From a virus: DNA of 64,000 nucleotides. Below, one piece after another: positions 1 through 64,000 of this stretch; the stretch's first letter is position 1, and the number at the start of each line of letters is the position of its first letter. The notes under the pieces are model-generated. The model did not search any database and was not told where the DNA came from. It worked only from the letters and a program-made list of their open reading frames with translations. The position numbers and the translations under genes were made by a program. The stretch lies in IMG/VR virus record IMGVR_UViG_3300034683_000333. The stretch is one strand, 5' to 3'.

Positions 1-929
1 TTATCGATCATATCGGTATTCCTAAATTCACTAACATCGTGTCCCGTTGCTAGAAAAGCATCACGCCATGGAATAAAGCGATTGATTTTCATTTCTTTGA
101 TGTTTTTTCGTAAATCGTCGGTAAGAAGTCCTTTTTCACCGAGAAACCGAATAAAATCTTTCCGATATTTTTCGGGATCGCTTCCAGGCTTTACCTGAAA
201 TCGTTCCATGGCCTTCGGATTGTTCAAATCCACAAGGGGTTTTATTCCTTCGCTTCGTGTCGTTAGAACGTGTTCGACGGCCAATTTGGGAACAATATCA
301 TAGAGAATCGTTCCCTTTTGAATCCCCCCCGTTTTCATGATTTCCTTAATCGCCCCCGTAACAAGATTTCGTAATAAATTTGGATTGTTCGTCTGCTATC
401 CAGCCGTAGCACCCAAAAATTCCCAGCCCATTTCCGATGACAGCGAAGAAATCATTTCATCGGGAAACTCGTGTTCGAGTCGCAAAACAAATGGACTCAA
501 CCGTTCTGTATTTTTGACTTTGTACATCTTTTTGAATTCTTCGGTTTGAAAAAGTTGCTCCACCTTATCAAGGCGTTTCTTTCTACCTTCACCATCGACG
601 AGTGAATGTAAAGCAGATTTTCCATTGAGTTTCTTTGGAATAAGTTCCATCATGTTCTTATAAATTTCGTGTGAAACACTATCATTTTCGCCCATCAAAT
701 CAAATTCATGAAATGTGTGAAATCCGCCCGAATAGGCTTCAAGCGTATCCATCCAATCGTTGTATTGTAGTGGATAATCTTTTCCTTTTGATTGGAGTTT
801 TTTAATTCTTTTTTGAAATTCATCGAGAGTTTGTTCTTTCACGTCCATTTTCCGTGAGTGCGATCGTACAGTTTCCACGTGACCTTGTTTGTGTCGAACG
901 TGACCTTTAATATTCACGAGTTTTTTCAT
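1..929 (-). CDS. Hypothetical, probably virion-associated protein; recoded (in-frame TAG at 396-398); runs off the left edge
   Basis: Track ORF 396..929 ends at TAG, but the frame stays open to position 1 (…GATAG*QTNNPNLLRNLVTGAIKEIMK…). Basic N-terminus VKGHVRHKQGHVETVRSHSRK; ACTAATT 35 nt upstream. Confidence 0.75.
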
Positions 930-977
930 TTATTGGACTCCAGACAAGTTATTCGATATCTAATAATTAGTTTTAAA

Positions 978-1006
978 TAAAAAAACACGCCAACTAGTGG
1001 CGTGTT
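978..1006 (-). terminator. Rho-independent terminator
   Basis: Stem AACACGCCA/TGGCGTGTT (984-1006) with a U-tract on the minus strand, downstream of 1044..1415. Confidence 0.7.
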
Positions 1007-1043
1007 AGGTGAAATTTTATTGATGATCAATTATTTTAACTTG

Positions 1044-1415
1044 TTATGAGACACGATAGATGTAAAAATCGTCGTCCTCTCCTTCGACAAAATTTTCAAC
1101 GCCATCATAAGTTGCAAGAATCCTACCCCGATCTTCATAATTTGCCAAGTCTTCCTTGTAGGAATCAACATCAAAGTACGAAAGAAGAAAATTGGGAATA
1201 TGCCGATCGATCATTTCTTCAACGTAAAGATCAATCTCACGATAAAAAGCTTCGTCTGCTTCTTCATCGGTCAGTACAAGATAATCACAACCATCATGTC
1301 TGAAGGCTGGACCATAAACATGATCAATTTCGGTGAGATCTTCAACATTAACGCCAAGAAATGTTGCAAGTGCCCGAGCTTCTTCCATGTTTTCAATGTT
1401 GTTCGTGTTTTCCAT
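1044..1415 (-). CDS. Small acidic hypothetical protein (early gene)
   Basis: 123 aa, D/E-rich, GGAGG SD, TAA stop, own sigma70 promoter. Confidence 0.75.
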   Translation of the reverse strand: MENTNNIENMEEARALATFLGVNVEDLTEIDHVYGPAFRHDGCDYLVLTDEEADEAFYREIDLYVEEMIDRHIPNFLLSYFDVDSYKEDLANYEDRGRILATYDGVENFVEGEDDDFYIYRVS

Positions 1416-1468
1416 TTTTACATCCTCCTAATGAAAGAGTTTAAAAAGCAACGATCATTATTAAAGCT

Positions 1469-1497
1469 ACTATACAATATTCTTTTATGTTTGTCAA
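1469..1497 (-). promoter_or_regulatory. sigma70-type promoter
   Basis: TTGACA-17 nt-TATAGT on the minus strand upstream of 1415. Confidence 0.75.
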
Positions 1498-1516
1498 TGA
1501 AAAAACAATAAAGGCA

Positions 1517-2065
1517 TTACTTCGTTGATAACTTAACCTTTTTTTCAATTGTTTTCCATCGTGATTTAAAAGCTTCTTCTGCTGAATGTGCCTTGGTTTC
1601 TCTAATTAACCTTAGACGACTTTGTTGATAATCTTCAAGTGAACCATCAGATAATATATGAATTACCTGCTCACCGTAGGTATTTAATATCGGAGAAATC
1701 AGAAGACCCCTATGACACACCAGTGGATCACCCTCGGAACACATAATGACAACCATGTCACCACTAAATGACAATAAATTTTTTATGTTTTTAAGAAACA
1801 GTGGTTCTTTTATATATAGTTCATAGGAAATATGCCCATTGGGGTAAAGATGAGGCAATTGTGGGCGGCCACCCAATTCTGGAATATGTTTATAAAATAT
1901 TCCATATTCTTGTAAAGTTGAAGCCAACGAACGTTGATTAAAATGGGGTACCCAACGACTATACGGAGCGGATCGAACATCAAATACAGATCGAATATTA
2001 TGATATTTCAATAACTCAATAAACTTATCCAACGTATGATTTGAATGTCCGATTGTAAAAAGCAT
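1517..2065 (-). CDS. DUF488 family protein
   Basis: Motifs FTIGHS, DVRSAPYSR, ELGGRP, MCSEGDPLVCHR typical of DUF488. Confidence 0.85.
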   Translation of the reverse strand: MLFTIGHSNHTLDKFIELLKYHNIRSVFDVRSAPYSRWVPHFNQRSLASTLQEYGIFYKHIPELGGRPQLPHLYPNGHISYELYIKEPLFLKNIKNLLSFSGDMVVIMCSEGDPLVCHRGLLISPILNTYGEQVIHILSDGSLEDYQQSRLRLIRETKAHSAEEAFKSRWKTIEKKVKLSTK

Positions 2066-2076
2066 AGCAATCCTTT

Positions 2077-2594
2077 TTATTTCGATAAAACCAAATATCG
2101 ATCATCAAGGTATTTATCGAGCAATTTTTTAACATCCGAAAAATCAAGCTCACCAGCCCCGCATCCAGGCCGAGGCATGGCAATCAATGGGAAAATTGAC
2201 TTGTTTACGAGATTGACAAGCTCCCGCAAACTACGTTCAATAATCTCAATATCCGCTTTAGCCGCCCATCCCGGAACCCTATCACCCGGTTTAAATCGAT
2301 TCATCATGTGCGTGACCACATTGTTTCCATTGAAAATTACAAAATCGGGTTTTACGGGAAATGAAAAAATGGCCTTTCCGTCTTTTTTCGATTTTCCCAA
2401 AAGAAGACGTGATTTCCATGTTCAAGGATTCGTTTTCCCAAAACCGCATCAATTCCGGGATAGCGGTCACGGGCTTCCTTGGCACACCCACGGCCCATGA
2501 CGGCTCTCCCAGTCTTTTTCGATACATATCCGTTTGTTGTGATGACTACAACATCGTAATTCCACAAATCATCGTTTTTGTAAATGGGTGGCAT
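2077..2594 (-). CDS. Macro-domain (ADP-ribose-binding/hydrolase-like) protein split by a -1 frameshift
   Basis: 5' ORF 2352..2594 has ITTNG…AVMGRGCAKEA; 3' ORF 2077..2400 has FSFPVK…IAMPRPGCGAGEL. They overlap at an in-phase A_AAA_AAG heptamer (2382-2388). Confidence 0.7.
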
Positions 2595-2604
2595 CTAAAA
2601 GTCC

Positions 2605-3105
2605 TTATTCCTTTTTTCGGGGCCAAAGTCCAAGTACAAGAAGTCGGAAAAGACCCCATATTGTATATTTCTCAAACTGTTCACCTTGTTTCATGCTCGA
2701 AATTAACCAGCTATAATACTCCGGTTCGGATTCCTTGTATGCCATTTCGAAATATTCTTCTTGTGTAGGTACAGAAACATTAACGGGTTGATCATCAATT
2801 TCAATCACAACTTTAACAACTTCAAGCTCATTAGGTTTAAATGGATTTTGCGGCATTTGATAATGCGCTTTGTAATCTTCTGTGTTCGTTTGACGAACGT
2901 ATTCAGCATGATATGGATTATCGACCAACCATAGACCATAGTGGGGAGAATCAACAGCACCCGCCCCACTATTATCAATTACCAATTTGTGAACAACATC
3001 AGCACCGGAAAAATCATCTTCCCAATAACCTGGTGTTGTCTCAACAGACAAGAGCTTTTTAGCTATCTTGTGGCGTAATCCATACTTAATCAATTTTTCA
3101 CCCAT
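2605..3105 (-). CDS. Hypothetical protein
   Basis: Open frame with ATG at 3105 and TAA stop, in a co-oriented operon. Confidence 0.65.
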   Translation of the reverse strand: MGEKLIKYGLRHKIAKKLLSVETTPGYWEDDFSGADVVHKLVIDNSGAGAVDSPHYGLWLVDNPYHAEYVRQTNTEDYKAHYQMPQNPFKPNELEVVKVVIEIDDQPVNVSVPTQEEYFEMAYKESEPEYYSWLISSMKQGEQFEKYTIWGLFRLLVLGLWPRKKE

Positions 3106-3298
3106 GGTATACCCCACTTTCGATGCGGTAACTCACCTATCCATTCGAAGATCTGCAAGTGCTTTAGTAAGATCCAAACTTGCCCTTCGAACAGCCGCAG
3201 TATACGAAAGAAAATTGTATGCTTCAAATTCTAATTTACTATCGGGAGATAGAGAAATTTTTTCTTCTTTAACGAAAAATGCGAGAAGTCTCCACCTT

Positions 3299-4606
3299 CT
3301 ATAAGGTGGAGATGAATCGCTCACAAATGTAGTTATTATTTCTGTACATCAGTTGTAGTTTTTTGGTATTTATTTGTTTGTATTTATCAGACAATTGCAA
3401 ATAATTACCATAGATGTCTTGTATATATACCCAATTGTTCGTAAAACCACTGATAAACCCTGTCTTATCGATGTCTGATATATATACTTTATCCCATAAA
3501 CACCATTTATTGCCGTTAACCACTATTTCCTTTGTATTCTTGCTGTTACGTTTTGCTTCTCTGTTTGGTTCTTTCCTGCCTTTACGTGGTATTTCTTCAT
3601 GCAGGCTTCTCTTCTTCTTACGAACCTGCTTTATATAGTACCACACGTTATCCTGCCATCTTGGTTTTATCCCTGCTATTGCTATAGCATCGTTTATATG
3701 CGACTTTTCCAATTTCCATTCCCTGCGTGTTCTTCTGGTATACAAACCAAATGTATATCCTGTAGGTGCTATTTTCTGCAACATCGGAACAAGATAATCT
3801 CTCAAAACATTCATGAATACTGTAGAACGAAAATCCTCGATTTTAGATGGTTCTTGTCCGGTAAATTGCTTGTAATTCATATTTCCTTTCGCTCTATTAT
3901 GTGCTTCACAACAACAAACTAGATTTGACGGATTGTCTGTCCCACCTTTGCTTCTTGGAATAATGTGGTCTACTGTCAATTTCCCTGAACATGGTATATC
4001 AGGTCTTAACTTGGCATAATGGCACTTAAAACCATCTCTGATTTTCACATATTCCTTAACACTGTCAAAACCATGCATTCTGCCTTTTTGATATTCTTCA
4101 CCATGAATGTTTGGATTGAGAATAGCCTGTATATCAAATCGTGCTACTTCTACTCTGATTTCTTTTATTGGAATTATCTGAGCAAGTTTTTTGATGAGAT
4201 TGTAGTGTGCTTCTACTCTTGCCCTTATAGATGGTGGTAACCATCCTTCTGGTCTTCTGCGGTTAAGAAATCTGGGTTTGCGATAACGTGTTTTCCTATT
4301 CCTTCTTGCTCTTCTGAGTCTGCGCCTTGTTTCTATATTTTCTTTTATATCCTGCCTCAACTCTACCTGTGCCTTGTAAATCACCCTGCCGTCTTCAGTT
4401 GTAACTGCTATACCGACATTTTTACTTCCTGCATCAATTCCCACTATGCACTTCTGCTTATATCCACTACTTCCATACAAAAGTTGAATCGTGAAAGGTT
4501 CTTTCTTAACCACTTTTGCTTTTCCCTGTTTCAACAGTTTTCTTGCTTTTGATGGTTTGCACGGCATAAGGGGTTTTCCATGCTTGTTAAGTACGAACAC
4601 TAACAA
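3299..4606 (-). CDS. iscB: RNA-guided endonuclease IscB
   Basis: PLMP N-terminus (GKPLMPC), RuvC-I GIDAG, RRXRR bridge helix, RuvC-II IRVEVARFD, HNH VDHIIPRSKGG…NLVCCCEAHN, RuvC-III SHINDA. Confidence 0.95.
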   Translation of the reverse strand: MLVFVLNKHGKPLMPCKPSKARKLLKQGKAKVVKKEPFTIQLLYGSSGYKQKCIVGIDAGSKNVGIAVTTEDGRVIYKAQVELRQDIKENIETRRRLRRARRNRKTRYRKPRFLNRRRPEGWLPPSIRARVEAHYNLIKKLAQIIPIKEIRVEVARFDIQAILNPNIHGEEYQKGRMHGFDSVKEYVKIRDGFKCHYAKLRPDIPCSGKLTVDHIIPRSKGGTDNPSNLVCCCEAHNRAKGNMNYKQFTGQEPSKIEDFRSTVFMNVLRDYLVPMLQKIAPTGYTFGLYTRRTRREWKLEKSHINDAIAIAGIKPRWQDNVWYYIKQVRKKKRSLHEEIPRKGRKEPNREAKRNSKNTKEIVVNGNKWCLWDKVYISDIDKTGFISGFTNNWVYIQDIYGNYLQLSDKYKQINTKKLQLMYRNNNYICERFISTL

Positions 4607-4847
4607 GAAGTGTTCCTCCTTTCGGAGTTATTTTGCCCATCCCCAATGTTAGACTGGCTTGTTATGCATGTACCACCGTCCCTACCCCTCAGGACTGTTT
4701 AGGTACATGCGACAGAGCATGGGACTTGGGCATCATCCCATGGTGTCATGACCAGCCTAACGTAGCCCGATGGCGTTTTAGCCCTGGCTGAGGGTAGTCA
4801 ACTAAGGCTTTTGCAAGCCTCCACCTCTATAGGTGGTGGGTAGTTGA
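4607..4847 (-). ncRNA. Putative omegaRNA scaffold of IscB
   Basis: Non-coding, hairpin-rich 240 nt between the element end (GTCAACTACCC…) and the iscB start, the established position of omegaRNA. Boundaries inferred. Confidence 0.7.
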
Positions 4848-4876
4848 CGGCATCTTCCTCCACATAATTATCAAAA

Positions 4877-5200
4877 TCAATTAAGCTCTCCTAGCCATCG
4901 GATGTATTTCTCTAATTCTTTTTTGGCTTTAGTTTTTATAGTTTCAAATTCATCTCTACTATTAAGATATTTATTTCCGAAGTCTTTAACGATCAGACCA
5001 CGATTATTTACTGTAAATCGTAGTTTATGTTTGGTGGCGATATCTCCCAGTACATCGACTAAATCGGCTGAAGTGTAAATGGCAATCCTCAACGAGAACG
5101 GAGAAAGCCAATTGTCACCAAGTTCGTGTAAATCAATATAATAATCAATGCCCGATTTTGTGAGTTTATCAATAACTTCCCGAAAGGCCCTTTTTGTCAT
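4877..5200 (-). CDS. Hypothetical protein
   Basis: ATG at 5200 overlaps the upstream stop; TGA stop. Confidence 0.65.
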   Translation of the reverse strand: MTKRAFREVIDKLTKSGIDYYIDLHELGDNWLSPFSLRIAIYTSADLVDVLGDIATKHKLRFTVNNRGLIVKDFGNKYLNSRDEFETIKTKAKKELEKYIRWLGELN

Positions 5201-5733
5201 TGATTTTCTCCGTAAAACCCCCATTTAGTAAAAAAATGAAAGGCTTTATCGTAAGCATAAAGCGTATTTTTTTCCCATGTTTTGTAAATGGGTTTGTTTA
5301 TCAAACCATGACGTGGAAATTTATCTGTAGGGTCTGTTAGGTAAAATGAACGTACACTAACATTTACACCATCATAAAAAATAAGGTCGAACCAATCAAA
5401 TAAAACGAGACAAGCGTTAGAATATTTTTTGGAGTTAATGAGTGGATAGATGGGTGTCCCCAAATTTAGTCTTACATGTTGTGGAACCGTTGTTATTTCT
5501 TTTATCAAATACATTGGCACATTAATTTCAACACTTTGTTCTTGAATTGGCGCTGTAAGTTTTATAAGGCCGCCTCTCTCATATCTCATTTCGTATTTTG
5601 TTTTGGTATATGGTTCGTAGATACCGTCTTCTAAAATGTCAAAAAACTTTAATCCCATGAAATATTCTTTTGATTGAGTACACGCACTTGCGAAATAATA
5701 TTCTTTGATAGCTGGATGGATTTGATGACCCAT
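5197..5733 (-). CDS. Hypothetical protein
   Basis: 178 aa ORF with GGAG SD, in the operon. Confidence 0.65.
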   Translation of the reverse strand: MGHQIHPAIKEYYFASACTQSKEYFMGLKFFDILEDGIYEPYTKTKYEMRYERGGLIKLTAPIQEQSVEINVPMYLIKEITTVPQHVRLNLGTPIYPLINSKKYSNACLVLFDWFDLIFYDGVNVSVRSFYLTDPTDKFPRHGLINKPIYKTWEKNTLYAYDKAFHFFTKWGFYGENQ

Positions 5734-5769
5734 TGTGACTATCTCCGATTGATTGAAGAAAAACTAAAA

Positions 5770-5979
5770 TTATACACACTGCATAATATCATCGAGAACG
5801 CTAATGAGATATGTTACATAATTATAATTAAACTTAATGATATGATCAGAATCAATATATCCAAACTTTTTACAAATTTTCTTAAATTTGTTAAATCTCA
5901 TAATGGCAATCTCAATGTCATCGTTCACCGATTGGATCACACAATCAAGACTACTCATCCTACGGACCCCAATCTTCAA
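5770..5979 (-). CDS. Hypothetical protein
   Basis: Short co-oriented ORF. Confidence 0.5.
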   Translation of the reverse strand: MKIGVRRMSSLDCVIQSVNDDIEIAIMRFNKFKKICKKFGYIDSDHIIKFNYNYVTYLISVLDDIMQCV

Positions 5980-6112
5980 TTCAAGTTTATGTTACTATAA
6001 CGGAACGGACAGGATTAGTCAATAAAAAAAATGCGCATATCTAAACAACAAAAATATCAATTTGAACTATATCGTCTCATTTTAATGTATAATTCCCTGC
6101 ATCCCATCTTGA

Positions 6113-6391
6113 TTAGGTGGTAAATGAGGAACACAAGGCCAACAATTGCCAAACATGAAAGTGCCCAAACAACAAATAACATAACCCAATAGAAAACAAA
6201 AAACAGTATCTTGGGCGGCCATAGCAAAAAATTTTCGATTTCATGTTATGCGAAATTTGTAATCTCCGATAAGCACCAGCAAGAACCCTCAATGCCCACG
6301 CCAAATCAAACTTATCATGTTTTTCACACGACTTGTTAAAATCATGTGGATCGATCGAATCAGCCAATTGCAATGCGTCTTTTGTGTTCAT
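6113..6391 (-). CDS. Hypothetical protein with hydrophobic C-terminus
   Basis: GGAGG SD; follows the SNF2 gene. Confidence 0.55.
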   Translation of the reverse strand: MNTKDALQLADSIDPHDFNKSCEKHDKFDLAWALRVLAGAYRRLQISHNMKSKIFCYGRPRYCFLFSIGLCYLLFGHFHVWQLLALCSSFTT

Positions 6392-6409
6392 AGTAACACC
6401 TCCGCATTT

Positions 6410-8605
6410 TTATTTTTCGGATGCCTTCCTACCACGCCTTTTCGGAAGAAATGCCTTGATCAAACTTTTTACAACAACATCACGCTTGGACTCGATCAAA
6501 GAATAGATGTTTTCTTCAATCGTTCCTTCAGCAATAAGATACCAAGCGTTGACCGTGTTCTTCTGTCCAATACGATGGCAACGATCTTCCGCTTGGTCGT
6601 GGGTCGCCGGGTTCCAGCCAAGCTCCACAAAGAGCACGTGGGATGCGGCAGTAAGCGTCAGACCAACACCAGCCGCCTTGAGCGAACAGATGATAAGGCG
6701 GCAATCGGGATCGTTTTGGAACGTGTCCACAGCCGCTTGACGATCCACGGAAGCATCATCGCCGAAAATATGGACGGGGTTGTAATCGGCAAACCGTTTG
6801 ATAAGCTCACGTCCGACTTCCCGATGATCCACAAAGACCACCAGCTTTTGGACCGATTCCAGAGTGTCGGAAATCCAATTACAAACCGATTCCATCTTAG
6901 CTTTGACGGCCAACTGCTTGAGCTTTTCAATCCTGACCAACGCTTCGGCCTGAAGGCTGTCATATGCTCGATCTTCTTCCCCACGCTTCGTGTATTCATC
7001 CACGAGCCACTTTTTGAAATTAGCAACGGCCTTGTTGTATTCACCCAGGGAAACACGAATGGGAATAACGGTTCGTTGCTTTTCGGGAAGCTCCGTCAAA
7101 ACATCGGCCTTCTCACGACGGATCATCACCGTGGCCCGGAGACGTTCTTGGAGTTCATCAAGGTTCGAAGCCCCGCTAAAATCCCACCCAAATCTGGTTT
7201 TGTAGGCATCACAGTAGCGCTTCGCAAAGTTAAAGAATCCACCAAATTCGTTGAGCTTTCCCAAAAACTCCAACTGAGTGGTAAGCTCAATCGGACGATT
7301 CACAATGGGGGTTCCCGTCAAACAGATCTTCACGGGGATCTTTTCCGAAAGCTCCAGACAAGCCTTGGAGCGAAGAGCCTTCTTATTCTTGATGTAGTGG
7401 CTTTCGTCCAATACAATCGCCTTGAAATCCACGTTCTTGAGATCGTCCATGCGGCGGTTCAAAAGATCGTAGGAAATGATGATCACATCCGCCGAATAAT
7501 CATTGTTTTTTCCATTGATTACCGAAATGGAGACACCAGGAATCCACCTCTTGAATTCACGCTCCCAATTGATCGTAAGCGAAGCCGGACAAACAACAAT
7601 ACACGGATAAGCTTTCTTTAGTGCAACCGTGCAAATTGCCTGGATCGTCTTACCCAATCCCATCTCATCGGCAATCAAGACGGCATCACGTTTGCTGGCA
7701 AAATAGACACCGGCATTCTGGAACGGACGAAGTGTTCCAGTAAATCCTGGAATATTCAAATCAACGTCAATTTCAACCATCTTACTTTCTTCGATGGCTT
7801 TTTTGGCCTCGGCAATTTTTTCGTCAATCACCCGATGAAGGTGATCAACACCATCAAAATCACCAACAACTTCATCAATCTTGTCCTTGGGGACATCCAT
7901 AACCTTTTCAAGTGTTGCGATCCATTTCTTGGTCTTTGGTTCAAATCGTGCCTTGAAGGTTTCCTTAATCGCATCCTTGAGATTGGGATCATAGGTAAAC
8001 GAAAAGATCACAGATTGTCCATCAATCGTGATACGACGATGGGGACGAATCGAGCGGGTTTTTTGAAGAATATCTTCCACCGTCGAATCGACGGCTACGA
8101 TTCCATTCGTCTTCACGGCATGGACGAATTTTTCAAAACCACGAACGGAATCAATAAAATTCGTGTCGATTTTCCACTGCTTCGTGTCCCAGTCAAATCG
8201 AGGCTTTGCATAGGATTTCAACATATCAATGAGAGTCTTGTCCTTGGGAATCCTAATCGAGATCACTTTTCCGTCAAAATCTGCAAAGACGGCCTTTTGG
8301 GGTTTGGGAGCACTCTTGGAAAGCTTCAACAACTTATTGTACTTTTTTTCAAGCCTTTCAAAGAGTTCGGGAAACTGGCCCTTGTACTTGATCAATCGGG
8401 AATAGATGTTTTGGATGGTTTCAAACGATTCATCCCAGACGGGGTTAAAATAGATTTGATTCATGAATCGAACATCATATTTGTTGAATCCACGCCCGTC
8501 TTCTGAAACGGCACCATCACAAACACCCTTCAGGTTCTCAATGATGACAACCATATCCGAGAAAACTTCCTGACAAAAATTGTGAAAATCTTTCATCATC
8601 AACAC
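6410..8605 (-). CDS. SNF2/SWI2-family (SMARCAL1/HARP-like) helicase-ATPase
   Basis: LRPFQ, ADEMGLGKT (Walker A), VVCPAS, DESH, LTGTP, GVGLTLTAA, QAEDRCHRIGQ. Two HARP-like repeats (FDWDTKQW, FEPKTKKW) N-terminal. No in-frame TAG in 731 codons. Confidence 0.9.
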   Translation of the reverse strand: MLMMKDFHNFCQEVFSDMVVIIENLKGVCDGAVSEDGRGFNKYDVRFMNQIYFNPVWDESFETIQNIYSRLIKYKGQFPELFERLEKKYNKLLKLSKSAPKPQKAVFADFDGKVISIRIPKDKTLIDMLKSYAKPRFDWDTKQWKIDTNFIDSVRGFEKFVHAVKTNGIVAVDSTVEDILQKTRSIRPHRRITIDGQSVIFSFTYDPNLKDAIKETFKARFEPKTKKWIATLEKVMDVPKDKIDEVVGDFDGVDHLHRVIDEKIAEAKKAIEESKMVEIDVDLNIPGFTGTLRPFQNAGVYFASKRDAVLIADEMGLGKTIQAICTVALKKAYPCIVVCPASLTINWEREFKRWIPGVSISVINGKNNDYSADVIIISYDLLNRRMDDLKNVDFKAIVLDESHYIKNKKALRSKACLELSEKIPVKICLTGTPIVNRPIELTTQLEFLGKLNEFGGFFNFAKRYCDAYKTRFGWDFSGASNLDELQERLRATVMIRREKADVLTELPEKQRTVIPIRVSLGEYNKAVANFKKWLVDEYTKRGEEDRAYDSLQAEALVRIEKLKQLAVKAKMESVCNWISDTLESVQKLVVFVDHREVGRELIKRFADYNPVHIFGDDASVDRQAAVDTFQNDPDCRLIICSLKAAGVGLTLTAASHVLFVELGWNPATHDQAEDRCHRIGQKNTVNAWYLIAEGTIEENIYSLIESKRDVVVKSLIKAFLPKRRGRKASEK

Positions 8606-8626
8606 CCCCCTGTTTTGTTTGATTCT

Positions 8627-8656
8627 CTTATATCAAATTAAGGATGTGGTTGTCAA
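8627..8656 (-). promoter_or_regulatory. sigma70-type promoter for the SNF2 gene
   Basis: TTGACA-18 nt-TATAAG. Confidence 0.6.
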
Positions 8657-8775
8657 TTAAAAAATGATATTATAGAGCATTTATTAAACTTTTATTAACC
8701 ATTCAATAAGTCATTAACAATTGTAAAAACAAAAAAGCCGGTCATTGTTAGACCGGCGAAAAGATGTTTTTTTTT

Positions 8776-9000
8776 TTATTTATTAAACTCTTTAACTGCA
8801 ACAACCGACCACTTGTGAAGTGCAGTTTCAAGTTTTCCCAATCTGCCAGAAGGCAAACGATAAAGTTTTTTATCTGCAACATACACGTGTTTTTTGAATT
8901 CTTTTAGTTTTTCTTTATATTCATTATTGAAAGCATACATTTCATGGAGAAGAAAAAGATCACGTGCCAGTACACTCACCATCTTTCTATCAACTTTCAT
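8776..9000 (-). CDS. Hypothetical protein
   Basis: GGAGG SD, TAA stop, followed by a hairpin at about 8736-8756. Confidence 0.6.
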   Translation of the reverse strand: MKVDRKMVSVLARDLFLLHEMYAFNNEYKEKLKEFKKHVYVADKKLYRLPSGRLGKLETALHKWSVVAVKEFNK

Positions 9001-9056
9001 GATTGGCCTCCTATTGTTCTTGTTGATAATCTTATATCACATGAAATAAATGATTG

Positions 9057-9401
9057 TCAAGAATCCTCTTCCCAATCCATTAGAATGCGTTCCCACATTG
9101 GCATAATTCCTTTACGTTTCCATACATTACCACAATGATTACAAACAATGTGAACAACAATATATGCCATGTGAAGATCTGCCCCATCCATTCGAACATA
9201 ACCTGCAAGATACCCACATTTTTTGCACACAAAGTTCATTCCATCGGCAAATCTTGTGTCATCAAAAACTGGAAGAAATTTATTTGTAACATCGTCATAC
9301 CACCACACAACCCAATCGAGTTGATTGTAGAACCATTTAAATTTTTTGTATTCATCTATTTTAATAACTTTCTGTTGCATGGTTTTACTCTTAGTCATCA
9401 A
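9057..9401 (-). CDS. Small CxxC…CxxC zinc-ribbon protein
   Basis: CKKCG and CNHCG motifs. Confidence 0.65.
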   Translation of the reverse strand: MMTKSKTMQQKVIKIDEYKKFKWFYNQLDWVVWWYDDVTNKFLPVFDDTRFADGMNFVCKKCGYLAGYVRMDGADLHMAYIVVHIVCNHCGNVWKRKGIMPMWERILMDWEEDS

Positions 9402-9687
9402 AAGATACGACTTTAATCAAATCGTCATTGAGCATTGTTGCCAACGCTTCAGTTTTTTCATTTGATTCAGTAATTTTAAGAAGAATGATTTTACCATGAA
9501 GAGATTGGATGTAAGAACAATTATAGGGAGTTTCGCATGTATAGACTTCATCACACATATTACAAGCTTCTTCAATGCAATACGGGCAACCTTTTTTGCT
9601 CAAATTCTTCAAAACATCTATGGCTAGCTTACCCTTTTCTGACTATACTTTTTCACAATTAGTACATTTAAACCATAAAATTTTCAC
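9391..9687 (-). CDS. Cys-rich hypothetical protein; recoded (TAG at 9643)
   Basis: GTG at 9687 overlaps the speD TGA and has an AAGGAG SD: MKILWFKCTNCEKV*SEKGKLAIDVLKNLSKKGCPYC…. Confidence 0.7.
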
Positions 9688-10094
9688 GGCTCAGCTCCTT
9701 TCTTTTTACTATTTACTGTTAATATCATTTCAATTGGCGAATAAAATTGCTTGATTGTATCAATGGCATCATTAACATCAAACTCTTTACATGTATAAAT
9801 ATCAACACTAATAAATTGCAATTCCGGCTAAGTGTGCACACTACAAGAACATACGACCGTTCCGCTTAATCCGCAATCCGTTTCCGTGGCAATGGATTCA
9901 TAGGCATTGACCACTGGAACTTGAACAATAATCGGGGGGACTAACACACGCATTCCGATCCGCTTGGTCAACTCATTCATAAATTGGTGTAAATGATCGA
10001 TCTTACCGAGAAGAGTAGCATCGACTCCATAGCAGTCCACGCAAAGTCGCTGGCGAAACGGTCCAACACGATTGTAATCGATGCCGTAACTCAT
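9684..10094 (-). CDS. speD: S-adenosylmethionine decarboxylase (class 1B) homolog; recoded (TAG at 9828); atypical self-cleavage site
   Basis: LCVDCYG…GLSGTVVCSCSVHT*PELQFISVDIYTCKEFD matches the AdoMetDC …HTWPE…VDIYTC motif only if TAG is read through; ends at TGA 9684. Confidence 0.8.
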
Positions 10095-10174
10095 TTTAGA
10101 TACTCCTTTCACGTCTCTCATCTAGTATATTTTTTGTGGTTTGTACTATTAGTATATTCTTTAATGACAAATAA

Positions 10175-10181
10175 ACTAATT
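10175..10181 (+). promoter_or_regulatory. ACTAATT candidate late-promoter motif
   Basis: 51 nt upstream of ATG 10233; the same heptamer recurs 30-71 nt upstream of other recoded operons. Confidence 0.65.
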
Positions 10182-10232
10182 AAACAACACGGAAAAAACA
10201 ATACACAAAACATTTTTTTTACCGAGGGCGAC

Positions 10233-13200
10233 ATGCTTGCATATTTTAAGGTTTACTGGGATTTAGAATATACCGGATTTCCATCGAGTTCATACAGTAA
10301 ATTGGAGAAAATTTATATTTACGAACCAATTCCAGATATCAACATGAGTATCCAGGAACTATGCGACTGGTTAAACGAGAAAAAAGAACGAACGAATACA
10401 AAAGTTGTTCTCGATAAGTATTATTATGGAATTCTTCTGGCAAACTTTTATATGTACCCATTTGAACCAGGCTACATTTACGGATTCATTTCGTTCGTAA
10501 ATCCCATCAAAAATGCCACAATTCGTGGGATTTGGACAAAATCATTGAAGATGTTTGATCATAATGTTATCAAAACAGAAATCGACAGTTAGAATAAAGA
10601 CTTTCTCGTTAAATTAGATGATTTTATTGAATATGACCATACAATACTAAGAGATCTTAATTATTCAAAATGGTATATTTTGTCAAAACAATTCAATGCT
10701 GGTGGTTCAGAAGGATATCTTAAACTAAATTATCAATACGATTTTAGCAAACCAGGAGAAAATTGGTATTACAACACAATAGCAACAAATAAATGGAACC
10801 TATTGGAACTGAACGATATTACAATATCAAACATTACTATTGAACCATTGTCAATTTATAAAGGATATCCAATCATCCCAACCAATCTTATCGACAAATC
10901 TACATGGGAAGTGTCGGATGAAACAACACGGGTGGATTTGGTTAGTTCTTCAATTGAAAATCCACAAAACAAAGTATTTTTGGGTATCGATCCACGAAAA
11001 TTATCTGAATTTAATCGTTGGTTGAGAAGTTTTTGGCTGAATAAAATTTATACTCCACCTAGTTACATAATTATTGAAGAACAAGAAACGGCTGAATTTC
11101 AATGGCTATCCGGTGTAAATGGCGTTTTATTGGATCATTTTATTGTAAAAGCAGATTTTACAACAAACGACATTTCCTTTACATCACTTTTATCAGATGA
11201 TGATTATACTCATATTCCTATTGATCTTTTAGCAAGCGATCTCTACGCAACGGATCGAACATATTCAGAACGTCACTTTACATCACCCATTGCTTTGGAT
11301 GAAGAAGCAATGAAGAGATTGCCAACATATTTTTATGATATGGGTGAATAGCAAAATGAAAAAAATCATCACTATCTATGGGAAACCAACCACGTTCTTG
11401 ATAATTGGTTTTCCAAGGAACGATCCATCGAAGACTATACGGATACGGCAGACTGGATGGTAAACCAAAACAATGCCGTATAGTCCCTCGACGTTACCAC
11501 CTTCAATTGGTTTCAAAAGGTCCATAGTCGATTTCGTCCATTCTGGTCTGATTCCTGGGCCGTAGGAGATATTTCGAGTGCTCAACCCCATTTTTAGGTG
11601 TTTTACAACCTGCGATGGATGGACCAAACCTCCCTGGATCTACTCAATTCCATCAACTGGAATCCACGAGACGTACAATGGTGGGTTGAAAACATCCATA
11701 TTCTTCCCCAAATAAAATTTCATCAGCGATGGTTCATGTGGGAAATCGACGGAACCGACATGAACATCGTCAATAAAAACATCCACACATTCGATGATTT
11801 GCATCCCGTTCAAATAATCGACAATTCCAGTATGGTTCTCCGAGATTGGAACATTGTATTCAATGCCAACGATTCGACCCAAAATTACGTTCTTGTAGAA
11901 AAAACCTGGGAATGGAATCATTCGTGGGAGTTTGAAACCACGGATTCCACGTTTGCTTCAAAACCTAAACAAACTCTCCTCTTAAACCTCAATTTTTACG
12001 ACGACAACACCACACACCTTTTCGATGCAACTCACCTAGTTTCCGATGTAACATTCTCATTTGGATTTGGAGATTCTTCAAATCTTGATTCCACATTTTA
12101 TGAAAATCTAATTACGCAAAAACTTTATGAACAGGATAGCTCCGTTTTCTTCGCTTGGCAGTTCCTTTCGTCAATGTACTTAAATTTTGATGAACCGTTT
12201 AGTGTAAACGAAATTTATTCTAACGATAATTCCACATTCATTTTTCCAGTATCCGTTCCACATATGGATCTAACTCAAATAAACTTTCCTGATACAACAA
12301 TGGATCACCCAACGCTTGGGTTGATTCTTTACAATCTACACGGAATTGAGTTTAAAACGGAAGTAGAACAATTTTTGTTGTGTATCAATTTGATGCACCC
12401 GATTACAAGTGGTTATGTATCCAACCAAAATGGAACATAGATAAGTCATAACAAGTAGCCGTGGGTCATACAATTCAACAATCTTGATCGTCCAGTCTAT
12501 AACGGGCGACGATATGACATGCTCTATCAGAAATCCCTGACAACCAACAAGCCAACAAGTCGTGATGTTACATACATAAACTGGGATATGACGGACATCA
12601 ACGATCCACAACCAAAACCAGTTGTTGACTAGACATTTGATAAGTGGCTCATTGTTCCGTATTCTGATGGAAAATATGACGCATTGGCTGTTTATGAAGA
12701 TTATCCAAGTGATGTGACGAACTACTATAGTATGTCATTGTACGAGGCGTCTCAAGGATGGAGATTTTCAATTATTGTTCTTTACTCTACCGAAGATTCT
12801 TCAGTTGCGTTATCAAATAGTGGTTTTGTTGATGATGCATATAAAAAAGTCACGATTTCGAAAATCAACAACCCCAATTAGAAAATCCGATTTGTCGCTC
12901 CCAACATGTAGATCGTGAGAGATCCTGGTAAGCAAGAATATTACGTCGATCCTACAAGAACCATCGGTAAAATAACATTTTTTGAAAACACGCAAATTCT
13001 TTGCGATGATATCCACGATTACTTCAATGAAATTGGAGTATCACCCGTTTTCATAAGCGATGGTACTACATTTGATATACCAACCCCAAATTATGCATTT
13101 GGAAAAAAATTTACTGATTTTACAGGAAAACTTTATAACATCGACCAAACGACACAAGTAATAAAAGAATTATCTGGTAAAAGTATCGCCAATAAGCTTT

Positions 13201-14789
13201 TTAACTAGAGTTCATTGGATTCAACAAGCCTATGGAAGCTTGAAGCGATTACTGCCCCGATGAATAACCTCGCTATTCGAATGTACCACCGTTAGTTCGC
13301 TTGGGCTTCACAATAGGATGCATTTAACTACCCACAACAACATTTGAGACAGGCAAATGCTTTCGTCGGTATGTTAAGTGATTCACACGTTTATCTATCT
13401 TAGTATCCAATGAATAGAAATTACATTGTACGTGGCAATGGAGTTCGTAATCCATTGATTTATCCTAATACAGGAGAAAAAAATCCAAGCGCTTATTATT
13501 ATGACTATGACTATTATTATTCATTACCAATGACATTTGCTTATTATGATAAAATAGAAGATACATTAACAACAAAATCAAATAATACAATGGAATCTTG
13601 GATTTCTTGGATTCTACTCTTATATGGAAAGAGAATAGTTAAATTCAACGAAAAATACACTGATAAAACTAGTTATGTAATATATGAAAATGGTTCTATT
13701 GGTTCACCACTTCAAAAAGTCGATGTAACAACTAACATTCCAATAAAATAGCACGATAGTTCAATATCATATCCAATGATTTTGTCAACAGATAATTTTG
13801 ATACATCAACGACAATTTATCAATCAAAAAATATTATACACGGAGCACCATTTATTGATTTAACGGCTGTACTTTCAAATATAAACTACGGCGAATCGTT
13901 TAGTGCTAACCAATATAATGGATCACTTTTCATTAACGAAAATGTACTCCGATTTGATGCAACATATGAACAATTGCTAACTCCTACAAACATCGTGGGA
14001 TTAAGTAGCGGAAACTACATTTTTGCGGCATTGTGGTCGAATGTTACTTCAACACAAAATGCTCATACACCAAACTACTTTTTACAAATAATGCATCAAA
14101 ACACTATCTCCGGTGCTTATACCCTTTAGGATGTAGCTCATCCAAAGACAGAACTTCTCTCACACGAAAATCCAAGTGTAGACATGCTTGAAAACTCGAA
14201 TACAGGATATTTCAGTAAGTAGTATGCTATGTTTCGTTTGAATGCACAATCATCTGATAGATTGTTAACATCAGAATATTTTGATGATTTAAATTACTGG
14301 GTATATGATATTGGATATTGGGGTAGTGATATAGAGACTTATAATAATAATGAAATTATAGAAAAAGCAACAACTTTGCCACCTGGAAAATGTATGCTAA
14401 TTCAAAAAGATCTACCAAATATTCTTTTTGATGATGAAAATGATCTTGATGTATAGTATTATGGAGTTATCGACTCTTCAGGAAATGTATATTGTGCCAC
14501 AACAAACAATTATGGTGATGCATATTAGGCAAGCACAATTGACTTAAATGAATTTATTGCTCGTGGCGTTCAAGATAATATTGATAGAAATGATCCAAAT
14601 CTTGACTCAGACGATGATTAGAGGATGAAATGGTTCTACAGCATTGTCGATGAAACTGAAGAGTATGTACAGAATTTTATAAATATTGTAAAAAATTAGA
14701 ATATTCCACCAAAAACCGGAAACTTATATATGATTCTTCCTTATTCCGAGTATCTAAGTAAGAAAATGATAAAATATTTGATTGAGTAA
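10233..14789 (+). CDS. Large (1518 aa) putative virion structural protein; recoded (about 20 in-frame TAG)
   Basis: Track ORFs 9993, 10680, 11598, 12684, 12915, 13410, 13776 and 14229 share one frame and are separated only by TAG. GAGG SD + ATG 10233; TAA 14787-14789, then a terminator. The structural role is inferred from size and composition. Confidence 0.85.
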
Positions 14790-14797
14790 ATAGAATG

Positions 14798-14840
14798 TGG
14801 TGGTGGGATGAGAATTAAGCCCACCACCATTTTTTTTTTT
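14798..14840. terminator. Terminator between convergent genes
   Basis: Stem TGGTGGTGGG/CCCACCACCA followed by an 11-T run. Confidence 0.8.
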
Positions 14841-14842
14841 AC

Positions 14843-15931
14843 TTAGATTAGATCTGATTCGTCATTGAATCGATCATAAACAACTGAATCCATGATAACT
14901 TCATTTGTATACTTTAGCGGTTTCAACCAAGGATTTGTTTGTTCAGTAACAACTGATGTAAGTCCACTTAAGTTAGTTTCACTTGAAAAAAGACCATGTT
15001 TTTCCAATAAAATTTTTCCAATCGACCACTGAAAAAGATCTTGATTTCCTTCCAATTGAACAACCAATTCTTTAAAAATATTATACTTATGAGAAGAAAA
15101 AACAACTTGTGAACCAGCATTTCCCCTTTTAAATGCCGTTGGAACATGAAGCATACGGTAGGTGGTTCCAGATCGTGTGATCACGGTTGAATTGTTTGCA
15201 AAAACCACCCAGTCGTGACCAACGAATGCACCCTGAAGAAACGATTGCAAATTACTACTCGATGGTTCAACGGTGAATGCGGTTTCGGAATTCTCAAGAA
15301 GGGATTTAGTAGCTTCAAAATCCCACGAATAGAATCCAACATTCGATACATCGAGATAAAATGTCCACTGCATCCGATCCAAAATTTGATAAGTTTGAAA
15401 GACAGTCCATGGTTCACCCACGGAAATTAAAGTTGCTTCTAGAGACGCCAGAGTGGAATCATCACCCAAGGAAATTGATTGGAGCTTGGTCGTCCTTGTG
15501 CCGTCCCACCCAGCAAGAACCCAATTATCTGTTGTCTATGATAGATGGAGCGGGGTTTTTGATTTGACGAACGAGACCGTCTTGGAAGAATCGGTGCTAT
15601 CCAGAAAAAACCTACATTCGTCGTATTCAGAAATGAGAAACGACAAGATTTGACTGTTGTTTATCTGAAACGATGCAAAGAAAAGATTTTTATCTGTATC
15701 GTTCCACAACTTTAAGAGTTCCATTCGATCAACGATTAATGTTTCTGGGCATTTAAATGATTTGTACGCACCAGAAAGTGCTTCAGCAGTTATATAAAGT
15801 TGATTATTGTTTACCAAAATACAATTACAATATAAATCTCCAAATGGATAAACTTCACACAAGTGTGTTACGTCAGAATAAAAATGTTCATCAATCTATT
15901 GCGTTAAAAAGTTGTGCCAAAGGAATTTCAT
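14843..15931 (-). CDS. Hypothetical (362 aa) putative structural protein; recoded (2 TAG)
   Basis: GGAGG SD + ATG 15931 (MKFLWHNFLTQ*IDEHF…); joins track ORFs 15536 and 14843; TAA stop. Confidence 0.8.
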
Positions 15932-15946
15932 TCGGCATCCTCCATA

Positions 15947-18256
15947 TTATATTGTCGCATCCTTACTTGCTATAATTTCCTGTAATTCACGATTACCAAT
16001 TACAAATCGAAGAGCAATATCTTCCGATGTTAGCTTCTTAAAATGTAACTTCAATTGATCCAAATTTTTTAATAGCCGTTCTAAATACAAATTTTTCTCA
16101 TCTACTGATTTATCAATAACAATGTAAAGAAGTTTCAAAATATCTGCATCCGTAAGGTTTTCACTTGATACGAGTTCAAAACCAAGACCATATTCATATA
16201 ACAAGTTTACTGGTATGCTAACCGTTTTTCCGCCATGAAAATCAAATCGAATCAACCGTTGTGTTAATTGATTATCCATCTGATGAAGCTTAAATTCGAG
16301 TTTCCATTGGTTCCTCGTATCGTCCCGATGAATCATGATTTTTGATAACTCTAGAACATCTCCATCCATTGCCGTTTTAAGAAAAAGAAGACCGTCATAA
16401 TCCACATAGAATGTGTTGGGTTGATCGGCATGAATCGGGACAATCTGAAAATTGGTTTTATCAGCAATGATATTCAATTGTCTGTTCCCATTTTGATTTC
16501 TTAATGCGAAAAGGTAAGAAGGAACTTTATTTTTCCACGAAATCTTTGCAAGTGAAGTATTGTCCAACGGGGTTGACACAAAACCCGTGTCTTCCTAGAG
16601 GCCGTAACATTGCTCACTGGAATCCAAGACCATTTTGGGCTGGGCACGTGACAAAAGACTTTGATCTTCAATCTCCGAAAGATTTTGTCCCGATGACCAT
16701 GTTTCCATCGTTACCTGAGCGCTCTTAATAGAATCAACAAAAACGGGATGAAATACGTAAGATTGTATATCAATAAATCCAAGTTCTTTCCATATGTCCA
16801 TAATATACGTAATGGCAGATGAATCTCTCTAGCTTGTTGTCTACTGAGAGTTTGTGTAATGATAAGGTACTGTATTTAATGCAATTAAAGTCTCGAAGCT
16901 ATAATAAGATTTATAGTTCTAAATGGTACCATCAGTGCTTGTATAATCAGTTTCATTTAAAATATTTTCAAGTGATTTTGTAATATAAGCCGATGTAACA
17001 AGTAATTTAATACTTTCTTCATCGTTTGTTGGATAAAGTGTATCTGGTAAAAGGAGCGACACTGGTTTTTGGCTTCTAATAAAATCCAAAGATAATTCAA
17101 CATTTAACATATCATCAAGTTGACCGGGTGTTGCATCTGGAAAAATGGAATATAACATGTTTGAGATATCCATCATGTCGAATGTGTAATACAAAATAGT
17201 GTCTTTCTAATATGAAATTCCAACTTTATCCCCATCACGTGTAAAATTCATAACCTATCTCGGACTTATGGTATGCTAAGTATATGGAAAATCACTCCGT
17301 TTTACAAAGCAACATTCATAATCTTTAGATGATAATGCCCTACTATTGCTCATCTTACAAATTGGAAATAACCACGAAAGAGCATTGGATGTAATGTCAT
17401 AAACGTCCTTAAAGTATGTATCAACAACTGTTGTAAATTTAAAATAATCATCAAAATCGTAATTATATAAATATTCAATTGCTAAGTTGGTGTGGTAGTC
17501 CAATTTCTCAGTACCGTCAACAGCAAACCAGCTAACAACTTTCATTTTATCTGAATCTGGTTCAAGATAACAATCAAAAAGAGATTGACCTAGATATTTC
17601 ATATCACCAAAATACAAGCTGTAAATTGGGTAAAGAGCTAAGTTTGGTTTCCAATCATCCTGCTTTCCAATTGCGCCTAGAAAAACGACAATATGATCAT
17701 TTACGGTACCGGTGTTTTTAATTGCATATAACAATTCATGAGGAAGCGCTTCCTTAACTTCTAAAACTTCATGTGTTTCAATGTTAAGCTTTACAGCAAT
17801 TGGCTTAAGTGAGTCAAATATGTATTTAGGTATCACACTTCCTTTACTTGCTTTATGAATGAGCTTTTTATCTATAATTAACTAATTATAATACAACTAG
17901 TAAGTGTCTTCAGTCACATATTTAAGCATCTATTTTGATTTATCATTAAACAATGAAATCGTCTATGCTGGCTCTTGTTCATAATTCAATAAAAGTTTAG
18001 CATACCAGTCTAAATAGACGGCACCAGGAGAACAAAAAACGTCAGTTAGCTTGTTGACAAACACACCATTGGAATATAAAATGAAGTCGTCGTTTTCAAA
18101 GAGTTTAAGCGTTTTTGTGAAGTCCCACACATCAACATTATCCATGACTGGGGTAGATTCATAAAATTCATTCCATTTAGATAATGACGTGGGAAGTTCG
18201 AAGTTTATATAGGACTATTTCGGTAAAAGCGTTCTAAAATAAAACGGAGAAAGCAT
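15947..18256 (-). CDS. Hypothetical (769 aa) putative structural protein; recoded (about 12 TAG)
   Basis: AAGGAG SD + ATG 18256; joins track ORFs 17963, 17276, 16919, 16595 and 15947; TAA stop; ACTAATT at 18291-18297. Confidence 0.85.
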
Positions 18257-18322
18257 TATAGTTGTTCTCCTTATCTCAAAAGTTTTGATAAATTAGTGAC
18301 CTTTAGGAGGATTGATACCAGA

Positions 18323-18412
18323 ATGTGGTTTTTTGTTTTGGGTGTTCTGAGTGGATTGGTTATTGGACATTTAATGGTAATTAAAATAAGCATAGAGGAA
18401 AATAAAAAATGA
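18323..18412 (+). CDS. 29-aa single-TM peptide
   Basis: AGGAGG SD; MWFFVLGVLSGLVIGHLMVIKISIEENKK*; below the track cutoff. Confidence 0.6.
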   Translation: MWFFVLGVLSGLVIGHLMVIKISIEENKK

Positions 18413-18540
18413 TATATGTTTTTACTCTTTTATACATAATAGGATATGTGATTGGATTGTTTATTGCTTGGTATTTTGATCGTGATCTTTTATTGTATAA
18501 GCACGAAAGAAAAATAGGTAAAAGTAGGATTTATGTGTAA
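18409..18540 (+). CDS. 43-aa single-TM peptide
   Basis: ATGA overlap with the previous gene; MIYVFTLLYIIGYVIGLFIAWYFDRDLLLYKHERKIGKSRIYV*; followed by a terminator. Confidence 0.6.
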   Translation: MIYVFTLLYIIGYVIGLFIAWYFDRDLLLYKHERKIGKSRIYV

Positions 18541-18571
18541 AAAAAAAAGTGGGGGACCATGATCCCCCACT
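18541..18571. terminator. Terminator between convergent genes
   Basis: A-tract, then stem AGTGGGGGA/TCCCCCACT. Confidence 0.75.
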
Positions 18572-18580
18572 CAACAAAAA

Positions 18581-20866
18581 TTAGACCAACGTAAATTTAA
18601 AAAACCTTCTCTATTGTCCGTAATGTTCTCTTATGTTACCATAACTAACTATATACCAGTCTGTTGTGAAATTAAGGGTACCTGCGTATGGTCTTAAATC
18701 AATTAGAAAGGGTCTTGATACATTGTTAAAATCGATATGTTGCCAACCACCGTCATTCCACCAAATTTCAAGATTTAGAGTGCTAACGGGATAAAAGAAT
18801 AACATCAGAAAATCGAACGCCTCTCCTGGATTGAAATAAGAAACAAGTGCACCTTTTCCGGGGTTCTGCAAATTACCATAGGTAATATCTTTGATATTCC
18901 ACCGTGAATTACTTACAGTTTCGATGATTGTTGTATCACTACACGCATATACAGTTCCATATTCCAATAGTTTAATTTCATCAGCAAAATTTGGTAGAAC
19001 CTGTCGTATCTACGGAGTTGCATTAGTATACATATCCATATAAGTCTAATCAACTAATGGAAAACCATCAAAACCATTATAGTAACCGCCTGTAAACTTA
19101 GTATACGTACCACCGAACACAACAAACTTTTTGTCGTCTACCTGAACAACACGCTGTCCATAAGCGGGACGAAAGTCAAATTGATACTGTGAAAGTTTAT
19201 TATTCATGACATCTAATCTGCTAATGGTATTAGAAAGTATCGACTTCGTGAAAAAATCATTATAAGATGGTTGAATCCCTTCTTTAACTTGTGCAACGGC
19301 TTTCCAAGCGGTCCAACCATCAAACGTACCGTCGGCGGAATTGTAACAACGTGGAATAATGGCGTAAGCAGGATCAATACAAATTGCTATCCTTGACATT
19401 GGACTATACCAAGGATCGCCATTTTCGTAATTCGCTATATCAACGACTGTTTGATCACTCCATTCATACTCCTTAATCGTCCAAGCCAATTCACCACTAC
19501 TAACCTGATCCGTGAAGTAAATGATATACACATCAGAAGAGGATATTGAGTTAGTCTCCGTTGCCAGAAAAGAGCGACCACCAAAATTATTATAATTATA
19601 TAAAGTTCCATCCTATGTCATAACTGACATGCCAGTATATGTCGAATAACCATAGGCATATGCTGTTTTTCCTTCATCATAATAAGTTCCAGATGAATTA
19701 TAGTTGCAAAATGGACCACCACCAAAATAAACATACCCAGCACCATTTTCTACATTAAAATCATGTGTATAACATTTAGAGACTAAGGCCCCATATTTAC
19801 CGGTTGTATAATCTGTCATGCTAGATACTACAGTACGATCTGTTGATTCATTCAACGTTAACTGAAGCTGGTGGTGCATGATGGAAGTTCCGTCGGCAGG
19901 ATTCAAACCACCATTTATATAAATTTTAATATCGGCGGTTTTATATAGTGATAATATTGGCCCAATGGATGGGTATGGATTAGTCCAATCAGTAGAATTA
20001 TCACTGTTCTTGACAATTGTGTAACTAGAAGTATCAAGAGAATATGCATATAAAAATTGATTTACTGTATTATCATCTTGATACCAGCCACCAGCCATAT
20101 ATAAACTATTGTTATATGGTACCTAAATGATATCATGCTTTGCAAGTGGAATACCAGTGTTAATTATTGTATAAGAACTTGGATTATTTTTTACATCTGG
20201 AAAAACAATTAGTTCATCACTTATATTTCCACTGGCGTCATATCCACCATGTACATACATTCTCGTTCCATCATAACATGCGGCGTGCCACTTGTTAATC
20301 ACAACATCCATCGGGGCGGAATAACAACCATAACATTTTGTATCAAAATAAATATTACCATCCTAATCTTCCTGTTTTATCGTCTTGAAGGTCATAAGTG
20401 TTGCATTTGGACTATCCGAGTGTTCAACGTAAACAGAACTAGTTACAGGATTCTTATAGTCATCGGTATCAGTATAATGATACATCTCATCTTCTTGAAC
20501 AGTTAGATTCTGTACTTTAGGACTTACATCGAAAACCCACACATCAGTTGAATCCAAGCTTACACACAAAATCCACGTTCGATTATTTGGGATAAATTTA
20601 GTGGAACTATATATATATCCACCAGTAACAATAAATGATTTGACTTTATGGTTTAAGTAGGTTTGTGTTCCTCCAATTTCGTGTACATGTTGCATACATA
20701 TATTATCCACACCAAAAAGAGTTGAAAAATCAAACAAAACGACTTCGTTGGTATTTGAATTAAACACATAAAGGTTTGTATTTACCTAACTTGGGTCTGT
20801 TGAATGTAGTCCAACGTCTTTTCCATAAGTTGTGTCAACCTTAAGCTAAGCTCTATCGTATGCCAT
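18581..20866 (-). CDS. Kelch-like beta-propeller protein (761 aa); recoded (8 TAG)
   Basis: GGAG SD + ATG 20866; joins track ORFs 20363, 20123, 19613, 19046 and 18611. Repeated hhhGG motifs (IVTGGY, YVHGGY, YMAGGW, YINGGL, YFGGGP, VVFGGT); TAA 18581. Confidence 0.8.
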
Positions 20867-20920
20867 TCTTTATTCTCCTAATTTAAGAAGTTTTATTTCA
20901 GTTTGTAATTAATAACCATA

Positions 20921-21532
20921 TCATAAACTCGAAACCATGGCTTTCCAGGCTCCCAAACCATCCTCTTTTACCCACACACCCTTGGTGGCATCAAAAATCC
21001 AAAGATCGCTAAACTGAATTTCATTTCCATTATCATCAAGACCCCACCCACCAAAAATTCCAAACCCACTGGGCGTTGGAAACCCACGTGCAAATACTCT
21101 AGGTTCCGGTTGTTCGCCACCAGCAATTTCAACAGTACTGTCATACTAAGACACACTAGATTCTTCATAATCTCCCCAATAATAAGTTCCACTAACGCTC
21201 TAGTAAATGATACGATTTGAAAGCCCTCCATTATCGACATCGAATCCCCCAAAGGCATAACCTTCAAATAAATATGATTGATAACTTAAATTCGTGCCCC
21301 ATATTGTATTGTTTCTTTTTACAACAATCGTTGTATGTAATAAATCACAAATATTTTTTGACGAGGGATTTCTGACTACACATTTTGTAAAGAATGATGG
21401 TGTGTTTTCTATATTTGGACCAACAATATTCTTTGAAAGTGTATCAAAATATATATACAAATTTTTTGAAAATAGTTTTGGATATGCAGGTACCAGGAAT
21501 GCACCCTTTTGAACTGGGATAATAATTGGCAT
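20921..21532 (-). CDS. Kelch-like protein (203 aa); recoded (2 TAG)
   Basis: GGAGG SD; after TAG 21200 it reads PEPRVFARG…GIFGGWG…FSDLWIFDATKGVW, a textbook Kelch blade; TGA 20921. Confidence 0.75.
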
Positions 21533-21553
21533 AATGTTCCTCCAAGTATTTTA

Positions 21554-22759
21554 TTAAATTATTTGTTCGTCTTTAGAAGACATCTCAACAAATGAAACTA
21601 CCTTAATACCTTCAGATGTGAAAATGCTTAGTGGTAAACCAAAATCAACAAATATATAGCGACTCTCAGCCTCACTTTCCTCGACTGGTTGTACATTATT
21701 ACTAACAATAGTTAGAATACTATTTAGTGTTGGAAAATAAAGTCCTGGTAAATAATTATAAATTGTAAAATCAACTTTTGTGCTAAATGTTCCAACAAAA
21801 CCGTTTGTAAGATCATCACATTCAACACGAAAATGATAATCAACATCCTCTTTCATAGTAAAGGGATGTGCATATTGTCCAGTTGTAGAGTGGGTGTTTG
21901 AAAATAACGTCGTTCCATCAGAATCCACAAGTGAAACATTCAACTCGTGACTTGTTGTAACATCATAAGTAAGGACTTTATTAACAAAAAGGTGTGGTTC
22001 CTGTGAAGATAGGGTGTATTCCAGGACAACCGCACCGGATGGTGTATTGTCTGTATCAAAATTATAGGAAAGATCATAATGTTGCGTATCGGTTAGTTGA
22101 AATTGTGGATGATGAATGAAAAATAACGAAGAATCTTGGTATTGCTAAGATGTAATATCTGGTAATTTAAAAGAGTCAATAGAATAAGTACTATAAATGG
22201 TAGTGTTGTCACTTGTGTTTCGCTAAAATATAAGTAGCAGGTCATTTTCAAGATTAGAATTAATCGTTGATTCTGTATTGTCTCTAATATAAAACTTTCG
22301 TACTAAGTTAGAAGTTGTAGAATAATCGTAAGCAATTATATTGTAAAAGTTATCATATGTGGAATCAACTTTACCTGTTTTTATTGAATCATTATCCTCA
22401 TCACCACTGACTAACAAAACGAAAATTTGAGAAGAGTCTGTCCACGAAGCAACATTTTCGTGTTCTTGTAGTTCAAAGATTTCCTATTCGTCGAAATTAT
22501 AGAGATTTATGAGATTTGTGACATCCAACACACTCAATTTTTCAATGATAGCTTCGACATAAGTGACATCGGAAACGTTTCCGTGACCCGAAATGTTGTT
22601 TAGAACCCAAATCATAACTTGATCATTAATGTAATTATCTACTCTGATTTCATGTGTATCATCACTTTTAGTTACAAAACCAAAATCTTTCAGCGATGGT
22701 GTATAAGATTTGTATCCACGTGTAAGTGCTACATTTGTTATATCGAGTTTTACAGCCAT
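21554..22759 (-). CDS. Hypothetical (401 aa) putative structural protein; recoded (3 TAG)
   Basis: AAGGA SD + ATG 22759; joins track ORFs 22484, 22223 and 21554; TAA stop. Confidence 0.8.
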
Positions 22760-22777
22760 AGAGACATCCTTTTATTT

Positions 22778-25700
22778 TTACCGAATATATTTTACAGTTG
22801 CTTTGTATGATAAATTGGTACCATCACTTGTTGTCACTTTAATACCACCTATTTGTTTTTTATTTTTAAATTTACCCTTAATTTTTACCTTTTTAGCTGT
22901 AGTTGTGAAGAAACCGAACTTCGGAGGCTCCATTTGCTCAAATTGATCTTTCACGGTAAAATCATAATTATAGTTCCATATAGACAACATTTGTTTTGCT
23001 AACTTGTCGTGTGGAATCATTGGACCAATAACAAACAAGTAATCACCAGCTTCCCTATCCTATAATCTAAACGACTGTAACATATTTTTCTATTCTGGAA
23101 TAATAATATGTTCCAGGTTCGTATCAAGAATACCACCAAGCGGTGTATTCAAAGGTGTGTCAGATTTACGAACGATACGTACTGGAGATACTTGTAAATA
23201 CATATAAGTAGGATATTTGCGTGTCATTTTCAACCGCATGGTAGTGGAATCAACATTTGATAGTGTATAATCACAACCATTTACATAACTAGTCGAACTT
23301 GAATATCTGTGTGTATACGTAAAAGCAAACATATATGGAGACAACTTTGATGCATCATACGTTCCATCCATGGTAAAGTCCATGGTGACAGTAGACAAAG
23401 AATCCATGAAAAATCCATTACGAGCTTCGTTTTCGCTAATGTTGCTAGGTGAATAATATCCTATTACATGATCCTAAAAATTCCAATCAACCGAATTGTC
23501 TATGTAATCCAAAACAAGCGTGAATCCAAAAAGATCCAAACTATCAGCAAGATTTTCGACAGATTGATCATATTGTTCTGGTATCGTAGCAACATCCGTT
23601 GCAACGGTTGGTAAAGGTGTTTTATCTGAATGAAGAACAACATATGAAAATGGATATCCGGTTATGTCAGTAACAAAGTATGAAAAATCAACTGGTGTAA
23701 AATCTGGATATTTAAGTTCCGATGAAGCAAAATTATAAGCAAATCGATTATACTTCAAAGATATGGTACCAACGACTCGTGGTTTGGTTAGCTTATAAAG
23801 TTCTCGTTGAATTACATATTCATAATTCGGATAAAAATTATCATACATAGCATTGGAAAATGGAACAAAAACAAATTCAGTATTATTCTGCAAATCAATT
23901 GTTAATAAATTCCGTCCTTGTTCATTGGACATAATGGCTTTTGTTCCACCATTAGAACTAGCGTTACCATAAACAATTTGATCCTATGTAACCGATCCAT
24001 TTTTACACGAATCAACAAAAGCGGTTTCACTGTTAATATAAGCAGAACTAAACGGATTAAGTGCTGGATGAGATAAAAAGGTTTCTTTTGAAAAAGAATT
24101 TGAATAATCAACAAATGTTAAGTCCAGATCTATAAAAACATCATTGAAATTGTATAGATTTCTATCTTGGGATTGACTAAGTGTATATACTATGTAAGGA
24201 AAATAACCATCTACAGTATAGTCAATTGAATCGTATACATCATCTGAGAATACTATGGTATTGTCCCATAAATCATAATTCCAAGTCGATAACCAAAATA
24301 CGTCAAAATCAAGAGATACACGCTTCACAAATTCTGGAAATACGATGGATGTCTTGAATGAAGTGGCGTCCCAAAGCTGGGGTACATTGTATCCAACAAC
24401 CTTCCCTGAACGAGTTTTTTGACGGTTGAAATCAAAAAGAACGATCGGAAGACCATTGTGCCAACGCACCGTTGGATGAAGCGAATTCCAGAAAATGTAC
24501 TCATGTTCCAAATCAACATCTTCAAAATTTTCATAAAAGATCAATCCATCATAAATGTCAACCGCATCGCTTTCAAACAAAAGATGATTTCGTGCATCAA
24601 TGTATCTAAGTTGATCCATTTCCCTATCATAATAAACAATAAACTTTGGATTTGGATCAAACCAATATATTAGAGTTTCTTGTTGGGGTTCTGCAATTGA
24701 GGCATTAAAAGCCTTATACAATAGTTGATGATAGTTATGAATGTTGTCAATTGAATAACAAAGATGTCCATAAGTAGAATCAACATTATCGTTGGCGTAG
24801 TGATACGTGCAATTCACCTTATTGCAATAAACAATGATCTCATCAAATGTCTGCACATCATAATTATAAAAAGTAAGTGACAAAATGTAATAATCATCAT
24901 TTTCATAAAGACGATCCACAATTACTTCACCAAAACGCTTTACCAGTTCAATATGTTGATAAGTTGTGTCGTTTATGATGATATCAATGGTATGCTCATG
25001 TTTATTGATAATTACGTTTGTTGGTGATAAAGTAGAATCCGTATAGAATGTCATTGGCAACTTATCAAGATATGCTGGGTTGAATGTACCATCGGGGCTT
25101 AGTTCGCCACCATAGAGAAGATTATTGTCATAAAACTCTATAAAGAAACGTGAATCGTCGAGGTTTGTTTTATAAAGATTGTAAACACCCAATTTTTCAT
25201 CGATTATCGCATTCGCAGGAACATTCATTGAAAAAAGTCTTCCAGAAACTTCATTGTAAAACCACCAAATGTCCCCATATTTTGCCAACGGATAGGCATA
25301 AAGAAGACCCGTAACATCCCAGGAATGAGTCAAACTAGCTTGAGCTGATTCGTCGTGCCACCAAACGGATTTCTAGGTCTTATCAGTTGTGGCGTTGAGG
25401 TTTCCAAACACGGTGTGATCCTGAATGTAGGGAATTGATACTTCCAAAAACTTATCAAAATAAGGAAGACTCACGTAGACTAATGGATTACTTGAAAAAT
25501 CGAATGACAAATGAGAAATCCAAGGAATCTTCTTTGCAATCTCCCACTGAAGCGGTGAATGGATGTTTTTAACCACCAATTCTGTACTCATACCCGTGGA
25601 ATCGGTGACATCCAAATGAATGGCAAAATCATTCACCCGAGTAATCGTCGTTTCGACGATGTTTGACCAATCCACCGCAGGATTTGGCGTTCCCCAGTGA

Positions 25701-28700
25701 AAAACGGTTTCTTGATTTGTTAGATCATAAGTTCCAAGATCAAGCGAACCGGTTGTAAATCTCCTATACGTTTCTCGATCTTCGGATACAAGATCATCTG
25801 CCGCCTCCCACTTGAGCCAAAAATGCATTCTCGTCACAAAATCCCCCGTAACTTGAAGGGTCGTCCCATCAAATGAAAAGGTCGCTGGAACAAAATCCGT
25901 CGTCCAGTCGTTTGATAGGGTGGCCCATAGATGATTTCGATCGTCATTGAAATTGCAACCCGAAACGGATGTGTTGAGATTTGTGATGTCCACCTGACGC
26001 CAGTTGAATGCAAGCTCCAGATTGATCTTGGCATCTCTTAAAAGCGCCTAGTGAGTGGAATCGGCTGTAAGATCGTACTTGTATATTGCCAATTTATCCT
26101 TTTCAGTTCGATTGAACGTTCTGCCAAAACCCAACACCCAGTCGTTACCTTCGTTGGTTGTCCAAACCGTTCCCGTTTCCGGGTTCCATTGCTTTGGTGA
26201 AAGAACTGGAAAATAGATATTTGAGTGGAGAATGGGCTTTTGGACCAATTTTTCCGGTTGTTTTACTGGATATAGAAATTCATTTGTCGTTTTATCAAAC
26301 GTACCGGAAACGGGTTTTACAAGTCGTGTCCAAACCGTAGACTAAATTTCGGGGTCCTTAGACTAATAACCATACGGTAACAGCACAAAATCGTCACACG
26401 AAATGACACCATCGGTTTCAATTAATCCAACTCCTTCTGTAGTACGCTGAATCCAGCGCATATCATAAAATCGATTCGTTTTAAATACGTAATTTGCCCA
26501 TACATATCCATTATAGGACGCCGAAAAACAATCATTCGTTGGAACATAAAAATACTTCCACATTGCATTGTGATAATTTTCCAGACTAATATACGTTGAG
26601 TCAAAATTCTATTTACCAAACTAACCAAGACCACTTAACCACATTTCCTTCTTTTCTGGATGAAGTGTTGATGTATAAATCGTTGGAACATTATCAAGAA
26701 CTTCTTCATTGAGCAGTTCTGGAACCTTGTAGGATGGTGCGTAATAATATCGTTTTTTATCGCTAGCTTCGAGTAATACATATTTACTAATATCTGTTTT
26801 ATAACTTATTGTGTAATAGTTATCAAACTTTGCTCCTAGAAGCCTTGTATGAGTATTCACATCTAGGTGTTGTCCGTAAATAGAACTTAATTCTTCGGTA
26901 TAATAGGGCTTCCCATTTGTTCCTTGTCGAGATGAACGTAATTCCAATGTATTTTGAGTGTGTATAAGTAATTTAGGATAATTTATTGATAACCAACCAA
27001 AATCATACCGATCATAAATTTGGTATTCAGATGGATATGGAAATTGAATGTCATATTCATCTTTAAAAATCAAATCATAATTGTCCGATATTCTATCGAA
27101 CCTGGACAACCACAAATACATTCGATCCTGCGGCTAACGCTGTGCCATTAGAGTTCCATGCGCCAAAATCTAACTATACACATTATCATTATCTAAAACA
27201 TATTCATACTTTGTGCTGTTAAATGTTATTCTATTACCGATTCTTGAATGACTAACATTTGGTGGATTAGAAAGATCCACGATAAATTGATAAAGCGAAC
27301 CACTCGCATCAAAAAATATTGGATCTAATTCTATTGTCCATATAAACCATCTGTTTGTCTTGTGATCCTAAAACGTCTAGTGTTTATTATATCCTGTGTT
27401 ATTATAATTCCATAAGAGACTTTCATCACTAAGATAATAAGCATCTTCTTCGACCCATTCCGTACCATCCACAAGACTCATAAACACAATCATAGGTCGT
27501 TTGCTTTCTGAATAATAGTTATCTGTAACGTCTTCTGGGCCGATGAATACAAATTTTGTGTCGTCAATTTGTTCAAATGCCTCTGCTAACCCAATGTACG
27601 TATTGGGAATGTCTGGTAAATCAATCCAAGTTGATGTATCTAGATCAAAAAGAGCTAAATTCTAAGGCTTGGTAAATCCACCCTAACTAAATCGCTTATT
27701 GATCATGTGAACCTTATTGTTCCTAACAGTAGATGGCAACCACATCGTATCTGATGTATTGACACCAAGTCTCTCAACTGAACGGTTTTCTAAATCATAT
27801 AATAGTGTCCCAACCCCATCAGGATTCCATCCACCAATAGTACCCTACGAGTACTTACGGACAATTAAATATCTACTATTAAAATAAAAAATATTAAGAT
27901 TTGTCATTCCAGCATTATCATTTATCTAACTTTGTAATGATGTTCCGTCCCATCGAAATACTTTACCAGTACCTTGATCGTAGTGAAACAGTTGTGTATT
28001 ATCTACAGCAAAAACGGAATCCGTGAAAAATGAATAAAACAATTCGGAGATCTATGTATTTTTCTGAAATACCTTCAACGATGGATTATTGAATACTGTC
28101 TGGTCAGCATTAACCGTTACAGAGTCATAATCATATAAAATATCGTTTTTAAAGCTGTTAGTTATAACAATGGATGTTTCATCAATATGCGTCACATCAA
28201 ATGATCGCACATCATATTCAGGTAATTCATATCCTTTATAAATAAAAGTTGATGCTGTATAATCCGGTGAAATGGTTAATGTAACAAAACTATCAACAAA
28301 TGACTAATGTTTGGTAAATACGCCAGATGAATCAATTTGTAAGAAACCACGATTACCTGGAATATCCTCTTCTGCTACATCAAACTTACCCTTTAATGAA
28401 CTGTGAAGTGAATAGTATTCTGTATTATATATAAAATCATAATAACCAAGACTCTAATTTCCTGTAATATCGTTTATTGTGCCACCATAAATATTATAGA
28501 CTTGCTTATATGCTGGATTCTAATAGGCTGCTTGTACAATATATGGTAATGTTCTAGGAATAGTAATTTCTTGTACTGAATCAACAAAAATACTACCCAC
28601 ATTAATAAGACTCTTTCCAAAAATTGTAGGATCAAGTGAATTTATCAACCAACCACCGCTACTTTGTATGTTATAAAATTTTACATTGTCCCAAAAACGT

Positions 28701-30313
28701 GTTTCAACAAAATCATACGGACGAGATATTACACCGAATGGCGTCCGCTTGACACACGGATTGCTCTTTGACCACTGACCCAACGTAGCAACCGGAGCCG
28801 CATCATAGGGTCGGTTTCTTGAATACGTAAACGTTCCAACCATTGGCGTTCCATTGATAAACGAAATCCTCGAAACATCGCTCACGATTGTAACATCAGA
28901 CGAAAGTTTAAGCTTGTTACGATTGATCCAATAAATTCCAGTCGTAGTATCCACCAAAACATCTGTGAGCGAAAAAGTATCTTGGTCGATAACCTAATTT
29001 GAAATGGAATAATCGATAAGTAGGTTATTCAACGGATGAAGAATAAGCTTTGTTGAATCGATGAGATTAGAAACTTCATGCTGTAATGTATCTGAATTAA
29101 AAACTACCTGGATCGGCACATACCCCACAACACCGGAATTGAATTGAATCATCATTTGATAGCACGAAACATAAGTTGTTTCATCCGTGTGTTTATGTAT
29201 GTTTGAAGATTGAATTTTTATGAGCTTAGCTTGTGAAAGTAAAGAATTGTCTATAAAGTTTAAAACATTAAACGTTGTATCAAATGAACCGTTTTTTCCG
29301 GTATACCACTTATTTCTTACAGATTCGAAAGTTGATCGTACTTCACCTTCTTTATGTTCTGGAGCATATTGTAGTAGTAATTTGTGTGTTGGAATAGTAT
29401 AAATATCATTAGAATTTATAAGCGGCGGAGTCGATAAACCCTAATTATATGTTGGCTAGTCATTCCACGAATATCCATAAAATGCGGAACCGTAGTTTAC
29501 TGATGTACTATCCAAGCCTCGAATAGAATATTCTTTTGTTATTGGAGAATATTGAAAAAACTTCCAATTCCAATCGAATGAATACTTATATGTTCTTATT
29601 ACAAGGTTGGTAGAATCCACATACATATCATAGAAAACTGAAGTCACATTATTTGCTGGTTGTCCAGAAATGAGTGCAATGAATGATTTTCTTCGGTGCT
29701 TAAAAAGATTATAAAATTTTTCCTGAATCGTAAATGAACTCTTAATAATGTCGTTTGGTGGAACAAAAAGATGCTTAATCGCTTTCTTATTATATACCGC
29801 ATCCACAACCTTTGAAAAATCCGTGAAATCCGTTTCCAAAACCTTAAAAGAATGAAGAATCAATTGGGGTTTTATTCTTTGATGGGTTGAATCAATAAGT
29901 AAATCTTCTACAATAGGATCACTCACTTTAGCTAATACGTCATCGAAATTGATGGAAAGATTACTATCAAGATAATTATACCAATTGTTTACAAGATCTT
30001 TTCCATATTGTTCGTTACTAGCAAGATTATTTTCCAATTGGATCATTTCATCAACAAAAATATTATTTAACCGGCTTGCATAAACATTGAAACAAAACCA
30101 TTTTAACGAATCGTTTCCTATAGTCTTATAATCAAAGAGTGCATTCTTGTTATTTTCGAGTGTAAAATCACGCAGTGGTGTCTTGATGGCAACCCATTCC
30201 ACACCAGGCACGGCATAAATGGACTCATCAACATATTCTGCAAAAAATTCTTGTGTTTCTCTCCGCTAATCAATAATCTTCTAATCCAGGTTTTTAACCG
30301 AAAATTTATTCAT
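22778..30313 (-). CDS. Giant (2511 aa) putative tail/baseplate-associated protein with beta-propeller-like segments; recoded (about 27 TAG)
   Basis: One frame with no TAA/TGA from ATG 30313 (GGAG SD) to TAA 22778. It links ten track ORFs and fills the apparently empty 27122-28519 and 28958-29455 gaps. An internal gene boundary at a TAG cannot be excluded. Confidence 0.8.
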
Positions 30314-30347
30314 AAATGGACTCCGCTATATTTAGGGTAGCATTCAT

Positions 30348-30357
30348 ACTAATTAGT
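30348..30357. promoter_or_regulatory. Palindromic ACTAATTAGT: bidirectional candidate late promoter
   Basis: 37 nt from ATG 30313 (minus) and 38 nt from ATG 30393 (plus). Confidence 0.75.
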
Positions 30358-30392
30358 TGATATGCAAAACTACAACTCGGAGCAAAGACAAC

Positions 30393-32939
30393 ATGTTCCT
30401 AACAACGAAGCAAACTACATTCAATCAATTATCTAAAATTGAAACCGTAACATCTGTCATTCCTTCCAGCGTTTTTTATGACGATGTTTCAACCTATGGA
30501 AATATCATTCAATAGAGGGAAAACATTTTGAAAACTTATTTTGATGAAATTGTGCAAAACGGAGGAAGTATAAAGATTTCTAAAAACAACGACATTTATA
30601 TTACGAAAGATTTTGAATCACTCTACGAATCCGTTGCCACCATGTGGGACGGCGACTCGTGGATGGTGGACAAAGATTATTACTTCTTCAACGTAAGCAC
30701 CGACGAACGTTGGGTTCAATCCAATGCGGAATGGGAAAAATGGAAATCCAACCGTGCATGGAGCATCTTGGAACGCTACATGGACGAGGACGACCTGGAT
30801 CGAGCCCTCGTTGACTATGCCTATTATTTAACGAAAATTGACGAAATACGTGATGAAATGGCCGAAATTGTCTTTGGAGTTGAAACGCCACTTTATAACT
30901 GGCTCGAAAAGGCCATACCAGAAATATCCACCATGATTGATTCGCATGAATTGATTGAAATCCTTCAAACAATGAAAATCCGAACACTTAACATTTCCAA
31001 GTATACCGATAAGCGTTTCTGGTTGTTTGGTTTTCTAAAACGAATCTATCCTTTCATTTACATGAAAGCTGGGGAAATTAAACTTTTGGGACATGGTGGT
31101 CTAATTGAATCTTACGAAGATTTTACAAATAACGTAAATATTGAATCTATGAATCACCTTTATTCGTCGATTGCTGTTGACAAAAAAAACCTGATGACAA
31201 TCTGTAAATGGGTAAATGATGAATATTACCTTGAAAAACTCGGAAAACTAAAAAAATGGATGTTTGACGACGAAGTACGAAAAACCGCAATCGGGGACGA
31301 AGACATAATCGAAGAATCCGTTGAAGTTGAAAAGGAAAATAAAGGAACGTACATCAATATTGAAATGAAACTCGATAACGCCGCCGCAACGGCACGACTT
31401 GAAGAATTCCTCGAAGATACGTTCAAGGATATGGTTTGGATTGGAACAAAAAATATCAACTATTCGAATAGCAAAACAAAATACTTCGTAGATTATGGAG
31501 TAAACGTACCGATATCTCAGTTTCAAGTTCAGAAAAACGAATCATTCAAACAACGGGAAGGTATTAAATTTGTTGTTGCTTTTGTTTTTAGTTATGATCC
31601 AGATCTATTCGATTTATGGCAATATGTAAAACAAGGTCGATTCATCACATGGCAAACTTTTCCAATTTGGACACAAAAGGATTTTAATCTATCGGGGAAA
31701 GAACTTATTTCCTAGCCGCTTCTAAATAAACTGGAACTGCCACCAGATACAATGGAAACAATTGAATATGAAAACTGGTCCATGGAAGATTACGAGTACG
31801 ATACAACTTACATTAATGACGGATACATCAAAGGCGATTACCTCTATATGACAAAGCGAAGTCAAAAAACAAGCGCAGGATATCTTGGCTATGAAGTAAG
31901 TATCAAAATGAAATTACCAAGGAGCATTTATTGGAATGATGGAGCTATTTCAGTCATTACAAGAGATAAAATTTTTAATCTGCATACAGTTGTCTCTCTT
32001 CCCAATGTAAACGACGAAGACCACATTCGTGATACAGTTCAAAAAGCCCGTTATCAACTTTGTGCACAACTTTAGCAAAACGTCACCATGTGGGTTAGAA
32101 ATGGGTGTGAACTAATTGGTTTCCCAAGGGATATATTAAGACGTAGTGGTATTATGGAAGGTATTCTTGTAATGGCTATGGAAGAATCACTCGAACCAGT
32201 ATCGTTTTACGAAAATGATTTGGCTATGGACACATTTTATGAAAACAAATCAGATGCAGACAAAGCTACGCAACGTGTATTTGTGCGTCAATTAAATATC
32301 ATCAATGAACAATATAAGGTCTTCACAAGTCTTCCTAATATGAAAGACACGAGATTCGTGTATGAATTAAAAACGTTTGAAAATACAAAGCATCAAAACG
32401 AAAGCTGGCAAATTACTGATATCGTGAAATACACACCAACAAGTCTCCCCGTAGATTTTAAAGCAAGTGATCCAGATCATATCTAGGATTTGAATCATAT
32501 ATATTATAACGCTCTTGTTCCAACATACACAAGCAATGTTGGACGGGGTGGTGGCCTTATTGCAAAATTAGAGTACAGAGTCCAGGGAAAACAGGAAATC
32601 AAATACATTACGTCCAAGAGTAGCGACTTTATTTCCGGTCTCAGTAATTCACAGCAGATTAGATTTGATGTTCAAACGTTTGAAACGGATAACCTCGACA
32701 AACTCTTAGAAGATTTGTTTCCAACAAGTAGCAAAACAATTAAAATTTCACTAGGAGCCATTAAATCACAAGATGATCATAGCGCATAGGAATCACTTTA
32801 CCTTTCCAATCCTTTCATAACAAACATCGTTGTAAATCATAACTATTTATCAGAAATTGATGAAGTTAATGTCGTTGCAACAATATATGATTAGCCAATT
32901 AAAACACCATCATTACCAGACCCATTGATCAAATTCTGA
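30393..32939 (+). CDS. Hypothetical (848 aa) protein; recoded (6 TAG)
   Basis: GGAG SD + ATG 30393; joins track ORFs 30528, 31752, 32088 and 32490; TGA 32937-32939. Confidence 0.8.
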
Positions 32940-32953
32940 CACAGAAATAAATG

Positions 32954-32983
32954 TTGACAAGATGAAGCCTAACGTGATATTAT
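32954..32983 (+). promoter_or_regulatory. sigma70 promoter cut off from its gene by the IS insertion
   Basis: TTGACA-18 nt-(TGn)TATTAT ends exactly at the IS right end; the joint restores it about 30 nt upstream of ATG 35528. Confidence 0.6.
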
Positions 32984-33346
32984 TTGACACTCCCCATGAC
33001 TAAAGTCAGGGGATTCTTGGGTCGTTAACGCCCTCATCCATTTCTGGTTCGGACAACGCCCAAGTTAAGGGTGTGCCATCACCCCTCCCTAGGCAGGTCA
33101 TATAGACCCTAGGGCTGGTAGACTATCGCTTTATGCTACACCATCTACCACAGGTGCTTTCATTATATTTATAGCACCTAATCTATCTCTATGTGTTATA
33201 TATCCACATGATTTGCATACATATTTTCTATCTCTCGCTTTGTGTGAACTACCCCCACCTATAGAGGTGGTGGCTTCGTGGTCAATACTCCCATCGGAGC
33301 AAGTTTACCCACGCTCAAAGGGCTGTTCCATCCCCGTATATGCCAT

Positions 33347-34417
33347 TTACATGGCTAATTTTAGTAAGTTCTTTGCTGCATTTACATCTCTATCGTGTTT
33401 AACATCACAATTAGGACACTTCCATTCTCGTAATGCTAAATTCTTTACTTCTATATTTTTATATCCACATTCACTACATATTTGACTTGATGCATAGTTT
33501 TGTGAGGCTATTATTATTTCTCTCCCATACCATTTTGCCTTATATTCTAATATTCTTCTAAATTCTGCCCATGATACTTCACTTATTGATTTTGATAGAT
33601 GTTTGTTTTGTTGCATATTCTTTACTCTCAAATCCTCTAAAACTATAACTTGGTTTTCGTTTATAATTTTAGAGGACAATTTATGAAGAAAATCTTTTCT
33701 TTGATTAGTTATTTTTTCATGTAATTTAGCAAGTTTTTGTCTATTTTTCTCATAATTTTTACTACACTTTTGTTTCCTTGATAAATCTCTTTGAAGTTTC
33801 TTTATTCTTTTTTCAGTTCTTCTTAGCCATTTAGGATTTTCTACTTTTGTTCCATCTGAAAATACTGCAAACTCTTTTAATCCTAAGTCTATACCTATTT
33901 TCTTGTCTACCTTAGGTAAAAATTGAATTTCTTCTTCTACAAGTATTGAAACATAGTATTTACCTGTTGGCGTTTTAGATATAGTTACAGATTTTATAAT
34001 TCCTAAAAACTGTCTATGTTGCTTAATCTTTATCATTGTTTTCAATTTTGGTATTTTCAAATAACTATTTTCTATTTTGACGGTTCCATTTTGATTATTT
34101 GTTGTATAAGATTGATAGCCCTTCTTTTTCTTGAATTTAGGAAAACCTATCTTTTTATCTCTAAAAAAGTTTTTATATGCTTTTTCTAAATTTATTTGTG
34201 CATTAGCAAGAGCAAGACTATCTACTTCTCTTAGAAATGGATATTCTTTTTTATATTGTGCAGGAGTTGTTTTAAGGATTTTCCCTGTTTGTTTATAATG
34301 GTCTATCTTATCATTAAGCATTTTATTATATATAAACCTTACACAACCGAATGTTTTAGCAAAAAATTCCTTTTGTTCTTTTGTTGGGTATATCCTGTAT
34401 TTATAGGCTTTTAGCAA
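33347..34417 (-). CDS. tnpB: RNA-guided endonuclease TnpB
   Basis: KAYKYRIYPT HTH, GIDLGLK, VIVLEDL, CSECG…CPNC Zn finger, HDRDVNAAKN. Confidence 0.95.
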   Translation of the reverse strand: MLKAYKYRIYPTKEQKEFFAKTFGCVRFIYNKMLNDKIDHYKQTGKILKTTPAQYKKEYPFLREVDSLALANAQINLEKAYKNFFRDKKIGFPKFKKKKGYQSYTTNNQNGTVKIENSYLKIPKLKTMIKIKQHRQFLGIIKSVTISKTPTGKYYVSILVEEEIQFLPKVDKKIGIDLGLKEFAVFSDGTKVENPKWLRRTEKRIKKLQRDLSRKQKCSKNYEKNRQKLAKLHEKITNQRKDFLHKLSSKIINENQVIVLEDLRVKNMQQNKHLSKSISEVSWAEFRRILEYKAKWYGREIIIASQNYASSQICSECGYKNIEVKNLALREWKCPNCDVKHDRDVNAAKNLLKLAM

Positions 34418-34419
34418 AG

Positions 34420-34899
34420 TTACACCTTCTTCCCTTGTGTTTCTATATATTTCTTAATTACTTCAATTGGTGCGCCACCTGTTGTAAGTAAGCAATAACT
34501 TCTTGACCAAAAATATTCCTTCCAAAGTTGTTGTTTGATTTCAGGGAACTCTTTTTTTACAAGTCTACTGCTGGCACTTTTATAAGCATTTATAAATTTA
34601 GATAGTTCGCTATTAGGATGTGCTTTGAATAATATATGAATATGGTCTTTACCGTGATTCCATTCTTGCAAGGTGATATTATAATTACCTTGTATTTTTT
34701 CAAATATTTCTTTTAGTCTGTTTGATATATTATCGTCAATTACTTTTCTTCTATATTTTGTTACTAAAACAAGATGATAATATAACAAGAATACTGAATG
34801 ATTATTATTGTCTAAATTTATTGGCTTATCAATCCTCCCGTCTCTAATACTGATTGTATTATTGAAGGAAGGTTTTGTCAAGCAACATTCATCACCCAC
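34420..34899 (-). CDS. tnpA: IS200-type Y1 HUH transposase (true start probably downstream of 34899)
   Basis: YHLVLVTKYRRKVI, DHIHIL (HUH), FWSRSY, IKKYIETQ. Confidence 0.9.
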   Translation of the reverse strand: MGDECCLTKPSFNNTISIRDGRIDKPINLDNNNHSVFLLYYHLVLVTKYRRKVIDDNISNRLKEIFEKIQGNYNITLQEWNHGKDHIHILFKAHPNSELSKFINAYKSASSRLVKKEFPEIKQQLWKEYFWSRSYCLLTTGGAPIEVIKKYIETQGKKV

Positions 34900-34970
34900 T
34901 TATAGAAGTGGGCGACTTCTGTTGCTGGTTAGGTTAAATTTAACTGTTAATTTCATAATTCACCACCTTT

Positions 34971-35369
34971 CTATACATTCTTTTGATTTTCTATATATTT
35001 TTGTATTGCTTTTTCGCTTACGTATCCAACAGTACAGCAAAAATAACTTCGTGTCCAAAGTGAAGGGATTCTACTTCTTAATTCAGGATATTTTTCTCTT
35101 AAAATTCTACTGCTTGTTCCTTTAAAATATCGTACTAAACTGTGCAAATGTTGTCGTGGATCGAAACTTATAAACATATGAACATGGTCTGGTATTATTT
35201 CTAATGCTTTTATTTCAACATCTTTCTCTTTAGCTATATCATAAAATATTTGCCTTAAATCTTTCTCTATATCTCCAACTAACACCTTACGTCTGTATTT
35301 AGGACAAAATACTATATGATATTGATTAAGATATACTATACCTTCTTTATGTGTGTATTTATCTTCCAT
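34971..35369 (-). CDS. tnpA: IS200-type Y1 HUH transposase
   Basis: YHIVFCPKYRRKVL, PDHVHMF, LWTRSYF, IQKYIENQ. Confidence 0.95.
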   Translation of the reverse strand: MEDKYTHKEGIVYLNQYHIVFCPKYRRKVLVGDIEKDLRQIFYDIAKEKDVEIKALEIIPDHVHMFISFDPRQHLHSLVRYFKGTSSRILREKYPELRSRIPSLWTRSYFCCTVGYVSEKAIQKYIENQKNV

Positions 35370-35527
35370 TAGATACTTACCTCCTATCTAATTTTATTAT
35401 ATCATAGATTAGATAAGTGTCAAGTATTTAATTGCTTAAGCCGAGATAAGCCTTCATCCCCGTGACTAAAGTCAGGGGCTTTCGGCTAAGCCAATTGTAA
35501 TTGAAATTGAGGGAGGGGGGAATCAAA

Positions 35528-35755
35528 ATGAAAAGAAAATTCTTTGAAGAGGATGCCACCGGACTCAAGAAAGACCTGCTCCGCCACATGGAACTTGAAA
35601 AGGAGTTGCTTGAAGAAATTGATGAAGTTATGAAAATTGAAGATCCAAAATATCGTGAAGTGCTTTTAAGGTCGTACAACGAAATATATGCAAATCTTCT
35701 CCAATCCAAGGCGGAACTTGCGGAAAAAATTGGACGTAAAAAGAAGAGAAAGTAA
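35528..35755 (+). CDS. Small charged helical hypothetical protein (75 aa)
   Basis: GGAGG SD + ATG 35528, TAA stop, terminator at 35757-35783. Confidence 0.7.
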   Translation: MKRKFFEEDATGLKKDLLRHMELEKELLEEIDEVMKIEDPKYREVLLRSYNEIYANLLQSKAELAEKIGRKKKRK

Positions 35756-35756
35756 C

Positions 35757-35783
35757 GGGGGGCAAATAGCCCCCCATCTTTTT
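35757..35783. terminator. Terminator between convergent genes
   Basis: Stem GGGGGGC/GCCCCCC with a T-run. Confidence 0.7.
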
Positions 35784-38700
35784 AGAAAAGTCTTTTTACG
35801 ATAACATCCAGATATTTTTCGGGTATGACACTTGGAATGTGAACCCGAATCGAAAGCTTATCCATAACATTCTGGACTCCAATATTTGACCCACATAGCT
35901 CCATGGTAAGAAGGTTTCCAAACTCAGTATCCCAACGCCACAAGTTATTTAGTGGAAGAAGATTAACGTAGAATGTTCCAGTCGATGTGGTATCCACACT
36001 CACCACAATGTCTTCGTAGGGAACTGCAAATGACCAACCCACCTCAATGGAATTTGATTTTCTATAAACATAGACCGAAGCGCTCTGAAAGAGACTTGAT
36101 GACTCCATTTGCCAAATCTTATCCGTGTAGGAAACGACGTGAACGGGATTTTGAGCACTAGGACTTCTTCCGGTTGTTGGCAAGTTCCATCTGGCCCACC
36201 AATCCCGAACAATTCCTTGGATCGTACTCCGAAGCTCCGGGTAGATCTCCATAAGACCCACAAACTCTTTGAGCGTTACGGGCATGGAATATGGATCAGA
36301 CAATCCATTAAGAAGGGCTTCGGCCCACGGAACCGCCTTGTCTCCAGCACGAAGCGTCCATGCAAATGTGAGATAACTTCGGAATCGGATGTTGTATGTC
36401 GTATCTGGAACCATGACAAGATGGTAAAAGGCATCACCCGTTTCAACATACTTTTTCATGTAATCATCAACCAGTATGTTGTAATTAAGTTTAATCTCAC
36501 CCAATGCCGTTTCGGCCTATGATTGATTAACATAAACATTATTTGATTCGAGTATATCTTTGACACGATTAGCAAGATTCTTATCAGAAAACTCATTTTT
36601 TGATAACTAAACGTTTTCGGGTAAGAAGATAAGATTTGATTTTACATCCTAAGTATATACTGGTAGAGAAAGCGTGATTGGAACAATGTATGTCGAATAA
36701 AATAACTCCAAAACGGAACTAGGAAGAAACCTTTCAAACACTGCACGGAACTTTTTACGAAGCTCAAAGAAGGCCCCCTAAAACGCCTTGCCATCATCAT
36801 AAGCTGAATCGGTAGTATTTCCAAGAACAGCATTCATTGATTTTTGCATTGTTTGGACGTGTTGATTATTTTGATCAAACACAGCCAAAAACCAAAGAGC
36901 CTTAAAGATGTTTACCCCGGTTGAAATCACACTAGACAAAACACTAGGATCGGAAAGTTGTAGGCGTGAACTTACAGTTACCATTGATGAAGTTGTTTTT
37001 TGAACACCATCTTCATCAACATATTTGATATTTACAATAATAGTCTGCGGTTCCGTGCTATACACAAGATATTTATGAAGTAACTTAACACCAGTTCCAT
37101 AGACCTCATGCACATACATTTCCGTTGATTGAAGAGCTTTGATATCGTAAAGCGATGTTAGTTCAACCAATGTATCGTTATATACATAATCAACTTCTGT
37201 AATTCTAAATTTAGAATAAAGTCGTGAATTTTGCGTAGGTTCAATGAGAATGGTAAACACATCTTCGGTAACTTCGGAGGCTTCACATGTTAGATCCGTC
37301 GAATAAACACGAGAAACAGTGAATGTATCAAATGAAAATGGTGCTATAATGATGTTACTAAGAAATGATTTAAGATTTTCTTTAACGCTTTTATTATTTT
37401 CTGCACTATAAATAAGTGTATCGATAATTTCATTCGTCGTAAGAGACATCGCTGTTTGATCAATCATCACATCCACTTTAACATTGTCCATAAACCAGTT
37501 AACAATTGAAGATATTGATCCACCAAGAAATCCATTTTCCTCCATCCAATCAAAGAATGTAGTGTCGAACGACTCTTTCTTTTTCGTTGTAATATACTTT
37601 TTCCGCTAACTTAAACCATCTACATAATTTCTATATTTCCATGAACTAGGTAATTTATCTTTATAATACTTCACAAGAAAAGATTCCATAGCAATTGGCT
37701 GAATAGAAGAACCATTGAAAATATTTGACGAATTAAACTTTACCCATCCAGTATGATTTCCAGATCGGGAGATTTTTCCGATTGTATATTCGACAAGTCC
37801 ATTGAACGACATCTTCTCAATAGCATCATTTTCTAATTTTGTCTTAACGTTTTCGGGGTCGTTGCGATCCAATGAAAAGTAATGAATCATATAATCTAGC
37901 GTAGCCGTATCATCCCAAGAATCATCCGTTAACAATAAATTTTGGAAACGATTCTTCCCCAATATCATTGCATTGGATTTTAACGTAGGTTCAAGAGAAA
38001 CCTCAATCTCATTTCCAATGTGTGACTGGTAATCATTCTAGAAATCAATAAAAAAGTTTTTCATGCCATTGATAATAGTATCCAATACAGTCGATTTTGT
38101 TAAATTCACAACATCTTTTGTGTGTCCAATGTTCGGTGACATAAATTTATGTATAATAATATCATCTCCATCTTGATTACTGTCATAAACAAAATATTCA
38201 ACCAAATCCATCCCAATGGACATCGGAACTTTAAATTGAACTGGAACACCACGAATCGTCGTTGTTTTATTGTAGGTTAGTTCTTTGATATCAATTCCGG
38301 TTCTAAATAGATTGCGATCCGTTAATGTATAAATATACGTCTCATCTGACGCAAAAGTAACATCTTGTTTTATTTCTTCAACTTTCTTATATAATTGCTG
38401 AACAACGGGCTCATGCGATTTCTTTCTAAGCTTATACCTGGTTGTAATAAACGGCACTTCCATCTATTCTTGGAAATAATTAACATCTGTTGTGTCAATA
38501 CCCTCAGTTGTAATTGATAGGTGGATAATACCATTTAATGATTGTATAATATCATCAGTGTAGTTCATACCCTGCTTAAAACGATAACGATAATAAAGTG
38601 TAAACCATTTATTAAGATTTCCGGTTTCATTTAGTTGCAGGGTGGGTTCAAGGGACAATGAATAAGAAGTTGTGTCCCACTCCAGATATTCAAAAATTGG

Positions 38701-40278
38701 TCCCGTGGCATCCAGTTCAACGACAATTGGAACGTTTTGTAGATAAATCAATTCATATTTTACTGGAATTGACAGAACCATCCAACGATCTGTTGCATCC
38801 GGGCTTAAATAGGCACTGAAATCATCATAACTTGTAAAATCATCACTCCACGGAACAAGAAGATCCGGGTTCCAACCATTTTTCACCCCCGTGTATTCCG
38901 GTGTAAAATTGATTTTTGCGATATAGTCTTTAATGATATCAAAGGGAGCATAAACAAACCGTTTGATGTAGTCTTTATTGGCTTCACTAAATGTATCCGA
39001 CATGAACAACCGGATACCATTTTCTCCGTAGGATAGTAGATTTTTATTTACATCGAATCGTAAATTAAATGTATCGAGATAAATTTTATTTACAAATTGG
39101 CTGTATGGGACCTTCGAACTCCAAAGAAGGTTGTTTGAATACTCCAGAACATCTATTTTAATCGGAATATCCGTGGTGCTGTCAACAAACAACGCCATGG
39201 AATCTTCTGTTTCCACAAACGTAAAATCCACATCCCAATCTGGAATGATGTTTTTAACTTGAAACCAAATATATGTATTCCACCAAAGCGTGCCGTCCTG
39301 GTAAAGATTGAATTCCCATTGATAGCGATTGTTCCGAATAAGCAAAAAACGAATGAAATTTACATTCAGAATATCAAGATGCCCATTCTCCATTCGTTGC
39401 ACACTCGACACCACCTCGTACAAATCGCTTGGTGTGTTGAGTGCCCCTGTAAAATCCACATCCCAATGTACACGATTCAGGTAGAAATCTTGCGCCTCGG
39501 ACCAGAAAAGGTTGAATAAAACATCCGTATCCGCACCCGTTTTCAACTCGTAGACTTCACTTGGTGTATGGAAATACTATTTCTTTTCTTCAGCATGAAC
39601 AACATCCCATGAATCGCCGACGGTACGCTTTATGTTTTCGATAAAATGATTTCTGACTATTTCTTTATAGTCAATCAATTCAATTTCATTCCAAGACAAA
39701 TAATTAAGCTTTAACTTATTATTCAATTTAACGACATAATTGTTATAAATATAATCCTTTAATCCCGTCATAAGTGCATAATCGTTAAACATATCCATTT
39801 CAATAAAGTGAACATCATACTGAATAACCAAATCGTTTGCAAGCCATGGAATGGTTGGTTTCACAAACAACGGAAACGAAAACATATTACCTTCACTTAA
39901 TTCCGGCTAACGGACAACACGAAGAACAAAGTGAAGATCGATTTCCTTCATGAGAAGTGTGTGATCGTAGATGATTTCATCTCGTGTAAACATTACAACA
40001 CTTTGGTCATAACGATTCGTTCCATCCGACTAAAAGATATCCAGGACCTCGAAAAACGTCCGGTCTTTCAAAAACCAACTGTCATCAAATACAAGCTCCA
40101 TGGCGGTAACGTCGGAATACGATTCGAAAACCGTTTTTTGAAGCGTTGAATCGAGTGATAAATAATTTTTTATGGTCTGAATGTCCGTTGTAATATCAAA
40201 TGTTGTATCAGACCAACTTGTTTCATCACCACGATTAAAGTAAATTTTGTGCCTTAGATTGTTTAGGTAAGTAGCCAT
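35782..40278 (-). CDS. Large (1498 aa) putative structural protein; recoded (10 TAG)
   Basis: GAGG SD + ATG 40278; joins track ORFs 40030, 39577, 38464, 38038, 37606, 36778 and 35782; TAA stop. Confidence 0.85.
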
Positions 40279-40287
40279 ATATCAGCC

Positions 40288-41199
40288 TCATTTTACGATT
40301 CTATTTTTAAAGTTTATGTAATCAATATTATAGAAAATCTTCCTAAAAGAAGCCTTATTGTTTGTGATTTTTCTTAAATACACTTCGCCCGTTGCAACAT
40401 CTTTCATAACCAAGTAAAAATCTACAAACTTTGAAAATTGATCCATACTCGAAAAATTTTGCGAAAGAATTTGTTGTTCGAGCGCATCGGCATTTCTCAA
40501 AGGAGATGACGTAACGGTGAATCGAACCTCAAAAAAGGGAATGTACTTTGTTTGAGAACGAATATCAGGATCATCAATTATAAATGCAAAATGGGTGGAA
40601 TCCTTAAACGAACGGGACTATTCAAAAAAGGAAGAATCAACTGGTGTTTCAAAGTCGTCGTGTTCAAAGAAATCGTCAAAATTGTATTTAGAAAGTATGA
40701 ATGGCGGAATTTCGTTATAGGCCGTTTCGTCAAAGAAAAATGACGAGTTGTAGAAACGTTTTTCTGTTACAAGCTTATCTCCAAAGTAAAAATAGTATAT
40801 AACTTCAATGGGAAATCTAAAAACAGATTTGATTTCATCTCCTGCATCCAACAACTGGGATTTGATCACCGGAACATGCATAATTTTTGAAAACGACGTA
40901 TTAAACTTTGGATAAAATGCCAACTATCGAAACCAACTATCGAGATCTTCTTCATAATTTAGAATATTTAGAACACTTGTCTCGTCATAGTTCAATAACA
41001 GGTCTTCGTTATCAATGGGGATTAAGTTAATCTTCATCGAAAGCTTTTCGCTTGTATCGATTAAAGTGGACAACGAGGCAATATCTATAAGCGCATTGTT
41101 ATATGAAAATTTTGAATCAGATTTTTTACTTAAAGGAACAATTACACCAAGACGTTCATTATAATTATATATGATTTCTCGTAATTTTGCATTGTCCAT
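40288..41199 (-). CDS. Hypothetical (303 aa); recoded (2 TAG)
   Basis: AAGGAG SD + ATG 41199; joins track ORFs 40924, 40618 and 40288; ACTAATT at 41244-41250. Confidence 0.8.
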
Positions 41200-41321
41200 G
41201 CGACACTCCTTAAACGGTGGAAGTTCATATATTATATCTTTGAAATTAGTTGGACAATGAAAAGAAAAAGGCCAATCACAAAACGTGATCGGCCTTGTAA
41301 AATGTGTTGATTAGATGGTTT

Positions 41322-41549
41322 TTATTTAGACTTTGGCTTTTTGGCCTTCTTAACATTTTTCTTCGACTTGGTTTTCTGTTTCGCTTCAATGATCTCTTCC
41401 TCACCGTCATGATAAATAGCCGTTTCACGAAGATTCCCAGGTGCCACGATATAGACACTTCCAGGATCTTCCTTTAGTGCATTCACCAAATCTTCTCGTG
41501 TAAAGAAAATGTCATCCCTTGTCGTTTTTGTTTTTTCTTTCTTATCCAT
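41322..41549 (-). CDS. Small Lys-rich hypothetical protein
   Basis: AGGAGG SD + ATG 41549; TAA stop. Confidence 0.7.
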   Translation of the reverse strand: MDKKEKTKTTRDDIFFTREDLVNALKEDPGSVYIVAPGNLRETAIYHDGEEEIIEAKQKTKSKKNVKKAKKPKSK

Positions 41550-41958
41550 TGTTTTCCTCCTATTGACTTTTCCAAAAATACACACAAAATGTCGAAGGCT
41601 TTCGATTATATTTCTTCTCGTATTTGGAAGCCTCAGACTCGTATTTATTATAATCTATTAGTTTCAAAACTTCAAGTAAAAAATAATCAATAACTTCATC
41701 CCAATTTACATCATCTAATGTATACCGTTGTTTTTCCTTATCAAAACGCCCACCAAAAAATTCAAGATATGGATTAACAACCTTTTGTGTAAGTGGATCT
41801 GGCAATCCAATTTCCTTATATAACTCAACAATCTTATTGATTACCTAATCGGGCCATAACTTTGATTTAGCTACACGACCCAGCGTAACAAGATCTGGTC
41901 GATATATTACAAATGGTTTGAACTTTGGTGGTAAGGTTTTGCTATTTTTAACAAACAT
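41542..41958 (-). CDS. Hypothetical protein; recoded (TAG at 41845 and probably 41560)
   Basis: ATG 41958 overlaps the upstream TAA (TAATG): MFVKNSK…KLWPD*VINKIVELY…. Confidence 0.7.
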
Positions 41959-42734
41959 TATGGTTTCCTCATTTGAACAGAATTGATATAGTTATATCTA
42001 CCAGTTAAAATGTCTTTCATCTTTTTATTTGTTTGTTCATCGAATCCAACTTGATCCACAACATTCAAAATTTCATCCAGAGAAACTGTATTAAAATGTT
42101 CCAAGCTCTGTTCTACTTCATCGGGACTCAATCGGGTATAAACCTTGGCGGCATTACCAATTTGAAAAAATGTATCCAATTCAGGAACGCTATCACCGTT
42201 AAACAGGTGATCCCCCTTGGGTGCTCCCTGTGCCCTAAAGAGGAGAGCACCACCGGCATCGAGTCGAAAAGGCTGGCCCGTTTTTGAATTGATAAAACAA
42301 TTGTCAAAAACTAACCCGAAAACATCCCAATTGGCAAGAAAGGCATCCACCGCATAACCCATTCCAGCCTTCTTGAAATCCTCGTCGGTCTTAAGGGGTT
42401 TGAGATCGTCCACCTATTTGGAAGCAATTCCGAATTCACCATTTCGTTCGATGAATTTAACTTCCGGCGTCTCCAAGCCCCACAATTTATAGAGTTGCAC
42501 GGCCAACATTTCATTGCGGGCATGTTTTTCCGTCTCGGGAAATTTCACGTACCACTTTTCTCCCTTTTCATCCCGAAAAACACCCCCACGGTTTGACCCG
42601 AGTTGACCACCTTCCCTCGTCCACTTGTCAATGGTGGTTGGTTTTTTATCCACCACCTAGTAACCCTGAAGGTATGGTTTCCCCTTTTTGCTTACTTTAG
42701 GAACCTTCTTTAATCGCCCGTGTCCACGTTTCAT
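41958..42734 (-). CDS. Putative HipA/PI3-PI4-kinase-like kinase (258 aa); recoded (2 TAG)
   Basis: QLGSNRGG (Gly loop), WYVKF, ARNEMLA, GIASK*VD, FLANWDVFG…DN, FRLDAGGALLFRAQG. Joins track ORFs 42414 and 41958 plus a basic N-terminal leader. Confidence 0.7.
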
Positions 42735-42898
42735 TATACCTTTTCCAACTTGTTAAATTCTTCTTCATCCATTTCGTTAATTTGGATAGCATATTGAACA
42801 CCAAGGTCCAATTCGTCGAGCAACATCACAAAAGCTTTTTTATCATTAACGACATACCAAGTATCGTCAAAGAGCCCACGAATTTTATAAACTTTCAT
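42734..42898 (-). CDS. 54-aa small protein, paralog family with acidic EM(D/T)EEEF tail
   Basis: MKVYKIRGLFDDTWY…INEMDEEEFNKLEKV*; GGAG SD; below the track cutoff. Confidence 0.65.
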   Translation of the reverse strand: MKVYKIRGLFDDTWYVVNDKKAFVMLLDELDLGVQYAIQINEMDEEEFNKLEKV

Positions 42899-42914
42899 TT
42901 ATTACACTCCCCAA

Positions 42915-43097
42915 TCATGCGTTTTCCATCTTTTCGTATTCTTCTTCGTCAATGTAAGCAATGCGAAGAATTAGATCCATCCCTTCACCTGGATTTTCTT
43001 TTTCGGTTGCTTCGATGATCTTCACAATATCGCTTAGAGATTTACAAACAAGATAATCTTCATCACCCCAAAACTTAATAGCATAAACCTTAATCAT
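42915..43097 (-). CDS. 60-aa small protein, same paralog family
   Basis: MIKVYAIKF…IAYIDEEEYEKMENA. Confidence 0.65.
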   Translation of the reverse strand: MIKVYAIKFWGDEDYLVCKSLSDIVKIIEATEKENPGEGMDLILRIAYIDEEEYEKMENA

Positions 43098-43696
43098 TGT
43101 TTAATCTCCTGTTGTCTATGGTTAAAAATGTTATTATACCAATTAGTTTGACTTCTCTTGGTATTATTTGCCTTAATTTTTACAAATCGTAGCCTATATT
43201 CAATAGCCTCCCTTGGAACATTAAAAACATCCACCAAATAATCTGTCAAATCCTCCATGGGCTTATTTTCGAGAAAGTTTTTGATTTCCTTCAAGAGCCT
43301 CCAACGTGGAACCAGCATATCCAAGGCAAAATCATTAGCAAGCTTATTTTTATGATCATTTCCAGTAAAATCGAACACCGTGTTGACCGTTTCGGGATTC
43401 CATGCGTCCTCTTTCTTTTTTCCACCGTATTTTGCGCCAAAATATCCAGTGACCAGATGTCCAAGGCAATGGGCAAGTACATAACGACGCATCGATTCGT
43501 CCGTCACATTACTTCGATTGATCACAATGATTTTTCCTTTGGGGGAAGTGTTTCTCCAGATGGCGAGCGTCTTGGGGGATTGTCGATCGTAAACCTCTTG
43601 ATAATAAACATCCAACTCTCGCATTGCACGTTCAAGATCTACAATACCGTTCGAGTCTGTAATGTCACGAGCAAGCTTAATTGCAACTTGGTTCAT
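43094..43696 (-). CDS. ImmA/IrrE-family metallopeptidase-like protein, catalytic Glu replaced (HCLGH)
   Basis: RRYVLAHCLGHL, ANDFALDMLVP, LVDVFNVPREAIEYRL. Confidence 0.75.
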   Translation of the reverse strand: MNQVAIKLARDITDSNGIVDLERAMRELDVYYQEVYDRQSPKTLAIWRNTSPKGKIIVINRSNVTDESMRRYVLAHCLGHLVTGYFGAKYGGKKKEDAWNPETVNTVFDFTGNDHKNKLANDFALDMLVPRWRLLKEIKNFLENKPMEDLTDYLVDVFNVPREAIEYRLRFVKIKANNTKRSQTNWYNNIFNHRQQEIKQ

Positions 43697-43720
43697 TTCC
43701 GTCTCCGTTGTCTTACATTT

Positions 43721-43942
43721 TTATTTAGTTTTTGGTTTCAGAAAAACAACACCTTGACTTGGAACAAGAACAGAAAGCACATTTACGTTCCCGATTTCTT
43801 TAGACCCATTTTTATTGTATAACACCAAGAAATCATTTCTAAAGAAAACATCATTTAAATAAGACTGTATCGACTCATAATCACTCTCATTGCAATCATT
43901 TATGTCAAGTTCAACAATACATCTCCACTTTTGTTTGTTCAT
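43721..43942 (-). CDS. Hypothetical protein
   Basis: GGAG SD; co-oriented. Confidence 0.55.
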   Translation of the reverse strand: MNKQKWRCIVELDINDCNESDYESIQSYLNDVFFRNDFLVLYNKNGSKEIGNVNVLSVLVPSQGVVFLKPKTK

Positions 43943-43957
43943 CTTCGCTCCCTTAGT

Positions 43958-44218
43958 TTACATACAAAGAATACTATTGTATTTTATATTATTCATCTTT
44001 ATCCAATTAAAGAACCTCTCTGAAATATCCTCGCAATCAAACTTATTAGTTGGAAAATACATAACATGTTTGATTACTTTTCCATTAACTTCACATTCAG
44101 TAATCATTTTAGATCGATCCCCATGTCTCTCCACAACTTTATTGAGCATAACCATTTGAACATCAACCTCCATACGTAACATAATGAATATGAGATTCAA
44201 CACATCAAACTTTAGCAA
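43958..44218 (-). CDS. Hypothetical protein (start uncertain)
   Basis: Co-oriented ORF; a downstream start near 44152 is possible. Confidence 0.5.
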   Translation of the reverse strand: MLKFDVLNLIFIMLRMEVDVQMVMLNKVVERHGDRSKMITECEVNGKVIKHVMYFPTNKFDCEDISERFFNWIKMNNIKYNSILCM

Positions 44219-44460
44219 ACTCGAATGCCGCTTCAGCTAGAACTCTCACCACGAATGATCTGCATGTATAATCGGTTTCGCTTCAGTATCAGAAAATGCA
44301 ACCAATTGTCAACCAATTTCGCTAAATCCCACCACCTCCTTCTGTTTAACATAAAAAAACTAAATTTATTTATAATATAATACGTTACTTGTGTATATCA
44401 ACTACAAGATAATTTTATACATAAACAAGTAAATACATTTATTTTGTTTGAATTATAAAC

Positions 44461-44916
44461 TTAATAACTCAAAAGACGACGACTTAACACATTAAATACA
44501 TAAACACGCTTATTTAGTTTTTTTGATTTCTTGATTGTATCCCAAGTTCCGCCGGTATCTTTATCTACGAAAGCAAGCACAACATCAGACAATCTTGCAA
44601 TCTCTCCATTTCTAATCATACCCGCCTTGCGACCAAAACGTTCCCAATCTGGTTTAATGATCACACTGGGTAGACCGTTTTTATCGACAAACTTTTCTGC
44701 AAATGTATCAACTCCCCTGGCTCCACCCGAAACAATCACATAAGATGAAGCTGGAATATTCAATTTATTCGAATAAGCATCTATAAAAGTTTTAATGTAT
44801 TTGTTAACAAGAGACTCATCAGTAATAGAACGGCTACCAACAATGGCTAGATAAACAAAGTGTTCATCTTTTTTGAAATCGGGTGGTATATTATTTATAA
44901 ACACTTGTTTCATCAA
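44461..44916 (-). CDS. SLOG-superfamily DUF2493/YspA-like protein
   Basis: AIVGSR, IVSGGARGVD, PDWERFGRKAGMIRN, GGTWDTI. Confidence 0.85.
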   Translation of the reverse strand: MMKQVFINNIPPDFKKDEHFVYLAIVGSRSITDESLVNKYIKTFIDAYSNKLNIPASSYVIVSGGARGVDTFAEKFVDKNGLPSVIIKPDWERFGRKAGMIRNGEIARLSDVVLAFVDKDTGGTWDTIKKSKKLNKRVYVFNVLSRRLLSY

Positions 44917-45254
44917 AGACCTCCCACATCACATCGATAAATATATCACACAAAGTACACATTGTCAAACATAGATACCACCAAAAGCGTCTTATACCTT
45001 TCGTTAAGCCATATAACATCCAAAAATGGGAGAAAATCGAAGAAAAGTGGAGAAAATGCGAGAAACGGGGGTTCGTCATTCGGGGCGATTTTGGGTCCCC
45101 CAATTTCAGGAAGACCACCCCAAATCGCCCCTAATCGAGATTGAATCGTCGTTCAGGTTTACATACATGGCTATTATCGGACATTGGGTTCCTTATCTGC
45201 TCAAAACCGTTGACATTTTAGCACCGTGGGCTTGTTTTATAAACCGAAAGTGAC

Positions 45255-45662
45255 TCACGAAAATCTTAAAAACGTCTCCGGGTACCGATACCGACGATCC
45301 AAAAGTTCCTTGATCGTCTCATAATGCCTTCCAAGCTCGGGGTGATTGAGAACATCCACAAGAAACTGCAAAACCGCATCGTGGTTTTTCACATAGTTCA
45401 TCGTAATCGCCTCGAAATACCCCCCGTGATCGACCTTCCCGGCGTATTCATCAGACTCGAAAAAACCGGTGATATTGTTTTTGTAACAAAAATCAAAGAT
45501 TCTCCCGATGTCACGAGAAACATCATCGCTTTTAATCCACACAAGAAAGACTCCATCGCCCCTTGTGAATCGATCATCAATAATCATCTTAAAATTTTCG
45601 ACAAACCTATTTCTTGTTTCCTCGTCGGGCATCGTGAATTCAAAATAAATTGTGTTACCCAT
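45255..45662 (-). CDS. Hypothetical protein
   Basis: 135 aa, co-oriented. Confidence 0.6.
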   Translation of the reverse strand: MGNTIYFEFTMPDEETRNRFVENFKMIIDDRFTRGDGVFLVWIKSDDVSRDIGRIFDFCYKNNITGFFESDEYAGKVDHGGYFEAITMNYVKNHDAVLQFLVDVLNHPELGRHYETIKELLDRRYRYPETFLRFS

Positions 45663-45684
45663 CTCTATACACTCCCACTTTGTT

Positions 45685-45885
45685 TTAATGGTGATTAACT
45701 TTTACGAATTTCTTTGGAATATAATATTCGCAAAAAAACACATTATTGGGCAAATATGTAAAATCGAACATAGCATTGGATACATATGAATCTTTACGAT
45801 TTTCATTTTGTTTACGAAGTTCAGAGCGCAAGCATTCATCGCCCTTTGGACAACCTACATTTACACAAACAGTAAACAAAGTCAA
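45685..45885 (-). CDS. Small Cys-containing hypothetical protein
   Basis: CVNVGCPKGDECLR…FCEYY. Confidence 0.55.
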   Translation of the reverse strand: MTLFTVCVNVGCPKGDECLRSELRKQNENRKDSYVSNAMFDFTYLPNNVFFCEYYIPKKFVKVNHH

Positions 45886-45912
45886 CTCCTTTTTTTACAT
45901 TTTAAAATAATG

Positions 45913-46890
45913 TTATTTGTAGAGTTTAAGAATCATTTGTTCCGCATAATTATGGTCAAACGACAAATCCGCAAACGGACCTTTTTCAGATAGCTCTTCA
46001 ATTTCTTCAATTTGTGATGCCAAAAGATCATTACATACTTTCCATTCCAACTGCCCATGCTTAATCTTCAAAATGAATTCAATTGCATCACTGGGAAGTG
46101 GGAATTTCAACTCACCATGAAGATAAAGATTTTTTGCTTGATACAAAATCCGAAAAGCATGAGACACGGCTTTCCAATCAATTCCTTCATTGGCCTCAGC
46201 CATTCTAGCACGATGACCGTAGATTTTCCATTCTCGTTCGATTCTTTCTTTGAATTCCCCCGTCCTAATGTTCAGTTGATGGGCCTTCCCATTAACAATT
46301 AACATGCTATTTTTAATAAAACAGAGATTTTCGGCGTTGATCGCTTGAACAAAATCATCGGCATAATCGAGCAATCGACTGTCTTCATCAATATGCCTAA
46401 ACTTCTCAACCAATTTACTTAATACGCTAAGACGACTGCCTTTTAGTCCATACTTTTTTGCTTGTTGATAACAATAACCCAAAAATGCTTTGTTCTTTTT
46501 TAATTGCAATAACTTTTTGCAATTAAAGAAGTCTTTGTGTAATGAATTATAAATAACTACATTTTCGTTTGTAATACTAAACAATAAATCGATTGCAACT
46601 GTATCGCCTTTAGACAGCAGGGCGTAAAATTTTTGAATTGACCAGAGACCAAAATCAACGTCATTGGGGCCATTTCGTGTATTATTATCACTAGTTGAAA
46701 AATGTACTGACTCCGGTTGTTTGTTTAAAATACATGAACTTAAAGATGGTAAAAAGATGCCTCGAAAATCTTCATCAGAATTTTCGGTTGCCGTGCCATA
46801 CAAATGACTCCCGAATTTTGTTAGATACAATAACTCAACATTGTTTTCTTTACACTTTTGAATGGCAAAGTCTAGCATATTGATCTCCAC
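45913..46890 (-). CDS. DNA polymerase beta-superfamily nucleotidyltransferase (RlaP/YcgL-like)
   Basis: FGSHLYG…SDEDFRGIF (GS…DxD) motif. Confidence 0.85.
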   Translation of the reverse strand: MEINMLDFAIQKCKENNVELLYLTKFGSHLYGTATENSDEDFRGIFLPSLSSCILNKQPESVHFSTSDNNTRNGPNDVDFGLWSIQKFYALLSKGDTVAIDLLFSITNENVVIYNSLHKDFFNCKKLLQLKKNKAFLGYCYQQAKKYGLKGSRLSVLSKLVEKFRHIDEDSRLLDYADDFVQAINAENLCFIKNSMLIVNGKAHQLNIRTGEFKERIEREWKIYGHRARMAEANEGIDWKAVSHAFRILYQAKNLYLHGELKFPLPSDAIEFILKIKHGQLEWKVCNDLLASQIEEIEELSEKGPFADLSFDHNYAEQMILKLYK

Positions 46891-46931
46891 TAATTCTTTA
46901 AACGCATTTTATGCGATCGAAAGGAAGAACC

Positions 46932-47243
46932 ATGTCCTTTACCAAAATTGATAATACACATTTTGTGTGTGATCTTTATGAACTCTATAAGACCGATATT
47001 TCAGCATACGTTCTTCAAAAAGTCAAAGATCTAGCAGTATTTAATAACACAACGGAAACCAAGTTTCATTTTGATCTTTTGTTTCTCACTCCCTCCAATT
47101 TGGTAAGCGACTACTACAAAACCAACATCAACATTTTGGCAGATATTATCGATGGGATAAGCATGGTCGATAAACACACATTAACCAATACTTATCTCAC
47201 CGATGTAACATCCGCCGATCAGGTTTATATGAACGAAGAGTGA
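46932..47243 (+). CDS. Hypothetical protein, probably truncated by the IS right-end fragment
   Basis: AAGGA SD + ATG 46932; ACTAATT at 46889-46895; the TGA stop is supplied by the IS end. Confidence 0.55.
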   Translation: MSFTKIDNTHFVCDLYELYKTDISAYVLQKVKDLAVFNNTTETKFHFDLLFLTPSNLVSDYYKTNINILADIIDGISMVDKHTLTNTYLTDVTSADQVYMNEE

Positions 47244-47331
47244 ACTACCCCCACCTATAGAGGTGGTGGCTTCGTGGTCAATGCTCCCATCGGAGCAAGA
47301 TTACCCACGCTCAAAGGGCTGTTCCTTCCCC
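47241..47331 (-). mobile_element. Solo copy of the inner IS605 right end (3' part of the omegaRNA), with no transposase and no left end
   Basis: Near-identical to 33245-33335 (TGAACTACCCCACCTATAGAGGTGGTGGCTTCGTGGTCAAT…CAAAGGGCTGTTCC). Confidence 0.85.
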
Positions 47332-47373
47332 AGCTTTACCAATTAAGATAACACGATTCACAGAACCAGACAT
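47311..47373 (-). pseudogene. ssb: 5' stub of a single-stranded DNA-binding protein gene
   Basis: AAGGAGG SD + MSGSVNRVILIGKAG, which resembles the SSB N-terminus (M.GSVN.VIL.G), then reads into the IS end and stops. Confidence 0.6.
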
Positions 47374-47423
47374 AAAAAATCCTCCTTGTGATAGTTAAAG
47401 TTAAAGTTAACGTTAGTATATTT

Positions 47424-47975
47424 TCAAAGTTCTATAAAATCAAGCGCCATGTTCAACAAACCACTTTTTTCATGATCTGGACCGAAAAAGTGTCCAAATG
47501 AATCCACAACCTCCCCAGTCTCTTTGTTAATGATCTTGTAATAGTAAACCTCACCACGAAGATAATAATCGTAGACTTCCACTTGGTGTTTAAGAAAGTC
47601 AGTCACACTATTAAATCCGAAAAAATGACCAACAAAATGGGATGTCTTTACATAAGCAAAACCCACCTTCAACCCCCGGAGACGATTAACATATTCTTCA
47701 GTACTTAAGATCACATCGTCTTTGCCATGATAGTAAACCGGGATATGTATAATATCATTGTCAATCAAATATTTTTCCAAACTTACCACATCTTTTTCAT
47801 ATTCTTCCATCTTCTCGTGACCAAACATATCAACAGGAGCACAACAAATGATTTTTGAACAATCATTATAATTCAGTGGATTTTGTTCATCGTCGAGCCA
47901 TTCACGTTCCGAATCGATTTCAATAATATAACTACCGTAATCAAGACTTTGTTTTTCCGGCATCATCCCCTCCAC
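47424..47975 (-). CDS. Hypothetical phage protein
   Basis: 183 aa, co-oriented, TGA stop. Confidence 0.65.
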   Translation of the reverse strand: MEGMMPEKQSLDYGSYIIEIDSEREWLDDEQNPLNYNDCSKIICCAPVDMFGHEKMEEYEKDVVSLEKYLIDNDIIHIPVYYHGKDDVILSTEEYVNRLRGLKVGFAYVKTSHFVGHFFGFNSVTDFLKHQVEVYDYYLRGEVYYYKIINKETGEVVDSFGHFFGPDHEKSGLLNMALDFIEL

Positions 47976-48108
47976 GATATGCCTCAGTTAGAATAGAAGT
48001 AATGGCTTTAACTTCGGCGTTCACCTCATCTCTCAATCGTTTAAACTGTTCCTCAATTTTCTCCATCTTCGATAACTTTAGCTCAATATTCTTCAATCGA
48101 TCCAAAAT

Positions 48109-48357
48109 TCACAATGTCGGTTCGGTTTGTCGCTCCAGCCATTGGTTATGTTCATTTACCACAGCATCGGCCAATTCTTCATTAAAAAATCTTTCGTTAG
48201 ACCAATATACATTCTCGTCAGGACCTTCAATCCACCCCCATAAGTAACCGTTGGTAGTTGTATGACAATTTGTTTTAACCGTCCATGGTACACCGTTATG
48301 CTTAATCTCTAGTTTGCCACAACGAATGGTTCCGTATTCTGTAGTATAAGGTTTCAT
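48109..48357 (-). CDS. Hypothetical protein
   Basis: AGGAG SD. Confidence 0.55.
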   Translation of the reverse strand: MKPYTTEYGTIRCGKLEIKHNGVPWTVKTNCHTTTNGYLWGWIEGPDENVYWSNERFFNEELADAVVNEHNQWLERQTEPTL

Positions 48358-48563
48358 GTCTCATTCTCCTATTCTTCAAAAAACAATGTAAGTCAACAAC
48401 CAGTGCGTTTGAGCGTATTTTACATAGTTCACAACCTCCTTTTCTACTCATATAGAATTTGCAGAAACCGTTGATCCACCATACCACAAACAAGCCAATT
48501 TGTTAAGTAATCTTTTCATTATTGCAAAATGAGTGCTGAAATGATATCATATATAAAATTCAA

Positions 48564-48776
48564 ATGAAAGGAGAATGTCTCATGGTAAAAATCTACGGTG
48601 TCAGGGAAAAGGGGGAAGAACAGTACAATGTCACAACATCAGAAAGGGAATTTCACAATCTCATTGATCATTATGAGATCAACTCACTATCACAACTGGT
48701 AAGACTGGATGTAATCATTTTGAAATTGGAAAATACTTCATACGAAGAGCTTGTCAAACAACTTAAAGACCTTTAA
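48564..48776 (+). CDS. Hypothetical protein
   Basis: AAGGAG SD (ATG near 48582); hairpin at about 48792-48815 downstream. Confidence 0.55.
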   Translation: MKGECLMVKIYGVREKGEEQYNVTTSEREFHNLIDHYEINSLSQLVRLDVIILKLENTSYEELVKQLKDL

Positions 48777-48875
48777 AATACCAATCAAAACCTGGATCAA
48801 GCATCCGGGTTTTTTAATTTCACCTCAATGATGTTAAAAAACGATGAAAAAACACATTTTTTTTAAAAAAAATGC

Positions 48876-48904
48876 TTGACGATCATTTTGCTATTTGTTA
48901 TTGT
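48876..48904 (+). promoter_or_regulatory. sigma70-type promoter
   Basis: TTGACG-17 nt-(TGn)TATTGT upstream of ATG 48958. Confidence 0.65.
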
Positions 48905-48957
48905 GCAATCAAACGATGGGGTTGGTAAACGAAGAATCCAAACAAAGGAGAATCATC

Positions 48958-50316
48958 ATGTATAAGAATCAGGTTGCCATTCCCGAAAATTATTTCTATG
49001 AGATGAGCAAAAAGGACTACAGCAACATGCACGAAGCTGTAATCCGTGAGTTCTTCCAAAACAGTGTGGATGCCGGAGCCAAAAATTTCATCATCTGCTT
49101 CGATCAGGAAAATCATGAAATCATGTTCATTGACGATGGTACGGGAATGGACGAGGATACCATCCTGAACAAGCTTCTTGTCATGGGTGGAAGCGGCAAG
49201 GTTGGTGGTGAAACTGTTGGTGCTTTCGGTCACGCCAAAATTTTGATTTATTTTTCCTGGTTGGAATATGAAATCCGAACGAGGGATATTGTTGTTCGTG
49301 GGAAGAGCAACATGTATTCCGTTGAAAAGTCAGATCTCGAATATGTTAATGGGTGTGTAAGTACCATTAAAGTAAACGAAGAAGATTTTCAAAAGATCAA
49401 AACCTTTTCTGATTATTATTTCAACTATTGCAACACAAACACAAATGTTTATGTCGTAACATTTACGGGTACATATTCTTATGTTAACAAAAAGGAACAA
49501 TGCCTAAAAGAAAGAAAACTTATCAGCAAAACAAAATACTTTGATATATACATTGGAACAGAGTTTAAAGATAGCTATGATAACCGACAGATCTATGTTC
49601 GGACGAACGGTATTCATATGTTCAAATCTTATAATGGTTCACTGAGCGCTCCCATCATCGTCAACGCTAGGGGTGTGGCCTATGAAGTGTATAATCAAAA
49701 TAGGGATAGTCTGAAACAAGAAGCACAACTTGACATGAACAACCTTCAAAATATTCTATCCGTCGATTCCGTAAGTACAGTTGCAAATTTCTTTAATATA
49801 AGTAAGCAAGAAAGTGAGAAAAAGACAAAAAAAGTGATTGATCGCATGGAGCTTCAATACTACACAAGTCAGAACGTCGGGACAATCCCATTTTATGGTT
49901 GTGTCCCGAGTAAAATGAAAAACACCATGAAGCTCAAGCGCTACATTCGTCTTTATATGTTTGCAGAAACTCTTCTTGAAAACTACTACAACAGCTTAAA
50001 CAAACCGGCTCCAAAACTCGGTGTGGTGTTTTCCAATGAAATATTGGGCGTGGTGAGAAAGGATGAAAACGACGAACCCGTTGTGTGTATCAATTTGGAA
50101 AAAATCGGATCTCATGCTCCTAATAAAAAACTCATGGTCTTTCACCTTATTGAAGTGTTGACACATGAGATTGCTCACGTGGAAACAATTAAGAGATCCA
50201 ATTATTATGGATATCATAATGAAGAGTTCGTGCTTATGTTTCACACTGTAAGGGAATTTTTTTGGGATTTCGATGAACTGGTAAAAGAATTTAAAAAAAT
50301 ATGGAAAAGCATTTAG
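48958..50316 (+). CDS. GHKL (Hsp90/MORC-like) ATPase fused to a C-terminal HExxH zinc-peptidase-like domain; ends in TAG
   Basis: IREFFQNSVDA, IDDGTGM, GGSGK…GAFGHA; C-terminal VLTHEIAHVE…HNEEF; AAGGAG SD at ATG 48958. Confidence 0.8.
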   Translation: MYKNQVAIPENYFYEMSKKDYSNMHEAVIREFFQNSVDAGAKNFIICFDQENHEIMFIDDGTGMDEDTILNKLLVMGGSGKVGGETVGAFGHAKILIYFSWLEYEIRTRDIVVRGKSNMYSVEKSDLEYVNGCVSTIKVNEEDFQKIKTFSDYYFNYCNTNTNVYVVTFTGTYSYVNKKEQCLKERKLISKTKYFDIYIGTEFKDSYDNRQIYVRTNGIHMFKSYNGSLSAPIIVNARGVAYEVYNQNRDSLKQEAQLDMNNLQNILSVDSVSTVANFFNISKQESEKKTKKVIDRMELQYYTSQNVGTIPFYGCVPSKMKNTMKLKRYIRLYMFAETLLENYYNSLNKPAPKLGVVFSNEILGVVRKDENDEPVVCINLEKIGSHAPNKKLMVFHLIEVLTHEIAHVETIKRSNYYGYHNEEFVLMFHTVREFFWDFDELVKEFKKIWKSI

Positions 50317-50354
50317 AAAAAAAAAAGTGCCACCAATTGGTGGCACGTTTTTTA
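50317..50354. terminator. Bidirectional terminator
   Basis: 10-A run, stem GTGCCACCA/TGGTGGCAC, T-run. Confidence 0.8.
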
Positions 50355-50359
50355 TATCA

Positions 50360-50536
50360 TCAATCAAATCCCTTAAAATCGCTTAATTTCTCAAACTCCT
50401 CATCTGTCATTTCACCAACCCGGATGATGATTTCATCTCCGGGTTGAAGTTTTTTGAGAACCCGTTTTACATCCTGAACAGACTTTAGACCTAGGTAATT
50501 TTCATATCCAAGAGGCTTCAAAAAATAAACGATCAT
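50360..50536 (-). CDS. 58-aa small protein, third member of the EM(D/T)EEEF family
   Basis: MIVYFLKPLG…IRVGEMTDEEFEKLSDFKGFD*; below the track cutoff. Confidence 0.65.
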   Translation of the reverse strand: MIVYFLKPLGYENYLGLKSVQDVKRVLKKLQPGDEIIIRVGEMTDEEFEKLSDFKGFD

Positions 50537-50539
50537 TTG

Positions 50540-51745
50540 TTATTCCCCCTTTTTTGGTTTTTTTACTTTCTTTAAGAATTTGTTTATAACACCCGAAAAA
50601 ATACTTTGAGCACGCTTTTTAAACTACTTTGTCTTATCTGAATCAACTTCAAGTGATTCCCTGCGAACGACCGTTGACAATTGCGGTTCACGAACGAGCT
50701 TTCCAAAGCGGTACGTATCGGAAAGCCTGGCATTGATGTGCTTATTTGTAAAATATCGAAAAACATTTAAAATTCCAGCCAATGGTTTTGTATTTTGGGA
50801 AAGAATCGTTTGAACCATCACACGATCATTATCCGATAGATGAGCAAACGGAATATACAACAAGGTTTTTAAGATCTTTTGAACCTTTTCATCCTGTTTG
50901 GAAAACCACTCGTTCCAAAGATCGTTCATAACCCCATCATCGTCTCTTCCCACGGTGGCCTGACGAAACACATCGTGGGCACCCAAAGGAGACGAGATGA
51001 CCGTATTGTAGGTTCCCATGGGGGTCCAGGTTTTTGTGGCAAGGGTTCCAGCCGACACCTGCTTGGCACGCTCGGAAAGATCAGTGTTTACGACCACAAA
51101 ATCCAAGCGTCTTCCCAATGAATCGCTAGTCTTGAAGGCTCTTACCACACGAAGGGCTTCACGTTCTGGAACACCCTTTCCACGGATCTTTCCAATCACC
51201 ACGGCCTCACGCAATGATCGGAACATGCGACGGCGGTTGTTGTCATTAAAAATATCCGATAATTGCCTCGAATATTTCTTCATGCGCTTTTGAATCGAGT
51301 TTTCAATTTTTACCTACTCTTTTTCACCAATGGACGAACGATAATTTCCGATACCACCCGCCTCACGAATTCCCTTCATGAGTTTTGCAACAAAGGCACC
51401 GTCCGGTTTATTGAATCCAACATTGTTTTTGTAGATCGTTCTCATGGCAAGCTGTTCGGCATCGGTTTGAAATTCCTATAGAAACAACATTTGCTCAAAT
51501 GCATAATCTTTATCTTTTTCAATCTTTCTTCGGATATCTCTCCACGATCTTCTTGAATTGAGTAAATCTTTGTTAGAAAATTCTCCAATACCATGGGCAA
51601 CCAATTCACTTTCTTTCTAGAACTTTTTATATTCCTATCGGGAAACAACCTTACCTTTTCGTACATAATTTATACGAGTTTTAGGGTATTTCCCCTTCCT
51701 TCTACCACGAACATCCAATGCTTTCGTAAATTTAATATCATTCAT
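50540..51745 (-). CDS. Hypothetical (401 aa) protein with basic N-terminus; recoded (5 TAG)
   Basis: ATG 51745 overlaps the upstream TGA; TAGs at 51635, 51617, 51476, 51314 and 50624; TAA 50540. Confidence 0.8.
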
Positions 51746-52812
51746 CGCTTAAATCCCCGTTTTTTGTAAACAACTTCATGCCATTTTTTAAATAAATCGT
51801 AATATGTTTTAGAGACACGAAAAATCGTATCCGCCACTTTTTGCATATTAACGTTGATCTTATGTTTTATTTGTGTTTCAAAAACAATATCAATATAGTT
51901 TTTATCCGATTGCCCAAATACCCATTCACAATTGAATACATCGAATATTTTACAATTAGTCAGAAATTCCTTCACCACACGCTCAAGAAAGGCATCGTAA
52001 TTTTCACTATCTTTATATTTGAGAAGTCCTTTTTCACTGATAATATCACACGCTTTGTATCTATCGAGTGTGAGATGTCCAAATTCATGTTTATAACGAT
52101 TGAACAGACTTGTTACAAAACGTTTTGTAATTAACATGGGAGGCATGATATTATCTACCTTATCGCCCAACAACGCCTTCATAATAACATATTCTTCATA
52201 TGTTTCTACACGTAGCTTATCAACGACCATATCATAAGAACCAATAGGATAGAAATTCAAATGCATTTGTTTGTTTTTGCGAACCCGATGAAATACATTT
52301 GCATATTCCAAAAGTGCAACAAGATCGTTGTCGTGACTAAAAACAAAACAACGGGATGTATCCACACCAGAATCGACTAATTTCTTCAAGATGTATCCCA
52401 ATTGATAATCCGCTTCATTGAAAAAATACACGCCATGACCCAGATCAGTAAATATGGATTGAATAAGCGTCCGATTAATGCTATAGGGGTGCGATTTACT
52501 TAGGTTGGCTGAAACAACGGCATCTTCACGCCTTCTGATGGAATGATTTCTATTTTTCTTATACCTTGCGTTCATCATGGACACATGTTTTGGAATTCCA
52601 TTATCAATGAAAATATAAAAATTTGCCGTTGGATTTGATGCAGTGGTATTGAAATACAATTCCAATAATTTTGCCAGAGGTGTTATGTTCACACGATTCC
52701 ACATTACTAGATTATATTGTAAATAGGGGATAAGGAAAGCTCCCCCATCAACTAGAATGTGAATTTCTCCATCCTTTGGTATGTATTTTTTAACTTCTTT
52801 CATGATAAACAT
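51742..52812 (-). CDS. 5'-3' exonuclease / T4 RNase H-like (FEN-type PIN fold)
   Basis: ILVDG, FIDNG, RYKKNR, EADY, SHDNDL, LLGDKVDNI acidic motifs. Confidence 0.8.
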   Translation of the reverse strand: MFIMKEVKKYIPKDGEIHILVDGGAFLIPYLQYNLVMWNRVNITPLAKLLELYFNTTASNPTANFYIFIDNGIPKHVSMMNARYKKNRNHSIRRREDAVVSANLSKSHPYSINRTLIQSIFTDLGHGVYFFNEADYQLGYILKKLVDSGVDTSRCFVFSHDNDLVALLEYANVFHRVRKNKQMHLNFYPIGSYDMVVDKLRVETYEEYVIMKALLGDKVDNIMPPMLITKRFVTSLFNRYKHEFGHLTLDRYKACDIISEKGLLKYKDSENYDAFLERVVKEFLTNCKIFDVFNCEWVFGQSDKNYIDIVFETQIKHKINVNMQKVADTIFRVSKTYYDLFKKWHEVVYKKRGFKR

Positions 52813-52861
52813 TTTCTCCTAACAGGCTTAAATCAACAGTTTTTGTCAATAAAAATAAACT

Positions 52862-53692
52862 CTACAAATCACGTAGCACTCCACTGTTCCACAAAACGTA
52901 GTCACAAAGACGACGACACACATCCACATAACACATTTTGATTAGCTTGTCAACATCTTCGCAACCTAAACGATCTCTATATAAATCTTTAATATGATAA
53001 CAAATTATACTATCAAAATTGGTTTGATGCCTTTTGATTATGTCATCATAAAATGAGAAGATCCATCCCGATAAAATATCGTGAATACTTACGTCGGTTT
53101 TAGTATATAAACCCACAGGATTCACATGATAAAAACCAAAGAAATCATTCATACAAACAATAAGCTCAATTGTTTTATAGAATGCCAACTTATCGGCAAC
53201 GTCACTTATATATGTAAATTGAAATCCACGTTTCAACTAAAATGGTATTGATTTATATTTTGTTAATACAATTAAAAAATTGGAAAGATTTGTCTTATAC
53301 TTTTGCTCCACAACATAGAAAAACAACCACTCCACAAAATTAAGTAATATTGTGCCAAAACCATAATTTCTAAGCTCAAAATCATACACACTCATATCTA
53401 TTAAATATAGTGTCAGACAAGAAAATTGATCATGATAGAATGCTTTTGCTATTAATGAAAATAATTTATTATTTATCATAAAAGTGATAATATCATTACC
53501 ATTATCTTTTATTGAACTAAACCTGATATTTCCACATGACAAAAATAAACTGTCACAAATAGACGAAACATCACCGTATCCACATCGACGTAAATACGCA
53601 TAAACATCACTATTTGAAAGTATATTACATTTACAAAATGAATGTATACTTGAAGTTAAGTCTTTAATGTTATCGTTCTCAAAATATGTCAT
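52862..53692 (-). CDS. GNAT-fold acetyltransferase-like protein; recoded (TAG at 53237; the terminal TAG at 52862 may extend to TAA 52790)
   Basis: SVYDFELRNYGFGTILL (motif A) and IPF*LKRGF (motif B) span the TAG between track ORFs 53237 and 52862. Confidence 0.65.
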
Positions 53693-54006
53693 TTACCTGG
53701 TTTACCCCAGTAAAGGGCCTTTCTTATTTCCTTTAAGTCTGCAATAATCAAATCAACTTTATCTTCAAACCTACTCTCACGCATGAAATCTTTATGGGCA
53801 TAATCTAATAAGCTCTGAATTTTTTCATAACTAGACCTTACAAGTTTTGTATATACATCAATTTTATTTATGAAATTATCCATGTAATTACAAAATTTTT
53901 TATATAAATACTACAGCCACGCACAAATAATCACGAGAACAGCAATCGATACGGGCAGATTGTTTGTAATCAACTAATTTATTGTATTTGCTATTAAAGC
54001 GTCCAT
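53689..54006 (-). CDS. Putative holin-like protein (single N-terminal TM + coiled coil, 105 aa); recoded (2 TAG)
   Basis: GGAG SD + ATG 54006: MDALIANTIN*LITNNLPVSIAVLVIICAWL*YLYKKFCNYMDNFINKID…, in frame with track ORF 53689..53883. The holin call rests on architecture only. Confidence 0.6.
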
Positions 54007-54038
54007 TCGCCACTCCAATAGAAAGGATTCTAAACATC

Positions 54039-54662
54039 ATGAATTCCTATATCTTTTACTTCGACTATCTCTTTAAAAATTAGTTGTTTAACTATCTTCA
54101 AACTGAAGTATTAAATCTCAAACTAGTATATGATCCATATTCTGATAACACACTTAATCCATTGGATAAAACACTTACAGACGACATCAATGAAGCATCC
54201 AATGACGACTGGATCTATGTAAAAAACATCGATTTTTTCAATGCAGTAAAAACATCCTACGATTATCCGATTATCATTGTACCGGAATTCATTACATCGG
54301 CAAACACACAAAATTTTCGAATCCTCAATTATTCAATCAACATTGACTACAACCCCATTTATACACATAAGGAATCACTTGCGTTAGCCAACTCGATTTT
54401 GAACCTGTGGGATATACCATTGGATGGGACAAGATATTGTCTTATCGGAACTGAATTTAGACTATGGGACTTCTTCGATGACGATCCAGACTCCACACTT
54501 CTGGAAAATATCGGCGAACTCAAGTGCATTATGTTCACAAAACCATCCGTCAAGAAAACGCCAACCGGACAGGCAAACTATCTTAGATATGTAATTGACT
54601 TATCATTTTTATTGTTACTTAACGTGGATGCAACACTTATTGGATCGTGTATCCAAGTTTAA
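54039..54662 (+). CDS. Hypothetical (207 aa); recoded (TAG at 54081)
   Basis: AAGGA SD + ATG 54039: MNSYIFYFDYLFKN*LFNYLQ…; TAA stop. Confidence 0.75.
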
Positions 54663-54663
54663 G

Positions 54664-56085
54664 TTACAATTTTACATTATTTACAGTGAAATGAATCGTC
54701 ATGTTCGTTGCACCACCGTAAGAAGGATCTTTAGCATAATATGAAAATTGGGGGAGAAGATTTTGAGAACCCATCACATCTGATTCAAAACAAAAAATAA
54801 ATACAATCCGATTGATTTCCGACATAATCTGAAGAACTTCCAATCCACTGAATGTATGATCTAAATTCCAAATAACAGTTTTATCATTCCAGACGATTTC
54901 ACGTTGTTCGTTAAACGAAATCCTCGATACCACATCGGACAAAAGATCGAACGCAACGTTTCTCTACTTAAGGTTGGGAGAAACATGTTCCGTGCCCGAC
55001 ACCAATTTGAGAACCGATGAAAAAATTCCAATTTGGGCATTTTCCAACACCCGATGATGAACCAGTGCCACGGCCAGGCGTAACCACTGAGAAACCGTCG
55101 TCTCGTCAAAGCCGTAATGAAACGTCAAAGCGGACCACAACCAATCTCCGTAGGGAATGGGATACCCACTCAACCACTCTTCGGATCTGCTGGAAATCGT
55201 GTTGAAGACCACGAGATTTCGCCGCCCCAAAATCTGAAAGGCCATGGTTGGAACCACTACGTGGGAAGCGGGAAGAAATGAATTGCTATCAAATGTAAAA
55301 TCCCATTTTTCCAAGCCAGGAACAAACCCCGATAAACCCCTCCATTGATAGGCCAAAACATCCGTTTGGTCACCAACCGTTCTATCCAGGGTAGTAGCAT
55401 CATGGGAAATCACCCGACGAACCAGGGGGACATTCATCGTGAAATCACCCAACAATCCCGTCACATCCAACTAGATCGTGGAATCGGGTGAAAGCCAAAA
55501 GATGGTGTCATCAACGGCCTGAAAAACAAACGTGAAAAGATCCGTCCACACGGGAGCGTGGAACGTAAAATCGGATGAAGTCACATCCTCGGCAAACGAA
55601 GTAAACATATTCTTGATAATTTGTGGATTATATCGGTAATTAAAATATTTACTATCATTAAAACAGCAAAGAACACGAACCCTGTCGATATACTTAAAAA
55701 ACTTTTCCTGTAACTGATTTGTTGAACGAATTGTATCTGTCTGAGATTTAAGTTCAATCTGTCTACGAAAGCGTTTTTTACTAAATGGTATATAAATCAA
55801 AAATTCGTTGAGCTTTTCCCTTAGTTCATCAACCGATGCTGTTAAAAGTTCAGTAACATCAGAATAATATGTATTAAATCTAATCGGCTGACTCTGAATA
55901 AGAGCTTCTTCAACAGGTCGATCATCAAAAAAGACGGTCGTCCCATCGAGAACAACCGTCTCAAACAAGCGATGGCGTGAGAGTATATCCTGAAAACAAC
56001 GATCCACTAAATGTTTCCAGTTATTTTGAATCAACGACAAGTCCTAATAGATTTGTTTCTTCGATTTGAAATTTTGTAAAATCAT
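54664..56085 (-). CDS. Hypothetical (473 aa); recoded (3 TAG)
   Basis: ATG 56085; joins track ORFs 55471, 54964 and 54664; ACTAATT at 56124-56130. Confidence 0.8.
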
Positions 56086-56134
56086 GTAAATATCCCCATT
56101 TTTTATGTTTTTACATATCAAAAAATTAGTGCTT

Positions 56135-56797
56135 TTATTTTGCTACACTTGATGGAGTGGGAAGGGGATAAAGACCAAACGTAATATAAACCAATGAATC
56201 ATTCAGCGACTTAGCAACAGCCTGGATGAATACATCTTCGTTGTCACCCCCCACATGGAAATTCACAATGCGATTCTCACTCCCATAAATCCTTGCAATT
56301 TCTGGATGCACCTTCGTGGGATGAGCGACGTAACGAGTCAGAAACTCGATAGCCCGAACGAGACTTAGAAAATGCACCGTTGCATTGGAATACGTTGCCA
56401 CGGCGAAATTAAGCTTTCTGGCTGGTGTGTCCAATGGGGGTTCGTTGTAAAAAGCGAGTGGAAAACTCGCAACAATTTTATCATTGGAATTCCCAACCAC
56501 TTGAACGATTTTCTGCTTATTTTCATAACCCAAATAGAATGCATCTTCTTCCTGAATCGATCGAATAAACCTCTCGCTATAAAGCGTACTCGCCGGTGGA
56601 ATCACAATGCTGGAATTATTTAGAAACCCGACACTTCCACGATAAAACGATTTGTGCCATTCCAGCTTCAAAAACAAATCTTCACCGGGATAAACGTAAC
56701 GAAAATGATCATCCACAAGACCAATGGCGCAATGACACACACCAAAGGTCATGTGGGCATCCATCACGATTTTAGGCACATGAAATAAATATCCCAT
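56135..56797 (-). CDS. Hypothetical protein
   Basis: 220 aa, directly downstream of the nuclease gene. Confidence 0.65.
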   Translation of the reverse strand: MGYLFHVPKIVMDAHMTFGVCHCAIGLVDDHFRYVYPGEDLFLKLEWHKSFYRGSVGFLNNSSIVIPPASTLYSERFIRSIQEEDAFYLGYENKQKIVQVVGNSNDKIVASFPLAFYNEPPLDTPARKLNFAVATYSNATVHFLSLVRAIEFLTRYVAHPTKVHPEIARIYGSENRIVNFHVGGDNEDVFIQAVAKSLNDSLVYITFGLYPLPTPSSVAK

Positions 56798-56800
56798 TTT

Positions 56801-58072
56801 TCATCCTTCAATTTTTTCACCGAAAATCAAGGATTTAATTGTTTCAAACTCTTCCCCAAACTCCATGAACGCAAGATATCTCGCAAAAGCTGATAACTCA
56901 TCTTCCGTAATGGAGTCAATGTGCTTTTTTATTTGTTTCGTTTTATCGTTCGAATTTCTAATATCGTTCACGAACTCGGTAACTTTTGGTAGAATCACAT
57001 TGGTTCGTGCCACAATCTCATCGACTTCCAAAGCCTCCTCATCAGATTTTTCATCCTTTGTCTTTGTAAGCTTGAAAACACTGTTGATTTTCGGCTTCGA
57101 TGCGTGGAACAAATCATTTTCAATTTCGTGGATCACCAACTCCAAAAGAGCACTCACGTTTTTGGGCTTCACTTCTCCATTGTCAATTTCAAAGCGCAAA
57201 TTCACGATTCGAGTAAACAGCGAATCAACGCCCAAATTCGATTCAAAGACAACGTTTTCATTTTCATCCAGCAACCGAATTTGAGTATTGAGATTTATAA
57301 TATCGCTAAAAACTCTTTCCAAATTTTCCTTGATTTCGGTTTCCGTCTCACCACGGATGATCTGATAAACTTTGTAATATGGAATCTCAAGAAAGAATAC
57401 CTTCCCAGTTTCCTCATCAATCAAAGAAACGTAACATCCAAGCCGCTCGTCATTAAACGATTCGGCTTTCATGGCACCGATAATATAATAATTTTTCTTT
57501 TGATTAAATGTGTACTTATGCAAATGACCTGAAATAATTGGTACATCAGAGCTAAAGTGTTTGCTCAAATACTCCACGGTAACTTCATCATTACCAAATA
57601 CGTCCCTCGTTCCAGCGTGGGCCAAAACAACCTTTACGCCTTCATCGAGAATCGACAAATCAAGATTTTCCTTGTTGTAGTAATGGGGAAGATAAAGTAT
57701 TCCATTTTCAACTGTCGGAACACTAATAATATCATCGTGGAAATAGCGAAGGATGTTATTTTTTTCCCCATCAATCGTGGAATACTTATCATGATTTCCA
57801 ATGATGATCTTAATGTCTTTTGTTTCAGAAAACGTGGATTTCAAAAACTGAATAAAATCGTTAAAATACACAACCTTTCGATAGGTTATGTATTCGCAAT
57901 CCATAACATCACCAAGTAGGGTTATCCTATCAATCGATAAGTTGCCGTTGAAAAATTTATCCTTTAGTTCATCAAGAACGTACTTCAAGTGTTCCATCTG
58001 AATACTATATCGATCATTTATTTCATTTGTTAAATGGAGATCACCAATTATTAAATTCATGTTGCACTCCAA
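56801..58072 (-). CDS. Mre11/SbcD-like metallophosphoesterase (recombination nuclease subunit)
   Basis: IGDLH, LGDVMD, IGNHD, LAH, SGHLH calcineurin-like motifs. Confidence 0.85.
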   Translation of the reverse strand: MECNMNLIIGDLHLTNEINDRYSIQMEHLKYVLDELKDKFFNGNLSIDRITLLGDVMDCEYITYRKVVYFNDFIQFLKSTFSETKDIKIIIGNHDKYSTIDGEKNNILRYFHDDIISVPTVENGILYLPHYYNKENLDLSILDEGVKVVLAHAGTRDVFGNDEVTVEYLSKHFSSDVPIISGHLHKYTFNQKKNYYIIGAMKAESFNDERLGCYVSLIDEETGKVFFLEIPYYKVYQIIRGETETEIKENLERVFSDIINLNTQIRLLDENENVVFESNLGVDSLFTRIVNLRFEIDNGEVKPKNVSALLELVIHEIENDLFHASKPKINSVFKLTKTKDEKSDEEALEVDEIVARTNVILPKVTEFVNDIRNSNDKTKQIKKHIDSITEDELSAFARYLAFMEFGEEFETIKSLIFGEKIEG

Positions 58073-58137
58073 AGTTTAATGTAAATGCTTGTCATACAAA
58101 AAAATCAGAATGGGGGATTATTGTCCCCCACTCAGCT

Positions 58138-58716
58138 TTAAAAATATTGTTCGATGGCCTTTTGTTGAATTTTTTTGTATTCCGCTTCAACGATTCTCAC
58201 AAACTCGTGAATAAGAATTTGGTGCATTTCCTGAACAAATTGGGTATTGTCCGATTTCACATGAAAAACATGGGTAGCAGATTCGGCAAGAGGAGTTTCT
58301 TCATTCATTCCACCAACAAATGCAACTCGGATGATGTGAGGATATCCTTTCACACTATTAAATGCTTTTACAACGTTTGCTGATTTGCCACTTGTGGAAA
58401 AACCAATGATTGTAGAACTAATGTCCACAAATGCAAGTGCTTGGCGTGCGAATACATTTTCATAACCATAATCATTGGAAATAGCAGTCATCACAGCAAT
58501 GTCAGAATTAAGACAGATTGCAGGAAGAGGATCACGATCACGAAAACAACGACCCACTAATTCAGCCACAAGATGTTGTGCATGTGTGGCGCTTCCTCCA
58601 TTACCACAAGCCAACACTGCAAATCCACGATCGAATCCACGGGCAATGTGCAATGCTACGTTTTCCATAATTTTTTCATCAACATCCACAGTCTTCATAA
58701 TTTCGTAAATGTTCAT
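58138..58716 (-). CDS. gmhA: Phosphoheptose isomerase (SIS domain)
   Basis: CGNGGSATHAQH…AEL, TAISNDYGYENVFARQ, STSGKSANV, VQEMH; GGAGG SD at ATG 58716. Confidence 0.9.
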   Translation of the reverse strand: MNIYEIMKTVDVDEKIMENVALHIARGFDRGFAVLACGNGGSATHAQHLVAELVGRCFRDRDPLPAICLNSDIAVMTAISNDYGYENVFARQALAFVDISSTIIGFSTSGKSANVVKAFNSVKGYPHIIRVAFVGGMNEETPLAESATHVFHVKSDNTQFVQEMHQILIHEFVRIVEAEYKKIQQKAIEQYF

Positions 58717-58745
58717 AGGCACCTCCTGTTTTATGGTTCGCACAA

Positions 58746-58774
58746 AATATACTTTATGAGACAGGAAATGTCAA
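58746..58774 (-). promoter_or_regulatory. sigma70-type promoter for the gmhA-nuclease operon
   Basis: TTGACA-17 nt-TATATT. Confidence 0.7.
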
Positions 58775-58855
58775 CGAAAAATTTACCGGGTGTTAAAAAG
58801 CGACCGGCATCCATTTAACATGTAAACAACAATGATGAATGTGATTAAATAGCTA

Positions 58856-58884
58856 TTGACATTGTTCAATAACTGTGATATAAC
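58856..58884 (+). promoter_or_regulatory. sigma70-type promoter (divergent)
   Basis: TTGACA-17 nt-(TGn)TATAAC. Confidence 0.75.
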
Positions 58885-58916
58885 ATAATTACAAAACAAG
58901 ATTGAAGGAGGACACC

Positions 58917-59423
58917 ATGGACATTGAACAAATCGCAGAAAAAAAGATTGTGAAATTCATTTATGAAAATTCCAAGGGAGAAGTCGCCGAATTTGTGATC
59001 AATACCCGAATCCCGTTCGGTGCCGTCGCCAAACGGGATAAGCGTTGGTTCGAAAAAAATCTTGAAAAAATCTCGGATCATCTCAAAAAGCACTACCCCA
59101 AGGTCGCAGAAAAGGCCGTCCTGGATGTTGGTGGGCGCTTTCAACCCAAAACATACGATCCCGATGCCAAGCGGAAGGGACCCGTTTATGTGAACGTGGC
59201 ACCTGGTATCTCCATGCTGAAGGACAAACCAGAACAGCTTTATCTTTCGGGTTATGTCGTAAAGAAAAAGGTTTTGAAAAAGGGTGAATACAAACCCGTC
59301 AAAAGCCGAGAACTTACCCTAGCAAAGCGGGAAATTGAAAATGAATTTAAAACAAATAGGTTTCGAAAATTTAAGATTGATTCGATAAAGGAGTTTTTAG
59401 ATGAAACAAAAGAAGCGGCGTAG
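58917..59423 (+). CDS. Hypothetical early protein; ends in TAG
   Basis: AAGGAGG SD + ATG 58917; no internal TAG; an in-frame TAA follows 9 nt after the TAG. Confidence 0.75.
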   Translation: MDIEQIAEKKIVKFIYENSKGEVAEFVINTRIPFGAVAKRDKRWFEKNLEKISDHLKKHYPKVAEKAVLDVGGRFQPKTYDPDAKRKGPVYVNVAPGISMLKDKPEQLYLSGYVVKKKVLKKGEYKPVKSRELTLAKREIENEFKTNRFRKFKIDSIKEFLDETKEAA

Positions 59424-59534
59424 ACCGATAGCTAACGTGAGGCGGCTTCTTCCCAGCCGCCTCAAAACAAAAACAATCCAAGACAAAAAAAAGTACACCC
59501 GAAAAGAAAAACACAAAAAAAGATCGGGAGAAGG

Positions 59535-59762
59535 TTAGACAAATTCTCCCGATCTCTTTTTACAATATTCAAAAAACGTGCATTCCGAATCTTCGCACGA
59601 ATTCCAATGAAGAAAACAAACCCTACCTTTTTGAATCCTTACATACTAAACGAAACAATCTAAGCACAGACCACTAGTGTACGATTCATTATCTAACAAC
59701 TCTAGATTTTCTTCTTCGTTAAACTAAAACTTACCGCATCGGATACAGTGATTTAGCAACAA
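59535..59762 (-). CDS. Hidden 75-aa Cys-rich (zinc-binding) protein; recoded (2 TAG)
   Basis: GAGG SD + TTG: LLNHCIRCGKF*FNEEE…GLCLDCFV*YVRIQKGRVCFLHWNSCEDSECTFFEYCKKRSGEFV*; absent from the track. Confidence 0.65.
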
Positions 59763-59803
59763 TTAAACCTCGTCTAATTTAAGTTTCACACGAACAGGAA
59801 CAA

Positions 59804-60091
59804 TCATTGGATTTTTCCTAATTTTTTCCATTTTTCGACACTGTAGCTTTCCAGATCGAGCATGGCTTCGTCTTTTGTTCTGAAAAATCCACGCAAGAGA
59901 CGCTTTGTATAGGTGTTAAATAGACCCCATCCACTCAATTCAGTTTCGGGAGTCGGACTAGGCTCATCAAACACCTGGTGAGGAAGCTCCAACTCCTCTT
60001 CCGTCCAGTACCCTCTGAATGCATCCGCATCCGTTGTGTTGAAACTCAAACGAGATTCATCGTAACCACAAGAATGCGTTTCAGTTTTCAC
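59804..60091 (-). CDS. Hypothetical protein
   Basis: Track ORF; start uncertain. Confidence 0.5.
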   Translation of the reverse strand: MKTETHSCGYDESRLSFNTTDADAFRGYWTEEELELPHQVFDEPSPTPETELSGWGLFNTYTKRLLRGFFRTKDEAMLDLESYSVEKWKKLGKIQ

Positions 60092-60236
60092 ATTTCGATT
60101 CCCAATACCAGAAGACCTTTAGAAACCAACAACCCTCATAATCTCCTCCCACGTTGATGATACAAATAACAAAGAAACACCCATACAATAACACTTATTT
60201 CAAAAAATCAACCATTAAACACAAGATGAAACACGA

Positions 60237-62027
60237 TTACGCAATTTGTAACTCACGCAACACACGATCCACCTCCAAAACCATTTTCCGCACCGTTTGT
60301 GAAGATCGGTGAGAAAAGTTAACCATCCAGTGCGGCTTGGTGTTATAAAGCAAGGTTCGTTCCCTTTCCAATGATCGATCAATGATTTTTTCCTATTCCC
60401 CCAGATTATCCGTATAGACATGATTCCTTTGGTCTTCCCAATCCTTTGCAAACTTTGATAAGGCTTCTTTTACCTTTGTTTTCTTATCATCACTTAATTT
60501 TGGAAATTTTTCTGCAATATCAGTAATTTTCCTGTAAATATCAGAAAACTTTTTAACAGGTAGAGTTTGCTACACATTGACCATATCGACATCTGGAACA
60601 GTACCCTCAAACTTATCTGGATGTTGTGAAATAAATGATCCAATCAATCCTTTATGATATGCATTATCTCCATAAATATTCATATTTTCATAGTTCCTGA
60701 ATCCCATAGTTTCTGGATGCTATGTTAAAGATACCCTTGCATCCTTTTCACCATCTTTATTTGTCGTATACATAACAAAATCGTTTGTTTTATGGGACAA
60801 TGCACTTCCAACAACATTTATGTTATCTATAGTTATATTAACTTCCATATTTCCAGTCTCTATATCCTTCTGTAACAATGACTGACAGGAAGGAACATGT
60901 TTATCTGGTGACATAGTTAATATATTCAAAGGATTTTTGCTAACATATATCTTATTCGATGTTCCTGCACCACTTTTTTCGTTAAATCGTTGTCCAAAAT
61001 ATCCGGCCAGTGATTTCAGTTCTTTGTTCAGTTCTTCAAACTTAGAAATCTTCGTACCACTATTAAGAAGTAAGGTTAGATGGGTACCAACAGAAGCCGC
61101 ATCCACCTTCTTCATATGTGAACGCAATTGGCGGATTTCATCCTTCGACGCATCGGGAAGATCCGATTCAAGTCGGGAAAACTCTTTCATTAGTTCTTTT
61201 CGCATAGCCTCACCGTCGCCAACATAGATACCACCTAAATCTTCCCGATAAAATTTGTCAAATTTTTGCCGATCAAATGACAAAAAAACATCGGGGGAAA
61301 TTCCCTCATTCCAGTTGGCAATATTGCTGGAAATGATTGTTTGGGCAACGCCCTTGGAAAATTTGTTGGGATCGTCTCGGAAGGCGGAAATAAGCTGGTC
61401 AAAAAGTCCGTCGGATGAAACAAACGAAGCTTGTCCATGGGTAAGCCCCAATTCTGTAACCGTGCTCAAAAAATTCTGAATACGCTCAACGAGCTTTTCG
61501 TTTTCTCTAAGAGCATGTAATTGGGTATCAGCACCATCATAATCAAACGAAAACGTAAATGGATCTTCCCGTGTGGTCTTAACCCCAAGCGCCTTTCGAA
61601 ACTCGGCCTCAAGCCCGTCCACAAATTGAATATTTCGGTCCACGTTCCCTTTTTTCAATATTTCGCTAAAAAACTGGCGTTTGTCAAACCTTAAAGTTTC
61701 CACACCGAAAAATTCACGATCCCAGCCGTCGAAAATCTCCTGGAATATGCCCTCTCGACTCAGGGTTTCCCGATCCACTCCATGACCGCTTCCGAATAGA
61801 TCCATGACAGCACTTTCCAGATCGGAATCTGTGATGGAATCCTTTAATCTTTCTCCATCAAAAAATTTCTCATGAAGTTCCTTATGGTTTTGTTTCTATT
61901 TTCCAACGGGCGTCAATTCAGTATCTACTCGTTTTTCACCTTCTCTTGTGTAACCCCGAACCTGACGCCCTTTACGTAGGTGGGGTTTTACTAGGATTTG
62001 TTGTTTAACTTTAGGTCCGATCGCCAC
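60237..62027 (-). CDS. Hypothetical (596 aa) protein with basic N-terminus; recoded (4 TAG)
   Basis: GGAG SD + GTG 62027 (AIGPKVKQQILVKPHLRKGRQVRGYTR…); contains track ORF 60720..61805; TAA 60237; ACTAATT at 62058-62064. Confidence 0.8.
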
Positions 62028-62088
62028 ATTAAATCTCCATATTCAATGTTTTTATGAAATTAGTGGCAATCATAAAATGGAGATGAGA

Positions 62089-62165
62089 TGGACCCCGTGG
62101 CAGGATTCGAACCCGCACCCAACGGATTTAGAGTCCGTCGCTCTAACCAATTGAGCTACACGGGG
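62089..62165 (-). tRNA. tRNA with CUA anticodon (amber-decoding), 77 nt, CCA encoded
   Basis: CCCCGTG-TA-GCTC AATTGGTTA GAGC-G-ACGGA CT CTA AA TCCGT-TGGGT-GCGGG TTCGAAT CCTGC-CACGGGG-T-CCA; all four stems pair; anticodon at 62129-62131. Confidence 0.95.
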
Positions 62166-62251
62166 TCATTTATCTATATATCAATTTTATGTTGAACCTC
62201 TCCCACTTACGCTTCGCTAAGAAGTGGGAGATTCTTGAGAAGTTTGGTAGA

Positions 62252-63493
62252 TTACACTACCCTTATTCTCAAAGGGTGGTTCAAACACCCATTATCCCTC
62301 GCAACTTGTATTGCTCTGGGAATGCCTTTGATATATTTTCTTAATATATTCAATGCCCCATTTACGTCAGCATTAATTAACATACCATTGTTTGTTTTAA
62401 AAAGACCTCTCGTTATTCTTCTTGACTTATTGTAATTAGCTTTATTTATTTCTTCTAAATCTATTGCACTACACCCACTTGTATAAGATTCATTAATCAT
62501 TACTACCTTTAACCCTACCAACTCTGCCTTATATTTTATTTTATTGACTAATTCTTGTTGTGGTATTTGCACAAAACTCTTAGCGAAATTCTCTTGTTTA
62601 ATTCCTCTAATATCACCTATAACTATTGTATTACAATTCATTGTAAGTGCTAATTCTACTATTTTTTTACTTATTTTGTGTAATTTATCTTTAATATAAT
62701 CATTTCTTTTCTTTTGTAATTTTATTATTTTCTTTGTTCTTTTAAAATTTTTGCTATCATTACATTGTTTCATAGCAATAGAAGTTAATCTTGCTATTTC
62801 TTTATTGTAATAAGCATTTTTACTTTTTAAATGCTTACCACTAAAAATAATACATTGTTCATTATCTTTAAATACACAAGTTGCAAGATTATCTAATCCT
62901 AAATCAATTGCCATTACATTATCACCAGTTACTTTATTTATAATTTCATTTTCCCATATTATTAGTAAATACCATCTTTTAGAAGAATTATTCCATTGTA
63001 ATTTAATTTGATTAATCCTCGATAAATTCACAGGTATTTTGACATTCTTCATGTCAAAATTTAAACTTTGAACCTGAAACTTATCTTGTATTGCCTTTGA
63101 TAATGATAGCTTTAATATACCATTTTTATACCTTATCCCTGCTGTTGTAAATATTATCTCGTTCTTTTTATTATTTGTATTCTTAAACTTTGGTGGTTTA
63201 GGCAATCCTAAATATTTATTTGGATTTTTCTTATAATCTTTTATTGAAGCAAAATAAGATTTCCAATCCTGTTCTAACATCTTCAAACACCATTGATAAG
63301 TGTGCGAATGTAGAAATTGTGTATGATAATTTTGCTTATATAACTTTTCAGTTTCATAATAGTTTTTAAAACCATTTTCTCTATTTTCATAGTTTGCTAT
63401 GTTATATAGCTTTGTTGTATGATATGATAATTCTTCTATAATATTTTGTTGTAATTGATTTAATTTAGGATAGTATTTAAAACTTACTTTCAT
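62252..63493 (-). CDS. tnpB: RNA-guided endonuclease TnpB (IS1341-type)
   Basis: MAIDLGLDNLA, IVIGD, INESYTS, INADVNGALNI. Confidence 0.9.
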   Translation of the reverse strand: MKVSFKYYPKLNQLQQNIIEELSYHTTKLYNIANYENRENGFKNYYETEKLYKQNYHTQFLHSHTYQWCLKMLEQDWKSYFASIKDYKKNPNKYLGLPKPPKFKNTNNKKNEIIFTTAGIRYKNGILKLSLSKAIQDKFQVQSLNFDMKNVKIPVNLSRINQIKLQWNNSSKRWYLLIIWENEIINKVTGDNVMAIDLGLDNLATCVFKDNEQCIIFSGKHLKSKNAYYNKEIARLTSIAMKQCNDSKNFKRTKKIIKLQKKRNDYIKDKLHKISKKIVELALTMNCNTIVIGDIRGIKQENFAKSFVQIPQQELVNKIKYKAELVGLKVVMINESYTSGCSAIDLEEINKANYNKSRRITRGLFKTNNGMLINADVNGALNILRKYIKGIPRAIQVARDNGCLNHPLRIRVV

Positions 63494-63515
63494 ATTTTCA
63501 CCTCCTTTTAGTTTT

Positions 63516-63544
63516 ATTATATCATAATGTTATCACCTTGTCAA
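63516..63544 (-). promoter_or_regulatory. Consensus sigma70 promoter of tnpB
   Basis: TTGACA-17 nt-TATAAT, then an AAGGAGG SD. Confidence 0.8.
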
Positions 63545-63584
63545 CTATGTTTTTTTATGATATAATATATTTGGGGGTGATAAT

Positions 63585-63740
63585 ATGGCTATTTCAAAGG
63601 ATAATACAAGGACTCTTATTACTATTCCAAAAGAGTTAAAAAAACAACTAGAAGAAATTGCTAAGCAAGATAATAGAAGTTTTAATAATTTAGTGGTCAA
63701 AATTCTAAAAGACTATGTTAGCAATTCATCTCCCACCTAA
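63585..63740 (+). CDS. Ribbon-helix-helix (CopG/Arc-like) DNA-binding protein, 51 aa
   Basis: TRTLITIPKELKKQLEEIAKQDNRSFNNLVVKILKDY pattern; below the track cutoff. Confidence 0.75.
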   Translation: MAISKDNTRTLITIPKELKKQLEEIAKQDNRSFNNLVVKILKDYVSNSSPT

Positions 63741-64000
63741 AGAGGTGGGAGTCTTCTTGCTTGTTTTCTGATAAAAACTTTTTGTAAATATTCTGCAAAA
63801 ATTCTTCATCAACAACCTCAAATGAATAATCAATTTTATCCAAAAACTTCTTCATTTGATTTATATAATCATTGATATTGTCCATATCTTTATTACATGT
63901 GACATCCTGTGTCAAGTCATTACCAACTCCAAATTCAACGTCTTCTTCCTCCATTGGCAATTTTTTTATCATTGATTTTAACACTTTCAGTGAATCATCA
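63718..64000 (-). CDS. 3' part of a hypothetical gene entering from the right edge; its C-terminus is altered by the IS insertion
   Basis: The frame is open to 64000. Removing the IS at TTTAT|CATAA gives the native end …IYKKFLS*(TAA). Confidence 0.6.
   Translation of the reverse strand, partial: DDSLKVLKSMIKKLPMEEEDVEFGVGNDLTQDVTCNKDMDNINDYINQMKKFLDKIDYSFEVVDEEFLQNIYKKFLSENKQEDSHLFRWEMNC

Follow-up and report, generated by a model that had tools for sequence, protein, structure and literature searches.

UAG very probably serves as a tryptophan codon, synonymous with UGG, in a lineage of large phages from subsurface metagenomes, which would leave TAA and TGA as the sole stop codons. This assignment rests on comparative sequence analysis only, without protein-level data. 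The window we analysed is a 64,000-nucleotide stretch of a phage of ~195 kb whose genome is AT-rich (35% GC), and the signal that equates TAG with Trp is also present in at least two distant relatives of this phage. The window derives from a phage and not from a plastid, as evident from the relatives, which have a T4 gp17-like terminase and a portal-like synteny; no plastid genes were found in the window. In the literature searched, UAG as Trp is unreported for any virus or bacterium and the recoded phages read TAG as Gln. Thus, the claim of an earlier note on this DNA that no phage TAG-to-Trp case is known still holds, since our search likewise yielded none.

That TAG is read through in this phage is apparent from the organization of its genes. 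The window carries 122 in-frame TAGs across ~26 ORFs (a set that includes a few doubtful short ORFs), compared with the ~115 TAGs in ~22 genes reported in the earlier note. No ORF exceeds 731 amino acids under translation table 11, and with TAG as a sense codon ORFs extend up to 2511, 1598 and 1498 amino acids. All 40 complete ORFs obtained in this way end at TAA (28) or TGA (12), as had been described for the genes of up to 2511 amino acids. The share of the window covered by ORFs of 100 or more amino acids rises from 65.6% to 85.7% once TAG is treated as sense, compared with control values of 71.9% for TGA and 75.3% for TAA. TAA and TGA still terminate, and reading either one as sense gains little coverage. 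Identical TAGs were recovered in independent assemblies (four runs) and in JGI contigs, and therefore they are not sequencing errors. Furthermore, alignments with relatives cross the TAGs uninterrupted at about 40-70% identity. The features discussed below are as follows, with contigs L004, L005 and L013 being relatives of the window phage.

9684..10121, minus strand: AdoMetDC-like gene, 145 aa, 1 TAG (Pfam PF02675, E=6e-15)
9993..14789, plus strand: gene A, 1598 aa as listed, 20 TAGs; 57% identical allele in L013
14843..15931, minus strand: gene B, 362 aa, 2 TAGs; 69% identical allele in L013
15947..18256, minus strand: gene C, 769 aa, 12 TAGs; 63% identical allele in L013
18581..20866, minus strand: gene D, Kelch-repeat protein, 761 aa, 8 TAGs; 41% identical allele in L013
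20921..21532, minus strand: gene E, small Kelch-like protein, 203 aa, 2 TAGs
21554..22759, minus strand: gene F, 401 aa, 3 TAGs; 43% identical allele in L005
22778..30313, minus strand: gene G, giant structural protein, 2511 aa, 27 TAGs; 59% identical full-length allele in L005
30357..32939, plus strand: gene H, 860 aa, 6 TAGs; these recur in L004/L005, where the gene is 99.5% identical
35782..40278, minus strand: gene I, 1498 aa, 10 TAGs
40288..41199, minus strand: gene J, 303 aa, 2 TAGs
41542-41958, minus strand: gene of 138 aa, 2 TAGs
41958-42734, minus strand: gene of 258 aa, 2 TAGs
50540..51745, minus strand: gene L, 401 aa, 5 TAGs
52790-53692, minus strand: gene M, 300 aa, 2 TAGs
53689-54018, minus strand: small membrane-like ORF, 2 TAGs
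54664..56202, minus strand: gene N, 512 aa, 4 TAGs
60237..62027, minus strand: gene O, 596 aa, 4 TAGs, directly downstream of the tRNA gene on this strand
62089..62165, minus strand: tRNA with anticodon CUA, which reads UAG (ARAGORN; Rfam RF00005, 72.8 bits)

Among the main genes rich in TAG, SD-like motifs lie ahead of B, C, D, E, F, G, I, J and O. This bears out the description of such genes as SD-led except for gene A, where the motif is absent at the listed start (position 9993). The true start of gene A may lie further in, given that no SD motif precedes the listed start and that the relative aligns only from residue 79. TAG codons occur at high density in the genes for the portal-like, Kelch and giant structural proteins. 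Gene C is inferred to be portal-like because its homologue comes after the terminase gene in relatives, and portal-like proteins across the clade are only ~25% identical. The genes for a SNF2 helicase, DUF488, an M78 peptidase domain, a DprA/SLOG-like protein, an RlaP nucleotidyltransferase, a metallophosphatase and a SIS-domain protein, as well as the IS genes, are TAG-free. We infer that the TAG-free genes are early genes, in the absence of expression-timing data.

The identity of the amino acid emerges from alignments with relatives. Seven TAG-rich genes were compared with their alleles in contigs L005 and L013 (39-69% identical), giving 110 pairs in which TAG is matched to a sense codon. 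The partner is W in 51 of these, Y in 13, F in 11, K in three and Q in two, and W is the top partner in each gene with at least five sites. Individual genes conform to this trend: 20 W, six Y and no Q for gene G; 15 W among 27 pairs for gene A; six W and three Y for gene C; and W, W and F for the three TAGs of gene F. Log-likelihoods computed with a substitution matrix derived from the same alignments place W ahead of Y by 110 nats, F by 165 and Q by 251. At the codon level, there are 87 TGG/TGG, 51 TAG/TGG and 12 TAG/TAG pairs, the last compared with 9.4 expected under independent codon choice, and TAG and TGG swap as synonymous codons would, to judge from these alignments.

The same preference is seen far from the window phage. 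Contigs L001 and L025 represent deeply divergent lineages, and their 69 TAG-versus-sense pairs comprise 26 W, 14 Y, five F and one Q, with W ahead of Y by 40 nats and of Q by 148. Contig L002, which is 99% identical to L001, differs from it at five TAG sites, where the alternative is TGG in four cases and a Tyr codon in one. TAG columns thus evolve as Trp columns. The earlier note had proposed to check its Trp-not-Gln claim by recording which residue stands opposite each TAG, and on the relatives' alleles this gave a clear verdict for Trp.

Conserved protein families provide anchors of uneven value. The TAG at position 98 of the AdoMetDC-like protein falls on the W of the motif HTWPE, and this residue is W in five of five matched PDB AdoMetDC sequences; L013 has TAG at this site as well. 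Hence, the HT*PE anchor identified previously is sound. The proposed Kelch-like sites fared less evenly, with Kelch domains indeed matched in gene D (below the curated Pfam cut-off) and the TAG of KNT*ISEL aligned to W in the relative, but the alignment of the RFS*GG TAG, to G, is ambiguous. The GNAT anchor in gene M was not confirmed, as no Pfam family matches this gene at E<=0.1.

The tRNA with a CUA anticodon is present as previously reported, including its C1:G72 pair. It folds as a canonical cloverleaf with the acceptor stem CCCCGUG/CACGGGG, discriminator U73, an encoded CCA, a 5-nt variable loop and the anticodon loop CUCUAAA. Among annotated phage tRNAs, mycobacteriophage tRNA-Trp score best (83.6% over positions 4-70), and the body is also 79-80% similar to tRNA-Lys, tRNA-Arg and tRNA-Met genes. 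Bacterial tRNA-Trp is recognized through G73, a Trp-type acceptor stem and the anticodon CCA. The elements G73 and A1:U72 are missing here, and only the loop and body resemble tRNA-Trp. Because the bacterial Trp elements are lacking and the body also resembles other tRNAs, the tRNA sequence does not by itself establish Trp identity. ARAGORN automatically labels this RNA as a pyrrolysine tRNA. The anticodon CUA is common to both, but we rejected this label since the phage tRNA forms a standard cloverleaf that scores well against the general tRNA model and the TAG columns are not Lys-like. Neither a TrpRS nor a release factor was found among the window ORFs scanned.

If TAG were read as Gln (code 15), the reading used by crAss-like, Lak and further recoded phages, this phage would follow the commonly described phage reassignment. 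Databases indeed show Q at TAG in proteins of these contigs, where public pipelines applied code 15. The low Gln content of the proteins (3.0%) and a Trp content that is already 1.6% without TAG also fit this reading. A point against Trp is that some proteins would reach a high 3-4% Trp if TAG is counted as Trp. However, the near absence of Q among TAG partners and its likelihood deficit in both comparisons, together with the invariant W of solved AdoMetDC structures, speak strongly against Gln, and C1:G72 combined with U73 should, by textbook identity rules, make the tRNA a poor substrate for GlnRS and GatCAB. We regard this reading as effectively ruled out. Tyrosine, which the earlier note had left open, is extremely improbable. 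C1:G72 is the Tyr identity pair of archaea and eukaryotes, and an archaeal-type tRNA-Tyr carrying this pair could have become a suppressor; the loop CUCUAAA is one change away from CUGUAAA. Moreover, Y is the second most common TAG partner, and the literature reports a phage tRNA-CUA paired with a TyrRS. Yet Y-to-W exchange amounts to only 3% in the sister alignments and W makes up 46% of TAG partners, the recent polymorphisms favour TGG, and the discriminator is U73 rather than A73. The likelihoods in both comparisons reject Tyr as well as Gln.

Two other explanations also involve Trp at these positions. At the amber/W site of hepatitis delta virus, UAG is edited from A to I and read as UGG. 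Editing of this type would make TAG equivalent to TGG with the tRNA being incidental, and it predicts exactly the same comparative signature; consequently neither the TAG pairs, the codon swaps nor the L001-L025 comparison can exclude it. We nonetheless consider editing highly improbable, given that more than 120 sites have no sequence context in common, the nucleotide that follows TAG has much the same distribution as the one that follows TGG, the genome encodes a matching tRNA, and no deaminase was found among the window ORFs scanned. We know of no bacterial or phage editing system that operates on the scale of >120 sites. A dual meaning, in which infection time or context would decide whether UAG yields Trp, termination or some other residue, also seems very unlikely, although several observations are compatible with it. 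Trp-equivalent partners (W or TAG) occupy 55% of TAG columns versus 79% of TGG columns, and so TAG sites may be less constrained or decoding may not be perfectly uniform. In addition, we saw no release-factor gene in the window, and five TAGs that lie 3-20 codons ahead of a TAA or TGA stop may still be stops; two of these are in mobile-element genes (IscB and IS200 TnpA), where TAG resembles the original stop. However, single essential virion genes contain as many as 27 TAGs, and their full-length product would be lost even if termination at each TAG were only modest. A dual meaning would therefore refine the Trp reassignment, in the sense of early versus late timing, instead of replacing it.

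Under the Trp reassignment, UAG would most likely be decoded by the phage's own tRNA(CUA), whose anticodon loop is a single transition from that of tRNA-Trp. That this tRNA carries Trp is an inference, as is the nature of its charging enzyme. Since C1:G72 and U73 are unlike the elements used by bacterial TrpRS, GlnRS and GatCAB, we infer that a dedicated enzyme is needed. By analogy with proposals for other recoded phages, the TAG-free genes may be expressed before the code switch. A broader possibility, which could as easily prove wrong as right, is that the code is imposed clade-wide on standard-code hosts by a naturally orthogonal pair, a tRNA(CUA) with C1:G72 and U73 and a divergent CUA-reading phage TrpRS. 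If so, a clade of large environmental phages would use a code without known precedent among viruses and prokaryotes. This would be the third independent type of stop-codon takeover by phages, and it would supply a ready-made orthogonal amber-suppressor pair for Trp.

Several known systems are informative for comparison. In E. coli, su+7 (supU) is a tRNA-Trp with the anticodon CUA that is mainly charged with Gln by GlnRS. A single C-to-U change separates the phage loop from CUCCAAA, the loop of tRNA-Trp, but the inferred outcome here is Trp, and with C1:G72 and U73 the acceptor end is unlike that of E. coli tRNA-Trp. A phage tRNA-CUA studied in E. coli extract inserted Gln in 28 of 29 cases. 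Among phages whose code differs from that of the host, Borges et al. (10.1101/2021.08.26.457843) report seeing only TAG-to-Gln and TGA-to-Trp. Like the code-15 group (crAss-like, Lak, Phassvirus and others; 10.1101/2021.08.26.457843; PMC9523058; PMC10607447), the present phage has its own tRNA-CUA, many in-frame TAGs, dense in structural genes and missing from genes inferred to be early, and a low coding density under table 11; it differs by using Trp instead of Gln and by a tRNA whose C1:G72 and U73 do not form a Gln-like acceptor end. With code-4 phages it shares the conversion of a stop codon to Trp. The ‘code change’ operon of Jade encodes a tRNA-UCA, a TrpRS that is proposed to be the charging enzyme, and RF1. 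By contrast, the codon here is UAG, with UGA remaining a working stop, and the window lacks both enzyme and release factor.

An identical table is NCBI code 32 of Balanophoraceae plastids, in which TAG is Trp and TAA and TGA are stops. In these plant plastids no phage is involved, no separate host code has to be overridden and genes are not divided into early and late; the two lineages are evolutionarily unrelated. Both genomes are AT-rich. In the window, where ~30% of Trp codons are written TAG, local GC is slightly lower around TAG than around TGG (0.351 versus 0.376; Mann-Whitney p=1e-5), consistent with the earlier impression that TAG is densest in AT-rich DNA.

The window is phage-like, with a GC content of 35%, and its longest ORF under the standard code (table 11) encodes 731 aa. 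When TAG is treated as a sense codon, ORFs of 2511, 1598, 1498, 860, 769 and 761 aa are obtained, and 122 in-frame TAGs are found spread over ~26 ORFs. All 40 complete ORFs in this set terminate at TAA (28) or TGA (12). Coverage of the window, as counted from ORFs that do not overlap and span 100 aa or more, rises from 65.6% with table 11 to 85.7% with TAG as sense, compared to 71.9% and 75.3% for control translations that read through TGA or TAA, respectively. The main genes have SD-like motifs upstream of their read-through starts, and one tRNA gene is present:

62089-62165, minus strand: tRNA with anticodon CUA (ARAGORN), the only tRNA found in the window

The amber recoding proposed in an earlier note is therefore real, as evident by the ORF lengths, the TAA or TGA ends, the gain in coverage, the SD-like motifs and the tRNA with a CUA anticodon. 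Contigs from four DNA runs of one subsurface study, any of which may be the source of the window, carry 4 SNPs in 20 kb, and the one of these 4 that was checked by hand falls outside TAG codons. Contig depth of the phage in the subsurface samples reaches ~196x, and no RNA run was listed as carrying it. The same note held that TAG favors AT-rich surroundings, which proved correct, albeit with a slight difference in local GC (0.351 for TAG codons versus 0.376 for TGG codons, p=1e-5).

Assigning an amino acid to TAG by a profile-based approach was ruled out because Pfam and PHROGs recognize almost none of the TAG-rich genes. All-against-all BLAST within the window yielded no paralogue pair spanning a TAG, IMG/VR scans with the portal-like protein and with alignment A1 revealed no relatives, and tblastn against phage records gave no match. 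A metagenome scan returned a single fragment of 23% identity and nothing more, while both the tRNA and gene I (a read-through gene) were absent from GTDB genome scans. Fragments that are 33-70% identical were recovered when 1200 residues of gene G, which encodes the 2511-aa protein, served as query in an exhaustive search, and in these fragments the residues opposite the TAGs of gene G are W (7), Y (3) and F (1), with no Q.

These fragments derive from contigs L004, L005 and L013, which stem from further JGI samples and represent sister phages. The window and the sister contigs are 99-100% identical across genes H to K, whereas the sister alleles of genes A to G are merely 39-69% identical. 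Both the window and the sister genomes carry in-frame TAGs, mostly at different sites, and the pair thus constitutes a natural test of TAG meaning. Alignment of the sister alleles gave 6477 columns at 58% identity and 110 TAG-versus-sense pairs, with both directions counted. TAG faces W in 51 pairs, Y in 13, F in 11, S in 5, G and L in 4 each, V, R and K in 3 each, and M, Q, H, T and A in 2 each. In all genes that have at least five TAG sites, it is paired with W more often than with any other residue. We scored all 20 amino acids by likelihood, with a substitution matrix derived from the same alignments. Trp is best, with Tyr, Phe and Gln trailing by 110, 165 and 251 nats, respectively. This tabulation, a check that the earlier note had suggested, supports its reading of TAG as Trp rather than Gln.

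Among columns that are Trp-equivalent in both genomes, 87 are TGG/TGG, 51 are TAG/TGG and 12 are TAG/TAG. Independent codon choice predicts 9.4 of the last class, in line with TAG and TGG being synonymous codons at saturation. Conservation is lower at TAG columns, where the partner is W-equivalent in 55% of cases, than at TGG columns, where this holds for 79%. In comparison with L005 and L013, the divergent block corresponds to seven consecutive virion genes (A-G, 9993-30313, ~20 kb) with flanks that are 99-100% identical. The block resembles a host-range module that was swapped or evolves fast, and it includes the Kelch-repeat proteins.

A similar signal emerges from distant phages. Logan contigs L001 and L002 are syntenic, have abundant in-frame TAGs, and encode a portal-like homologue that is 25% identical. 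These two contigs are 99% identical to each other, and at four of the five TAG sites where they differ the alternative codon is TGG. A third lineage, represented by ENA assemblies L025 and L026, is 34-80% identical to L001. The 69 TAG-versus-sense pairs between L001 and L025 include W (26), Y (14), F (5) and Q (1), and the likelihood for Trp exceeds that for Tyr by 40 nats and that for Gln by 148. Because the L001, L002 and L025 lineages give the same signal, the sequence comparisons indicate that the TAG=Trp code is a trait of a broad phage clade rather than of one genome. Direct comparison of the window with L001 and L025 was set aside, as identity is 23-26%, TAG partners appear random, and the sequences are too divergent to use.

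Standard-code proteins provide one anchor. The AdoMetDC-like gene (Pfam E=6e-15) contains a sole TAG at the W of the HTWPE motif, and W occupies this column in five of five matched AdoMetDC sequences from PDB, just as the earlier note anticipated. The GNAT site it had also put forward lacks Pfam support. When the L001 terminase and SLT protein are aligned with PDB sequences, TAG lies opposite H and R, but these comparisons are uninformative because the TAG columns are poorly conserved. Genes D, N and O were also compared with PDB, without any usable result.

An identical comparative signature would be expected if UAG were converted to UIG by RNA editing. This possibility seems unlikely given that a tRNA-CUA is encoded, that the TAG sites share no common sequence context, and that no deaminase was found among the scanned ORFs of the window. 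Decoding of UAG as Trp most likely falls to the tRNA-CUA, which fits the general Rfam tRNA model with a score of 72.8 bits and has acceptor stem CCCCGUG/CACGGGG, discriminator U73, a 5-nt variable loop, anticodon loop CUCUAAA and an encoded CCA. Of the phage tRNAs with an annotation, tRNA-Trp genes of mycobacteriophages score best (69 bits, 83.6% over positions 4-70), followed by Lys and Met tRNAs (62-63 bits), and the loop of the tRNA-CUA differs from that of tRNA-Trp by one transition. These best matches and the single transition suggest a Trp ancestry, which remains unproven.

Bacterial TrpRS and GlnRS use G73, whereas GatCAB uses U1:A72. The acceptor end of the tRNA-CUA (C1:G72, U73) carries neither feature. 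From their absence we infer that the tRNA would be protected from the Gln charging that is usual for CUA suppressors, and that it would require a matching synthetase. In E. coli extract, 28 of 29 phage tRNA-CUAs insert Gln. Since tRNAs with a CUA anticodon are normally charged with Gln, reading UAG as Trp implies a new answer to the tRNA identity problem, probably a dedicated synthetase, although charging has not been demonstrated. L017 and L024 encode tRNA-CUAs with the same anticodon arm, but were rejected as unrelated phages that lack a PF00579 match and a portal-like homologue. The L017 tRNA (IMG/VR contig of 175 kb; 9009-9085, minus strand) shares the identical anticodon arm and U73 but has G1:C72, and no PF00579 synthetase was found in this record.

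Stop-codon recoding in phages is already established, with TAG->Gln and TGA->Trp or Gly as the described assignments. Where phage and host codes differ, Borges et al. (10.1101/2021.08.26.457843) report only TAG->Gln and TGA->Trp, and attribute this to how readily suppressor tRNAs serve as substrates for the GlnRS and TrpRS of the host. UAG->Trp is at odds with this explanation, again due to the Gln charging normally driven by CUA. Al-Shayeb et al. left the meaning of TAG unresolved. The literature searched contains no TAG->Trp code in a phage or prokaryote, and the sole case to surface is in plant organelles. We take this case to be the Balanophoraceae plastid code (NCBI table 32). The evidence thus supports TAG=Trp as a new codon meaning within a known kind of system, namely recoded phages, with its charging mechanism not shown. 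Database proteins of P0001, L001, L002 and L025 are either code-11 fragments (JGI) or carry Q at TAG (Logan, ENA). These proteins are wrong because the pipelines apply code 11, which fragments them, or code 15, which places Gln at >100 Trp sites; table 32 would translate these genomes correctly. For genetic code expansion, a natural amber-suppressor pair that charges Trp would likewise be of interest.

TAG-free genes encode an SNF2 helicase, DUF488, an M78 peptidase-domain protein, a DprA/SLOG-like protein, RlaP, a metallophosphatase and an SIS protein, and the IS genes are likewise TAG-free. Such a set is consistent with the early/late model put forward for other recoded phages (Borges et al., 10.1101/2021.08.26.457843), although timing has not been shown. 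The adjoining metallophosphatase-like (423 aa) and SIS-domain (201 aa) genes (56801-58743, minus strand) have no Trp codon, TGG or TAG, in 624 residues, for which the chance is ~5e-5 at the TGG frequency of the window.

The window also carries several mobile elements:

3269-4848, minus strand: complete IscB-type element (omega RNA and protein)
3299-4606, minus strand: RRXRR and HNH protein, IscB-type (Pfam E=1e-70)
4628-4848, minus strand: HEARO/omega RNA (Rfam RF02033, 163 bits), directly upstream of the IscB-type protein
32984-35495: IS200/IS605-type insertion of 2.5 kb, missing from the otherwise 99.7% identical L004 and L005
33347-34417: TnpB-like gene inside this insertion
34420-34899 and 34953-35369: two Y1 transposase genes inside this insertion
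62192-63777, minus strand: second IS605 OrfB/TnpB element (gene 62252-63493, 413 aa)

Five TAGs sit 3-20 codons ahead of a TAA or TGA stop, and the two that lie within mobile-element genes are probably the original stops. The IscB-type protein stops at TAG in the standard code, with read-through adding 10 residues, and the Pfam domain of the second Y1 protein ends at residue 129, with TAG at residue 133. The second OrfB/TnpB element also occurs in short Logan contigs L010 and L011 with different flanks, which indicates that it is mobile. In the window, 27 nt separate its end from the tRNA-CUA gene, which lies downstream and whose transcription the element may affect.

Follow-up and report, generated by a model that had tools for sequence, protein, structure and literature searches.

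The window analysed here, a stretch of 64,000 nucleotides from the virus record IMGVR_UViG_3300034683_000333, contains a gene for a tRNA with the anticodon CUA, which we read as a tRNA-Trp(CUA) that decodes the TAG codons of the phage as tryptophan and is likely charged by a re-tuned tryptophanyl-tRNA synthetase (TrpRS) encoded by the phage itself. We assign this reading a probability of roughly three in four; the charging is inferred, and no expression data are available.

The tRNA gene, located at 62089-62165 on the minus strand, is the only one that ARAGORN found in the 64-kb window. It matches the Rfam tRNA family (RF00005) over its full length at 72.8 bits (gathering score 29, E 5e-14), and all of its stem pairs are standard or G:U, the sole non-Watson-Crick pair being G51:U63. 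The perfect cloverleaf that a first-pass annotation had read from the letters is thereby borne out, and the details given with it can all be read off the sequence as claimed, namely the acceptor stem CCCCGUG/CACGGGG with its C1:G72 pair, the discriminator U73, the variable loop of 5 nt (UGGGU) and the anticodon loop CU-CUA-AA. In the acceptor stem, the 5′ strand CCCCGUG and the 3′ strand CACGGGG form C1:G72, C2:G71, C3:G70, C4:G69 and G5:C68. Positions 8, 9 and 26 are U8, A9 and G26, the D arm is GCUC-AAUUGGUUA-GAGC, the anticodon arm ACGGA-CUCUAAA-UCCGU and the T arm GCGGG-UUCGAAU-CCUGC, and the discriminator is followed by an encoded CCA. The anticodon itself occupies 62129..62131 on the minus strand, within a loop that reads TTTAGAG on the plus strand (62127-62133). 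The MFE fold of the lone tRNA sequence is not a cloverleaf, a usual outcome when single tRNA sequences are folded, and was given no weight.

The isotype could not be taken from similarity to known tRNAs. BLAST of the gene against phage records returned generic tRNA-Arg and tRNA-Ile matches alone and was uninformative, and the exact D arm is found in bacterial Asp, Met, His, Ile, Trp and Thr tRNAs, leaving the isotype unreadable from it. The label “Pyl” assigned by ARAGORN reflects nothing more than the CUA anticodon. No further tRNA was detected in ~47 kb of flanking genome, and the gene is the sole tRNA in the ~111 kb that are readable of a genome of at least 195 kb. No tRNA-bearing relative of the phage was recovered, and within its lineage the combination of C1:G72 and U73 is known from this phage alone. 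Another tRNA(CUA) with C1:G72, C2:G71 and U73 was noticed at a separate locus (L050); its flanking genes contain no TAG and no TrpRS is present within 12 kb, and it is neutral for the pairing of tRNA and synthetase.

TAG is a sense codon in the window. Under the standard code the window appears as a mosaic of short open reading frames (ORFs), and reading through TAG restores genes of 1598, 2511, 1498, 860, 769 and 761 aa. The 37 ORFs of the window contain 116 in-frame TAG codons against 282 TGG codons, the TAGs lying within about 22 genes. Termination relies on TAA (24 genes) and TGA (10 genes), and TAG ends just the gene for IscB, which is mobile, and one other ORF. An amber suppressor in use can be recognised by an anticodon CUA that occurs together with in-frame TAGs in genes ended by TAA or TGA, and both are present here. 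With 27 in-frame TAGs, the gene for the 2511-aa protein (22778..30313, minus strand) is the one in the window that depends most on the suppressor tRNA. Internal TAG codons are absent from replication-type and mobile-element genes (SNF2 helicase, Metallophos, RlaP, two TnpB and IscB).

A synthetase for this tRNA, proposed in the first-pass annotation to be encoded by the phage outside the window, has a candidate in a divergent TrpRS located about 28.5 kb beyond the end of the window, with the charging itself still an inference. It was reached by extending the genome through exact-protein look-ups, from the window to the loci L030, L037 and L039 and then to L040 and L041, all overlaps being 100% identical. 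The enzyme comprises 405 aa, belongs to class Ic (PF00579) and is encoded at L041:10520-11737, corresponding to window coordinates 92512-93729, by a gene without TAG; a CCA-adding enzyme is encoded 1 kb upstream (L041:7970-9478). The NCBIfam TrpRS models match it with E values from 9e-31 to 1e-7 and the TyrRS models with 1e-6, all below the equivalog cut-offs, and in PDB it is matched best by the T. maritima TrpRS 2g36 (1e-22), an Fe-S enzyme. The catalytic features are kept, including HLGH, KMSSS, the Trp-pocket residue D212 and the Fe-S cysteines C313, C335, C342 and C345. The same protein also occurs on a 195,227-bp contig, which sets the minimum length of the genome. In window coordinates the tRNA gene lies at 62.1 kb and that of the TrpRS at ~92.5 kb, which places them ~30 kb apart and in separate operons. 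The genes called along the walked loci include no member of a release-factor family (~111 kb readable of at least 195 kb). A class Ib synthetase was also sought in five other IMG/VR phages with a tRNA(CUA), three of them complete, and none was found, indicating that amber-recoded phages do not carry a TrpRS as a rule.

The two nearest relatives of the phage TrpRS (P0004), which are 48% (P0005) and 31% (P0006) identical to it, are encoded on short contigs (L047 and L048) with TAG-interrupted ORFs, among them one of 502 aa with 9 TAGs; all three enzymes of the TrpRS clade (3/3) are thus found on contigs with such ORFs. In a MAFFT alignment of 120 TrpRS homologs, consisting of these three and 117 others, the histidine of the HIGH motif, the Trp-pocket Asp212, the KMS motif and the four cysteines are conserved throughout. 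Two columns and one segment set the phage clade apart. At Gln232 of P0004, all of the other enzymes (117/117) have Glu and all three phage enzymes Gln; at Tyr300, Asp is present in 116 of the 117 others and Tyr in 3/3 of the phage clade. The segment that corresponds to residues 123-201 of P0004 counts 14-15 residues in 115 of the 117 others and 16-17 in the remaining two, compared to 74-78 in the clade, and all three phage enzymes accordingly carry ~60 extra residues in CP1.

These positions were transferred to the E. coli enzyme as follows: alignment of P0004 199-244 to E. coli TrpRS 122-167 (8i1w_A) equates Gln232 with Glu155, the insertion falls inside residues 86-139 (CP1) of the same structure, and Tyr300 was equated with Asp226 via the conserved T-D-P/S loop (Thr225-Asp226-Ser227 in E. 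coli), without structural superposition. The co-crystal of E. coli TrpRS with tRNA shows two hydrogen bonds between Glu155 and the discriminator G73, and one that N4 of C35 donates to Asp226 (PMC12135181). Phosphates along the first five acceptor pairs are contacted there by two CP1 residues, Tyr100 and Arg106, and by Arg158 from the aminoacylation domain, with Glu119 and Ile121 making water-mediated acceptor contacts (PMC12135181). The column of Ser227, the residue that reads A36, has the usual Pro in P0004 and P0005 and Ser in P0006. On the side of the tRNA, U73 replaces the G73 of bacterial tRNA-Trp and U35 replaces C35, while C34 and A36 are unchanged, and pairs 1-4 are C:G where bacterial tRNA-Trp has A:U or G:C. 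The changes in the enzyme (Gln, Tyr and the CP1 insertion) match U73, U35 and the flipped acceptor stem, which supports the inference that the synthetase is encoded by the phage. Judged from the alignments, phage TrpRS and tRNA(CUA) appear to have changed together, the reading of the tRNA being apparently re-tuned from C35/G73 to U35/U73. We infer that the hydroxyl group of Tyr could donate a hydrogen bond to O4 of U35, where the carboxylate of Asp could not.

Considered as identity rules for ordinary bacterial enzymes, the same tRNA positions leave several tRNA-Trp requirements unmet: the anticodon C34 C35 A36 (here C34 U35 A36), the discriminator G73 (here U73) and the acceptor pairs A1:U72, G2-C71, G3-C70 and G4-C69 (here all C:G). 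Two minor elements of tRNA-Trp identity, G5:C68 and A9, are both present in the tRNA(CUA); this is weak evidence, as they are common in other tRNAs. The former has been described as a minor element in two studies (PMC12135181, PMC9976931), and the acceptor-pair rule, including A1:U72, is taken from the second of them, where the need for G2-C71, G3-C70 and G4-C69 is reported for the TrpRS of B. subtilis (PMC9976931). An amber tRNA-Trp in E. coli has been shown to be charged with Gln, since GlnRS reads U35, and the substrate rule of this enzyme comprises U35, a weak U1:A72 pair, G3:C70 and G73 (PMC9976931). The tRNA(CUA) fulfils only the first of these elements, the remaining positions being occupied by C1:G72, C3:G70 and U73. 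Details of the GlnRS rule beyond this source are taken from general knowledge of the enzyme. Amidotransferases, for their part, need U1-A72. Host enzymes would therefore probably fail to recognise the tRNA(CUA), and orthogonality is plausible, with the reservations that these rules come from the model bacteria E. coli and B. subtilis, that the host is unidentified and that orthogonality is unproven. Orthogonality in both directions is so far a prediction that rests on sequence determinants alone, without aminoacylation or reporter data.

These rules bear on the possibility that the ordinary TrpRS of the host charges the tRNA-Trp and that the phage enzyme only adds capacity or replaces a host enzyme that has been shut down. 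Many large phages encode synthetases without any recoding, and the late proteins of this phage are Trp-rich, TGG and TAG together accounting for ~3-4% of their codons, as would suit a need for capacity. Moreover, a G73U change alone lowers the activity of B. subtilis TrpRS just ~17-fold (PMC12135181). However, C35 is a major TrpRS determinant, and the amber tRNA-Trp of E. coli receives Gln, not Trp (PMC9976931); in addition, the tRNA(CUA) lacks A1:U72 and has C:G at pairs 2-4. A need for capacity also gives no reason why two otherwise invariant tRNA-reading residues should have been replaced in 3/3 members of the clade. We therefore regard charging by the host TrpRS as unlikely.

The meaning of TAG was inferred from the genes in which it occurs. 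The AdoMetDC-like gene (9684..10121, minus strand; Pfam PF02675, 6e-15) contains a single TAG, at 9828-9830, and this codon takes the place of the W in the HTWPE motif, a position occupied by W in all aligned solved AdoMetDC structures (2iii, 1vr7, 1tlu, 1tmi and 3iwb). In the 401-aa protein (50540..51745, minus strand), with 5 TAGs, two of these lie on columns that are aromatic in its family of distant paralogs and homologs, which excludes Gln only. On their own, these distant sequences leave W, F and Y indistinguishable, with log-likelihoods near -82, -79 and -81, respectively, in a hand calculation from partner counts, and a closer relative was needed to decide. Strain polymorphisms were of no use here, since every contig of the phage recovered from another sample matches the window with 100% identity.

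Such a relative, L171 (JGI 3300005882), was reached via a fragment that shares 79% identity with the AdoMetDC-like protein, and its DNA is 83% identical to window 6226-13176 and 67% identical to window 14125-18250. Five orthologous genes with 57-69% amino-acid identity were aligned codon by codon between the two phages. TAG/TGG exchanges were observed in the gene for the 1598-aa late protein (9993..14789, plus strand; 20 in-frame TAGs, 15 exchanges), in a 362-aa gene (14843..15931, minus strand; 2 TAGs, one exchange) and in the 769-aa gene (15947..18256, minus strand; 12 TAGs, 6 exchanges). Besides 11 TAG-TAG pairs, the alignments contain 45 non-identical sites, at which TAG faces TGG 22 times, Tyr five times, Gly three times, each of Arg, Leu, Phe and Gln twice, and seven further partners once each. 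Seen from the other side, TGG pairs with W at 41 sites, with TAG at 22 and with Y at 8, TAG being its commonest non-identical partner. When the TAG partners were scored against the partner distribution of each amino acid in the same alignments, Trp obtained a log-likelihood of -104.4, followed by Tyr (-165.8) as the next best, and Gln obtained -203.5. Taken together, the TGG partners at 22/45 sites, the log-likelihoods and the W of HTWPE establish Trp, not Gln, as the meaning of TAG. The first-pass annotation had left the amino acid between Trp and Tyr; the codon alignments decide for the former and exclude the latter, and the comparison drawn in that annotation with C1:G72 as an archaeal/eukaryotic TyrRS determinant proved irrelevant.

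The same counts are relevant for a second possibility, in which decoding is ambiguous: the phage TrpRS would share the charging with a host enzyme that reads U35, such as GlnRS or LysRS, and TAG would be translated into a mixture of residues. Recognition by GlnRS depends strongly on U35 and tRNA-Trp(CUA) is mischarged by the LysRS of plants (PMC9976931), 28 of 29 phage tRNA(CUA) inserted Gln in an E. coli extract in the experiments of Seki et al. (PMC12636597), and the loop CUCUAAA is one base off a Lys CUU loop. Nevertheless, none of the GlnRS determinants at positions 1-72, 3-70 and 73 is present in the acceptor stem, and only 2 of the 45 TAG-aligned sites carry Gln and one carries Lys. A mixture would also be costly at the invariant Trp of a catalytic motif (HTWPE). 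Ambiguous decoding is not excluded, and we consider it about as improbable as charging by the host TrpRS.

Far less can be said for a code-15 suppressor of the type found in crAss-like and Lak phages, a tRNA-Gln(CUA) that the GlnRS of the host charges. Phage tRNA(CUA) are usually of this type (10.1101/2021.08.26.457843; PMC12636597), and public gene callers translate TAG as Q here, the public protein records of the lineage having Q at these positions. Against this stand the log-likelihood of Gln, 99 units below that of Trp, the share of TGG among the TAG partners in the alignments with L171 (49%, compared to 4% for Gln), the TAG at the W of HTWPE and the missing GlnRS elements in the acceptor, so that very little room remains for Gln. 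A supF-like tRNA-Tyr(CUA), or one for another aromatic residue, can be dismissed with similar assurance, as an anticodon loop one base from GUA, the second rank of Tyr among the TAG partners (5/45) and distant paralog columns rich in F and Y are outweighed by a log-likelihood 61 units below that of Trp, by a variable loop of 5 nt in place of the long variable arm of bacterial tRNA-Tyr and by a phage enzyme of the TrpRS type whose Trp pocket is intact.

For the preferred reading, a dedicated TrpRS and a tRNA-Trp(CUA), we propose the following course of events. The TAG-free genes, including those for TrpRS, the CCA-adding enzyme and the replication genes, would be translated under the standard code of the host. 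The phage TrpRS, and not a host enzyme, would then load the tRNA(CUA) with Trp. As Trp-tRNA(CUA) accumulates, the TAG-interrupted genes, which mostly encode very large orphan proteins of late or virion type, would become translatable. The same reasoning has been put forward for the code-change modules of the TGA-recoded Jade phages, and it has biochemical support from the AP1 TrpRS:tRNA(UCA) pair. Three of these steps are inferred, namely that TrpRS charges the tRNA(CUA), that host TrpRS and GlnRS do not, and the timing of the switch. In its most far-reaching form, the proposal would be that of a naturally evolved UAG-decoding TrpRS/tRNA-Trp(CUA) pair, orthogonal both ways, with an Asp→Tyr and Glu→Gln switch and a CP1 insertion that reads the flipped acceptor; the pair would constitute a private 21st “channel”, and the TrpRS clade would mark an undescribed phage code in which TAG is Trp. 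This extended form remains tentative, and we rate its chance of being correct in all parts as slightly below even.

The pair looks like a variant of the code-change pairs that have been described for phages, and no reassignment of TAG to Trp in a phage was found in the literature searched. Jade phages carry “code change” pairs of TrpRS and tRNA-Trp(UCA), by which TGA is read as Trp (10.1101/2021.08.26.457843), and the TrpRS:tRNA(UCA) pairs of AP1 and HF2 were tested by Seki et al. in 2025, that of AP1 proving orthogonal in E. coli (PMC12636597). These systems share with the present one a phage TrpRS encoded under the standard code, a suppressor tRNA and the use of a stop codon for Trp in late genes. 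They differ in that the codon is UGA, the anticodon UCA, the code table 4 and the discriminator G73 (AP1) or A73 (HF2), compared to UAG, CUA and U73 here; the C:G-flipped acceptor stem is found in the tRNA(CUA) only. Furthermore, tRNA and enzyme are encoded in one operon in Jade, AP1 and HF2, in Jade together with RF1, whereas the two genes are ~30 kb apart in our phage. The “code change module” as defined by Borges et al., in which a suppressor tRNA, a synthetase and a release factor form one operon, written in the standard code, upstream of the lysis genes, is thus not present. The only phage recodings observed by these authors were TAG to Gln and TGA to Trp (10.1101/2021.08.26.457843).

With the code-15 phages (crAss-like, Lak) our phage has in common that amber codons are located in late or structural genes, that a tRNA(CUA) is encoded by the phage and that early genes are free of TAG, whereas their TAG means Gln and is served by the GlnRS of the host, compared to Trp and a dedicated synthetase here. 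The E. coli suppressor Su7 (supU) arose from the same change of CCA to CUA at position 35; it keeps the body of tRNA-Trp and is charged mainly with Gln (PMC9976931), whereas the tRNA(CUA) has lost the acceptor and discriminator features used by GlnRS and host TrpRS and has a matching enzyme. Among the NCBI genetic code tables, TAG is Trp only in the plastids of Balanophoraceae (table 32), an unrelated lineage of plant plastids; we know of no dedicated synthetase for that code. Engineered tryptophanyl amber pairs, finally, likewise combine a TrpRS with a tRNA(CUA) and are insulated by acceptor and discriminator changes, but these were designed from yeast parts (PMC2965240), whereas the pair described here is apparently natural and derives from a bacterial TrpRS of the Fe-S type.

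Phage surveys have reported only TAG to Gln and TGA to Trp (or Gly), and TAG to Trp would thus represent a third kind of reassignment. For annotation, it would mean that present gene callers mistranslate TAG as Gln in this lineage. Both of the bases that are read in the crystal structure (C35 and G73) and both of the residues that read them have changed, which provides a hypothesis that can be tested by mutation. Natural amber pairs that escape the host GlnRS are scarce, and AP1, the phage pair for UGA, already offers a precedent for engineering the Trp pocket. The pair also lends support to the view that phages gate their late genes through a code switch under their own control.

The phage is isolated in the databases searched. 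Neither a 24-kb piece (megablast) nor the 2511-aa protein (tblastn) matched any GenBank phage, IMG/VR yielded no relative of that protein or of the phage TrpRS, and almost no matches were obtained in PHROGs, Pfam and PDB for the large TAG-rich proteins. The homolog search with the 769-aa protein gave a self-match only, that with the AdoMetDC-like protein only fragments that stop at TAG, and the JGI metagenome collection contained no copy of a 30-mer taken from the end of the window. Sequencing runs containing the phage are labelled as subsurface metagenomes, and oil-field and crude-oil runs contain small shares of it only. No RNA run is among those listed for this DNA, which bears neither way on expression.

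Directly upstream of the tRNA gene, the window contains a mobile element. A leader of 26 nt (62166..62191, minus strand) separates position 1 of the tRNA from the right end of an IS605-type element (62192..63777, minus strand; Pfam OrfB_IS605 and Cas12f1-like_TNB), the boundary having been placed by BLAST of independent copies of the element. It encodes a TnpB (62252-63493, minus strand) and an RHH gene (63585-63740, plus strand). A promoter scan of the leader found no sigma-70-like promoter of its own. The TnpB promoter (63544-63516) matches 12/12 consensus positions and is directed toward the tRNA, and a sequence scan between the two found no other promoter and no terminator. The element may thus drive transcription of the tRNA at present, a suggestion for which there are no transcript data. 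Copies of the element that are 99.7-99.9% identical occur in unrelated phage contigs, and contigs from other samples end at it.

The TnpB right end of the IS605-type element upstream of the suppressor tRNA(CUA) gene lies just 26 nt from position 1 of the tRNA (window 62166-62260, minus strand), and the omega-RNA guide of TnpB would therefore be the tRNA leader itself. The 3′ end of this guide could be set by RNase P cleavage, and the tRNA may depend on the TnpB promoter. The element, consisting of TnpB and an RHH gene (window 62192-63777), was also found in 99.7-99.9% identical copies in five public phage contigs (L028, L029, L031, L032 and L033), which are unrelated and differ in capsid and terminase types. 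Judged from these near-identical sequences, it appears to have been recently active across phages of the same habitat. Most assemblies of this phage are broken at this element. In one contig (L027, JGI 3300033987 Ga0310150_000584), the DNA-polymerase side of the phage, matched at 99.9% identity, is fused to a left flank of different content, with another SNF2 gene, a truncated RRXRR gene, a methyltransferase and PhoH. The junction is located exactly at the element, and the contig has arisen either through chimeric assembly or through recombination at this site.

A second TnpB (window 33347-34417, minus strand; HTH_OrfB_IS605, OrfB_IS605 and TNB domains) is located within a block of recoded genes and differs from the first, with which it shares only ~26-28% identity. 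The window also carries an IscB gene with its HEARO/omega RNA (window 3269-4848, minus strand; RRXRR and HNH domains, 435-445 aa). The RNA (window 4628-4848) matches Rfam RF02033 at 163 bits, with the IscB gene directly downstream, and IscB is one of only two window ORFs that use TAG as terminal stop.

Public protein records of this lineage (P0003, P0127; L049:2403-6197) were predicted under TAG=Q, as indicated by the label “with_TAG=Q”, so that glutamine stands in the database sequences at positions where the phage most likely inserts tryptophan. Another natural tRNA(CUA), also with C1:G72, C2:G71, U73 and an encoded CCA, was identified in contig L050 (L050:10533-10610; Ga0068862_100000678) as part of a cluster with Tyr, Gly, Glu and Thr tRNAs; no in-frame TAG was found in its neighbouring genes and no TrpRS within 12 kb. 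Although CCA is already encoded in the tRNA gene of our phage, a CCA-adding enzyme with an HD domain is found 1 kb upstream of its TrpRS (L041:7970-9478, about window +90.1 to +91.6 kb), and may serve in tRNA repair. An RlaP RNA-repair-family gene is present at window 45913-46890.

In a comparison of window 6226-20326 with L171, a contig of a related phage, the SNF2 region is ~99% identical at the protein level, whereas the large TAG-rich genes adjacent to it are only 57-69% identical, a sharp mosaic suggesting, on sequence comparison alone, that virion and tail genes are fast-evolving or exchanged. A paralog family of unknown function with a conserved “NNVGFNKPDG” domain (phrog_21015; window 50540-51745, L046:5965-8663 and L046:4859-5911) varies widely in length among related TAG-recoded phages, its smallest members having ~100 aa and its largest over 1200 aa. 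Finally, an AdoMetDC-like protein (window 9684-10121, minus strand) has CSCS around the self-cleavage serine, compared to SESH in T. maritima, and might therefore differ from the standard pyruvoyl decarboxylases.
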